Source of the DNA: Eledone cirrhosa
Lineage: Eukaryota
NCBI GenBank assembly: GCA_964016885.1
Contig: OZ024747.1
Location: forward strand, 34,348,001 to 34,412,000
Direction of reading: 5' to 3'
Length of the DNA: 64,000 bases
Shown: positions 1 to 64,000 of the stretch, in pieces
Position numbering within the stretch: the first letter of the stretch is position 1
How the letters are laid out: each line of letters opens with the position of its first letter
The notes under the pieces: generated by a model
Database searches by the model: none
What the model saw: only the letters and a program-made list of their open reading frames with translations
Told to the model about the DNA's origin: nothing
Program-made: the position numbers and the translations under genes

Positions 1-82
<82 letters not shown>

Positions 83-251
83 TATTTTGGGGCATTTCGG
101 TGTAATGAGAATATCTGCGTTTATCTAGAAGAAATATTCTTTATATATACTGTTCTTTGTGCGGGTGCGATAGTGGGATTTCAACAATTGGTCAGAATAC
201 TATTGAATTACTTTTTATAAGAAGGGTTCTGTGTATGTAACTGTGATGTTG

Positions 252-540
252 GATGCGCGTGTCCTAGTGGTATGGGTGCTTTACTTACTATCATAATGTA
301 GTTGGTTCGATTCTTTGTGGTGTATTGTGGTGTATTGTATCCTTCAACAATGCATTTCATTTCATGTTGCTACAGTGTACTCATCTGAAAATGAGTACCA
401 GCAGCAATAGCTTGGTATTTAATCCTGCCATGGACTAGCGTGCTGTCCAGGTGGAGGTCTTGTACTCTCAGTTACTCAACGACACAGAAACCGAGATAAA
501 CGCTGGCTGGATTAGCCTCCGGTCTCTAAAGAAACTTTAG
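252..540 (+). mobile_element. tRNA-derived CORE-type SINE (Octopus OR-like), decayed
   Basis: A-box-like TGTCCTAGTGGT and B-box GGTTCGATTC, followed by a CORE-like segment (GTATCCTTCAACAATGCATTTCATTTCATGTTGCT...CTCATCTGAAAATGAGTACC). Confidence 0.65.
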
Positions 541-1622
541 TCTTTTGTTTATTAATTTTACAGGTATTTTAGTCTTCTCCCGAACGAGTAATATCATACA
601 GGGTGTTTGTAGGTAGCCCAACCCTCTGAAAAGTATGTATGTTTATGATCAAAATAGTACATTGGTGAAAGGAGAATTAATCATCTCATATATTGATTTA
701 TTTCTTCAAATCTTTAGTGTATTTGCTGATTATATAACTTTATAGAAAGGGAGAACAATCTACACTGCAGACAATGCCATATTGTTTCGAACATTTTCTA
801 CAGGAGAAATGCATAATTGAATCTGATTGTTTGAAAATACAAGCCACAACTTTGAGAGAAATTTTAAATTAGATTCCATCATTGACCTTAGGTCTCAACT
901 ATATAGAACATAATGAATAATATGGTAGACCCAGTTTGCTTGCATCAGGCTACTGTTAATAGTTTAAATCATGTTTTCCTTACTAGTATACGTACAAAGT
1001 TTGTTTTATGCGTTTTATTTAACATGCATTCTTCCAGTTTCATACACTTCTAACACAAACGGTATTTACATCTAGTTCACGTTGGTAGAAATGCTGGGGT
1101 GATTTTTTAATTATTTGTATATTCACGTACAACGTTTTTCTTTTTTTAGTGAAATCATAAAGTGATAATTTATCAACATGGACATGTGTCATAAGCTCAT
1201 CACAAAGTAATATAAGTTGTCAGTTTGTTTACTAGGCAAAGACACAATAGCAGCAATGAATTTGACCTCGGAAGATACGTGAATAGCATAACTACAAGTG
1301 ATGCATATATCTAATCACGAGAAATCTGTTGGCTAATACTTGTCACACTAGAAGGCTCGCTTCGGTCACGAATATTCTTAGTTTTTGCACCTAGAAATTC
1401 CCCTCCCATCATTTTGATGGTGTATTACTATGTTCCAAATCCTCTAATAAAGTAGCCTGGTTATGAAGAAACGATGCTGGAGCTGTGGAATCGTGCTTGC
1501 ATTAATTTCATTCTTATTAATGATTGCATAGTTCCTTTGTAGGGGCTAGGTTAAAAAATAGACCTCATTTAGTCATTCCATGAGTATATCTTGGTCAGCC
1601 TATGAGCCTTTCAGCCAGCCCT

Positions 1623-1660
<38 letters not shown>

Positions 1661-1666
<6 letters not shown>

Positions 1667-2656
1667 AAAGAACACAAGAGCGTCTACAACATCAACACAT
1701 TTTTATTGGCTTACAATGTTTCTTCCATACGTAACCGTAGGATTCGTCAGAGCTATAAAAGGGGTTTGATTGGTGTTATGGACTCTACCAACCAAACATT
1801 CAAGAACAAAGAGTAAAGGGAGTAAAGAGCAAAAGTAGGAGACGATAAGTCTAATTTCGGTGCGGGAGGGTGGGGGGTGGGTCCTTGTTTACTAGCTGCG
1901 GTCATATTCATTCCCGGGAGTCGAGTGGTTAGCTGAACCATAGATGGGGTGGCGTCGATAGTATGGTGCAGAGGGTGTGCAGAGGCTACACAAACACAAA
2001 GGGCATACAATATATATATATGTAACGGAGGAGAAAGTACATGAGGTAATTAGAAATGGAAAAAGAGTAATAATAATAATCTATAATTAATAATGTATAA
2101 TAAGGCATGGGGAAGATTACACTATAATAAGGTATAACAGTAAGAATAAGGTAAAATATAAAGGAGGATAAAAGTGGAAATAATAAAGATAAAAAATATA
2201 TATGTAAAAAAATATATAGAGAATATATAAAGAAATATACGCGAGTATTTGGAGGGGAAAACACAATATAAAAAAAACGATTTTTTCAAATAAAAATTAA
2301 AATATTATAATTATGGGTGGAGAAAACGGGATAGAGAAGTATGATCAAATGTGATTAGTTGATAATAGTTATGTCAAGTTTATACATCTTAATAATAAAT
2401 AATCTGTGTATCAGAGTTACAGAATCTTCAATTCACTTACAGGTTCAAGCCACGTGGCATAGTCCATTGTTTATCTGTGCGGTCATGCGCGTTTGTTTTT
2501 GACACGACAGCAGATGCACAAGTTCGTAAATTCCAATGCAGATAGAAATCTAGTTTTGCTCACCCGGACATTGACGGAGGATCCAATATTCCTAGTTCAA
2601 TATGTGTGTGGTGTTATTTTGGTCGCACAAATCAATCACTTGGTTCAATATTATGG
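1661..2656 (-). mobile_element. PLE 3' fragment/pLTR with hammerhead; direct repeat of 17491-18501
   Basis: ~1 kb near-identical to 17491-18501; both copies abut (TA)n and carry a hammerhead core on the - strand. Confidence 0.75.
1701..1760 (-). ncRNA. Type-I minimal hammerhead ribozyme
   Basis: Reverse complement reads ttttatagct-CTGACGA-atcctacggttacgtatggaa-GAAA-cattg-TA-agccaataaaa, with stems I, II and a short III. Confidence 0.8.
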
Positions 2657-2944
2657 AGTATGGTTTTCTGGTCTTCGTAACAGTGTCAGTGGTTGTATAT
2701 CTCAAAATCACAAGGATCACAGTACTCCGGTTTGGTGTGATTATCGTTCATCCAGTTATGTTGTTGGTGGTTGGATTCAACTCTATTGCCCCGAACGTAG
2801 AACTTGGTGTCGATAGAACATTAATGAGGCAGGGTGAGATCGCATCTGTGGTACAAAACGGTACGCAAGGAAATTCTTCGTCTTCGTTTCATCCGCGTCC
2901 AGCAGTCACGTGCAAGAACCGCTACGTAGTAATTGTGGGGTTAG

Positions 2945-3285
2945 TCGGTCAAGTCAGCAACTGACCGAAAAGTCTCTTAGGAATTCAGACAGGCGTGACA
3001 AGCACATTTAGGTCAGCAGCTTCTTTATGTGTACGTGTGTCCGACACACACAGATACACATTTATATGTATTTCAACTCAACAAACTCAATTGATTCACC
3101 CACTGATACTACAATCGGTCAAGACAGCAACTGGCCGAAAATTCCCTTAGAAATTCAGACATGCATGACAGGTACATTTAGGTCAGCAGTTTCTTTATGT
3201 GTAATTGTGTCCGATACACACAGACACATATCCATATGTATTTCAACTCAAAAAATTTCGTTGATTCGCCTATTGATATTATATC
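2945..3285. repeat. Tandem duplication, ~170-bp unit, 2 copies
   Basis: TCGGTCAAG(T/A)CAGCAACTG(A/G)CCGAAAA...TTGATTC(A/G)CC occurs at 2945 and again at ~3116. Confidence 0.8.
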
Positions 3286-3992
3286 TGTGTTGCTCCGATG
3301 TGCATGTTGTGGTGTTCTGGTCGTGCATAGCATTCACTGTGTTTTCCCATTACCTTGGAATGTGATGTTATGGTCATCAATAGTCCGGCAAGCGCATTTC
3401 TCTCTTATATTGCGGAGAATGGTGTTCTGATCCTCAGTAAACATTTGGGTCAGCAGGAAGGGTGGTGGTTCTCAGTTTCAACTTCGACAATAGATATGTG
3501 TTACTCTACATATCGTGCTCCTCTCAAAGAAGAGTATTATAGGAGGAATTCATGCCAAACACCACATATAGAGAGGATTTCTACAGAAAAGTATACATAC
3601 ATATACACATATATACACGCATCATACACACATACACACACATACGCATACATACATATATTCACATACATGTCACATATACAAATATACACATACACAC
3701 AATATATTACGCATGCATACAATATACATATATATATATACAATATACATGCATACAATGCACGCACACATGCATGCATGCATGCGCACACGTACGCACA
3801 CACATACATATGTCTGTGTGTGTGTGTGAGAGAGAGAAAAGGAGAATACACACACACACACATACACACACACGCAAAAACACCAACCTTGTAGGAGACT
3901 GTTCCACCCTTAGGGTACCTATCTATCTGGGTTACGGGTTGGGGGGAGGGGGAGCTATAGTCTAGGTGGGGGTTGCGTGATATATGTTACGT

Positions 3993-5774
3993 CTATGTGC
4001 TAGGTTTAAAATAGAAGAAGGAACACAGGATTTTGTGTTGGCAAGAGGAGAAAATTTCCGATTTCCTGTTAAGCAGGTTCAGTTTAGAGTGTATTATGGC
4101 ATGGCATTCCAGTAAACACAGGTCACAACTTCCGCTCTGCGGTCGGTATGGTCTGGATCTAGTAAGCTTCCTCCAAAAAAGTTTGTATGGGGTACTATTA
4201 TTTTTTAAAAAAGAGATGTATACCGCCAGTGAGGTGGCATTCTTATGTCTATCCTGTCTAAATGTGCACATGTGCGCGTTAAATCTAGTTTTAAATGTAT
4301 TGGACGTTGCTCCTATATATGTTTTGGTAGAGTTGTGTGTAGTTACGTCACATGCATATACGATGTTTTTCATGAGGCAATCCCCCCTTAGGGGTCAATT
4401 ACTACTCCGCCTACAATTGCAACTGCGGGTTCGATTAGTTAGCGTACCTCCCGAAGTTTGGTTACTAGCATTATCACTAGGTACCTCTATATCATTAGAT
4501 GGCTCATTGATGCTATTATGTTGCCCATTTTCCAGTGTAGTCGGTTGCTGGTGGTTAACTGCCATTTTAATTGCTTCGAAACCTTCCCTAGTTTTCCTAA
4601 TGTTCGTGCGTGCTAGGTGTGATGCGAGGTTAGGTGTGGTCGAATAGGATAATTTAATTACGTTTTTGTTAATTATGTTGCGATATCTATTGCCTGGTGG
4701 GAAGTTTTTTTCCAATAATGTGAAGAATACTCTGGGGAGGTTAGTGAGAACCTCAGAGTTAAAAGGTGGGTTAAAATACATGTTTTTCCTTCTTCTATTT
4801 TTCTTATCTGTGGGGTGAGTCTCGCTACTGTGCGTACTATTTTGTAGGGTTCCGTTATTAACGTTAGTGGCGTCGTCTGTTTTGCTTAAGCCCGGATCGT
4901 TTATATTCATGGCGTGATCATTTACTGTTTTAGAGTTGTGGTGAGGGACTCTAGTATTGTCTTTACGTGGTTTACATTTAGCTGGGTACTGCCATTAGGG
5001 TTCTTACTATTATTCTTGCCTCTAAGTTGGTTAGGCTTTGTGGCCATACTATGTGTGATTATGTTGGTGGGTTTCACACTCATGGTTTGGGAGTCCTTAT
5101 GTATATATGATAATCTACTCCCGTAACCAGATTCTGCTAGGGCCTTGTCATAATACTCTGCATTGGAGTTGAAGATACTCTCATTACAGTACAGTCTGCT
5201 AATTCTATTAGAGACCCCCTTGGGAATAGCGTTTAGGACTGATTTGGAGTGGTTGGAGCTGGCGTTTACATATGTTAGTCTATCGTTAGGTTTATGGTAG
5301 GGTGCAAATGTTTTACTTTCTAGACTAAGGGTGGCGTCTAGGAAGTTTACTGTTTTATCATTTGCATCTATGGTAATACTTAGATTAAAGTTTTTAAAGA
5401 ACCTACGTAATTGTTTCCTAGTTCTTTCTATACTCGAGAGTGAGTAGGGCGTCATCACGGTATAAGCCGCCCTTCAAGTGCGGTAATATCTCATGTAACT
5501 CCTTTAAGAGGTACAATCCTACCAGGTCCGTTACTTGTGCAGAGTCACTAGATCCCATTGTGATGTCGATGTTATTGGGCGTATTCCTCGGATCCACAAT
5601 TCATCCTCAAATGTGATTATCATTTTCCGGGCCACAAGAATGACATCAATTTGAGACCTAGTGAGGTCACTTTTCTGCATGGCCATGATTAGGGCCTTAT
5701 TAAGGAGTATGGGGGAGATTGAGGTGTAGTACGCATCGATGTCGAATTGTATAAATTTAAGGGATTTATGGTTG

Positions 5775-5775
<1 letters not shown>
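3993..5775 (-). pseudogene. Penelope-like retroelement RT-thumb-linker-GIY-YIG, disrupted and 5'-truncated at (TA)n
   Basis: ORF pieces: QFDIDAYYTSI (RT), FLDATLSL/YHKPND..YVNASSNH (thumb), YFNPPFN and CNCRRSSN*PLRGDC (linker), IVYAC...YIGATSNTFKTRFNAH...CDLCLLE...LLNRKSE (GIY-YIG). Confidence 0.92.
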
Positions 5776-5847
<72 letters not shown>

Positions 5848-6087
5848 TATACATATTAATAATAATAAATTTGAAGACTAAAATCCAAAGAAGAACCCGT
5901 TAAGGGTGGATGCAGCGATATTTTGCTTAAACTTTAATCTGTTATTTTAATAAATATATATATATATATATATACATAACTGGTCGGTCAAGGTGATATA
6001 TAAAGATATGAGTTGTATATATAGTGGTAGAACACTGGAAGGTAATATCCGTAGTGGTAGAGCACTCAGTCCATGGGACGAGTTAGG

Positions 6088-6146
6088 TAGAAGTGGTTAC
6101 GCAACAGTTAGTTCACGGTATGGTGAACTAACTGTTGTGTAACCAC

Positions 6147-6152
<6 letters not shown>
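6088..6152. repeat. Hairpin with ~29-bp arms next to (TA)n
   Basis: TAGAAGTGGTTACGCAACAGTTAGTTCAC-GGTATG-GTGAACTAACTGTTGTGTAACCACTTCTA. Confidence 0.85.
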
Positions 6153-6211
<59 letters not shown>

Positions 6212-6232
6212 CACACACACACATACACACAC

Positions 6233-6263
<31 letters not shown>

Positions 6264-6409
6264 GTGAGTATATGTTGGTTGTATACCAACATCTCAGTAT
6301 GAAGATTGGAGCACTCGGCGAAGTGCGCAGGTTGGTTTGGTTAGTCCGGAGTAATGTAAAATAAAATAAAATAAATAAGTCAAATGTTTAAAATTTGGCT
6401 TCGTTTATT

Positions 6410-6445
6410 ACTGCTATATATATTTCGGTGACCTCTTCAGGCAGT
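6410..6445 (-). ncRNA. Ultra-minimal (36 nt) type-I hammerhead ribozyme
   Basis: Reverse complement reads actgc-CTGAAGA-ggtcacc-GAAA-tatata-TA-gcagt; perfect 5-bp stem I, palindromic stem III. Confidence 0.8.
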
Positions 6446-7776
6446 CCGAATTAATGTAGACACCTCTTGGCCATACTTCCCTCAAGCTATTTGGGCAGTA
6501 ACAACACCATAGGTTGGGAACTCCCCTCAAGCCATATGGATCAACCCTGGCTGAGCAGACACAATGAGAGCCTAGAGATGGATTCTGGTACAGCCTTTAT
6601 AATTTGGCCAACATCTTTATAACACACACACATTTTATTTGATTATCCTATTTCGTTTTATTCTTTTACCATCTTGTTCCTCCTACCACTTTATCCAACA
6701 TCTTTCTGACCTTCAGATTGGTTATAGCACAAACACATTTTATTTTATTTGAATCTTCATTTTTCTTTTTCACTCTTCATTTTTACTTTTCTTTTTTCAT
6801 TTTTCATTTTCATTTTTCATTACATTTTGATTAATTTTTCATTTATTCTCTATTTATTATTTATTTTCTGTTTCCTTCATTGTATTGCCTTCTATTTTTT
6901 CATATACATGGCAGAATATGATTATATGCGTACGTGTAAATGTGCATCTATTTGTGCGTATGTATATTTTTGGTTGAATATCAATTTCACTATACCTCTC
7001 TCTATATATAGTGTGGGTATATGCACTTTGTAATCTATGAAATTTATGTGTTTTATCTATGCCAACATGTATTTTTCTGAGTTTGATTATTTATGCATTA
7101 ACATACTTGATAGTATTTTAGAGCGTATCATAAGATATATTATACTAAATGCAATTTACCACACAGTACTATATTGTGTTGGTTAAGTTGTATATTATCG
7201 CATTACTGTATTTCATTATCTTATTATAATTTTCATCTTTTAATATACTATCTTTCCTAGACATAACCTTAATTTATATTCATCTTAAAACTCAATACAA
7301 CACTAATCCCCATTTATTTTGACATTCCTTTTAAATTCACTATACCAGATACATTCAACTATCAGTTTGACAATCCCTTCCCTCCTAAGATATTTTTATG
7401 CCAAATCCACTATTAACCCCCTTCAACAATTCCTTTCAAAGGGTCTTGACCTCAATTAAAGTATATTATTTTTCATTTTATCACCATTTGAAAAAACAAT
7501 TTGATTCGTTAGTTCTTCAACCTTCTCCAAATAAGGACATGATACTAACATACTACTAATTCTGAATAAAATCATTATTGAATAAAATTATTATTGCTTT
7601 TGAAAACAGCTGGTGATATGCATGTAAGTAAATATTCTCTTTATCTGATAGTTTGTAAATAACTTTACATAGATCATTTACTGAGTATAGCTACAATGTA
7701 TTATCATCATCTAGAAACGATCGTAAATCAGCGAAGTATATCTCTAATGACTTGATTTTTTATTTCATTGTTTTAA

Positions 7777-7923
<147 letters not shown>

Positions 7924-7929
7924 CATATA

Positions 7930-9488
7930 TATATAGTAATAATTATAAATTTGAACGTTAAAATCCAAAGAAGGCTCCATAAGTATAAATATATATCAAA
8001 TATATAAGAACCGTAGAGCAAATATTTATTAAAATAACAGATTAAAGTTTAAGCAAAGATTCGCTGCTTTCACCCTTAACGGGATCTTCTGAAACTAACA
8101 AAGTCAATCTGTGAACGCAGAAGTGAATATTTAAAAAAACGTTGCAACCGGAGGAAGACAGGAAGACGATGCTTTGGTTCGTGGAAACGTTCCCTGGCAA
8201 AGAACGGGAAAAAAACGACCCTCTAAGAAGGAATATGACATCACTTTCTGCTTATATCTGGAGTCTAAAAGACAACCACACCCAATATAATTTACACTGG
8301 GTGATACTAGCTAGGGCTAGATCGTATAACGGAAATAAAAGAACATGTGACCTCTGCGCCGGTGAGGCACTGGAAATACTCTACGCCACAGACCACATCT
8401 TAAACAAAAAATCTGAGGCCATTTCGGCTTGTAAACATAAATTGCACAAAACTTTCCTGTATTACAGCCCCACATTATACCCTAACGGATAGTACGTTCT
8501 ATACGCGGATATTTTAAGTCTTGATGTGGAAGCTAAGTATATGTTATGTTTATGCCATTACATATTTGCATAGGTAAGTATATATTACCTGTATGTTTTC
8601 TGAAGCTACGTATACTTTCTCGTATGTATATTTGATTGTATATGTTATGGCGTATATTTTATATATTCTGGTACATATGCTTTTGGTCATGTGTATACGT
8701 GAGTTTTGCGTCTGTGTGAGTATGCGGGTTCGTACGTATGTAGGGTGTGTGTATATGTGTACTTTGTGTTAAGTTTGACGTACGTCTCCGAACATATGTG
8801 TATTTACATGTATGTATCTGTATGCGCTTGTTATATACGTATTTGTTTATTTATATACGTTTATTTAATTATTTGTATACACGCACACACATACGCACAT
8901 ACTTATATGTGCGTTTATTTGTATACATATGGCGAGTGTTTTCACGTATGCTTGTGTATGTACGTATTTGGATGCGTGTATGTATTTATTTAATTTCAAA
9001 ATTACCTCTGTATTTTATTTACTTTATTCTTAACTCTGAAGCCGAGAATCATTCGGTTTCCTAGTTAGAATTTTAGTCTCGACTTCAGTTATACCATTTA
9101 CGTGGTTTTGTCTTTGCGTGCATTTGTTATCCACGTTCCACATATGACTTTTAATTCTTCGTATTTTCCGTTCATTGCAAGAGAACGTCTCTATGAACCA
9201 ATTAAGAGAATATTAGTCAACGACTTATTTTATACCATAAACGTGGTTCTGTCTTTGCGCGTAATTGTTTCTCACCGCCCCAAATAATGACGTATTATAT
9301 TCGTATTTTCCCGTTCTTTGCCAGGGAACGTCTCCACGAACCAAAGTATCGTCTTTCTGTCTTCCTCCGGTTGCAACGTTTTTTGAAATATTAACTTTTA
9401 CGTTCACAGATTGACTTTGTTAGTTTCAGAAGATCCCGTTAAGGGTGAAAGCAGCGATTCTTTGCTTAAACTTTAATCTGTTATTTTA

Positions 9489-9494
<6 letters not shown>
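7930..9494 (+). mobile_element. 5'-truncated PLE: inverted pLTR piece, GIY-YIG C-terminus, 3' UTR/pLTR
   Basis: 8235-8492 encodes TSLSAYIWSLKD...CDLCAGEALEIL...ILNKKSEAISACKH; 8025-8215 is the reverse complement of 9308-9494; both ends lie at (TA)n. Confidence 0.88.
9422..9472 (+). ncRNA. Hammerhead-like motif with variant core CAGAAGA (also 8046-8096 on -, 33105-33155 on +)
   Basis: agttt-CAGAAGA-tcccgttaagggt-GAAA-gca...tgc-TT-aaact. Confidence 0.6.
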
Positions 9495-9558
<64 letters not shown>

Positions 9559-9834
9559 GTATATAGTTAGAAGGTAAACTGGATGAAAGCGCCGAAATAT
9601 CTATGATCTGTAGTAAATACCTGATGAAGGGGTACTTTTCCTCTCTTGTTTACCTTCTAACACTTCGTTTTCAGTAACCACACAGCCTACCTCCTCACCT
9701 GTAATTTTATTTATTTATATATGTATATATATGTGTGTGTGTGTGTGCGTGTGTGAGTGTGTATGTGTATATATACACATACAAACATATATATAGAGTG
9801 AGATAAATGGATATATATATATATATATATATGG

Positions 9835-10420
9835 TGCTTTATTTTATCGACGCCGTAACGATGAAAGTGAAGCCTAACTTTGGCGTGATTTGAACTCAGA
9901 ATATAAAGGGACCGAAACTATTTTGTCCAGGGCTCTACCGATTACTGCCAATCCACAGACCAGTTTAGCTTTTAATAATTGTTTCTACTTTAGGCACAGG
10001 GCCACCAATTCTCAGTACATTACTGGTACTTTATTTTATCGACCTCGTAAGGATGAACGGCAAAGTTAACCTCGGCGGGATTTGAACTCAGACCATAAAG
10101 GGCCGTAACTCTTTGCTGCAAAGCATGTCGTCCAACCCTCTACCGATACTGCCAATTCACCGCCTTTAGTTTAGCTTTTAATAATGTTTTCTGATTTAGG
10201 CACAAGGCTAAGCATTCTTATTTTTCAGTGCTGGGATAGAAAGTCGATTAAATCATACTCGGTGCGTTACTGGTACGATATTCTATCGACTCTGTAACGA
10301 TGAATGTCAAAGCTGACATTGACGTTATTTCAACTCTGAATGTAATGGGACGTAGATATATGCCATAAAGCACGTTGTTCGGTGCTCTATCGATTACTGC
10401 CATTCCACCCATAATATTAA
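9835..10420 (-). mobile_element. Three head-to-tail tRNA-derived SINEs (Octopus OK-like)
   Basis: Repeated reverse complement of CTGAGTTCAAATCCCGCCGAGGTTAACTTTGCC.TTCATCCTT.CGAGGTCGATAAAATAAAGTACCAG. Confidence 0.8.
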
Positions 10421-11259
10421 AGTTTTTCACCAACATTTAATTAAACACAAATACCTAGTTCGAATTTTCAATTGACCACTTTATAAAACACCTACAAAAT
10501 CAATAAGATACAGTTGAATTAGCAGTTCAAAGACCATATAGTATTGTTAGCAACTTCATCTGAGTAACATGAAAAGAAAAAAAGAACAAAAACGAAAACA
10601 AAAGGAAGCATTGAAAAATAATTAATAATCATATTTATTATAAATATTTACACATTTTTATTATTGTTATTGATATTACCGTTATCACTTTCGAAATTAA
10701 TATTTTCTTCTTCTTCTTCTTTTTTGTTTTGTTGTTGCTAACATTAATCCTATAATTATATAATTATTATGATAATCATTATTAACAATGCTTCTGTGAT
10801 TCATGTCTTTGTCATTATGATTATTATAATCATTATGATTTGTGTTCATTTTATCCATCACCATTTTTGTTATTTCGTTGCTTTTGTACTTTAGTTTTTG
10901 TGAAAAATTGATTCCAATTTTGCATCAAATCTAATGTAATGTGAATAACGATATGCATGTGCGAAATTCAATAAGATAAAGATACTAATCACAGACGCAC
11001 ACACATACACATATACACACTCAGATGACTGTGCGTAATTATAATGCTCTTTTTATCCTTGGGGGCTCATAAGGACTTACAAGTCATTAGTGTTTTTTTT
11101 TATTATATATGTTGATTTTCTTGACCTACTCGTACACACTTCTTATTCGCTAATTTGTACCATAAATATAAAACACAAGTCACAGATTCATATCCATATA
11201 AATATCTCCGGCTGTCACCTTTCTGTTATGCTCTCGGATATATTTATGTAAAGGGAAAT

Positions 11260-12225
11260 GGCGGCAAGCGAGTGATTTGGTTATTATGTTTGCCGATAAT
11301 GGAATTTGGTGTTAATAAGTGTGGAGTCCTAGGGACGAGTGAGGTAAATTGAAGAGAAGCAAAGGAACGATATACCAATGGGAGATCGACATTGAAGAGT
11401 GATATATGTATTTGGGGGTTCTGGAGGCAGATAACACCAAGGAGAAAAACTGAAGGGGATCATATCATCTAATTGCATGAGGAGAGTAAAGAAACTACTA
11501 AATACTGCTATAATTGCAGTAAACTCTCCAGCTGTGTCTATTATTAGGAACAGTGTGGGAATTATTAAATGGAATTTAAGGGAGCAAAAAGAACTGGATA
11601 GAAAGACAAGGAAATTAATTATCCCCTACATTATGTTTCATAAGAATGGTGATGTTTATAGAATGTACCTAAGGAGATTTGAAAGTGGGCTGGGTCTATT
11701 TAGCCTGGGAGATTGTGTACAGATGGAGAAGAGTTGTCTATATAAATATGTGACTGAGAGTAACGAACCAATGCTTAAGACTGTAGTGAAGCAGGAGACA
11801 GTAGACCAGGGGATGTTCGAGAAAGAAGTAACAACATGCATGAAAAGGCCCTTCATAGCACCTTTTTAAAGAAAACAGAATTCTGGGATCTACCGACGGA
11901 ACTGCTTAAATAAAAGGGGCCTTAAGAGAGCCACAGAGGAAATATTACTAGCTGCACAAGAGCCAAATCTTAGAACGATGTGTGTGTAACACCGTATTGA
12001 TAAGTAGGAGGCTTGCCCATTCTGTAGGTTTTGAGGAGAGAGAAAGAAAACTGTGGCTCACATCGTATCCGAGCGTAAACACCTATGCCAGGTTCACTGA
12101 GAACATCAAGGACCCTCGAGTACGTCCTGGATATCTGAAGCTGCAGGTAGCGGCGTGAGGTTCATTAAGGTAAATTTTCCGGTAAATAACAACAATGACT
12201 GAGATATCAAAGTAATAATAATTAT
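11260..12225 (+). pseudogene. Old, decayed 3' part of an R4/Dong-type element (same family as 39896-43288)
   Basis: AVNSPAVSIIRNSVGIIKWN...ELDRKTRKL...MYLRR..GLGL matches the intact ORF; same 3' end (CCTGGATATCTGAAGCTGCAGGTAG...AATGACTGAGA) followed by TAA repeats. Confidence 0.9.
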
Positions 12226-12869
12226 ATTCAATAAATGGGATTCTAGACCGCAGTCTATGAAGACTTTTAGATAATTGTGTTATTTGTGTTAGTAGTTGAT
12301 TATGTTTCAACTCTCCAAAGACCTTCAACACATTGTCTGCCTTAGCAAGATTTGAACTCAGAATGTTAAAGAAAAGTAGAAGATATATTTACATCTAGTT
12401 GAAGAAATATTGGGCTAGATGTAAGTGTGCAATAGTGTCTGTGTGTGTTTGTGTATGTTAATGAGTGCGCTGGAATGTATATAATAACAAATGGTGAAGC
12501 TCTCGGCAAGCTAATTGCCTAATAGCAACAGGGCTTGCCTCAGGATACAGTAATAACACTGCAGTCATGAGGTTTGAAATTATGAAAAAAAAAAGTAGTA
12601 AGTAGATAAGAGCTTTAATGTTAGCGGTATCGTACTTCGTAGCTATGAGCATCTTTAAAGAATATGAATTTAGCAGCCATACTACCTACACAAAAAACGT
12701 ATTAATAACATTATTATCTAGAATACACGTTTTCTTATAAGGTATCTTTGGCATTAACGTTTATATAAAACATATTATACATTGTAGAATATCTGATTTA
12801 ACTCATGTGACGTCATTTCATCAATATTAATATTTTCTTGAAGAGGAATAAGAAGGAATTAAAATAACA

Positions 12870-13000
12870 TTGTAGAAGTAGTAGTAGTATTTGTTGTAGA
12901 AGTAGTAGTAGTAGCAGCGAGAGCAGCAGCAGCAGCAGCAGCAGAAGAAGAAGAAGAAGAAGAAGAAGAAGAAGAAGAAGAAGAAGAAGAAGAAGAAGAA
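12870..13000. repeat. Compound microsatellite (TAG)n-(CAG)n-(GAA)n
   Basis: Direct reading. Confidence 0.95.
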
Positions 13001-13874
13001 ATGTATTTGCAACGCTAGATTGATGTCGTCAAACAGGTGTTTCCAGACGACACAGTAAAGACATCCACGAATCGGAGGTTAAGTTGGAACTTAACTTCAG
13101 ATCCGCAACCAAAGTATTCTGGCAGTATGTTGGAGAAGACGCAATAAAAGCGTACAAAACTTGAGGTTAAGTGAGAATCTGACTTTAGATCAACAACCAA
13201 AGTATTTTGGCAGTCCAACCTCCGAATTTGTAAGAACATTTTTTGCTGTTGTTCAGCACCAAGTCAGTTCAGATCTGCAACGAGTCTTGAGTCCTGATCC
13301 CTGCAGAGAGGTATATCCTCGCGTGTAAGATAGAATACTTTGCTGATCTCTGAAACATGGTCACAGCAAAATATACTCATGTACCTGAGGTACATCTGGG
13401 AGCGATATCTAACCCCTCAAGGGATGAGATATAAACAATAATGGTAGGATTACAGCTTCTGTGAGGTAATTAAGTGTTTAGTGTATCTAAGGCATGGTTG
13501 TAGAACTGAAGAAAAGATAAATAGAGTTATTGTTGATTTAGCTTAAATATCTTTCCTCGTATACTCACAAAATTATGCAGTTCCACTTTAAAATTTAATA
13601 GGGTAATCCAAAAGAATATTTAGTTTGCCACATTTATAAGATCAAAGTATCTATTTTAGAATCAGTTCAAGTGTTGAATGACTTGGTTTACATTGCAGAG
13701 AGCTAATTCTAAAGTTTAGGATAATCCTTTATAAAAAGACATGCTTACCACAGCAGTGATTCTCCAGTTGCGTCATTGACCTGAATATAGGCCATATTTT
13801 TCAATATCGTAGTTATCGGACTAACATTGCAAAAAGTCGTTGCTATTTTTCAATATATATATATATATATATAT

Positions 13875-14090
13875 GAAAAGGTATGATCCCGACGGCAGAG
13901 CTCAAGCCGTTTCGACGGATATTTCTGGACTAAATTAGAATTTTTAGTCTGGTCCAGAAATAGACGTCGAAACGGCTTGAGCTCTGCCGTCGGGGTCATA
14001 CTTTTTCCTATTACCAACTCTACTACTCTAAGTATTGAGTACTCTGGTGCCTTATGGTCCCTCTGGTTCCTTACCACCTATCGCCTATAC
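13875..14090 (+). mobile_element. Short element with ~55-bp terminal fold-back containing the 3' half of a hammerhead (family also at 24937-25052 and 33225-33376)
   Basis: Arms 13875-13931 / 13950-14007; GAAACGGC-ttgagctct-GCCGTC; shared tail CCTATTACC.ACTCTACTAC.CTAAGTATTGAGTACT. Confidence 0.75.
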
Positions 14091-14176
14091 TCTTATATTC
14101 AGGTCAATGGCGCAACTGGAGAATCACTGCTGTGGTAAGCATGTTTTTTTATAGAGGATATTCCGAAACTTCTAAT

Positions 14177-14288
14177 GCTAATGCTTTTCAAAAATAATTT
14201 TGAGATAGAGTGACCGTGATGTTTGCTCTGATCTGAGCAAACATCACGGACGCTCTATCTCAAAATTATTTTTGAAAAGCATTAGAAT
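14177..14288. repeat. Near-perfect palindrome, ~54-bp arms
   Basis: CTAATGCTTTTCAAAAATAATTTTGAGATAGAGTGACCGTGATGTTTGCTC-TGATCT-GAGCAAACATCACGGACGCTCTATCTCAAAATTATTTTTGAAAAGCATTAG. Confidence 0.9.
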
Positions 14289-14450
14289 GCGCAACCGGTA
14301 AAACTTAAAACCAAAACTGAATACTAACCAATACAATTACTAATTCTCACTTATTCCTAATTAAACTCTCTTTCACTGTGAACAATTTGTCAGCATTTTC
14401 TATTCCGTTTACCAATATATAATAACTTGTGTGTTACAGCTCTATTCTTT

Positions 14451-14493
<43 letters not shown>

Positions 14494-15362
14494 CTTTTAA
14501 TTGTTCGAATTGATGGACGGCGAGGAAGTCTAACTTGACCCCTCTGACTTAGAATGAAAGCAGGAGACATCAAACTATATAACAGAAAGCACTAAATCTA
14601 GATATGTAGCCACGAACACTACTAAACAGAATATACATTAGAAGGCGAAGAATGTTTGGGATAATATATGTGGCTTTAAGCAGATGCATTAAGAATAATT
14701 GACATTGTCATGTATCTAAATGGTAGCGTATTATCAATAAAGAATGCCATGTTACGCATGATAAATAGAGCATTTATATTTTTTCTCATATACATATGTG
14801 TGTGCATTGGTATACATGAATATATATATGCATACATACATTATATATATATATGTGTGTGTGTGTGTGTAAACACATTCATTATATATATATATATATA
14901 TATATAAACATACATATACACATATATAGAGAGAGGGACATAGAGAGTTACTCGCAGACATGTATGCTTGTATGAGTGCATATGAAATAGACATAAGTCT
15001 TCCTGTCAAAAAGGATTGTTAAGAGATGCAGTAAATATTTGTTTCGTTAATTATCATGTTAAATAATGGATTTTTGATAGTTGGGAATAATACCTTTTTT
15101 ACGTTGTAGTTGCCGTTTAACCCTAGGTCTGTACTAATGTAAGCGACCTTTGCAGGAAGTTATTGAAACCATATATTTTTGCGTATTTAGTATAGCAATG
15201 ATTATATTGACCAACTCTCCAAATGTTATTTGTGTTATGCTGGTTGTTATCTCGAGCAAAACTAGCTTTACTGTACAAGCACCTCAATCATTTTGTTTAA
15301 ATTATAAAAAAATAATTTAAGGTAATTACTGCCGTAATAATCTAACCGTATGTTTTAAAACG

Positions 15363-15615
15363 TCTTCTTCTTCTTCTTCTTCTTCTTCTTCTTCTTCTTC
15401 TGCTTCTTCATCACCCACTTATTCTCGAGAGAGTCTTTAGGGTGGAGTCCTCAAACACTTCTGCTAACGGATCCTGTCAGAAGCCAGCTTCTTCAATTGA
15501 TCCGGCTGGATCCCCAATAAAGGGCAGCCGAGCTCATGGATGTTATCCAACCATCTTGCTCGGTGTCTGACTCTGGTTCTCCTACCGGTTAATTATGCCC
15601 ATAAAATCGTCCTAT
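15363..15615 (-). mobile_element. RTE-type LINE 3' end with (GAA)n tail
   Basis: - strand translates RTILWA*LTGRRTRVRHRARWLDNIHELG, resembling the RTE C-terminal 'R..GRPR.RW.D' motif; ends in (GAA)n. Confidence 0.6.
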
Positions 15616-16269
15616 CGATTTTGTTCTAATTGTTTTTGTTAAATTCTCTGACTTTTCCGCATTAGATATCACACAATGGAATGGTACGTTATAAATATAT
15701 AAATGACTTCTAAATTTGATAATTTGGTACTTGATAAGATTTAATATTGAGTCTCTCGTAACAGATGTAAACCTGGTACGAAGTGACGTAGACAGATCTC
15801 AAGATGTTGAATTTAAACATAACTCTTTCATACGATCTTTGTTGTATTGATCTGGTTGTGTTTAAACTATGTTAAAGAGAGACAGGGGAAGAGGCAAGAG
15901 AGAAAGAGTGAGAAAGGGAGATAGGGCGAGATAGAAAGGAAGAGCAAGAGAAATATGGAGAGAGAGAGAAATAGGGAGAGAGAGAAAGAGAGAGAGAGAG
16001 AGAGGGAGAGAAAGGAGACGGGATCAATATACAGTCTTAGGCTTTAGTGAAGTTCAATATGATACAGATGCGTGTGTTTTCTAATTAAAGTACTAGTGAG
16101 TTTTGGGTATGACAGTAAATGTAATCTTCTAAATTATGAGTGCTTTCTTAGTTTAGTCGAGATGAAGTTCAGCTTTAGTTTTGTAAGATTTCCAGTGACT
16201 TACTTTAATTCGTAGTGCCAGCAACTGTAGCATCTTTAAACCCCTACATTCTAATTAGCATTTGGATGA

Positions 16270-16550
16270 GAAGGTTACACTAATACCATAATTTTGCAGT
16301 TAGCTTTTGCATCATATTCCTATACAGGCAGCGAATTGACATAGTTAGTGGAGTGTCGGATAGAATGCTTTGCGGTATCCGTTTCTGCTCTCTGGTATCT
16401 GAGCTCAAATCATGCCCAAGACAACTTTTCCTTTCATCCTTTCCAGTGTAGTACTGATGTCGAGTCTTCTTCAATATCTCTTCCTCACTTCCCTTCTCTG
16501 GAGGAAATTTGCTGTGTTCAGACCCCTGGAGTGTGATAGGCTCCACCAAG
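16270..16550 (-). mobile_element. Decayed RTE-like LINE C-terminal fragment
   Basis: SEEEILKKT...CLGHDL...RIPQSIL resembles RTE 'NEEVL.R...WLGHV.R...R.PK.IL'. Confidence 0.45.
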
Positions 16551-16839
16551 CTTAATAAAGATCCCTAGAAATGCTGTATGACAACGAAATACCCCTACGA
16601 CCCCCTAAGAAGTTGCGGGATCATACCATACTGGCATACTTAAAATGTATTGGAATAAAGAGTATGCATACATGGATGACATAGGGACAAGCATTCACAT
16701 ATCGCAAGAATAAAAATCTGCAAAGAATACATTTTACGGGAGGTAAAATTCACTAGAAACGTTGTATGACAATACAGTGCCCCCTACGACATCATCAAGA
16801 GTTACTGGACCATACATACATGCATGGATATTCTTTTGA

Positions 16840-16955
16840 TGCGGCGGTGAATTGACAGTGTCTTTAAATAGTCTTACGAATTCTTAACAGTATCTGTTGC
16901 TTTGATTTACGTTCTGATTTGAAATCCCGCTGAAGTCAAATTTGAGTTTCATTGA
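16840..16955 (+). mobile_element. OK-like SINE head, decayed
   Basis: GCGGCGGTGAATTGACAG...CGTTCTGATTTGAAATCCCGCTGAAGTCAAATTTG matches the 21175-21570 SINEs. Confidence 0.65.
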
Positions 16956-17490
16956 AGCGTTAGGTAGAAGGGCCTGGTTGAAAGATGTATTGCAGTCTGC
17001 ATTGAAAAAACGTGATGGCCCTGTGAACTGTCCTGGGAGGTGTGGGATGGATGCACAAATATTGTGTATCTCGAGACCCCATTGAGGGTTCGGAAGTTAG
17101 CACACCTTGACAATTGTTCCAACGTGATGAAATAATGTAGCGGCCATGTACTGGCGTCGATATAATCGACATTAACTTCATTTCAAATTAGTTGCAATGA
17201 GCTCAAATTAGAAACCAACCAATAAATTCTTTTGATATTGCATAAGTAGTCTGCTTCGAATATTATCTAAAAATAGACAAGAACGAACATTTATTGAACT
17301 ACTAGCTGAGGTACCCGGTAATACAAGTTCCCATTAAAATGCCCAATGCCTCTCAGACCAAAAATGAAATCAAAATATAGGACAGATCCAGACGTATATT
17401 TTATTATCGTCTGTGAGTCAGAAACCTTTGGTAATGGAGTAGTTATATTTTGTGTTGTTCACTTTCTGATTAAATATATATATATATATA

Positions 17491-18501
17491 TATGAAAAAG
17501 AACACAAGAGCGTCTACAACATCAACAGATTTTTATTGGCTTACAATGTTTCTTCCTTACGTAACCGTAGGATTCGTCAGAGCTATAAAAGGGGTTTGAT
17601 TGGTGTTTTGGACTCTACCAACCAAACATTCAAGAACAAAGAGTAAAGAGAGTAAAGAGCAAAAGTAGGGGACGATAAGTCTAATTTCGGTGCGGGAGGG
17701 TGGGGTGTGGGTCCTTGTTTACTAGCTGCGGTCATATTCATTCCCGGGAGTCGAGTGGTTAGCTGAACCATAGATGGGGTGGCGTCGATAGTATGGTGCA
17801 GAGGGTGCGCAGAGGCTACACAGACACAAAGGGCGTACAATATATATATATAGCGGAGGAGAAAGTACATGAGGTAATTAGAAATGGAAAAAGAGTAACA
17901 ATAATAATCTATAATTAATAGTGTATAATAAGGCATGGGGAAGATTACAATATAATAAGGTATAAAAGTAAGAATAAGGTAAAATATAAAGGAGGATAAA
18001 AGTGGAAATAATAAAGATTATAAAATAAAGATAAAAAAATATATAGAGAATATATAAAGAAATATAAGCGAATATTTGGAGGGGAAAACACAATGTAAAA
18101 AAAAAAACCGATTTTTTCAAATAATAATAAAAATATAATAATTATGGGGGGAGAAAACGGGATAGAGAAATATGATCAAGTGTGATTAGTTGAGTGAATA
18201 TGAGATGATAATAGTTATGTCAAGTTTATACATCTTAATAATAAATAATCTGTGTATCAGAGTTGCAGAACCTTCAATTCACTTACGGGTTCAAGCCACG
18301 TGGCATGGTCCATTGTTTATTTGTGCGGTCATGTGCGTTTGCTTTTGACACCACAGCAGATGCACAAGTTCGTAAATTCCAATGCAGATAGAAATCTATT
18401 TTTGGTCACCCGGACATTGACGGAGGATCCAATATTCCTAGTTCAATATGTGTTTGGTGTTATTTTGGTCGCACAAATCAATCACTTGGTTCAATATATG
18501 G
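17491..18501 (-). mobile_element. PLE 3' fragment/pLTR, second copy (hammerhead at 17531-17590)
   Basis: Near-identical to 1661-2656; flanked by (TA)n on both sides. Confidence 0.75.
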
Positions 18502-18545
18502 GGTATATATATATATATATACAATATTATTAAGGCTAAAAGGTG

Positions 18546-18595
18546 TCTTGTTATTCTGGAGTTTCATCTGTTTATCACAGGATCCTCAGACGAGA
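18546..18595 (-). ncRNA. Degenerate type-I hammerhead in a probable pLTR
   Basis: Reverse complement reads tctcgt-CTGAGGA-tcctgtgataaacagat-GAAA-ctccagaa-TA-acaaga. Confidence 0.55.
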
Positions 18596-18972
18596 ACTAA
18601 CATTTCAATGGCAGATACAATATATACATATAAGGTCACGTTGGGGGGAAGAAGTAGGTAATAATTATAGAGAAAGCGAAATTATGATAGGATGGGGACG
18701 ATGGTGGTGGCAGTGTGGAGCGGGAAGAAGGGGATAAAGGGTAGACGTGGTATAGTCATAGAAAATAGAAATAAGGCCATAGAAAATTTAACTGGTCAAT
18801 GTAAGGCAGGTGGGAAGTGTGGAGCTGGGTGCATTGGGGGTTAGTGAAAAATATTGATGTGATTGGTGGAAGGAATATACATATATATATAACTATATGC
18901 CTAATATATGAATGTATATGTATGTAAGGAACAGAATCTAGTCTATGAACATGGATATATACGAAAGTATGC

Positions 18973-19011
<39 letters not shown>

Positions 19012-20451
19012 TATATATATATGTGTGTATGTGTGGGGGGTCTATATGTAGCTAGGTATACATGCATGTATGTGTATTTATATATATATGTGTGTGTGTG
19101 TGTGTTTATATATATATGTGTGTGGATGGGTGTATACTATCTACTTAGCTCACATGTTCTAAAACTATTCCGCTTTAGGGAAGTAAATTACAAACCTATC
19201 TTTTGCACTTTTATTAATCCATTACAGTAGATTATACAGTTTAGAGTTTACACACTGGAGGTTATATACGTGTCTTCTCTTCGCCACCTCTCTCCCCTGT
19301 ATTCACTAAGTACCATTCTATTCTCTACATAACTGAAGCCCACAGCCCTAAGTGCAATTTTTAAAAGAATATATCTTTCATTCGTGTCCTCTCTCTGTTT
19401 CTGTTTCTCTCTCACCTCCTGTCACCATTACGTTTTCTGGCTGCATCTCTCTCTCTCTGTATATGTTTCTCACGCTGTCTCGTATTTTGACTATCATTAA
19501 GTTGTTTATATACACAAGTTAAATAATTTAGTAGCAGTTATAAACCAAATAACCTGAAACATTTCTATCAATATTAAGAGACAAAATAATATGAATTTCA
19601 ATTTTATTTTGTTCCGGCTCTTTACGTTTTCAGTTCAAATTATTCTGATGTCAGCCTTGCAATACATTTTTCTACGGTTAATGAAATAAAGCAACAGTCC
19701 CAAAATTGCTGTCGGAAATGAGTTTCATGATTTGTACAGGTTCTGTAGGTTTCGAATTTAATCTGCTATCAAACTGCATCTAACATGTTTTATATTTGAG
19801 CACCATTGGTGTATTGAAGGGGGGGGGGGTGCTTAGTTATTACATGAATAAATACTTATGTGCGAGAGGGAGTGAAATCGATCGACAAAGTACAAGACGC
19901 CATTAGGCTACGGAGTGAGGAAGATCTCGTCAAATCGAGCCAAAGAAACAACGTTTACATTGAAAATTTCCATTGTTGATACTATGGTCGCGAGCAGAAA
20001 GAACAAGGTGAAATAAAGTCTCTTGTTCAAGAGCATAAGCCATCGCCCGGTCTGTGAATTGAAATCGCATCGTCACCATTGCAAATCCAATTTGTTAAGC
20101 ACTAAAACTCGCACCAATCTTCTTTCTATATTCTTGTTTGACTGTGATTGTTTAAAGTTAGTTAGGTGTTCATATATGTATGTAGCCGCATCTGTCTGCA
20201 TGTGTTGTATATGTACATGGATATATGTATGAGTGTGTGTATGTATGTGTATGCATATATGCATAGAGCTATATATATTACCAATTATATCCAGTTAAAT
20301 GAAATCGTATAACCATCGTCAGCATTAAATAATTTATCTACTTAGTACATAATCATAATTTCAAATAGTAATGCTACGGTGGTTTTACTACATCCCGAGG
20401 CAAAACGTAATACTATACCTTTCGGCAAATAGTTTACCGAGCATCGCATTT

Positions 20452-20452
<1 letters not shown>

Positions 20453-20540
<88 letters not shown>
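20453..20540. repeat. (TAC)n-(CA)n microsatellite
   Basis: Direct reading. Confidence 0.95.
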
Positions 20541-20542
<2 letters not shown>

Positions 20543-21174
20543 GACACACACATACAAATATACACGCACATATACACGGAAAACCAACCACACATGTGTA
20601 CACATATATAAGGGTCGACTGGAAATTTTATAGGCTGACAAAAATACTCTCATGGAATGACCAAATGAGGCTTATTTTTCAGCATAGTTCTGGATAGAAA
20701 CACGGCTGTTATTCATAAGAAGTTTTAAAATTAATGCAGGCAAGATTTCACAGTTCCATCATCATTCCTTCATATTGGTCAGCTGAACAAAAGGTTTACA
20801 CCCAGTAATATTTATAGCGATAATAATTCTTGTAGTTTGACAGCCTTTTTCAAGTAAATAAGCGTGAAAGAGATAGGAAGGGATGATTGGAAATCCTTAT
20901 GGCATCTCACGTAAAGTGAAGTGCCTTACTATCCATCATGCGGACTACTATGACGGATATATCAAATGTGTTTGTTTCCTTGGAATTAAATTGTGTTGAA
21001 TTAACAACATAATAACCTTATTTCTTAAGAGGCGGTCTGAAGACGGTGCGTTGGTGGTTGCGCAGACATATCACGAAACCATGAACGCCAGAAAGATATG
21101 TGTCGTGGCTGGTTGTGAATAAAGGAATGATGAATATCTAAATCTGACCTTCCCAGTTATCATTATTATAAGGA

Positions 21175-21570
21175 AGGGCGTGGATTGGAAGTATCGGTAG
21201 CGGGTCGAACGCCATGCTTTGCAGCACAGTTAAGTCCCTTTATGGACTGAGTTCAAATCCCGCCGAGGTAAACTTTGCCTTTCATCCTTACGAGGTCGAT
21301 AACATAAAGTTCCAGTAATGCACTGGGTAATTGCTGGCCTTTTGCCAAAAGTAGAAACAATTATTATTTCTCTGACAGTGGATTGGCAGTATCGGTAGAG
21401 GGTCGGACGCCATGCTTTGCAGCAAAGAGTTACGGCCCTTTATGGTCTGAGTTCAAATCCCGCCGAGGTTATCTTTGCCGTTCATCCTTACGAGGTCGAT
21501 AAAATAAAGTACCAGTAATGCACTGGTGAATTTGCTGGCCTTGTGCCAAAAGTAGAAACAATTATTATAA
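21175..21570 (+). mobile_element. Two head-to-tail OK-like SINEs with TTA tails
   Basis: GTGGATTGG.AGTATCGGTAG (A box region)...GAGTTCAAATCCC (B box)...GCCAAAAGTAGAAACAATTATTAT, twice at ~198-bp period. Confidence 0.85.
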
Positions 21571-21799
21571 GCATACTCTGTTATGAACGAACAAATCGTA
21601 TTTGGAATAAACATGACCAAAAGTATACAAGTATAAGATTATAAATATATGTATATATATATATATATATATACATACATGTAGTAGTTGTATTTAATTT
21701 GTTGGAATTCCGACAATCAATAAGTGAAATTATAGGCATTGGAATATAGCGAACAATATGTAGTAAAATTATAAGTGTAATTATATTTCATATATATTT

Positions 21800-22740
21800 T
21801 TAAATGTTGAATTTAGGCGATGTTTACATGAACTAAATACATTCACACGTATATTAATAGAGTTCATACATTTAAGTATGAAGAACATTTCCTCAACACA
21901 AAATTTGCAAAATCTAGATAAAGCTGTGTTCCTGTAGGCAGGTACTCATGAGATTACATCCCAAGTTAAAGAATAGTCTGTATTTTTAGATTTTAAGTTC
22001 CATATCAGGTTTGATAGATATTTTACCAACATTATTAAACGAGCATTTGTGATTATTGAAACGGGATTTGAAGTCTATAGAAGTTGAACCTACATAGTTA
22101 AATAAATGATCATTGGTTTTGACAGTGCATTTATAGACAACATCTTTATCTAAGCATTTATTTTTTAAAGTACAGTTTGATTTAATTCTACAATTACATT
22201 TAGCAGAGTTGATGTTATTCGGAACGGTATTATTCAGTTGGATATTGCTAGAGGTATTAGTGCTATTTTGGTTATGGTTTAGATTTCTATTATTGATTCT
22301 ATTTATATTTTGTGCTAAGTTCATAGTAGTAGAGTAAGATAGTTTTATTGTATGTCTGTTAAATATTGAATGGTATCTATGAGCTTTGGGAAAACATTTA
22401 TCTAGAGCTTTAAAAAATAGTTTAGGGACTAAATATTTAGGGAAAACATTTATCTAGAGCTTTAAAAAATAGTTTAGGGACTAAATATTTAGGTGCATAT
22501 CAAATTATATTTCTAGTTCTATTCCTTCTATTAGTTTTAGAGTTTATGTTAGGTTTCTTATAATTATAATTAATATTATGGTTATTTGCCTTATCATTGT
22601 TTTCGATGTATTTAATTTTATTTTTATAGCCTGCTCTACTTAAAGCTTCATTATAATATTCTGCCTTATCGTCAAATATGTTTTTATTCGTAGAGATTCG
22701 AGAAATACGTTGTTATACAGAATTTACAATAGTGTTCTTA
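21800..22740 (-). pseudogene. PLE linker + GIY-YIG fragment (second family)
   Basis: CNCRIKSNCTLKNKCL..VVYKC...YVGSTSIDFKSRFNNHKCSF; internal 52-bp tandem duplication at ~22388-22492. Confidence 0.88.
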
Positions 22741-23669
22741 AAAAAAGTTGTTTTTTTTAGAAAAAAAGGGTGTTTTTTAAAGTTTTTTTAAAGGGTTTTT
22801 TGAGTATCTTTTGAGATTCTTAAACATTTTTTTTTATTTTTTCCAGAACTTTTAATATTTCTATATTATATTTTTTAATATTTTTAAATATTTAAAATAA
22901 TTTTTAATATTTAATATTAGTGTTAAAACCAACAACTAATTCAGGCTAAATTATCTTTCAACACTTATATCTTCGTCAAAATGGTCTCATACTAACTAAT
23001 AAATAAACAAAATTGGGAATTTGAGTATCTTCCCAATTTAAAATATTAAAAACATAAATATTCATATTAACTCAGTTAATTTAATTACTTACATTAAATA
23101 TAAACCAGTGTCCCTCATAACTTATTAAAACAATTATCTATAACAGGATATACCCATATATCCACTCATATATCTATTCTTCTATCTATATTTTTCTATC
23201 TATTTTCTACTTATATCTATTCATTCTCAATATATTTTTCAATATATATTCTTATATTTGTTTATATATATTTATTTTTTATATATATCTATTTTTTTCT
23301 ATATATCTATTTCTTCTATATACTTATAAAAGTAAATATTATATTCTATTATATTAGAATTCTAACAATAACATAATTAGTAAATATACGTAATATAAAT
23401 ATGAACTTAAGACTTATTTACGTTACATTTCTCTCTTCTCTTTATCTCTCTCTATATATATCTCATAACAGTGATTTTTTCGGTCTCTCTTTCTTCTCAT
23501 CGTTCCCCAGCGTAATTTAAATAAAGGGTTGTTTTTTTTTCAATTTTTCATACATTCATTTGCATATTCACACACAACTTTGAATTACCCCTAATACGTT
23601 TCCAATATCCAGTGAATTTCGGACCGTTAAGGTGTGATTTCCATATCGTTATTTATGAAACAAATTTTG

Positions 23670-23735
23670 TATTTTATCTGATGAAACCGCACCCAGGTTT
23701 GGCTTGGTCGGCCTTGAAATATATATAATAAAATA
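23670..23735 (+). ncRNA. Type-I hammerhead in a pLTR (23030-23778); related copy on - at 36572-36636
   Basis: tattttat-CTGATGA-aaccgc...ggcctt-GAAA-tatata-TA-ataaaata; 8-bp stem I. Confidence 0.75.
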
Positions 23736-23776
23736 AATATGGTTTTATAAATAGAGTTGCCATTCATTATTATCTT

Positions 23777-23828
<52 letters not shown>

Positions 23829-24141
23829 AAGATTGGGATTAAAGAATTTCGCAGTTCACAACAATCATAATAATACTAGCTCGAAGAAGAACAGAGAATT
23901 TTCATCTGAGCTCAAACACTACTTCAGAGATTTGATTCTGATATAGGTTTTTTTCGTATTTTATTGCTAACCTGTAGGTATTGTTCTCCATACAGTAACG
24001 TTTAAACTCACATGTAATACATTTTTACACACATCTCACTGTGTAACACACTTCACCCTGTGTAATCTATTTGTATATATATAATAGTAGTAATAGTAGC
24101 TGGTATGGCACCACTGTAGTAAATAGACCAACGGTACTTAA

Positions 24142-24203
<62 letters not shown>

Positions 24204-24217
24204 TGTGTGTCTATGTA

Positions 24218-24271
<54 letters not shown>

Positions 24272-24629
24272 CCTGTATTAAAATAGTGATACCTAGTAAG
24301 CTACGTGGATAAATATACACATACAAAATCTAGGAAAAGTGAAATGAAAAAGTATAATAGGCAGAACAGTTTGGTATATTGATTGATTTCTAGTACGTAG
24401 AGGTATGTTACACTAGATAGAGCCTCTATCCATATTTGGCATATGTATCTATATTTCATTCATAATATTTCACTCTGCTGATCAAAGGGAAAAAGAATTA
24501 ACAAAAGTCTATCGAGTATATAAGCATACACATTCACACGTTTTGTCTTGTATGTATTTTATCATACTGATATCTATCTACTCTTCTATATATCTATCTA
24601 TATATCAATCTCCCTACCTCCCTCTCTTC

Positions 24630-24741
<112 letters not shown>

Positions 24742-24887
24742 TCAGTAACGATGTCATTTATAAATGTATGCCTTTATGTTAGTGTGAAAATGTGTGTATA
24801 TGTAATATAGTAATATTTCTATAAGTTCATATCTGAGAAAATATGGAAACGCTTATGCACAATATCAGATATATACATACACACACA

Positions 24888-24941
<54 letters not shown>

Positions 24942-25049
24942 AGTAAGTAAGACCCCGGGGTCGTACTTACTCCTATTACCCACTCTACTACCCTAAGTAT
25001 TGAGTACTTTGGTGCGTTATGGTCCACCTGGTTACCACTTTTCCCTCGC

Positions 25050-25129
<80 letters not shown>

Positions 25130-25180
25130 TGTATATATATATATATATATATATGTATATGTATGTATATATGTATATGA

Positions 25181-25245
<65 letters not shown>

Positions 25246-25300
25246 TATATCAGTATAGATATATATGCATACATATATATGTATATGTATATATATATAT

Positions 25301-25708
25301 GTATGTACGTATACATACATACTTACATTTAAGTAAGTGCCGTACTAAGAGTGAGAAATGAAATTTCGTTTTCATTTTATTACAACTTATCGTTTTCGGT
25401 GCGCCTGGCCGACTGAACTCACTCGATATGCAAATTAGGCTGCTCAGCCGTTAACTTTCATAAGGAAAGTATATACTTTCGAACGTTCAACCATCTGGCA
25501 GAAGGGTATACGGTGCTGATGATAGCTAAGAAGCTTGAAACTAGTACGTCGTTCCTGTGTCAGAGTTGAACAAAAAGGTGACGTGGTTGCCTTAACACCG
25601 TACGGCATAAATTCAGGCTGACAGCTTGTTTACAAACGGACAAAGCGGGCGTTAGAATAAACGTCCGCTAAACTGATACGTACATATATGTATGTGAACC
25701 TGTACGTG
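25301..25708 (+). repeat. ~410-bp hammerhead-containing direct repeat, copy 1 (retrozyme/pLTR-like)
   Basis: Near-identical to 29978-30385; hammerhead at 25510-25552 acggtg-CTGATGA-tagctaagaagctt-GAAA-ctag-TA-cgtcgt. Confidence 0.85.
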
Positions 25709-25751
<43 letters not shown>

Positions 25752-25759
<8 letters not shown>

Positions 25760-27743
25760 ATACTTTGGGAGGGTCATGTGCCAATAAGAAACACACGCAC
25801 CAATAGCTTTCACTTCAATTTATTATATATTTATACATTTACAAATCTACAAACTTCTAAATTTCTGGTTGGTTGGTTGGTTCCACAACCAGATAGTTGT
25901 TTATATATAGTCATAGTCCTTTCGTCACACACTCTGTGACCACTTCAGTGACTGGGTATTCCTTTCTTTGTTTCTGTGCCTTTCCTTTCTTCTATCCTAC
26001 GCCATTTTGTTTCTGTGTGTGTGTTGTGTGCTCAGTGTGCGCATGCGCCACATCCGGGTGTCTGTGTGTGTTTGTGTTCATTTATCTATTTGTTTATTTA
26101 TTTATTTATTTATTTATTGTTGGTTGGTTGTTTGTTCTATGTGTGTGTGTGTTTTCATTTTGTCCTGTGTGTGTTTTCATTTTGTCCTTAATTGTAAGTT
26201 GTGATGTTGCTGTTTCACTCATATTTTCTATTTAATTTTGGTTGTAATTCTTTTATGCTTACTGCCTCTGTAATTTGCCTAAACATTGCATCTTTTCTGT
26301 GTGTGGATTCTATTTTTTTTTCTATGTTCTCTAATCTACCCCTGTGTTCTATCTTAGCATGTTGGTAGAGCACAGATGATTCTTTATTATCTTGAAGGTC
26401 TCGCCAGTGCTCATTTATTCGTTCCCCTATACTACGAGCTGTCTCACCTATGTACACTATATTTTTGTTTCTACATTGTCCTTCAGTACATCTTATGCCA
26501 TACACTACATTTCTAGTTTTACAGTTAATATGGGGCTCATTTTACAGGTTATACATTTCTTATCTATACATGAGGGTCTTTGGAACGGGTATGTCTTGCT
26601 AATAAGTGTTTTTACGGAGGTACCTGGTCTTTCTACTATCTTAATATTGAGTTTATGTTTATTTAGGGCCCTTCTAAATTTGTAGGCTAGTTCGCCTCTA
26701 GGGGTTGTATTGATGAACATTACACTCTGGTATTTATTGCTATCATACCATGAGTTTATTCTATTGGCCTTGTTCCTAGTTCTTCCTATTCTATTCCAAA
26801 ATTTGCTCCTATACAAGGGGCAGGTCCCATTTATGTCATTATTTACCATTTTTTCCCATTTGGTTCTGGCTCCTCTATACACTCTGATTCTATCTCTCTG
26901 ATTGTAGCCAGAAAACTGCATACGGTGGATGAAGTGTTGTATGTGTCTCTCTAGTTCTTCGAGGTTGCACATGCGGGACACATTTCTCATCACCCGTACC
27001 AAATCCGCAATCAATATGTTGATTTTGGTATGGTCCGAAATGGCCGAGTTTCGGTGGATCAGATGTTTGGAAGTCATGGGTTTGGCATAATGGGAATGGA
27101 GGATTGGTTTTTGGTTGTTAATGGTATCTAACCAGAGCTCTGTGTCTAGTACAGGTAATCGAGGGTTGGGGTGTCTACTTGGGTAGTCTATAGAAACTCT
27201 AATGCTCTGGTGGATGGAGTTTGCTATTTGCTGGATGCTTTCCGTTGTGTTTTTCTCTAATTCCTGACTGTTCTTTAGTGGGAGTGTCTTAACTACGATG
27301 TTTATATCATCTACGTAGCGGGAGTACATTATCAGGGTTAGGCTGTCTTCTATTTGTTCTTTAAGTTTTTGTTTAGTCTACTGTCCCACCATACCATGAA
27401 TAAGTTAGCTATGTCGCCTGCAATGCTAACACCAATTGCTGCTCCTTCCTCTTGGGCATATGTTTTACCATTAAATTTGAACATATGTTCCTTAAGGGTT
27501 AATTTTATGCTGGCCCCTACCGCATGTGCAATCATTTTCTTCAGTTCATCGTGGTTTTCGGGTGTCCGTATGGCTCTGGTCCACCCGTTCCATCTATCTG
27601 TGTGGGTTTTCTTGGCCATTGAGGTAATGGTAGGTGGTCTGCCTCTTGCTGGTCTTGTAGGACACAGGTTGCTAAGGTCATAAGTGTCTAGGTAACTATT
27701 ACTATGAGTAAGCTTAAGTAGAAGTCCCAGCTCACTGGTATCA
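25752..27743 (-). mobile_element. Naiad-like PLE, left (inverted) arm, frameshifted
   Basis: Reverse complement of 27879-29855; YSRYVDD, HYAKPMTS, IVYIGETARS; hammerhead at 25909-25953 has CTGAAGT in place of CTGAAGA. Confidence 0.92.
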
Positions 27744-27795
27744 CTGTCTAAGCCACTTTAGTTTCCTGTTAAAGTGCTTATCACATTCTTGAGTA

Positions 27796-29855
27796 ATGTA
27801 CTGTTCTATTGACGTGGATTTTGCTGTGGAGAAATGCGTAGAAATGATCAGCGGGGGCAAGGTTGAGTTCCGTGGGATTGATACCAGTGAGCTGGGACTT
27901 CTACTTAAGCTTACTCATAGTAATAGTTACCTAGACACTTATGACCTTAGCAACCTGTGTCCTACAAGACCAGCAAGAGGCAGACCACCTACCATTACCT
28001 CAATGGCCAAGAAAACCCACACAGATAGATGGAACGGGTGGACCAGAGCCATACGGACACACGAAAACCACGATGAACTGAAGAAAATGATTGCACATGC
28101 GGTAGGGGCCAGCATAAAATTAACCCTTAAGGAACATATGTTCAAATTTAATGGTAAAACATATGCCCAAGAGGAAGGAGCAGCAATTGGTGTTAGCATT
28201 GCAGGCGACATAGCTAACTTATTCATGGTATGGTGGGACAGTAGACTTAAACAAAAACTTAAAGAACAATTAGAAGACAGCTTAACCCTGATAATGTACT
28301 CCCGCTACGTAGATGATATAAACATCGTAGTTAAGACACCCCCACTAAAGAACAGTCAGGAATTAGAGAAAAACACAATGGAAAGCATCCAGCAAATAGC
28401 AAACTCCATCCACCAGAGCATTAGAGTTTCTATAGACTACCCAAGTAGACACCCCAACCCTCGATTACCTGTACTAGACACAGAGCTCTGGTTAGATACC
28501 ATTAACAACCAATAACAAATCCTCCATTCCCATTATGCCAAACCCATGACTTCCAAACATCTGATCCACCGAAACTCGGCCATTTCGGACCATACCAAAA
28601 TCAACATACTGATTGCGGATTTGGTACGGGTGATGAGAAATGTGTCCCGCATGTGCAATCCCGAAGAACTAGAGAGACACATACAACACTTCATCCACCG
28701 TATGCAGTTCTCTGGCTACAATCAGAGAGATAGAATCAGAGTGTATAGAGGAGCCAGAACCAAATGGGAAAAAATGGTAAATAATGACATAAATGGGACC
28801 TGCCCCTTGTATAGGAGCAAATTTTGGAATAGAATAGAAAGAACTAGGAACAAGGCCAATAGAATAAACTCATGGTATGATAGCAATAAATACCAGAGTG
28901 TAATGTTCATCAATACAACACCTAGAGGCGAACTAGCCTACACATTTAGAAGGGCCTTAAATAAACATAAACTCAATATTAAGATAGTAGAAAGACCAGG
29001 TACCTCCGTAAAAACACTTATTAGCAAGACATACCCGTTCCAAAGACCCTCATGTATAGATAAGAAATGTATAACCTGTAAAATAAGCCCCCATATTAAC
29101 TGTAAAACTAGAAATGTAGTGTATAGCTTAAGATGTACTGAAGGACAATGTAGAAACAAAAATATAGTGTACATAGGTGAGACAGCTCGTAGTATAGGGG
29201 AACGAATAAATGAACACTGGCGAGACCTTCAAGATAATAAAGAATCATCTGTGCTCTACCAACATGCTAAGATAGAACACAGGGGTAGATTAGAGAACAT
29301 AGAAATAAAAATAGAATCCACACACAGAAAAGATGCAATGTTTAGGCAAATTACAGAGGCAGTAAGCATAAAAGAATTACAACCAAAATTAAATAGAAAA
29401 TATGAGTGGAACAGCAACATCACAACTTACAATTAAGGACAAAATGAAAACACACACACACATAGAACAAACAACCAACCAACAATAAATAAATAAATAA
29501 ATAAACAAATAGATAAATGAACACAAACACACACAGACACCCGGATGTGGCGCATGCGCAAACTGAGCACACAACACACACACAGAAACAAAATGGCGTA
29601 GGATAGAAGAAAGGAAAGGCATTGAAACAAAGAAAGGAATCCCCAGTCACTGAAGAGGTCACATAGTGTGTGACGAAAGGACTATGACTATATATAAACA
29701 ACTATCTGGTTGTGGAACCAACCAACCAACCAGAAATTTAGAAGTTTGTAGATTTGTAAATTTATAAATTTATAAATATATAATAAATTGAAGTGAAAAC
29801 AACTGGTGCGTGTGTTTCTTATTGGCAACATGACCCTCCCAAAGTATAACAATAT
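27796..29855 (+). mobile_element. Naiad-like PLE, right arm: RT + GIY-YIG (one in-frame TAA at 28513) + pLTR
   Basis: MYCSID, QEEGAAIG, YSRYVDD, HYAKPM, C-x4-C-x2-C linker, VVYSLRC...YIGETARSIGERINEH...EAVSI...PKLNRKYEW. Confidence 0.93.
29645..29689 (+). ncRNA. Type-I minimal hammerhead in the PLE pLTR
   Basis: agtca-CTGAAGA-ggtcacatagtgtgtgac-GAAA-ggac-TA-tgact. Confidence 0.85.
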
Positions 29856-29910
29856 CGGTTTCAACACACGATTTCAGATAAAGAATCTTGCTAAACAAAT
29901 TCAGAAACGA

Positions 29911-29950
<40 letters not shown>

Positions 29951-29977
29951 TGCTACTGTACGTCTGTATACATATAT

Positions 29978-30379
29978 GTATGTACGTATACATACATACT
30001 TACATTTAAGTAAGTGCCGTACTAAGAGTGAGAAATGAAATTTCGTTTTCATTTTATTACAACTTATCTTTTTCGGTGCGCCTGGCCGACTGAACTCACT
30101 CGATATTCAAATTAGGCTGCTCGGCCGTTAACTTTCATAAGGAAAGTATATACTTTCGAACGTTCAACCATCTGGCAGAAGGGTATACGGTGCTGATGAT
30201 AGCTAAGAAGCTTGAAACTAGTATATCGTTCCTGTGTCTGTGTTGAACAAAAAGATGACGTGGTTGCCTTAACACCGTACGGCATAAATTCAGGCTATCA
30301 GTTTGTTTACAAACGGACAAAGCGGGCGTTATAATAAACGTCCGGTAAACTGATACGTACATATATGTATGTGTACCTG

Positions 30380-30385
<6 letters not shown>
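29978..30385 (+). repeat. ~410-bp hammerhead-containing direct repeat, copy 2
   Basis: Near-identical to 25301-25708; hammerhead at 30187-30229. Confidence 0.85.
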
Positions 30386-30449
<64 letters not shown>

Positions 30450-30461
30450 TATATATATACA

Positions 30462-30506
<45 letters not shown>

Positions 30507-30509
30507 ACA

Positions 30510-30537
<28 letters not shown>

Positions 30538-30541
<4 letters not shown>

Positions 30542-32632
30542 GTGAAAGCTGTCCACGCTTTGAACCTTGGGTGACACCTAAAGGTCAAACTCTAGGTCTT
30601 TTGCTGTGAACAGGTTCATGCGTGGGCTATCCCCTCAAATTGGGAGACAGGAAGCAACAGGTATATAAAGCCTATATTTTTCCACCTTACATATAGAGAG
30701 ATCGGAGCACCACGATACAGACCAGCTATGTGAAACATTCACCCCTACCTTCAGGTCCCAGAGGCCTACAGACATACAAAGCGATCGGACCACTACGCTA
30801 TTACAAGATATGTGAAAGATTCACCGCTATCTACAGGCCTCAGTGGTCTTTCAATCAACTACAGACCATTATTCTCTCTCACTCACTATGTTCTCAGACT
30901 ACAACAGCCTCATGAACCAACAACACAAGTAACATTGTCAATCTTCGCAACTCGTAGTAATATATTTATTTTTTCTTTTTGACTGAAGTGAAGTAAACCT
31001 TTATATATATAGTAAATAATTTATTCTTGTTATTTCATCTAACAACCGTGTTAACCCATCTAACAATATCACACTAATAACCCTTCGTTAAATTGATGAA
31101 CCTAACGTGATTTAAAAGGAAAAAAAACGAAGTGGTATTTAAAAAAAAAAGAAAACAACACGCAACCTTTTTTCTACGATATCATAAAACTTCATTTTTT
31201 CAAATTATTCACCACAAACTTCCATTGTACGGATTATTTACAGTAACTTTGCTTCGATTTTTCGATTCATTACCAAACACTACACCACTTGCTTCGTAAT
31301 CTCAACAACAACAGACAATACTACTAGTTTCCTAGCAAGGAAACGATCATGTAAAGAAGAGAAAACTGAACTTTTTGTAAAGAACAATTATATAAATATT
31401 TATTTTTAATTTTTTTTTACAAGTCATATATGAACGCTCATTTTATTTTTTTTATTTGTTTCACTATATCAACATACACGTTTTGCCTGTATCAATATAC
31501 ACGTTTTGCCTGTATCAACATACACGTTTTGCATCAAATACACATCATTTTCTTTGTCACCAACATGTTTTTGTCTATGGTATAGTCTGGATTCGGTTGG
31601 GTCTCAGCGAGATCACTTTTCAACTGGTCGAGATACGGCAATAGCTATTAAACACATGAGAAACTCACCCACGGGTACTACTCGCTTGGACTCACTCAAG
31701 CACGCAACTAAAAATTGCACACACTCATGTCATAGCGTAAACATCGACTCACTGGAAGAGAATCTTAGGTATGATGATACATCGAGAGAAATAGTCCTCT
31801 GTGTTATCATATCGTAATCCGATACCATAACACCAACGTCCATCCATCCATACACAACAGTTCGAAATACATGATCACAACTTTGTATATTTACATCTTT
31901 CTTCTAAATGTTACACACACACACATGCATACCCAGCTATATTATATTTTTTTTCTCTGCAAATTTCTCTACACTCGAAATGCGGGCGGAGTACCCACAT
32001 TTTGTGTGTTTTGGGATACGCTTCTAGAATCAGATTTCGCTACCCCTTTTACAATCGATCGATGCAGGAGCAGCCATCTGGGTAGGAAGCTAATGTAGCG
32101 AAACTGTCCACGCCTAGGTCAAACTCTAGGTCACCATCCCTTTGGTGTGAACAGGTTCATGCGTGAGCTATCCCCTCAAGGTGGGAGACAGAAAGGGACA
32201 GGTATATAAAGCCTATATTTTCCCACCTTACATATAGAGAGATCCGAGCACCACGATACAGACCAGCCTCGTGAAATATTCACCGCTACCCTCAGGCCCC
32301 AGAGGCCTTCAGAAATACAGAGAGATCGGAGCAGTACGCTATTACAAGCTATGTAAAAGATTCACCGCTATCTACGGGCCACAGTGTTCTACAGTCAACT
32401 ACAGACCATTATTGTCTCTCACTCACTATGGTCTCAGACTACAACAGCCTCATGAACCAACAACAAAAATAACATTGTCAACCTTGGCAACTCGTGGTAA
32501 TATGTTTATTTTTTTATTTTTGACTGAAGTGATGTAAACCTTTATATATAAAGTAAATAATTTATTCTTGTTATTTCATCTAATAACCGTGTTAACCCAT
32601 CTAACAATATCAAAACTAATAACCCTTCTTAA
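30538..32632 (+). mobile_element. Internally deleted LTR retrotransposon (Gypsy-like, TRIM-sized): LTRs 30538-31092 and 32094-32632
   Basis: ~540-bp direct repeats; LTR2 starts TGTAGCG after purine-rich CTGGGTAGGAAG; TGATGAACCTAACGTGAT after LTR1 matches the tRNA-Trp PBS TGGTGACCCCGACGTGAT at 14/18; TATATAAAG box in both LTRs. Confidence 0.8.
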
Positions 32633-32649
32633 TATATATATAATCTAAT

Positions 32650-33220
32650 TTTTGTTGATTTCAATTACCTCTGTAATTTATTTACCTTATTCTTAACTGT
32701 GAATCCAATCATTCGGTTTCCTAAATTGAATTTTAGTCTACGACTAAAAAAATAGAATTTTAGTCTGCCACGTTTATACCATAAACGCGGTTTTCTCTTT
32801 GCGTTTAATTGTTCTCACCGCTCCCCATAATGACGTATTATCTTCGTATTGTCCGTTCATTATCAGAGAACGTCTCCACGAACCACCTAATAGAATATTA
32901 GTCAACGACTTCATTTATTCCATAAACGTGGTTTTGTCTTTGCGCATAATTGTTTTCACCGCTCCAAATAATGACCTATTATCTTCGTTTTTTTCCGTTC
33001 TTTGCCAGGCAACGTTCCCACGAACCAAAGTATCGTCTTCCTGTCTTCCTTCAGTTGCAACGTTTTTCGAAATATTTACATCTGCGTTCACAGATTGATT
33101 ATGTAGCTTCAGAAGATCCCGTTAAGGGTGAAAGCAGCGCTCCTTTGCTTAAACTTTAATCTGTTATTATTAATAAACATTTGCTCAACGGTTCGTATAT
33201 ATTTGATATATATTTATCCT
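32650..33220 (+). mobile_element. Solo pLTR of the 7930-9494 PLE family
   Basis: Colinear with 8990-9494, including the internal ~140-bp repeat and the CAGAAGA hammerhead variant. Confidence 0.85.
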
Positions 33221-33248
33221 TATCGTACTTAGGGTAGTAGAGTGGGTA

Positions 33249-33371
33249 ATAGGAACGAGTAGGATCCCGACGGCTGAGATCAAGCCGTTTCGACGGTTAA
33301 TTCGGGACAAAATTTAGTCAAGAATTAGCCGTCGAAACGGCTTGAGCTCAGCCGTCGGGGTCCTACTCGTT

Positions 33372-33376
<5 letters not shown>
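33249..33376. repeat. Fold-back with 55-bp arms containing half-hammerheads
   Basis: 33249-33303 is the reverse complement of 33322-33376 (few mismatches). Confidence 0.9.
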
Positions 33377-33406
<30 letters not shown>

Positions 33407-33440
33407 AAATGTGTGTAATCCTTGGTACAGTTAGGTATAT

Positions 33441-33852
33441 TAAGACTGGGGGGAAGAAAAAATGGCTTCACTTGTGCTTTCAACAAATTTATTTTCTTCA
33501 CAAAATCCCAAAATATTCTTTTTCCGGATTAGAAAAAAAATTTTTCTTAGAAAAAATTATTTTATAAATTAAGTTGTATGCATGTATGTGTGAACGGAGG
33601 TATATATACGGACATATGTATATGTGTGTGTGTGTGTGTGTACACGTGTATGTGTGTGTGTGTGTGTGTGTATGTGTGCGTGTATGTGTATATATGTATA
33701 TTTAGTTATGTATCTTTATGTGTGTATGTATGTATGTGCATGTATGTATGTGTATGTACATGTATATATATATGTATATATATATATGTGTGTGTGTATG
33801 TGTGTGTATGTATGTGTATGTGTGTGCATATGTATATGTATGTGTATATATT

Positions 33853-33904
<52 letters not shown>

Positions 33905-34680
33905 CATGTGGAGGTATGAGTACATATTCGTGTGTGTACGTATGTGTATATGTGTTTTTATATGTGTCTCTATATGTTTTTGTGTATGTATGTGGATGTA
34001 TTTGTACATGGGTGTGTGATTGATGGTGTGTGCCTATATATTCCTACATATGCCCGTGTGTATGTATGTATATACTCACATATGTGTGTGTTGAACAAAG
34101 GACTAATTTTGGGATGGACGTAGAAAAATTCTTCAGAAAAAAATAAAAAAATAATTATTTACAAACTTAGCAGGTGCGATTTGCCTGTGACCATTCTCAA
34201 CACAAAAGGAATACTAAAAGTTTTTTTCCTCTGAATAAAGGAATTTTTCGAGAATGACCGGGGCAGGCCGCACTTGCTACATTTCTCCCCACCCAACCCT
34301 ACTCACCGTCTCAACTCATTACTGCTATTAACACTTTTTCAACACACCTACACCCATACACTTATTAAAGGGGGAGAAAAGAAAGCCCCACCACACCACA
34401 GACATGTTAAATCCCTATATATAGAACAACACACCACATACACATCAGTTTGACAAGCGCACCTCAGCGTGAAAGGTCGTTCTAAAAACGAAACCATACC
34501 TCCTACGTTAACCAAGAACTCCTAAGACCTAACCAACAACCAACAACTTAATTCATAAAATAATTCTTTCTAAGAAAAATTTTTTTTCTAATCCGGAAAA
34601 AAATTATTTTTGGATTTTGTGAAGAAAATAAATTTGTTGAAAGCACAAGTGAAGCCATTTTTTCTTACCCCTTGTCTTTA
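33441..34680. mobile_element. Element with ~140-bp terminal inverted repeats between (TA)n tracts (probable PLE remnant)
   Basis: 33441-33577 is the reverse complement of 34543-34680; interior is (TG/TA)n-rich with an imperfect hairpin at 34169-34278. Confidence 0.65.
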
Positions 34681-34699
34681 TATATATATATATATATAT

Positions 34700-36317
34700 A
34701 AAATAGATAAACTGAAGAATAACATGGTCAACAGTACAAACAAGGCAATTTATTTACAGTCTAACAATTGTTTCCATGATAGAGATGTCTAGAAATTGCT
34801 AAACACTGAAGGTAGTGGCACTCAATTTAAATACATGCAACCCGCATCATTTCGTCAGAGACTAATAGAAAATACAAAATATATGCGTAACGGTAAATTT
34901 ATAAATTCAAATAACCACATCAATAATGATATTAATAATAAAGATATAGAGAGAAATAAAGGAAGGGGGGGGGGCAGATGGAAAGGAGAGGTGGGGGAAG
35001 AAAGATGTAAGAGAAAACGAAAATACAGTTATATGCACAACCGCCAAAATTACGAAATCAAACTATCACATGAAAATAAAAATAATATTGATAATAAAGA
35101 TACATATAGAAAGAAGGGGGGGATAGATGTAGTAAAGGTAGAGAAGAAAAAGAAGGATGAAAAAGGAAAAAGTGAAAGAGATAGAGAAAGATGAAGAAGG
35201 AAACAGAAAAACAGGTAGAGACATCATGTGGAAGACACAAGAATTAAGGCGTGCGACCGGATGGGTAATTGTTGATGAATGAGATAATAAGGGAGATAAG
35301 CAGACAGACGAATATACGTTAATACAAGAATGAAAGCAAGTAAAAATAGAGATTTAAGCATAGAAACACATATATAAATAAATAAACAAATAAGTAAATA
35401 AATAAATAAAATGATAGATAAATAAATAAAAAGATAGATGAATAAATAAACAATTTACATCTATTGTTATATAAAATGGTATATTATCTGAAACGTAGAA
35501 ATGAGAATAAATAAATAAATATATAAATGAATAAATGCGTTGAAGAGAGTAATAAGAGTAATATTAATGTTGTTAATGTTATCGTGAATAGTTATTGATG
35601 ATTATTAAATGTGGATAGATGTTAAGTTGAAAATATCATAATATTGGATATATTTATGTGTGTATTGGATATTTTTGTAAGTAAATTCACTAGTTTAATA
35701 TGCATTATATGATAGGATAAAATGAGCGAGATGAAATAGGTTTAAGTAGAGAAAAGCAAAGACAAATGGTGAAAGATCGAGGTGTATAAAATAAGAATGT
35801 CAATACAAGATGTTCCGATGTTGTTCTTTGGTAATTATAATGGTGACGATGCTGCTGATAATGTGATATCGTAGTAGATTCTAATGGTATAAAAGGGATA
35901 CGGAATAGAAAATGGAATTAAGTTGGTCTAAAGTTCACGAATTTTGTTGCTGATTTGTGCCGGCAGAAAATAGTTCGTTCAATTCTACTGTTAAGAAGGG
36001 TTTTGCTGAAATTAAGAATTTGGAAAAGCTCCATATTACAGAGCCTGCAATGGGACATATCAATTTGATAGGCCTTTCCTTCCGACAATATTGTCCAACT
36101 GATCGCTGATTTATAAATATACCGTTACGCATCTATTTTGTATTTTCTATTAGACTCTGACGAAATGATGTGGGTTGCATGTTTTTTAAATTGAGTGCCA
36201 CTACCTTCGGTGTTTAGAAATTTCTAGACATCTCTATCATTGAAACAATTGTTAGACTGTAAATAAATGTCCTTGTTTGTACTGTTGTCCATTTTATTCT
36301 TCACTTTTTCAATTTTA
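34700..36317 (-). mobile_element. 5'-truncated PLE with inverted pLTRs, each with a long-stem-II hammerhead (34758-34863 on -, 36152-36258 on +)
   Basis: 34700-34906 is the reverse complement of 36110-36317; - strand 35920-36108 translates ISWTILSEGKAY...CRLCNMELFQIL...LLNSRIERTIFCRH (GIY-YIG C-terminus, not in the ORF track). Confidence 0.88.
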
Positions 36318-36476
36318 TCACTCCAAGAAATACTTACATGGGAATACAAGTGAAATCATTAACTCGCCATCCACGTAAACCTCTTGTTGAGTTACACCAC
36401 GCCGTACGCTTAAACTATCCATGATAAGTAGTTTTCACAACCTCTTATCGGATTACGTTTAACGATATATTGTTTT

Positions 36477-36519
<43 letters not shown>

Positions 36520-36524
<5 letters not shown>

Positions 36525-36675
36525 CAATGATATTAAACAAATGTAAACTATATTTTTTATAAAACCATATTTATTTTATTGTATATATTTCAAGGGTAAC
36601 TAAGACAACATTGGTACGCTTTCATCAGATAAAATACAAACTTTGTTTTATAAATAGAGACATACCCATGATGAA

Positions 36676-36706
<31 letters not shown>

Positions 36707-36965
36707 ATAGATAAATAGATAAATAAATGAATAGATGGGTAGATCGTGTTATAGATAATTGTTTTAATGAGTTGTGAGGGATATTGGTTTTGTATTTAAT
36801 GTAAGTAAATATTAAGTTAAATTAAATTAAATTAACTGAGTTAATAACAATATTTATATTTATATATTTTAAATGGGAAGATACGGAAAAACTCCAGTTT
36901 TGAAATATATATAATAAAATAAATATGGTTTTATAAATATAGTTTCCATATATTTAATATCATTA
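36520..36965 (-). mobile_element. pLTR of the 23030-23778 family with inverted terminal piece
   Basis: 36540-36880 is the reverse complement of parts of 23030-23770; 36901-36965 is an inverted copy beginning at the hammerhead GAAA. Confidence 0.75.
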
Positions 36966-37047
36966 AATATTTACTCAGTAATCTGTTGCGTACTCTAAAT
37001 CAGTATTTATGTTTGTCGGACGTCCAACAAATTAAATACCACTTCTA

Positions 37048-37111
<64 letters not shown>

Positions 37112-37154
37112 ACAATGTTGTAGTTTGTTTGAAGTATTGTGGAATAATAAAAGT

Positions 37155-37570
37155 ATCCGTTTTCGAAGCCTCCGCAATGCAGATGTGTAAATCTCTGGGT
37201 AACAGAATCAGGTGGTAAGAGAGAGAGATGTAAGAGGACACGTAGAAAGAGAACGTAAAGGAACGTAGGAAAAGTGTAAACAATAATTATACGAGATAGA
37301 GTTACATTGGAAGCGATTTAATAGTATCTATAACTTACAATGTAACTCTATCTCGTGCTATTATGTATTACTGATAAAATAAAATACCAGTAATACACTG
37401 AGAAAATTGTTGGCCTTGTGACAAAAGCAGAAACTGTTATTATTTTTTACACTTTTCCCACGTTCTTATGCTCTCTACGTCTCTCTCTTACATCTATCTC
37501 TCTCATTACCACTTGATTCTGCTACCCGGAGATTTACCCATCTGCATTGTTGAGGCTTCCAAAACAACTA
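37155..37570. repeat. Nested inverted repeats (~130-bp outer arms, 19-bp inner hairpin) around a SINE tail
   Basis: 37160-37287 versus 37440-37565; ACGAGATAGAGTTACATTG / CAATGTAACTCTATCTCGT. Confidence 0.8.
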
Positions 37571-37590
37571 CATATATATATATATATATT

Positions 37591-38602
37591 TAAATACAAT
37601 ATGTTGAAAAGGTAAAACACCAGAAATAGATATACAGTGCGCTATCAATAAAACAGGGAGAAAACCACCAGTGTATGGAATCTATAACCTATGAAAGGCA
37701 GACTATAGACACGATGATTAAAAATATAAATTAAAGCGTAAATAAATACCTCTATAACTATATAACACACGTACACATCCAAAGATACTAATCCGAAGAT
37801 ATGTTTCATCAGTAATTTGTTGAAAGAAATGGGTTAGCCTCGGTTCATCAGCGTGTGTAAGGCTATACATTTCAGACAACGCTAAGAGAATTTTAAAATT
37901 GACTGTCCTGCTACACGTGGGAGAGAGAAGTTACAGCGTGTTTAAGGGCATGAACCAGTGGCCTCTGAGGCACGAATTGCTTGAAAGGGCAGCCCAAAGC
38001 CACTCAGAGAAGTGCTCAACCAAACAGAGATGGAAAGACTGTTATTAGGAGCGAAATATGACGATAAATTAACGGAAGCATAGGCTCTCGCTATTCCCTG
38101 TAAATAATGTGCTCAAAGGAGAAGAAATCCTGAGCTCTTTAAAATACAATATGTTGAAAAGGTAACACACCAGAAAGAGATATACAGTGCGTTATCAATA
38201 AAACAGGGAAAAAACCACCAGTGTATGGAATTTATAACCTATGAAAGGCAGACTATAGACACGCTAATTAAAAATATAAATTAAAGCGTAAATAAATACC
38301 TCTATAACTATATAACACACGTACAAATCCAAAGATACTAATCCGAAGATATGTTTCACCAGTAATTTGTTGAAAGAAATGGGTTAGCCTCGGTTCATCA
38401 GGGTGTGTAAGGCTATACATTTCAGACAACACTAAGAGAATTTTAAAATTGACTGTCCAGCTACACGTGGGAGAGAGAAGTCACAACGTAATTAAGAGCA
38501 GTGAACCAGTGGCCTCTGAGGGACGAACTGCTAGAAAGCCACTCAGCTACGTGTAGCCGGACAGTCAATTTTAACATTCTTATAGTGTTGTCTGAAAATG
38601 TA
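37591..38602 (-). repeat. 550-bp tandem repeat (1.7 units) with one hammerhead per unit and an inverted terminal piece
   Basis: 37591.. equals 38141..; reverse complement acacacg-CTGATGA-acc...ggt-GAAA-catatc...gatttg-TA-cgtgtgt at 37765-37858 and 38315-38408; 38549-38602 is an inverted copy of ~38416-38469. Confidence 0.85.
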
Positions 38603-38627
38603 AGACAGTTGAACCAGTAGCAAAAAG

Positions 38628-38761
38628 GATAAATAAGGGGGAATCTGGAAATACTATGAGTATAGAATATAACAAATGGACAAAAAGAGAAACAAAATGA
38701 ACATACAATTTATATAAAAGTTAATTTTAAAAAATATAACATAAATATAACAATGTACATG
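38628..38761 (-). mobile_element. Orphan 5' UTR of the Tx1-like element
   Basis: Near-identical to 58938-59072 and abuts (TAA)n at the same junction (ACAATGTACATGATAATAAT). Confidence 0.8.
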
Positions 38762-38770
38762 ATAATAATG

Positions 38771-38855
<85 letters not shown>
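38762..38855. repeat. (TAA)n tract; further junction tracts at 43363-43418, 48127-48167, 52877-52912, 53660-53678, 59073-59125
   Basis: Direct reading. Confidence 0.97.
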
Positions 38856-41800
38856 GGGAAGAAGACGCACGAGGTGACGGAGGTCATGAAATCGCTCCCG
38901 TAAGTTTTGAATTTTTAACATATTTAAACCATTTGTGAAATAACAACTCTTAGTACAAATGCTACGTAAAGCACCCGGCTTGAGCCCCAAAAAATTCGGA
39001 CCCAAAATATATTGTTATAAGGCTCAAATATTCAAATATTCAACTTTGTATTGTACACTGTATATCCAAAAAAGAAAATGGCTATAAATGGAAGAAGAAC
39101 CCCCCCCCCTCCTCCTCTGTATACACTATATAGAACAGCCAAACTCACCAACACCAGAAACTAGATACACCACCCACCCTATCACCTGTGTACACTAAAC
39201 CACCACCGATCACTACGGCCATCATTACAACCATTATCCCATCACCGCCGCCACCACCCCTTCACTCCTTCACTGCTGCCACCGCTACAGCACCATCGCT
39301 ACAGTAATACGGTCACATCACCGCCACCACTGCCTCGGTATCGACATCACCACCACCACTGTCTCAGTATCGCTACCGCCGCCAGTCTCCCACTTCTTCT
39401 TTTAGCTGGCTGCTGCCACCACATTATAGAATCCCTACTGCTAAAAAAGAGGAAGGCATCAAAATATATAGATAGACTCAAAAGAAAAAAGAAAAAATAA
39501 ACAACAAAAGCAGCACAGCAACAACAGTAAAAAACGAGAAAAACAGAGAAAAACAAAAACAAAAAAAGAAACCCCCAAAACGTAAAGAAAATAAGAATGA
39601 AGAGAGAGGCAGGCGGACGGACAGAGAAGAGGGGGGAAAAAGTAAAACTTAAAAAACAAAAACTAAGTCAGACATTCGAATACTACATTACAATGAAACT
39701 TATGCTTATTCATTTTTGGGGCCCTTTCTGCCCGTGTGTTTGTTTGTTTATGTGTGTCCGTATACAGCGTGGTGATAATGCCACACAAGGGCCAAGTGGG
39801 ATGGCGGATCCACAGATGGCTATGTAAACATACATTCGCCAATCCTCGATAAGAGTGTTTAAATATCGAACATAAACAGTTCGAATAACGGTGAAATGGA
39901 GACTAGAACGTCATGTGACAGACTCTCACCCAACAGGTGCCCCCTGGCTCAGCAGCAGGAACCTGACTGTCAACGAAATACTGCTGATGTTGGAGGAAGA
40001 AGAAGAAGGAAAGGGGCCAGAACCAACTGGACGAAAGAATTGAATAGAACTGTTATGCAATGCTACCTGAAAAGTAACCCCAAGGAGAGGGGCTACAGGA
40101 GACGGATGCATAACATCTGGAACGAGATTGGTTTATTTAAATTAGATGAACAAAAATTGGCCGGGCAGGCTCGGGTAATAAGAACTAATGGGTGGATAAG
40201 CGAGCTGGAACTGGAGGAACTGAGCAGAGAGAATGGCTTGGAGATGGCGGGTGTAGTATGCCAGACAAGCGAGCCGGCGGGAAATGAAGGTGAGGAGGTC
40301 CTGAGAGCGGAGGAACCACCCGAAGCAGACAATGATCTGAATACTGAGATAAATAATACCTGGAACAGAGATACGGCCACTGAGGAGATGAATGCTGACG
40401 GGCTAGGACAAGATTCGGTTGACATCCTAAATTTAGTGGTAGATGAGTTGAACAATGATAGTGGGAGACCTATGAACCTAAGATTTGTAGACAGGAAAAA
40501 GTTAAAAGAAACAACAGCTAAGGTAAACAAAGTCATCCCATACCTTGAGGCGAGGAGTCTTCACCAGTGCAACAATATCCTCAAAGCAACAGCAAATACG
40601 GTGAGGAAACTACTTGGTATAAAAGCGAGAGGAAACAACAGACAAGAAAGAGCAGAGCCGTGGTGGAAGAAGCGACTGAGTGGGCAAATCGGGGAAATGA
40701 GAAATGACATAGGAAAGCTTGAGTCACTACTGAATGGGACACTAAAAAACATAGGCACTAAAAATAGACTGGAAATAAAATACAAAACTAGGAGTAAAAA
40801 GCTAAATATTATCATAGAGGAATTGAAGCAACGCATTGTAGCAAAGAGTGCCAAAATCAGGCGATACGAGAACAGAGTCAGTCAGTATAAACAGAACCGC
40901 ATGTTCGACAACAACCAGAAGATGCTGTTTGGACAGCTTGAGGGGAAAGAAAGAGGCACCGACTTGATCCCTGGGGCGGAACAAGCTAAAACATTCTGGA
41001 GAGGAATATGGGAGCAGGATGTTAGACACAATGCCCAGGCAGGGTGGATTGAGACAGTACAGAGGGAGATCGGTGAGCAGGCACAGCAACAGACTGATTT
41101 GAGTATCACAGTTGAAACTCTTAAGGGGCAAGCCAAAAAACTAACCAACTGGAAATCACCAGGCCCAGATGGTGTGCAGGGGTATTGGATTAAACATTTA
41201 ACATCCCTCCACCCGAAGCTGACGGCCATGTTCAATGACTGCTTGGTGTCGGGTGAGGTGCCAGAGTGGTTGACAAAAGGTACCACAGTTCTGATAATGA
41301 AAGACCGAATCAAGGGTAATGATGTTACCAACTATAGACCTATCACATGTCTGCCCGTAATGTGGAAACTGTTGACGAGCATTGTGTCTGAGGAAATCTA
41401 CCATCACCTCCACACAAACAACTTGTTGCCGGACGAACAGAAAGGATGCCGAAAGAAGTCACGTGGTACAAAGGACCAGTTGCTTATTGATAAGATGGTA
41501 ATGGGGAATTGCAGGAGGAGACACACTGATCTTGCCATGGGATGGATAGACTACAGAAAGGCATTTGACATGGTGCCTCATTCCTGGATCACCAAAAGCC
41601 TGGAGATCTTCAGGGTGGCAGATAACATCAGAGAGTTGCTGGGCAGGAGTATGGGGTCCTGGGAGACAGAGTTGACATCAACTGGAGTATCCTTGGGAAG
41701 CGTGAAGATCAAGAGAGGTATCTTCCAGGGAGATAGCCTGTCCCCTCTGTTGTTTGTCCTTGCCCTGATGCCCTTGACCATTATGCTGCGAAAAGTGAGA

Positions 41801-43362
41801 GCAGGATACAAGTTGGGAAGGGGAGAGCTTACCATCAATCACCTCCTCTTCATGGACGATCTTAAGCTCTTCGGGAAAAGTGAGAAGGAGTTGGATGTGC
41901 TTGTTGACACTGTCCGTATTTTCAGCAGTGATATATGTATGCAGTTTGGTATTGGTAAATGTGGAGTCATTGTGATGAGGAGGGGTAGGTTGAGCAGAAG
42001 TAACGGGATCCAGATACCAACAGGTGAGATGATAAAGGAAATTGACTCTGAGGAAGGATACAAGTATTTGGGCGTTCTGGAGGCTGATGGCATAAAGAAC
42101 AAAAAAATGAAGGAATTGTTAAGAACTGAATACATTCGGAGAGTAAGGAGCGTATTGAAGTCACATCTGAACAGCAGAAATGCCATAAGCGCAGTAAATT
42201 CCCGAGCTGTGTCTATTATTAGGTACAGTGCGGGAATTCTGAGATGGAATGTTGCTGAACAAAAAGAAATGGATAGGAAGACTAGGAAGCTATTGACTAT
42301 CTACAACATGTTCCACAAGAGGAGTGATGTCGATAGACTCTACCTAAGGAGATCTGAGGGTGGAAGAGGTCTTATCAGCATAGAGGACTGTGTTCAGATG
42401 GAGAAAAACAACCTATACAAATACGTGACCTATAGTAAGGAGCCAATGCTCAGAGCTGTACTGAAGGAGGGGAGAGTAGGCCAGGGGATACCCAAGGAGG
42501 AAATAACATCAAGGAGGAAGAGCAGCCTTAAGGGAAAATCCCTTCATAGTACCTTCTTTGAGAAAACTGAATTTAGAGATCCACAGACATGGAACTGGTT
42601 GAGAAGAGGAGACCTCAAAAAGGCTACAGAAGGAATGCTAATGGCTGCGCAGGAGCAGGCCCTCAAAACGAAGTGGTTGAAGCACCATATCTACAAGGAG
42701 GAGGCTAGCCCACTGTGCAGGATCTGTGGAGAGAGAGAGGAGACTGTGGCTCACATTGTGTCCGAGTGTAAACACCTAGCCCAGACCCACTATAAGGGCT
42801 GGAGACACGATGTGATGGGCAGGGTGATCCACTGGCACCTGTGCAAAGTAAACAATCTACCACATTCTGAGAAATGGTATGAGCATAGGCCAGAGGCGGT
42901 GATGGAGAACAGTCAGGTGAAGGTGCTGTGGGATTTTAGGATACAGACGGACAAAAAACTGGAACACAATAGACCTGACCTGGTGGTTGTGGACAAAGAA
43001 AAAAGATCGTGCCTGATTGTGGATGTGGCCTGCCCGTTCGACACGAGAGTGCAAGAGAAGGAGAGGGAGAAAATTAACCGATACCAGGACCTAAAGTGGG
43101 AGGTGAAAAGGATTTGGAACTGCCATGAAGTCAAAGTGATCCCGATTGTCATAGGCGCACTGGGGACTATCTCCAAAGGTTTCCAGGGATGGTTAAAGAA
43201 AATCGGCCCCTTCACGCTTTTTGGAACGCTTCAAAAGGCATGCTTGCTTGGAACGGCAAGAACCCTCCGATACGTCCTGAATATCTGAGGCTGCAGGTAG
43301 TGGCTTGATATTCAATCCAACGGACTTTCCAGTTAACCAACATCAATGACTGAGATTCAAGG
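38856..43362 (+). mobile_element. Full-length R4/Dong-clade non-LTR retrotransposon, family A copy 1
   Basis: ~1-kb leader, single ORF, 75-bp 3' UTR, (TAA)n on both sides. Confidence 0.93.
39896..43288 (+). CDS. Intact RT + CCHC + restriction-like endonuclease polyprotein (1130 aa), R4/Dong clade
   Basis: [74 protein letters not shown]...IVDVACP...KINRYQDL. Confidence 0.96.
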   Translation: METRTSCDRLSPNRCPLAQQQEPDCQRNTADVGGRRRRKGARTNWTKELNRTVMQCYLKSNPKERGYRRRMHNIWNEIGLFKLDEQKLAGQARVIRTNGWISELELEELSRENGLEMAGVVCQTSEPAGNEGEEVLRAEEPPEADNDLNTEINNTWNRDTATEEMNADGLGQDSVDILNLVVDELNNDSGRPMNLRFVDRKKLKETTAKVNKVIPYLEARSLHQCNNILKATANTVRKLLGIKARGNNRQERAEPWWKKRLSGQIGEMRNDIGKLESLLNGTLKNIGTKNRLEIKYKTRSKKLNIIIEELKQRIVAKSAKIRRYENRVSQYKQNRMFDNNQKMLFGQLEGKERGTDLIPGAEQAKTFWRGIWEQDVRHNAQAGWIETVQREIGEQAQQQTDLSITVETLKGQAKKLTNWKSPGPDGVQGYWIKHLTSLHPKLTAMFNDCLVSGEVPEWLTKGTTVLIMKDRIKGNDVTNYRPITCLPVMWKLLTSIVSEEIYHHLHTNNLLPDEQKGCRKKSRGTKDQLLIDKMVMGNCRRRHTDLAMGWIDYRKAFDMVPHSWITKSLEIFRVADNIRELLGRSMGSWETELTSTGVSLGSVKIKRGIFQGDSLSPLLFVLALMPLTIMLRKVRAGYKLGRGELTINHLLFMDDLKLFGKSEKELDVLVDTVRIFSSDICMQFGIGKCGVIVMRRGRLSRSNGIQIPTGEMIKEIDSEEGYKYLGVLEADGIKNKKMKELLRTEYIRRVRSVLKSHLNSRNAISAVNSRAVSIIRYSAGILRWNVAEQKEMDRKTRKLLTIYNMFHKRSDVDRLYLRRSEGGRGLISIEDCVQMEKNNLYKYVTYSKEPMLRAVLKEGRVGQGIPKEEITSRRKSSLKGKSLHSTFFEKTEFRDPQTWNWLRRGDLKKATEGMLMAAQEQALKTKWLKHHIYKEEASPLCRICGEREETVAHIVSECKHLAQTHYKGWRHDVMGRVIHWHLCKVNNLPHSEKWYEHRPEAVMENSQVKVLWDFRIQTDKKLEHNRPDLVVVDKEKRSCLIVDVACPFDTRVQEKEREKINRYQDLKWEVKRIWNCHEVKVIPIVIGALGTISKGFQGWLKKIGPFTLFGTLQKACLLGTARTLRYVLNI

Positions 43363-43418
43363 AATAACAATAACAATAATAATAATAATAATAATAATAA
43401 TAGTAATAATAATAATAA

Positions 43419-43980
43419 GGGAAGAAGACGCACGTGCTGGCGGAAGGTCATGAAATCGCTCCCGTAAGTTTTGAATTTTTAACATATTTAAATCATTTGT
43501 GAAATAACAACCCTTAGTACAAATGCTACGTAAAGCATCCGGCTTGAGCCCCAACAAATTTGGACCCAAAATATATTGTTATAAGGCTCAAATATTCAAA
43601 TATTCAACTTTGTATTGTACATTGTATATTCAAAAAAGAAAATGGCTATAAATGGAAGAAGACCCCCCCCCCCCCCTCCTCTGTCTATGCTATATAGAAC
43701 AGCCAAACAACACCAGAAACTAGATACAACACCTACCCCATCACCTCTCTGTGTACACTAAACACAACAGCCAGATAACGGCAATTTCACCACCACCACT
43801 CACTACTGCCATCATTACCACCACTATCCCATCACCGCCGCCACCACTCCTTCATTGCTACCACCGCTACAACACCATCACTACAGTAATACGATCACAT
43901 CACCACCACCACTGCCTCGGTATCGACATCACCACCACTGTCTCAGTATCAATACCGCCGCTACTGTCTCCCACATCTCC
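43419..43980 (+). mobile_element. Copy of the family-A 5' leader, not followed by a family-A ORF
   Basis: Colinear with 38856-39390 and 48175-48925. Confidence 0.85.
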
Positions 43981-44390
43981 CCACCGCCACCACTCCTTCA
44001 ATGCTATCACCACTATTCCCCTGTTAACTTGAGAGAGAAAGGGGAAGGTGTAGGTATCACTAGACTAGGGAGAGGCTAGCAAAAGATATGAATAGATTGA
44101 CTTAGTGACCTGGCCAAGGCCAAACGTCAATATCAACAACTATGGGACTGCTGGCTCACACCTTCCTCACCAACAATATAAAAAGCCCCGGCACCACCAC
44201 CAACATAGCCAACAACAATAACAGCCAACTACAACAAAAAGTATATTATATTATTGTAATGCACTGGGTGATTGCTGGCCTTATGCCTGGAGTGGAGACA
44301 ATTATTAATAATTTCATTCTTAAGCCACGCAATGCTCACATTAAGGAACCACTCATGATAATAACAATTTAAAAAAACAAAACAAAAAGA

Positions 44391-47300
44391 AAACCCCGTG
44401 ACCAAGAAATACCGGGATGGCGGCCGGCGGGGAATAGCCGTGTCTCTAGGGGAGAACGACCCCTCTAGTCTTGGTTGACACTCGTTCTAGAAGTGGTAAC
44501 ACGAAATGATTACCCCTTGGCGGATAAGGATAAAACGCGACAAAATAAAGTAAATGTCTAATGATAAAATCTCATACCGGATCGGCCGTCACCCGGGTAA
44601 AAAAGGGCCGCGTCCCTCAGAGAGGAACCAGATTGGGGTCGAAAAATCAGCTAATGGTTCAAACCTTCCCATCACTTCGGAGCTGGAGACCTCCCATAAC
44701 CGCAATACTCCTACTGTTGGCCCTCCATGCTCACCACCAAGAAATCCAAAGAAAAAGAGAGAAAAATGGTCAAGGGAAGATAATAAAGAAGTCCTTGAGG
44801 CTTTCTACACTGCCATATACTACCCATCAAATACATCGAATACAGAACAGACATATATCAACTGGAAAAAGAAACATCCCGAAAACAGAGGCTATATTGA
44901 CAGTAACAAACTAGCCAATATACGAAGAAATATTGTAAGAAAAAAGTTACTAACTGATATAGAAATTGATCAGATCAAGCTATTAGCACAAAGTCAGCGA
45001 AGGGAAAATGAAACATGTGTCAGTGAAAACGAGGTAAACTGTAACACTTCGAATGCCAGGGTTGGGGCGGAATCACTGGCAACAGAACAAATTAAAGAAA
45101 GGATCGAAAAAGTGGAGGGAGTGCATGCTCAGGATGAAACTCCAAATGAAAATAATGAGATCGTAAATAATAAAGTAATGAAGGAGAATGAACTTGCCAA
45201 CTTGAAGGATGAAATTATGATCGAATGGATGAAAATGAAAGAATCTGACATGGGGAAACGAGACACCCTCCCTAAGATCCAGAACTCCAAACAGAACCAA
45301 AAGATAATACACAAGGCTAACATAATTCTCAAAAACATTATCATCACAAACAAACTAAACATTACTGATTTAAATCATCTCTATTATGCATCGGCTAAAG
45401 TCACCACTCACTTATGTGGAGTGAAGATGAAAAAACAAAGGAATTCCCACAAGAAATCTACTTGGCAAGAGAACATCAATCGCCAAATAAACCTTCTCCG
45501 ATCTGACAAGTAAATTTTAACAAACTATAAAGTAGGTGAACATGTTAAACAAACTAAACTTAGAAAATTGAGGAAGTGCAAGAATTCTGGGAAAAGATCT
45601 GGGCCGAAGAAAAAGTTCATAACATACATGCCCCATGGATAGACAGACAAATGAAAGATACAGCTCACCTTGAGGAACAAACATGGGAAAATATAACAGT
45701 TGAACAGTTGCGCTTGGCTCTAAGAAAAACCAGCAAATGGAAATCCCCAGGAAAAGACAAAATACAAAACTTTTGGATAAATGCCTTCACAGAGTCTCAC
45801 GAGCTGTTAGCCCAACTTTACAATGAAATAGTTAAGGAGCCAGAAAAGATACCTTCATGGCATTACATTCCTGCTTCCGAGAATGATGAGACAAACAATC
45901 CCAAAAATTACAGACCGATAACTTGCTGGACCACAACGTATAACATTTTAACATCAGTCCTAACTGAATACACATATGACCACCTGATAACAAATGACCT
46001 ATTTCCCATTGAGCAGAAAGGGTGTAAACGAGGCTCATATGGCTGTAAGGATCAGCTTCTGGTTAACAAAATGATACTGGAAGATTGTCATAATAGACAG
46101 AAAAATCTATCGATTGCTTGGATAGATTATAAAAAGCATTTGATAGTTTGCCACACAGTTGGATTGAAAAATGTTTAGAGATTTTCAAAGTATCCCCCGT
46201 TGTCAGGAGGTTTTTGTCATTCAGTATGAAGACATGGAAAACGACACTCCTTTTGAATAGTGAAACAAAATCACTGGAAGCTGGAGAAGTTAATATTAAT
46301 TGTGGAATTTTTCAGGGTGACTCTTTATCACCGCTTTTATTCTAGATCTCGCACTTATACCATTAAGTAAAATGCTCAATGAAACAAAACATGGATATAA
46401 AGTCTATGACAAAACCATTAATCACCTGTTCTACATGGATGACCTGAAACTATTTGCCAAAAATGATGAACAATTGCAAGGGCTATTATCCACTGTGAAG
46501 CAGTTCAGTGATGACATTAAAATGGAGTTTGGACTAGATAAATGCGCCAAAGCAACGTTCACCAGAGGAAAGCTGCTGAAGAGTTCAGACATTAATCTTG
46601 ATCGGTGGAACATGATGAGAGAACTTGATCAAGAAAAAACTTACAAATATCTAGGTGTTTGTGAAGGAGACGGAATCAAGTACTCGACAATGAGGGAAAG
46701 GATAAGGAAGGAATGTTACTGTAGAGTAAGAGCAATCTTAAGAACGGAATCGAATGCAAGGAATAGGATCGATGCCATAAACACGCTTGCCATACCAGTA
46801 GTAACCTACAGTTACAATGTCATCAACTGGTCAAGCACAGAGATCCGTAGGCTCGATACAAAAATTCGAAAATTCTTAACCATGCACAGAATGCATCACC
46901 CTAAGGCAGATATAGATATAATATATCTCCCTAGGAAAGAAGGAGGACGTGGGTTAATCCAGTTAGACATTGCGTTGAAAACTGCAACAATTGGATTATC
47001 TACATATCTAAGGGAATCACATGATTGGATGATCAAACTCGTTTTGAAACACGAACGCATCAAAAGATCATATTCCATTACAAAAGATGCACAAAGATAC
47101 AGTAATGGACTACACATTTCAGAAGTCCCATTTACTGCTGAAATGGAAAACACAGAAAAAGCAAAGCAGGTAAAAGTAACTGCAAAGAAAGAACTGCTAC
47201 AGAAACTGGCTAAGAAATGGCAAGAAAAGCCTCTGTATGGAAAATACCCAGAGCGAGCTAACAATCCTGATGTTGACAAAACTTTAACCCATCAGTGGTT

Positions 47301-48125
47301 GGCATCCTCTGGACTGAAATCGGAGACTGAAGGACTGATTATATCGGCACAAGATCAGTGTCTGCCAACAAAAAATTACCAAGCCAACATAATAAAAAAT
47401 GGGTGCAGCCCATTATGCCGTGTATGCAAAAAACAACCAGAGACCATTGACCATATAATTTCAATGTGCAGTCCTATAGCTCCAACCGAATACCTAAACA
47501 GGCATGACAGAGCTGCACAATACATACATTGGATAATGTGTAAGCATTTTCACCTGCCCCATCAAAAGAATTGGTGGGAGCATCAACCACCTCCCATACT
47601 TGAAAAATATCACATCTCAATCTTGTGGAACTTTAGCATCCAAACAGACCGAAAAATAGATGCAAACAGACCTGATATAATAATGAAAGACTTTCAAAAG
47701 AGGGTATGCCTGCTAATTGATATGTCTGTTCCAATAGACAAGAATGTATCTATAAAAACATTTGAAAAATTGAGCAAGTATAAGGACCTGGAGATAGAAA
47801 TTGGAAAAATGTGGAAATTGAGAAATAAAACAATACCAGTGGTTGTAGGCGCTCTGGGAATGATACCTAAGGGGTCTAATGATTACATATTGCAAATCCC
47901 AGGAAACCCGCGTACAGGAGAAATACAAAAGATAGTACTAATGGGAACTGCCCATATACTAAGGAAGATTCTGTCAATATAAGTACATCACAAGTCTAAA
48001 CACTAAAGATGCATGTGTGAATATGTATGTTCTTTCTTGAACATGGCGGACCTGGTTGTCTCTTGAGGTCACTGGTTGTGACTTGGTGATAACTCGTATG
48101 AACATAAAGCAAGATAAATGCAACT

Positions 48126-48126
<1 letters not shown>
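44391..48126 (+). pseudogene. R4/Dong-clade element, family B, disrupted
   Basis: [80 protein letters not shown]...LIDMSVP; stops and frameshifts; (TAA)n tail. Confidence 0.93.
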
Positions 48127-48167
<41 letters not shown>

Positions 48168-48174
48168 GAGAATA

Positions 48175-51100
48175 GGGAGAAGACGCACGTGGTGGAAATA
48201 AGGTCGTGAAATCGCTCCCGTAAGTTTTGAATTTTTAACATATTTAAATCATTTGTGAAATAACAACTCTTAGTACAAATTTTACGTAAAGCATCCGGCT
48301 AGAGCCCCCAAAAAATTCGGACCCAAAATATATTGTTATAAGGCTCAAATATTCAAATATTCAACTTTGTATTGTACATTGTATATTCAAAAAAGAAAAT
48401 GTCTATAAATGGAAGAAGAAGAACCGCCTCCTCTGTCTACACTATATAGAACAGCCAAACAACACCAATCTCACCAACACCAGAAACTAGATACACCACC
48501 TACCCCATCACCTCTCTGTGTACACTAAACACAACAGCCAGATATCGGCAACTTGATCACCACCATAACCAATCTCAACACAATAATGATAATAATAAAT
48601 ACTATTATTATTGTCCCAAGTTTTAACAAAATGTTTAATTCCAACATTAAGGGAATTTATGTCAACACATGTACGCGACTAACCCCATAGATTCACCGAA
48701 CGGACATCAGTGACGACAACGACATCACTACAGTCACCGCCCGCCGCCGCCGCCCATCCATCATTACTACCACTATCCCATCACCGCCGCCACCACTCCT
48801 TCATTGCTACCACCGCTACAACACCATCACTACAGTAATACGATCACATCACCACCACCGCTGCCTCAGTATCGACATCACCACCACCACTGCCTCAGTA
48901 TTGCTACCGCCGCTATTCTCTCCCATTGCTTCCTGCTAGTTGCTGCTAGCACAGCACTGTCACCACATTATAGAATTCCTACTAAAAAAGAGGAAGGCAT
49001 CAAAATATATAGATAGACTCAAAAGAAAAAGCAAAAATCAAAACCAAAGCAGCACAGCAACAACAACAAAAAACAACAAACAGAGAAAAACAAAAACAAA
49101 AAAAAACGTAAATAAAATAAGAATGAAGAGTGAAACAAGCGGACGGACAGAGAAGAGAAGGGAAAAACTAAGTCAGACATTCGAACACTACATTACAATG
49201 AAACTTATGCTTATTCATTTTGGGGGGGTTTTCTGCCTGTTTCTTTGTTTGTTTATTTGTGTTCGTCTACAGCGTGGTGATAATTCCACACAAGAGCCAA
49301 GTGGAGCGACGCAACCACAGGAGACGGTGAATCTACAGATGGTTATGCAACCATACATTCGCCAATCCTCGATAAGAGTGTTTAAATGTCGAACCTAAAC
49401 AGTTCGAATAACGGTGAAATGGAGACTAGAATGTCATGTGACAGACTCTCACCCAACAGGTGCTCTCTGGCTCAGCAGCAGGGACCTGGCTGTCAACCAA
49501 ATACTGCTGGTGTCGGAGGAAGAAGAAGAAGGAAAGGGACCAGAACCAAATGGACGAAAGAATTGAATAGAACTGTTATGCAATGTTACCTGAAGAGTAA
49601 CTCCAAGGATAAAGGCTATAGGAAAAGGATGCATAACATCTGGAACGAGATTGGTCCATTTAAATTAGATGAACAAAAACTGACCGGGCAGGCTCGGGTA
49701 ATAAGAACTAATGGGTGGATAAGCGAGCTGTAACTGGAGGAACTGAACAGAGAGATTAGCTTGGAGATGGAGAGTTGAGTATGCCAGGCAAACGAGCCAG
49801 TGGGAAATGAAGGTAAAGAGGTCGAGAGAACGGAGGAACCACCCGAAACAGACAATGATCTGAATGCTGATATAAATAATACCTGGAACAGAGATACGGC
49901 CACTGAGGAGATGAATGCTGACGGGCTAGGACAAGATTTGGTAGATATCCTAAACTTAGTGGTAGATGAATTGAACAATGATAGTGGGAGACCTATGAAC
50001 CTAAGATTTGTAGACAGGAAAAAGTTAAAAGAAACAACAGCTAAGGTAAACAAAGTCATCCCATACCTTGAGGCGAGGAGCCTTCACCAGTGCAACAATA
50101 TCCTGAAAGCAACAGCAAATACGGTGAGGAAACGACTTGGTATAAAAGCGAGAGGAAACAACAGACAAGAAAGAGCAGAGCCTTGGTGGAAGAAACGACT
50201 GAGTGGTCAAATCAGGGAAATGAGAAATGACATTGGAAAGCTTGAGGCCCTACTGAATGGGACACTAAAAAACATAGACACTAAACATAGACTGGAAATA
50301 AATTACAAAACTAGGAGGAAAAAGCTAAATATTATCATAGAGGAACTGAAGCAACGCATTGTAGCAAAGAGTGCAAAAATCAGGCGATACGAGAACAGAG
50401 ACAGCCAGTATAGACAGAACCGCATGTTCGACAACAACCAGAAGATGCTGTTTGGACAGCTTGAAGGGAAAGAAAGAGGCAACGACTTGATCCCTGAAGC
50501 GGAACAAACTAAAACATTCTGGAGAGGAATATGGGAGCAGGATGTTAAACATAATGACCAGGCAGTGTGGATTGAGACAGTACAGAAGGAGATCAGTGAA
50601 CAGCCACACCAACAAACTGATTTGAGTATCACTGTTGAAACTCTTAAGGGGCAGGCCAAAAAACTACCCAACTGGAAATCACCTGGCCCAGATGGTGTGC
50701 AGGGGTATTGGATTAAAAACATAACATCCCTCCACCCGAAACTGACAACCATTTTCAATGACTGCTTGATGTCAGGTGAGGTACCAGAGTGATTGACAAA
50801 AGGTACCACAGTTCTGACAATGAAAGACCGAATCAAGGGTAATGAAGTTACCAACTATAGACCTACCACATGTCTGTCTGTAATGTGGAAACTGTTGACA
50901 AGCATTATGCTGAGGAAATCTACCATCACCTCCACACAAACAACTTGTTACCGGACGAACAAAAAGGATGCCGAAAGAAGTCACGTGGTACAAAGGACCA
51001 GTTACTAATTGATAAGATGGTAATGAGGAATTGCAAGAGGAGACACACTGGTCTTGCCATGGGATGGATAGACTACAAAAAGACATTTGACATGGTGCCT

Positions 51101-52876
51101 CATTCTTGGATCACCAAAAGCCTGGAGATCTTCAAGGTGGCAGATAACATCAGACAGTTGTTGGGCAAAAGTATGAAGTCCTGGGAAACTGAGTTAACAT
51201 CAACTGGAGAATCCTTGGGAAGCGTGAAGATCAAAAAGAGGTATCTTCCAGGGAGATAGTCTGTCCCCTCTGTTCTTTGTCCTTGCCCTGATGCCCCTGA
51301 CCAGTGTACTGCGAAAATTGAGAGCAGGATACAGGTTGGGAAAGGGAGGGCTTACCATCAATCACCTCCTCTTCATGGACTATCTTAAGCTCTTCGGGAA
51401 GAGTGAGAAGGAGTTGGATGTGCTTGTTGACACTGTCCGTATTTTCAGCAATGATATATGTATGCAATTTGGTATTAGTAAGTGTGGAGTCCTTGTGATG
51501 AAGAGGGGTAAATTGAGCAGAAGTAACGGAATCCAGGTACCAACAGGTGAGATGATAAAGGAAATTGACACTGAAGAAGGATACAAGTATTTGGGTTTTC
51601 TGGACATTAAGAACAAAAAAATGAAGGAATTGATAAGAACTGAATACATTCGGAGAGTAAGGAGCGTATTAAAGTCACATCTGAACAGTAGGAATGCCAT
51701 AAGTGCAGTAAATTCCCGAGCTGTGTCTATTATTAGGTACAGTGCGGGAATTCGGAATTGCAATGTTGCTGAACAAAAAGATATGGATAGGAAGACTAGG
51801 AAGCTATTGACTATCTACAACATGTTCCACAAGAGGAGTGATGTCGATAGACTCTACTTAAGGAGATCTGAGGGTGGAAGAGGTCTTATCAGCATAGAGG
51901 ACTGTGTTCAAATGGAGAAAAACAACCTAGACAAATACGTGACTGATAGTAAGGAGCCAATGCTCAGAACTGTACTGAAGGAGGGGACAATAGGCCAGGG
52001 GATGTCCAAGGAGGAAATAACATCAAGGAGAAAGAGCAGCCTTCAGGAAAACTCCCTTCATAGTACCTTCTTTGAGAAAACTGAATTTAGATATCCACAG
52101 ACATGGAACTGGTTGAAAAGAGGAGACCTTAAAAAGGCTACAGAAGGAATGTTAATGGCTGCGCAGGAGCAGGCCCTCAAAACGAAGTGGTTGAAACACC
52201 ACATTTACAAGGAGGAGTCTAGCCCACTGTGCAGGATCTGTGGAGAGAGAGAGGAGACTGTGGCTCACAGTGTATCCGAGTGTAAACACCTAGCCCAGAC
52301 TCACTATAAGGGCTGGAGACATGATGTGATGGGCAGGGTGATCCACTGGCACCTATGCAAAGTAAACAATTTACCACATTCTGAGAAGTGGTATGAGCAT
52401 AAGCCAGAGTCGGTGATAGAAAACGATCAGGTGAAGGTGCTGTGGGATTTTAGGGTACAGACGGAGAAGAAACTGGAACACAATAGACCTGACCTGGTGG
52501 TTTTGGACAAAGAAAAAAGATCGTGCCTGATTGTGAATGTGGCCTGCCAATTCGACACGAGAGTGCAAGAGAAGGAGAGGGAGAAATTAACCGATACCAG
52601 GACTTGAAGTGTGAGGTAAAAAGGATTTGGAACTGCCATGAAGGCAAAGTGATCCCGATTGTCATAGGTGCACTAGGGACTATCTCAAAAGTTTTCCAGG
52701 GATGGTTAAAGAAAATTGGCCCTTCACGCTTTTTGGAACGCTTCAAAAGGCATGCTTGCTGGGAACAGCAAGAACCATCCGACACGTCCTGAATATCTGA
52801 GGCTGCAGGTAGTGGATTGATATTCATCTCAACAAACTTTCCAGTTAACTAACATCAATGACTGAGACTCAAAGAG
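48175..52876 (+). pseudogene. Full-length R4/Dong family A copy 2, disrupted
   Basis: Colinear with 38856-43362; in-frame stops (49731, 50790), frameshifts, and FMDD changed to FMDY. Confidence 0.95.
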
Positions 52877-52910
52877 TAATAACAATAATAATAATAATAA
52901 TAATAACAAT

Positions 52911-53654
52911 AAAGGCTACAGAAGGAATGTTAATGGCAGCGCAAGAGCAGGCCCTCAAAACGAAGTGGTTGAAACACCATATTGACAAGGAGGAGGCTAG
53001 CCCACTGTGCAGGAGGTATGGAGAGAAAAATGAGACTCTGGCTCACATTGTATCCGAGTGTAAACACCTAGCCCAGACTCACTATAAGGGCTGGAGACAT
53101 GATGTGATGGGCAGGGTGATCCACTGGCACCTATGCAAAGTTAACAATTTACCACATTCTGAGAAGTGGTATGAGCATAAGCCAGAGTCGGTGATAGAAA
53201 ACGATCAGGTGAAGGTGCTGTGGGATTTTAGGATACAGACGGACAAGAAACTGGAACACAATAGACCCGACCTGGTGGTTTTAGCCAAGGAAAAATGATC
53301 GTGTCTGATTGTGAATGTGGCTTGCCCATTTGACACGAGAGTGTAAGTGAAGGGGAGGGAGAAAATTAACCGATACCAGGACTTGAAGTGGGAGGTAAAA
53401 AGGATTTGGAACTGCCATGAAGTCAGAGTCGTCCCCATTGTCATAGGCGCACTAGGTACCATCTCAAAAAGTTTCCAGGGATGGTTAAAGAAAATTGGCC
53501 CCTTCACGCTTTTTGGAACGCTTCAAAGGCATGCTTGCTGTGAATAGCAAGAACCCTCCGATACGTCCTGAATATCTGAGGCTGCAGGTAGTGGCTTGAT
53601 ATTCATTTCAAAAAAATTTCCAGTTAACTAACATCAATGACTCAGACTCAAAGA
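52911..53654 (+). pseudogene. 5'-truncated R4/Dong family A copy 3 (CCHC-RLE + 3' UTR)
   Basis: Begins at KATEGMLMAAQEQAL directly after a (TAA)n tract; same 3' UTR; ends in TAA repeats. Confidence 0.93.
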
Positions 53655-53678
53655 ACAAAAATAATAATCATAATAATA

Positions 53679-56600
53679 CTTTATTTATTAACCACAAGGG
53701 TTTACATAAAGTAGACATTAAGGACAGTACAGGACAATACAAGACGGTACAAATGGGCATTTCTGCGTGTAAAAAACAAGAAACAGAGGATGTAATAATA
53801 GAACAATGAAAAAAATTCCCCAATAGGGGGGATTCTTCCGAGGGACATTCCTGGAGAAAGCACATTAAAAAAGACAAAGTGACACTGACCACCAGGGCAA
53901 GTGCCCTCTCCCAGTTTTCCACCTTTAATTTACAGACACATACTCAGAGTAGGCCCATTCACTCGGGCCATTCTTGCCTCTCTCACCATCTTTCAACAAA
54001 ATGCTGGGAAGAGAGTACTTTCCTTTCTACCCTGATCTTCCTTTTCAAATGAAATTTGAAAAAGTTAATCAGGGCATCACCGAAGAGGTAAGTGCTCGTC
54101 TTCAGCCCTTTCAAACGTGTCCACCATACTATCTCTTTCGCCATGGCCACCAGACAGATAAAAACTGACTGCCCTTCCCGGCTAAAGGAGGAGGGCGGGG
54201 CAATCCTCACGATGGACTCAGCTGATAGCCGGATCAGTCCTACATGCGACAGCAGGTGTTCGACATAAACCCACAAGTCAGCAATGCTCGGACACTGGAT
54301 GAGTTCGTGCAGGACGGTTCCGTCGCCCTGCGCGCATCTCGGACATGTCATGCTGACGGCACCTCCATGCCTGTAGAGTTTATCCCGAACAGGAAAAGCT
54401 CCTCGGTGGCACTGCCAGGCCAGGGATTTCTGGAAGTTGTCTATAGGCCCCGGGCCGAAAGTTCTTCCGAAGAGATTGGCTAGTAGATTTTCGTCGACGC
54501 CTAGAGTTTCCCCAAGTACGTCATCGCACTTCCCCTCCACTAATCCTCTATAGAACGCCAAGGTGGAGTTTCCACCGATTACATTGCCCGATTGGTCGAA
54601 GGATGTGAGCGCCTGAAGACATTCCAGTCTCCAAGCGCTCCCTCTCGTTCTTCGCTTGACCCAGGACTGCAGCTCCGTCAAGGAGACGAGCTGGGGAAAA
54701 ACGTGTCTAGCAAACGGCGACCACACCTGATCACCGTCGAGGAAGAGGTGGATATGTCGTAGCCCGAGCCCGTGTCTGCGCATCATCACCCACGCCATTC
54801 CCAGCCCTCCACGTAGCGGGTGTTGACAGCAGATGGACCGACTGACATCGGAGCGTGTCCCTTCCACAAAAAGCGAAAGAGCAAACGCTCCAGCGCAGTC
54901 AGGCGGGGCTTAGGACAAGGTACGACGGTCAGGCGATAGTAGATGACGGAAGCGATATACGCGTTAGCCACCTCCGCTTGACCTTTCAAGGATAGGTTCA
55001 TCTCGGCCCATTTCTGGGTGAGAGAAGCCACCCTGCTCGTCACCTCGTCCCAGGTTTTGTCCGTCTCGAGATCCGGACCGAACGAGACCCCTAGCAATTT
55101 AACTGATCCGTCCGTCCAGCGCCCGACGACGCTGTTGGACGGCATGGACCTGCCTCTCCAGGTGCCGAGCTGCAGGCTCACTGACTTTTCCTGATTGTTC
55201 ATTGCACCTGTCACCGCTTCGTAAACTCTTAGTGTAGTGCCGATCGCATCAATGTGTTTGACGTTCGACACCACTACAGTGACATCGTCCGCATATGCTG
55301 ACACGGATCTTCCGCATCCTAGTTCGTGCGCGACCCGCCTCAACGTCTACAGTTTGTGCAGTAATGGCTCGAGAGTCAATACGTACAAGAGGGACGAGAG
55401 GGGATATACTTGGCGGACCGAGCGCATGATGTTGAACGGTTTCGAAAGGTGACCGTTCACTCTTACCACAGAGCAGATGTCGCTGCGCATGGCAGAGATC
55501 TAGCCTCTGAAGACGGGCCCAAAGCCAGCCGCCCTCAGCACTGCCGCTAGGTAACGATGGTCCACCCTATCGAAAGCTTTCGTCTGATCTAAATTTATCA
55601 AGGACCCACCCGTGCCAGGTTCCCTAGCTACCCTCTCTACGATGTATCGCATGAGGTGGAGGTTGTCGTGGATGGATCTGTCGGGAATGGCGCATGTCTG
55701 TGCCTCTCCCACCAGACCACCAACGACAAGCGCCAACCTCTTTGCTAGCACCTTGGCCAAAATCTTGAACTCTGTGTTATGCAGAGTTATGGGACTAAAA
55801 TTATCTATGTTATATCCCTTGTTCGGATGCTTTCTCAGCAGCGCCACAGCTCCTCGGCTCACAGAGCTGGGAATTCTCCCGTTCTATTGCCAGTTGCACT
55901 AGACGTCCGCCAAGAGGCCTCCGAAAAATCTGGCATCTTTACGTAAAGTTCATAGGGCAGACCATCCAAACCAGGCGATTTACCCCTTGTGGAGCTAGTC
56001 ATTGCCTCCCGTGCTTCAGTGGCTGTTGTCGGCTTTTCGCAACACTCCACCTCAGTGGCCGAGAGCTGCGACAGACCGTCGAATTAAACACTAAAGTCCA
56101 TCCTTCGATCCGGCCGGCCGCTGCCCCCGAACAACTGAGCGAAGTGTCGCTGAAAAGCTTCACACATTTGCCCGGGATGGAGTAGCATGCGCCCGTCGTG
56201 GTCCACCAAAGAACGGATCGTGGCTTTGTTGCCACGACGCGCCTCCGCCACTCGGGCCCATTGAACGGCTTTCGTCCCCTCGTGTCTGAGAGGACGCACC
56301 CTAGCTCTGACAACACAGCCTTCGTGCTTTGCATTGAAGAATTGGTCAAGGGCCAATTTCGCCGCAAGTACGTCGGTCGCGATCCCTTTGCTAAGCGCCT
56401 CGTCTAATTTTCTAACTAATTCTCCCTCTGCTCTATTTTTCTCTATTGCTAAAGCCTTACTAAACCTAATGGACTCTATTCTAATTGCTCTATTCAGAGC
56501 AAACCACCACTTTTTATTGACGATGGCATCCGTCAACGCCCTCTTAACTAGTTCGCTAATCCAGTCTCTTTAGGCCTTGCGAGCTGATAAGGACGCGTTT

Positions 56601-59072
56601 AGGTTCCAGTAGCCGGGTCTTCGTCTATGAAGTCTATCTAAATCAAGCACACAGATCACGAATTTGTGGTCCGTGTAGCTGAATATCTTGAATTGTGGAG
56701 AGCCTATGATAGACCTATCTATTTCTCTACAAAATACTCTATCTAGATATGATCTGGATGACCCTATGCGATTTGTCCAAGTCCACATTGGCACATTCGG
56801 GAAATCCAATCGGTACCTGTCAGACAGTTCAAAACGCCTGAGCAGGTTGGTGAGGTTCTTGCACCCTCCTCCCCTATCCGCTAATCCCACACAATCCCAG
56901 CGTGCATCTATGATCCTGTTCCAGTCGCCCACTAACACTAAAGAGCGGGACGTTCCAAGAAAGGTCTCCAGACGCCGGAAGAAATCAGGCCGTCCTCTCC
57001 TGTCGGGGCATAGACGTCTAGCACCACCAACTTACTTTCTGCGTCCAGGAAGATGGCCCGTATGGCGAGATCCAAACCTCTCCGAAAAAGTACAGCAAGT
57101 CCTCCACCCGATCCCGGACGGCTGTGAGATGCGTACACATCGTAGCCGCCGAAGATCGGTGGGAAGGCGCCTGCTTCGGAGATTCTGGTCTCGCTGATGG
57201 CCACTACATCTATGTTTAGTGACCTTAGGTCGTTGAGCAGGTGGCTCCACTTCCATGACGACCCCAAGCCACGCGCATTTATGCTGCCTATTCTGAGAGA
57301 GGTCATGTTGAAATGGAGTGGAAAAGATGGGAAAGACCACTTACCTTATTTCTCGTAGTGAAAAGCAGTGAAAATGATGGTTTGTCCATCCTTTTCACTG
57401 CTTGTGGCCTCCTCCGGAAGGATGAGCTTATAAATCCTCCTGGAAAGTGTTTGTCGGAAGTCTCCGATGTCTTTGGGGAACTTTTGTTTTAGTGTCGTGT
57501 ACGTTTTCTGTGTGATGCGAGTGATTTGTATATGTGGAGTTGGTGTGAACTTTTGGGTTGTTGTGTAGTCTTTTTCTGTGATGCTGGTGTTGTGTTGTAT
57601 GTAGTGTAATAATTGGTTGTTGTTCAAATTTAATGCTGTCTAGTGTGTATCGTTTTGGTTGTTTTGTTTTGTTTGCGTTTGTTGTGAGCTTGTTTCTGTT
57701 ACGCTTTTTGGTGACTTTTGTGGTGTTGGGGTTAATGATGGTGATGGTGTTGGTGTTTGGGTTGATGGGGTTGGTGATGCTGGTGTGAATGGTGGCATAT
57801 CTGTCCTAACTTTTTTGTTTGTTAATTTATTTGTTTCCCTCTGTATTTTGTTTTTGGAGGGGGAAAGAACAGATTTTTTTCTTTTTTTGGTTCCTATTTT
57901 TCTTTTTTCCTGATACCGTTTCTCACTCCTCGTCGTCACAATCTGTCTCCAGTTGCGATAAGCCGGGGAGTGGAAATTCCTCCACAGGCGTTGGTTTTGG
58001 TTGTGGCGTGGTGGATGGTGTAGGCGCTTGGTGCTAGTTCTGGTGCGTTAGGTGGTGGTGGTGTTGGTTTTGCTACTGTTGCTGGGTTTGTTGCTGTTAC
58101 AGTTGCTTCTGTTGTTGCTGCTACAGGTGTTGCTGCCATTTCTGCTGCTGGTGGTGTTGATGGTTGAGTCACTGGGGTGGGTAAGGGAGGTGGCCTCAAC
58201 CTTTTAGCCTGAGGGCAGAAAGCCCTTAGGTGGGTTCCTTCACCACAAACGACACACCTAGGTCTTCTGCCCTCGACGATTACAGTGAGGTGGCTTCCGT
58301 CAGTGAGGTCTATTACCTTTGGGATCTCCGCAATGCTTTCATGGTCCGCTTGGATCAGGAGCTCCATCCCAGATCCGGACCAGTTCTCCTGTTTTTCTTT
58401 TGCTATTTCTATTATTTTAGTGTTGGCATCGATGCCGGCGAGGACGGCAGCCATTAGCCAGGGAATTTCGATGGCCGGTGGAACGTGGGTCACCCTGATC
58501 TTCACAAGTCCCTGGACACAATAGCTTGGGACGTGTGTGAAGTCGTCACTTCTTAATGGGGCCATGGAGTGTTCTCTGGCCTCCTAAGGTTGTTTTAAAG
58601 TACATGTCCACGGCTCCATACTGCTGCCCACGTCTGATGTGGTTTTTTTTTGCCCAAACATGTCCCAAAGATTTTTGGATTTGGGACTCGGATGCCCGTT
58701 CCACTCGGCGCGATTTTATGCTAATTGTCCGATAAGACACGGTGCATAGGCGACGTTGCTCCATTTTATTATGGGGGGGGGGCTGACCCTGTACCTATCT
58801 TTCTTTACCATTCCTTTGGCTTCTTCTAATTCCTCCTGAGTTACCTGGATCGCTTCGCACGTTTTTGCTACTCTGGCAAAACTCAGGGTAGTTTTCTTAG
58901 TTTCATTGGTGTTGTTGTTATCGTTATTTTTGCTATTGATAAATAATGGGAAATCTGGAAATACTATGAGTATAGAATATAACAAATGGACAAAAAGAGA
59001 AACAAAATGAAACATACAATTTGTATAAAAGTTAATTTAAAAAAATACAACATAAATATAACAATGTACATG
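53679..59072 (-). pseudogene. Full-length Tx1/L1-clade element, copy A, disrupted (ORF1 ~58900-57346, ORF2 57306-53925)
   Basis: ORF2 fragments colinear with 59388-62807; ORF1 fragments with SFARVAK, KIRVTHVP (RRM-like) and CVVCGEGTHLRAFC (CCHC); AATAAA at the 3' end; (TTA)n on both sides. Confidence 0.93.
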
Positions 59073-59080
59073 ATAATAAT

Positions 59081-59127
<47 letters not shown>

Positions 59128-59387
59128 TTTCTTTATTAACCACAAGGGTTTACATAAAGTAGACATTAAGGACAGTGCAGGACAATGCAGGACGGTACAA
59201 ATGGGCATTTCTGCGTGTAAAAAAACAAAAACAGAGGATGTAACAAAAATAACAATGAAAATAACAATGAAAAATTCCCCAATAGGGGGGAGACTTCGGA
59301 GGGACATTTGTGGAGAAAGCCCAGTAAAAAGCCACAATGACCCTGACCACCAAGGCAAGTGCCCTCTCCCAGTTTTCCACCTTTAGT

Positions 59388-62300
59388 TTACAGATATATA
59401 CTCAGAGTCGGCCCATTCACTCGGGCCATTCTTGCTTCTCTCACCCATCTTTCAACAAAATGCTGGGAAGAGAGCACTTCCCTCTCTACTCTGATTTTCC
59501 TTTTCAAATGAAATTTGAAAAAGTCAATCAGAGCATCACCGAAGAGGTAAGTGCTCGTCTTCAGCCCTTTCAAACGTGTCCACCATACTATCTCTTTCGC
59601 CATGGCCACCAGACAGATAAAAACTGCCTGCCCTTCCCTGCTAAAGGAGGAGGGCGGGGCAATCCTCACGATAGACTCAGATGATAGCTGGATCCGTCCT
59701 AAACGCGACAGCAGGTGTTCGACATAAACCCACAAGTCAGCAATTTTCGGACACTGGACGAGTGCGTGCAGGACGGTTTCGTCGCCCTGCGCGCATCTCG
59801 GACATGCCCGGCTGACGGCACCTCCATGCCTGTAGAGTTTATCCCGAACTGGCAAGGCTCCTCGGTAGCACTGCCAGGCCAGAGATTTCTGGAAGTTGTC
59901 CATAGGCCCTGGCCCGAAAGTTCTTCCGAAGAGATTGGCTAGTTGATTTTCGTCGACGCCTAGAGTTTCCCCAAGTACGTCGTCGCTCTTCCCCTCCACT
60001 AATCCTCTATAGAACGCCGAGGTGGAGTTTCCACCGATCACATTGCCCGATTGGTCGAGGGCTGTGAGCGCCTGAAGACATTCCAGTCTCCAGGCGCTCC
60101 CTCTCGGTCTTCGCTTGACCCAGGACTGCAGCTCCGTCAAGGAAACGAGCTGGGGAAAAACGCGTCTAGCAAACGGCGACCACACCTGATCACCGTCGAG
60201 GAAGAGGTGGAGTGGTCGTAGCCTGAGCGCGTGCCTGCGCATCATCAGCCACGGCATGCCCAGCCCTCCACGTAGCGGGTGTTGACAACAGATGGACCGC
60301 CTGACCATCGGAGCACGTCCCTTCCACAAAAAGCGAAAGAGCAAACGCTCCAGCGCAGTCAGGCGAGGCTTAGGACAAGGTACGACGGTTAGGCGGTAGC
60401 AGATGACAGACGCGATGTACGCGTTAGCCACCTCCGCTCGACCTTTCAGGGATAGCTTCCTCTCCGCCCATTTCTGGGTGAGAGAAGCCACCCTGCTCGT
60501 CACCTCGTCCCAGTTTTTGTCCGTCTGGAGGTCCGGACCGAACCAGACCCCTAGCAATTTAACCGGTCCGTCCGTCCAGCGCCCGACGACGCTGTTGGAC
60601 GGCATGGACCTGCCTCTCCAGGTGCCGAGCTGCAGGCCCACTGACTTTTCCTGGTTGATCATTGCTCCTGTCACCGCTTCGTATTCTCTTAGTGTAGTGC
60701 CGATCGCCTCGATGTGTTTGGCGTTCGACACCACTACGGTGACATCGTCCGCATATGCTGACACGGATCTTCCGCATCCTAGTTCGCGCGGGACTCCCCT
60801 CAACGTCTCCAGTTTGTGCAGTAATGGCTCGAGAGTCAATACGTACAAGAGGGACGAGAGGGGACATCCTTGGCGGACCGAGCGCATGATGTTGAACGGT
60901 TCCGACAGGTGACCGTTCACTCTCACTACAGAGCAGATGTCGCTGTGCATGGCAGCGATCCAGCCTCTGAAGACGGGCCCAAAGCCAGCCGCCCTCAGGA
61001 CTGCCGCTAGGTAACGATGGTCGACCCTATCGAAAGCTTTCGACTGATCTAAATTGATCAAGGACCCACCCGTGCCAGGTTCCCTAGCTACCCTCTCTAC
61101 GATGTATCGCATGAGGTGGAGGTTGTCGTGGATGGATCTGTCGGGAATGGCGCATGTCTGCGCCTCTCCCACCAGACCACCAACGACAAGCGCCAACCTC
61201 TTTGCTAGCACCTTGGCCAAAATCTTAAACTCTGTGTTTAGCAGAGTTATGGGCCGGAAATTGTCTATGTTATCCCCCTTGTTCGGATCCTTTCTCAGCA
61301 GTGCCACCGCTCCTCGGCTCACAGAACTGGGAATTCTCCCGTTCTGTTGCCAGTTGCAGTAGACGTCCGCCAAGAGGCCTCCAAACAAGTCTGGCATCTG
61401 TACGTAAAGTTCATAGGGCAGACCATCCAAACCAGGCGATTTACCCCTTGTGCAGCCAGTCATTGCCTCCCTTACTTCAGCGGCTGTTATCGGCTTTTCG
61501 CAACACTTCGCCTCAGTGGCCGAGAGCCGCGGCAGTCCGTCGAGGTAGACACTAAAGTCCATCCCTCTACCCGGCCCCCCGCTGCCCCCGAACAGCTGAG
61601 CGAAGTGTCGCTGAAAAGCTTCACACATTTGCCCGGGATCGAGTAGCATGCGCCCGTCGTGGTCCACCAAAGACCGGATCGTGGCTTTGTTGCCACGACG
61701 CGCCTCCGCCACTCGGGCCCATTGAACGGCTTTCGTCCCCTCGTGTCTGAGAGCACGCACCCTAGCTCTGACAACGCAGCCTTCGTGCTTTGCATTGAAG
61801 AATTGGTCAAGGGCCAATTTCGCCGCAAGCACGTCGGTCGCAATGCCTTTGCTAAGCGCCTCGTCTAATTTTCTAACTAGTTCTCCCTCTGCTCTATTTT
61901 TCTCTATTGCTAAAGCCTTACTAAACCTAATCGATTCTATTCTAATCGCTCTTTTCAGAGCAAACCACCACTTGTTGTTGACGATGGCCCCCGTCAACGC
62001 CCTCTTAACTAGTTCGCTAATCCGGTCTCTGTAGGCCTTGCGCGCTGGTAAGGACGCGTTTAGCTTCCAGTAGCCGGGTCCTCGTCTATGAAGCCTATCT
62101 AAGTCAAGCACACAGATCACGAATTTGTGGTCCGTGTAGCTGACTATCTTGAATTGTGGACAGCCTATGCTAGACCTATCTATTTCCCTACAAAATACTC
62201 TATCTAGATATGATCTGGATGACCCTATGCGGTTTGTCCAAGTCCACATTGGCACATTCGGGAAATCCAATCGGTACCTGTCAGACAGTTCAAAACGCCT

Positions 62301-62807
62301 GAGCAGGTTGGTGAGGCTCTTGCACCCTCCACCCCTATCCGCTAATCCCACACAGTCCCAGCGTGCATCTAAGATCCCGTTCCAGTCGCCCACTAACACT
62401 AAAGAGCGGGACGTTCCAAGAAAGGTCTCCAGACGCCGGAAGAAATCAGGCCGCCCTGCTCCTGTCGGGGCATAGACGGCCACTAGCCTGAAAGCTTGCC
62501 CGTCTCCGCTGGTCACGTCCAGCACCACCAGCTTACCCTCTGGGTCCAGGAAGATGGCCCGTATGGCGAGATCCAAACCTCTCCGAAAAAGCACAGCAAC
62601 TCCTCCACCCGATCCAGGACGGCTGGGAGATGCGTACACATCGTAGCCGCCGAAGATCGGTGCGAAGGCCCGTGCTTCGGAGATTCTGGTCTCGCTGATG
62701 GCCACTACATCTATGTTTAGTGACCTGAGGTCGTTGAGCAGGTGACCCTGCTTCCATGACGACCCCAAGCCACGCGCATTTATGCTGCCTATTCTGAGTG
62801 AGGTCAT
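59388..62807 (-). CDS. Intact ORF2: APE endonuclease + RT + C-terminal CCHC (1139 aa), Tx1/L1 clade
   Basis: SINARGL, SET, VYAP, GDWN, YLDRV, TDH; KSPGLDG, FRPITLLN, LDQSKAFDRV, VRQGCPLS, YADD; CPRC...ETVLHALVQC. Confidence 0.96.
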   Translation of the reverse strand: MTSLRIGSINARGLGSSWKQGHLLNDLRSLNIDVVAISETRISEARAFAPIFGGYDVYASPSRPGSGGGVAVLFRRGLDLAIRAIFLDPEGKLVVLDVTSGDGQAFRLVAVYAPTGAGRPDFFRRLETFLGTSRSLVLVGDWNGILDARWDCVGLADRGGGCKSLTNLLRRFELSDRYRLDFPNVPMWTWTNRIGSSRSYLDRVFCREIDRSSIGCPQFKIVSYTDHKFVICVLDLDRLHRRGPGYWKLNASLPARKAYRDRISELVKRALTGAIVNNKWWFALKRAIRIESIRFSKALAIEKNRAEGELVRKLDEALSKGIATDVLAAKLALDQFFNAKHEGCVVRARVRALRHEGTKAVQWARVAEARRGNKATIRSLVDHDGRMLLDPGQMCEAFQRHFAQLFGGSGGPGRGMDFSVYLDGLPRLSATEAKCCEKPITAAEVREAMTGCTRGKSPGLDGLPYELYVQMPDLFGGLLADVYCNWQQNGRIPSSVSRGAVALLRKDPNKGDNIDNFRPITLLNTEFKILAKVLAKRLALVVGGLVGEAQTCAIPDRSIHDNLHLMRYIVERVAREPGTGGSLINLDQSKAFDRVDHRYLAAVLRAAGFGPVFRGWIAAMHSDICSVVRVNGHLSEPFNIMRSVRQGCPLSSLLYVLTLEPLLHKLETLRGVPRELGCGRSVSAYADDVTVVVSNAKHIEAIGTTLREYEAVTGAMINQEKSVGLQLGTWRGRSMPSNSVVGRWTDGPVKLLGVWFGPDLQTDKNWDEVTSRVASLTQKWAERKLSLKGRAEVANAYIASVICYRLTVVPCPKPRLTALERLLFRFLWKGRAPMVRRSICCQHPLRGGLGMPWLMMRRHALRLRPLHLFLDGDQVWSPFARRVFPQLVSLTELQSWVKRRPRGSAWRLECLQALTALDQSGNVIGGNSTSAFYRGLVEGKSDDVLGETLGVDENQLANLFGRTFGPGPMDNFQKSLAWQCYRGALPVRDKLYRHGGAVSRACPRCAQGDETVLHALVQCPKIADLWVYVEHLLSRLGRIQLSSESIVRIAPPSSFSREGQAVFICLVAMAKEIVWWTRLKGLKTSTYLFGDALIDFFKFHLKRKIRVEREVLSSQHFVERWVREARMARVNGPTLSIYL

Positions 62808-62842
62808 GTTTAAAATAGAGTGGAAAAGATGGGAAAGACCAC

Positions 62843-64000
62843 TTACCGTACTTTTGGTAGAGGAGGGATGGTTTTTACATCCCTTTTCACTTGATCGTCT
62901 GGTGAAGGGACCGTTGAATCGTCCCTTCGGCTGGTCGTCGGCTCTTCTAAGAGAATGTCTGAATATACTCTTCGATTAATGGTTCCTCCTAGGTCCCTGA
63001 AATCACCAACTGCGTTGGGGAATTTCGTTTTAATGTTTGTGTATTGTTTCTGTGCTATTTTTAGCAGTCTTATGTTAGTTGGCGTTTTGATTGGTGCTGG
63101 TATTATGTAGTCCTGTTGTGAAATGTCTGTGTGTTCAATTATGTAAGTCATTAGTTTCTTGTTGTGTGTATTTATTGCCGTGCATTTGTTTTTCTGGGGG
63201 TGGGGTGTGGTTCTGCTATTTTCTTGTCGTTGTTGCTGGGTGTGTGTGTTTTGTTGTTGTGTTTGCGATGTTGGTGCTTGTGGTGGTGGTGTTGAAGGTG
63301 TTGTTGGCGGTGGGGTTGTCGCCGGTGGTGATGGTGGCGCTAGTGTGGGTGGTGATGGTGTTGGTGTTGTTGCTGCTGTGGGTCTCTTTGCAGTAGACTT
63401 TACCCTTTTCTCATTTCTTTCCTCACTTTTCAAAGGCGACGATGCGCTGCTTCTGCGTTTGTGCCTTCTTACGACCTTTTGCCATCTCTCTCCCACCTCA
63501 CACTCCATGTCTGATTCTGTGAGGTCGGGGAGGGGTACCAACTCCACTCTTTCACTTGTTGTTGTTGGTGATGTTTGCACTGGAGTCTCTGTTGCAGCTG
63601 CATTTGGTATTGCTGTTGTTGTTGTTAGTATTTCCACTGCTGCTGCTGTTTTTGATTTCCGTGGAGTGGGTATGGGTGCCACGGGCCTATCGTTCCTGGT
63701 TGCCGCTTGTCCTGTTGCTGGTAGCCGTGGAGCCGGATTCGGAAGGAGGGGGGTTTTCTCCTTTCTCAGGGTCTTCTCGTTGCAGAAGGCCCTGAGGTGA
63801 GTCTTCGATCCACAGCGAAAGCATTTCGGGCGTTTGCCCTCAACACTTATGGGCAGTTGAGTGCCGTTATCGAAGTCTATCACATCCGGGATAGCTTCGA
63901 TGCACTCCTGGTTGGTTTGGATTAGCATCTCAATGGAGGAGCCGACCCAATCTTCTCTTACTTTTTTCTGTACTTGCAGTACAGTTGTTTTGTCCTCGAT
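62843..64000 (-). CDS. ORF1 (partial): zinc knuckle, Pro/Thr-rich linker, C-terminal domain
   Basis: CFRCGSKTHLRAFC (CX2CX4HX4C); stops 35 nt upstream of the ORF2 ATG; true start probably lies beyond the window. Confidence 0.88.
   Translation of the reverse strand: MEDKTTVLQVQKKVREDWVGSSIEMLIQTNQECIEAIPDVIDFDNGTQLPISVEGKRPKCFRCGSKTHLRAFCNEKTLRKEKTPLLPNPAPRLPATGQAATRNDRPVAPIPTPRKSKTAAAVEILTTTTAIPNAAATETPVQTSPTTTSERVELVPLPDLTESDMECEVGERWQKVVRRHKRRSSASSPLKSEERNEKRVKSTAKRPTAATTPTPSPPTLAPPSPPATTPPPTTPSTPPPQAPTSQTQQQNTHTQQQRQENSRTTPHPQKNKCTAINTHNKKLMTYIIEHTDISQQDYIIPAPIKTPTNIRLLKIAQKQYTNIKTKFPNAVGDFRDLGGTINRRVYSDILLEEPTTSRRDDSTVPSPDDQVKRDVKTIPPLPKVR

Follow-up and report, generated by a model that had tools for sequence, protein, structure and literature searches.

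Dong-type and Tx1-type retrotransposons very probably (at roughly 83%) both insert into (TAA)n tracts throughout the genome of Eledone cirrhosa, in opposite orientations and in mixed arrays, with each endonuclease likely nicking a different strand. Convergence of the two clades on one microsatellite had been proposed in an earlier note on this DNA and is supported here by a census of element flanks, by orientation and by clustering. The array which led to the proposal lies in a stretch of 64,000 nucleotides (C7:34348001-34412000, hereafter the window). Positions 38628-64000 of the window were studied and the array was read as assembled.

The studied region is composed almost entirely of elements, which cover 24,806 of its 25,373 bases, in agreement with the earlier description of almost no unique DNA. 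From the left, a (TAA)n tract (38762-38855) is followed by a full-length copy of Dong family A (38856-43362) with an intact frame of 1141 codons (39863-43288), a second tract (43363-43418), a full-length copy of Dong family B (43419-48126) with a broken ORF (44554-47982), a third tract (48127-48167), a full-length family A copy decayed by stops and frameshifts (48170-52876), a fourth tract (about 52877-52912) and a 5'-truncated 3' fragment of family A (52911-53659). A decayed fifth tract (53660-53680) forms a tail-to-tail junction between Dong and Tx1. Beyond it lie a decayed Tx1-clade copy of an older subfamily, TxO, whose 5' end is about 550 bases short (53680-58937), and, after a sixth tract (59073-59125), a full-length Tx1-clade copy of a young subfamily, TxY, which runs from 59126 to 64000 and on to 65153 past the window. 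The TxY copy has an intact ORF2 (59388-62975) with APE, RT and zinc finger, and an ORF1 with one CCHC knuckle. All the tracts are on the plus strand, as are the four Dong pieces of two families, which therefore carry (TAA)n in sense as first described; both Tx1 copies are on the minus strand. The six tracts that had been claimed are all present, five found by TRF and the decayed one read from the sequence, while six insertions were counted in the window instead of at least seven. A range from intact to decayed copies is also evident. Identity to the nearest sampled copy is 99.8% for the intact Dong A, 98.8% for Dong B, 96.6% for the decayed Dong A, 94.9% for the Dong A fragment, 93.6-95.5% for TxO and 99.6% for TxY. 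The array extends past the window to about position 83,000 with unchanged polarity and includes a TxY piece, Dong A, TxO, a Dong A fragment and older Tx1 copies. Immediately to its left is a high-copy repeat (37589-38602) with a local duplication (37589-37987 and 38139-38538) and a small inversion. Further left, a Penelope-like element with weak RT and GIY-YIG matches occupies 26505-29436; a segment near it, at about 25866-26188 and 29484-29731, is inverted.

The Dong A ORF contains RT (RVT_1), CCHC, RHD and PD..D..K RLE motifs. Its best PDB matches are R2 proteins, its C-terminal stretch aligns weakly to the R2 RLE, and matches to restriction-nuclease Pfam families are below threshold only. 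Dong B has the same motifs and its protein is about 38% identical to that of A over most of the length. The layout of the R4/Dong clade (a single ORF with RT, then CCHC knuckle, RHD and PD-(D/E)xK RLE) is thus present, and (TAA)n is on the sense strand as in that clade. None of the 120 homologues listed bears a family name. The N-terminal 146 residues gave no Pfam match and no zinc finger was seen in them; W56 and N61 are invariant among 20 relatives. The N-terminal Myb/SANT domain of R4/Dong is described in the accessible text of PMC7998251 as divergent, lacking a zinc finger and detected only with HHpred. Dong at (TAA)n has been reported in insects, molluscs and cnidarians (accessible parts of PMC3812793 and PMC7998251). 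The present families resemble Dong of Bombyx, Anopheles, Biomphalaria and Darwinula in the single RT/CCHC/RLE ORF, the lack of an apparent N-terminal zinc finger and the (TAA)n target in sense. They differ in forming two families about 38% identical with one common 5' head, in their copy number and in the tract shared with a Tx1 family.

The 5' UTR of Dong B in the window, like that of full-length B copies, is composed of this common head (43419-43978), a spacer that includes the 3' fragment of a SINE and, at 44357-44390, the decayed remnant of a TAA tract. The junction of these three parts is found in 294 exact copies genome-wide, and Dong B directly flush with a tract at the same point in 4 exact copies. 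Among 12 inspected Dong B loci (L273-L284), ten have the head sequence and two are truncated into the spacer. Variants of the head, 73-92% identical, are found on both Dong A and Dong B. A Tx1 origin of the head was considered and dropped, as it gave low-complexity matches only. At L207:7648-8180, a Dong A copy has an inverted 5' part of the twin-priming type, with TAA tracts on both sides.

The Tx1 element has an ORF1 with a CCHC knuckle and an ORF2 with APE, RT and a C-terminal zinc finger. Catalytic motifs are kept in both nucleases, the Tx1 APE and the Dong RLE. In a 43-row RT tree, which has no named L1 or Tx1 rows, the Tx1 group is sister (96/96) to the group containing L212 and L215, both U2-inserted, whose Keno label rests on the U2 flank. 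The Tx1 element scored 468 bits to L215 versus 181 to human L1 ORF2. By these sequence comparisons the window element groups with a known Tx1 lineage and not with L1. Metagenome elements of Tx1-like type end at U2 snRNA in L212 and L215 (Keno-like), and L222 is followed by U1 snRNA. TxY and TxO are 96-97% identical in ORF2 and have a common 3' end, while their ORF1 and 5' region differ (62891-65153 in TxY versus 57400-58937 in TxO). The closest relatives outside the genome are 40-43% identical and Tx1 relatives are present in four sequencing runs. Metagenomes gave 64 loci with distant Tx1 relatives; 41 of these loci were scanned, and in none were five units of TAA or TTA found in succession.

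Another Tx1 lineage, sister to this one and with the same 3' end, occupies (GATA)n, which reads (TATC)n in sense; three of its junctions were seen in 2 of 40 background stretches. Its sites are on the minus strand of L198 (about 7050-7680) and in L208 (about 2300-2400), and tandem copies are linked by GATA tracts. The RT of L198 is 74% identical, and close APE relatives overall are 74-78% identical in RT. Microsatellite targets of Tx1 elements given in the accessible part of PMC4494074 are (TC)n for Kibi, (TTC)n for Koshi and (TTCC)n/(TTTC)n for crocodilian Tx1. The window element is like these in being an APE element with a microsatellite target whose pyrimidine-rich strand is in sense. It is unlike Kibi and Koshi in its target, (TTA)n, with (TATC)n in the sister lineage, neither of which is among the targets in that part of the source.

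Copies were counted by exact 3' motifs, which gives lower bounds of at least 6,712 3' ends for Tx1 and at least 13,832 for Dong (A 9,992; B 3,840). At full-length TxY 5' ends, AATAATAA is directly next, in a single register, in 2,427 of 2,505 cases genome-wide. The flank samples of both clades were taken from the start of one chromosome, which is not a random draw. Flanks of Tx1 were read at 59 copies among the first 100 matches listed on C1 (first 52 Mb). On the antisense strand, the 3' flank of these copies is (TAA)3 in 54, short TAA in 2, another microsatellite in 3 and (TTA)3 in none. The sense strand therefore shows TTA at 54 of 59 ends and not a Kibi- or Koshi-type (TC)n or (TTC)n target; TTC is met only at compound-repeat boundaries (L141, L025, L027). 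Every full-length Tx1 5' end adjoins a TAA tract (29/29). On the 5' side of truncated copies (TAA)3 is present in 11 of 23, with none in 8, another microsatellite in 3 and TTA in 1, and a further 7 ran off the stretch. Some of the truncated copies lacking (TAA)3 are later breaks. For Dong, TAA follows the 3' end in 29 of 30 family A copies and in 29 of 30 family B copies plus one with both. Dong heads adjoin TAA in 26 of 30 cases, and truncated 5' ends lie at TAA in 25 of 29 (A 14/16, B 11/13; 14 and 17 ran off the locus). In the background, taken as 40 evenly spaced 10-kb stretches (400 kb), a random 40-base window has (TAA)3 in 0.38% and (TTA)3 in 0.37%, and only 7 tracts of at least five units occur. 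The 5' flanks elsewhere in the genome, where non-microsatellite sequence would have told against the proposal, are thus mostly TAA-type for TxY, full-length Tx1 and Dong.

An abundant SINE, also seen inside arrays, makes up 1.6% of the 400 kb sample (L169-L208; window 1-38000). Short ATT repeats are next to its 3' end in 31 of 36 cases, which is the Tx1 polarity. The final 20 bases of the SINE are similar to the Tx1 3' end, with the same spacing, but not significantly; 10 of 524 windows from the Tx1 body score equally, so Tx1 as the partner of this SINE was kept as a lead only. The same non-element sequences adjoin TAA tracts at unrelated loci (window 5857-5900; L070, L099, L111; L016, L096, L103, L133), so that some of the tracts used for landing likely come from other repeat families.

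Element ends are strongly clustered. Of the 235 ends on C1:1-53.6 Mb, 167 lie within 10 kb of a neighbour, above a uniform null of 8% and jitter nulls of 22-32%, which bears out the expected clustering into mixed arrays. The tracts that adjoin element ends have median lengths of 27-48 bases. Orientation relative to TAA is not random either. Neighbouring Dong-Tx1 pairs of the same region are opposite in 43 cases and point in the same direction in 4, so 4 of 47 break the polarity. Same-clade neighbours are alike in 51:1 for Dong-Dong and 14:1 for Tx1-Tx1. Genome-wide, 710 direct tail-to-tail junctions of Dong A and Tx1 were counted against a single Dong A tail followed by a TxY head, a case with a TAA-to-TTA flip in between and with a denominator unlike that of the 710. 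The younger partner in Dong-Tx1 pairs is of either clade (13:13). An age gradient along arrays, hinted by the window, was not borne out in 57 pairs (left younger 19, right younger 23, ties 15). At G000:C1:55423687-55455624, known from coordinates only, five Tx1 copies stand in a row in one direction about 6-7 kb apart.

A different origin of the arrays, in which tandem duplication, unequal crossover or an error of assembly takes the place of repeated insertion, would suit one place where three equally spaced matches occur 395 bases apart. Neighbours in the arrays, however, differ in family, truncation point and age (93.6-99.8% to the nearest sampled copy) and the order of members varies between arrays, making this origin extremely improbable. 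One clade may also exploit the breaks of the other, for example if Tx1 primes from the second-strand nick of Dong on the (TAA)n strand. Opposite orientation would automatically result from such geometry, and a Dong end is present within 10 kb of 39 of 82 Tx1 ends versus 9 expected. The remaining 43 of 82 have no Dong end within 10 kb among the ends listed, some arrays consist of Tx1 only, the APE of Tx1 has its motifs intact, and the (GATA)n sister lineage points to a specificity of Tx1 itself. Break sharing is hence considered very unlikely, and separate targeting of the same tract by each clade is preferred.

For non-LTR elements, target-primed reverse transcription is the established mode of insertion, and by it the orientation of an element indicates the strand of the first nick. 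From this geometry and the orientation of copies, we infer that the two clades nick opposite strands. The Dong RLE would make the priming nick on the (TTA)n strand, while the Tx1 APE, in the simplest reading, would nick the (TAA)n strand at or beside T^AAT, a position that a 3-base repeat leaves unfixed. TRAS1 cuts the same T^AAT step according to the accessible part of PMC7265360. As tracts of about 30-45 bases are observed on both sides of the insertions, each event would raise the number of usable sites and both clades could return to them.

Several Tx1 3' ends have only AAT or TAAT and no TTA tail (L017, L009/L152, L141, L129). Reading by eye also showed an interrupted repeat present in duplicate, once on each side of the Tx1 copy, at L149 (13 bp), at L133 (16 bp) and, with about 11 bp, at L017; for Dong, such duplication was seen by eye at L070 and L099. 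Target duplications together with Tx1 copies lacking a TTA tail argue for targeting rather than tailing in Tx1 and favour a preference of the nuclease. For Dong, some of the TAA next to the 3' end could be tail. Several Tx1 sites have a minimal AAT or a GAA/GTA tract, so the specificity is not absolute.

Targeting could alternatively reside in the RNA, if Tx1 has only a weak L1-like T^AA preference and the (UUA)n of a read-through RNA anneals to the tract. Such a mechanism would account for the difference between full-length and truncated 5' ends described above (29/29 versus 11/23), and tandem Tx1 copies about 6 kb apart, which would yield read-through RNA, are common. It does not fit the copies without a TTA tail (L017, L152, L141, L129), the choice by the L017 copy of the sole TAATAAT spot within a long (GTA)n tract, or the sister lineage, whose 3' end is the same and whose three junctions, in two random loci, are with (GATA)n. 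Targeting by RNA is therefore judged unlikely. Given the weaker 5' signal of truncated Tx1, (UUA)n carried on RNA may still contribute where full-length 5' ends meet the tract, with the nuclease preference as the favoured basis of targeting.

The stretch at 38628-38761, which flanks the array on the left, is repeated at 58938-59072 with about 6 differences; neither copy was given a strand. Across the genome of 3.0 Gb, a 27-mer from these 134 bp has only these two occurrences. Where the TxO of the window meets the stretch, full-length TxO copies continue with about 550 bases of different sequence. Both observations rule out 38628-38761 as a third Tx1 piece. Of the three pieces claimed at first, the two on the minus strand are confirmed, while this one, as judged from its sequence, is host DNA. 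As it is found on both sides of TxO with TAA next to it each time, the repeat is likely an unusually long target-site duplication of TxO. TxO would have landed next to single-copy DNA and duplicated 134 bp through a widely staggered cut; the left tract would then have been taken up by the four Dong pieces and the right one by the young Tx1. By identity to the nearest sampled copy (93.6-95.5% versus 94.9-99.8% for Dong), TxO ranks with the oldest members of the left block, which fits its arrival first and the later filling of the left tract by Dong. From the divergence of the Tx1 copy, somewhat more than about 6 differences would be expected, which speaks against this history. Short-read contigs did not cover the single-copy flank. 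The duplication is close in length to the stagger of 126 bp between the two cuts of R9 in bdelloid rotifers, as given in the accessible part of PMC6895275. In R9 the long stagger is a property of the family, whereas the present one is a single case, since 40 long loci and 13 truncated copies gave no long target duplications except repeat-derived ones.

Two elements inserting into one repeat in opposite directions have a precedent in SART1 and TRAS1, both APE elements of the R1 clade. These are described in Bombyx mori with common telomeric repeats as target (accessible part of PMC7265360). The Dong-Tx1 pair works like the SART/TRAS pair and is not a member of it, as both partners there use APE and are telomere-confined, whereas here one RLE and one APE element meet at a dispersed microsatellite. 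Convergence of an APE and an RLE partner on one target is also found in Keno (Tx1 clade) and Utopia, which share a site in U2 snRNA genes (PMC4640811, accessible part). Their 3' flanks are identical, so they have the same orientation, the target is a low-copy gene, and the accessible part of that source describes no self-renewing mixed arrays. With both precedents, the convergence is less unprecedented than the earlier note implied. In a literature search, with Repbase, subscription papers and supplements outside it, neither a Tx1 that targets TAA/TTA nor any mixed array of Dong and Tx1 came to light. The Tx1 target, the opposite-strand pairing of RLE and APE on a dispersed microsatellite and the scale are likely the new parts.

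A wider and more tentative reading, to which we give less than an even chance, is that (TAA)n arrays act as self-renewing exchange hubs. Modules might be swapped there by read-through or recombination, Dong and SINE tails might seed new tracts, and the Tx1 nuclease might have switched between (TTA)n and (TATC)n. The suggestion is drawn from the piece of fossil array in the Dong B 5' UTR (at least 294 copies) and from the Tx1 subfamilies that share ORF2 and not ORF1. If it is true, such a switch of target inside a single genome would be close to a natural experiment on APE specificity.

The Tx1 clade gains an apparently unreported (TTA)n target and a sister target, (TATC)n. Intact young copies are present and can be assayed, and APE relatives which are 74-78% identical in RT and have unlike targets make the determinants of specificity testable. 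Markers based on TAA microsatellites and insertion calling from short reads will be unreliable at such sites. In the annotation of Octopus vulgaris, Dong-R4 and L1-Tx1 are among the recently active LINEs, and hotspots were mapped and left unexplained, with no target analysis in the accessible part of the source (PMC13282606). The targeting described here offers a concrete mechanism for dense retrotransposon hotspots.
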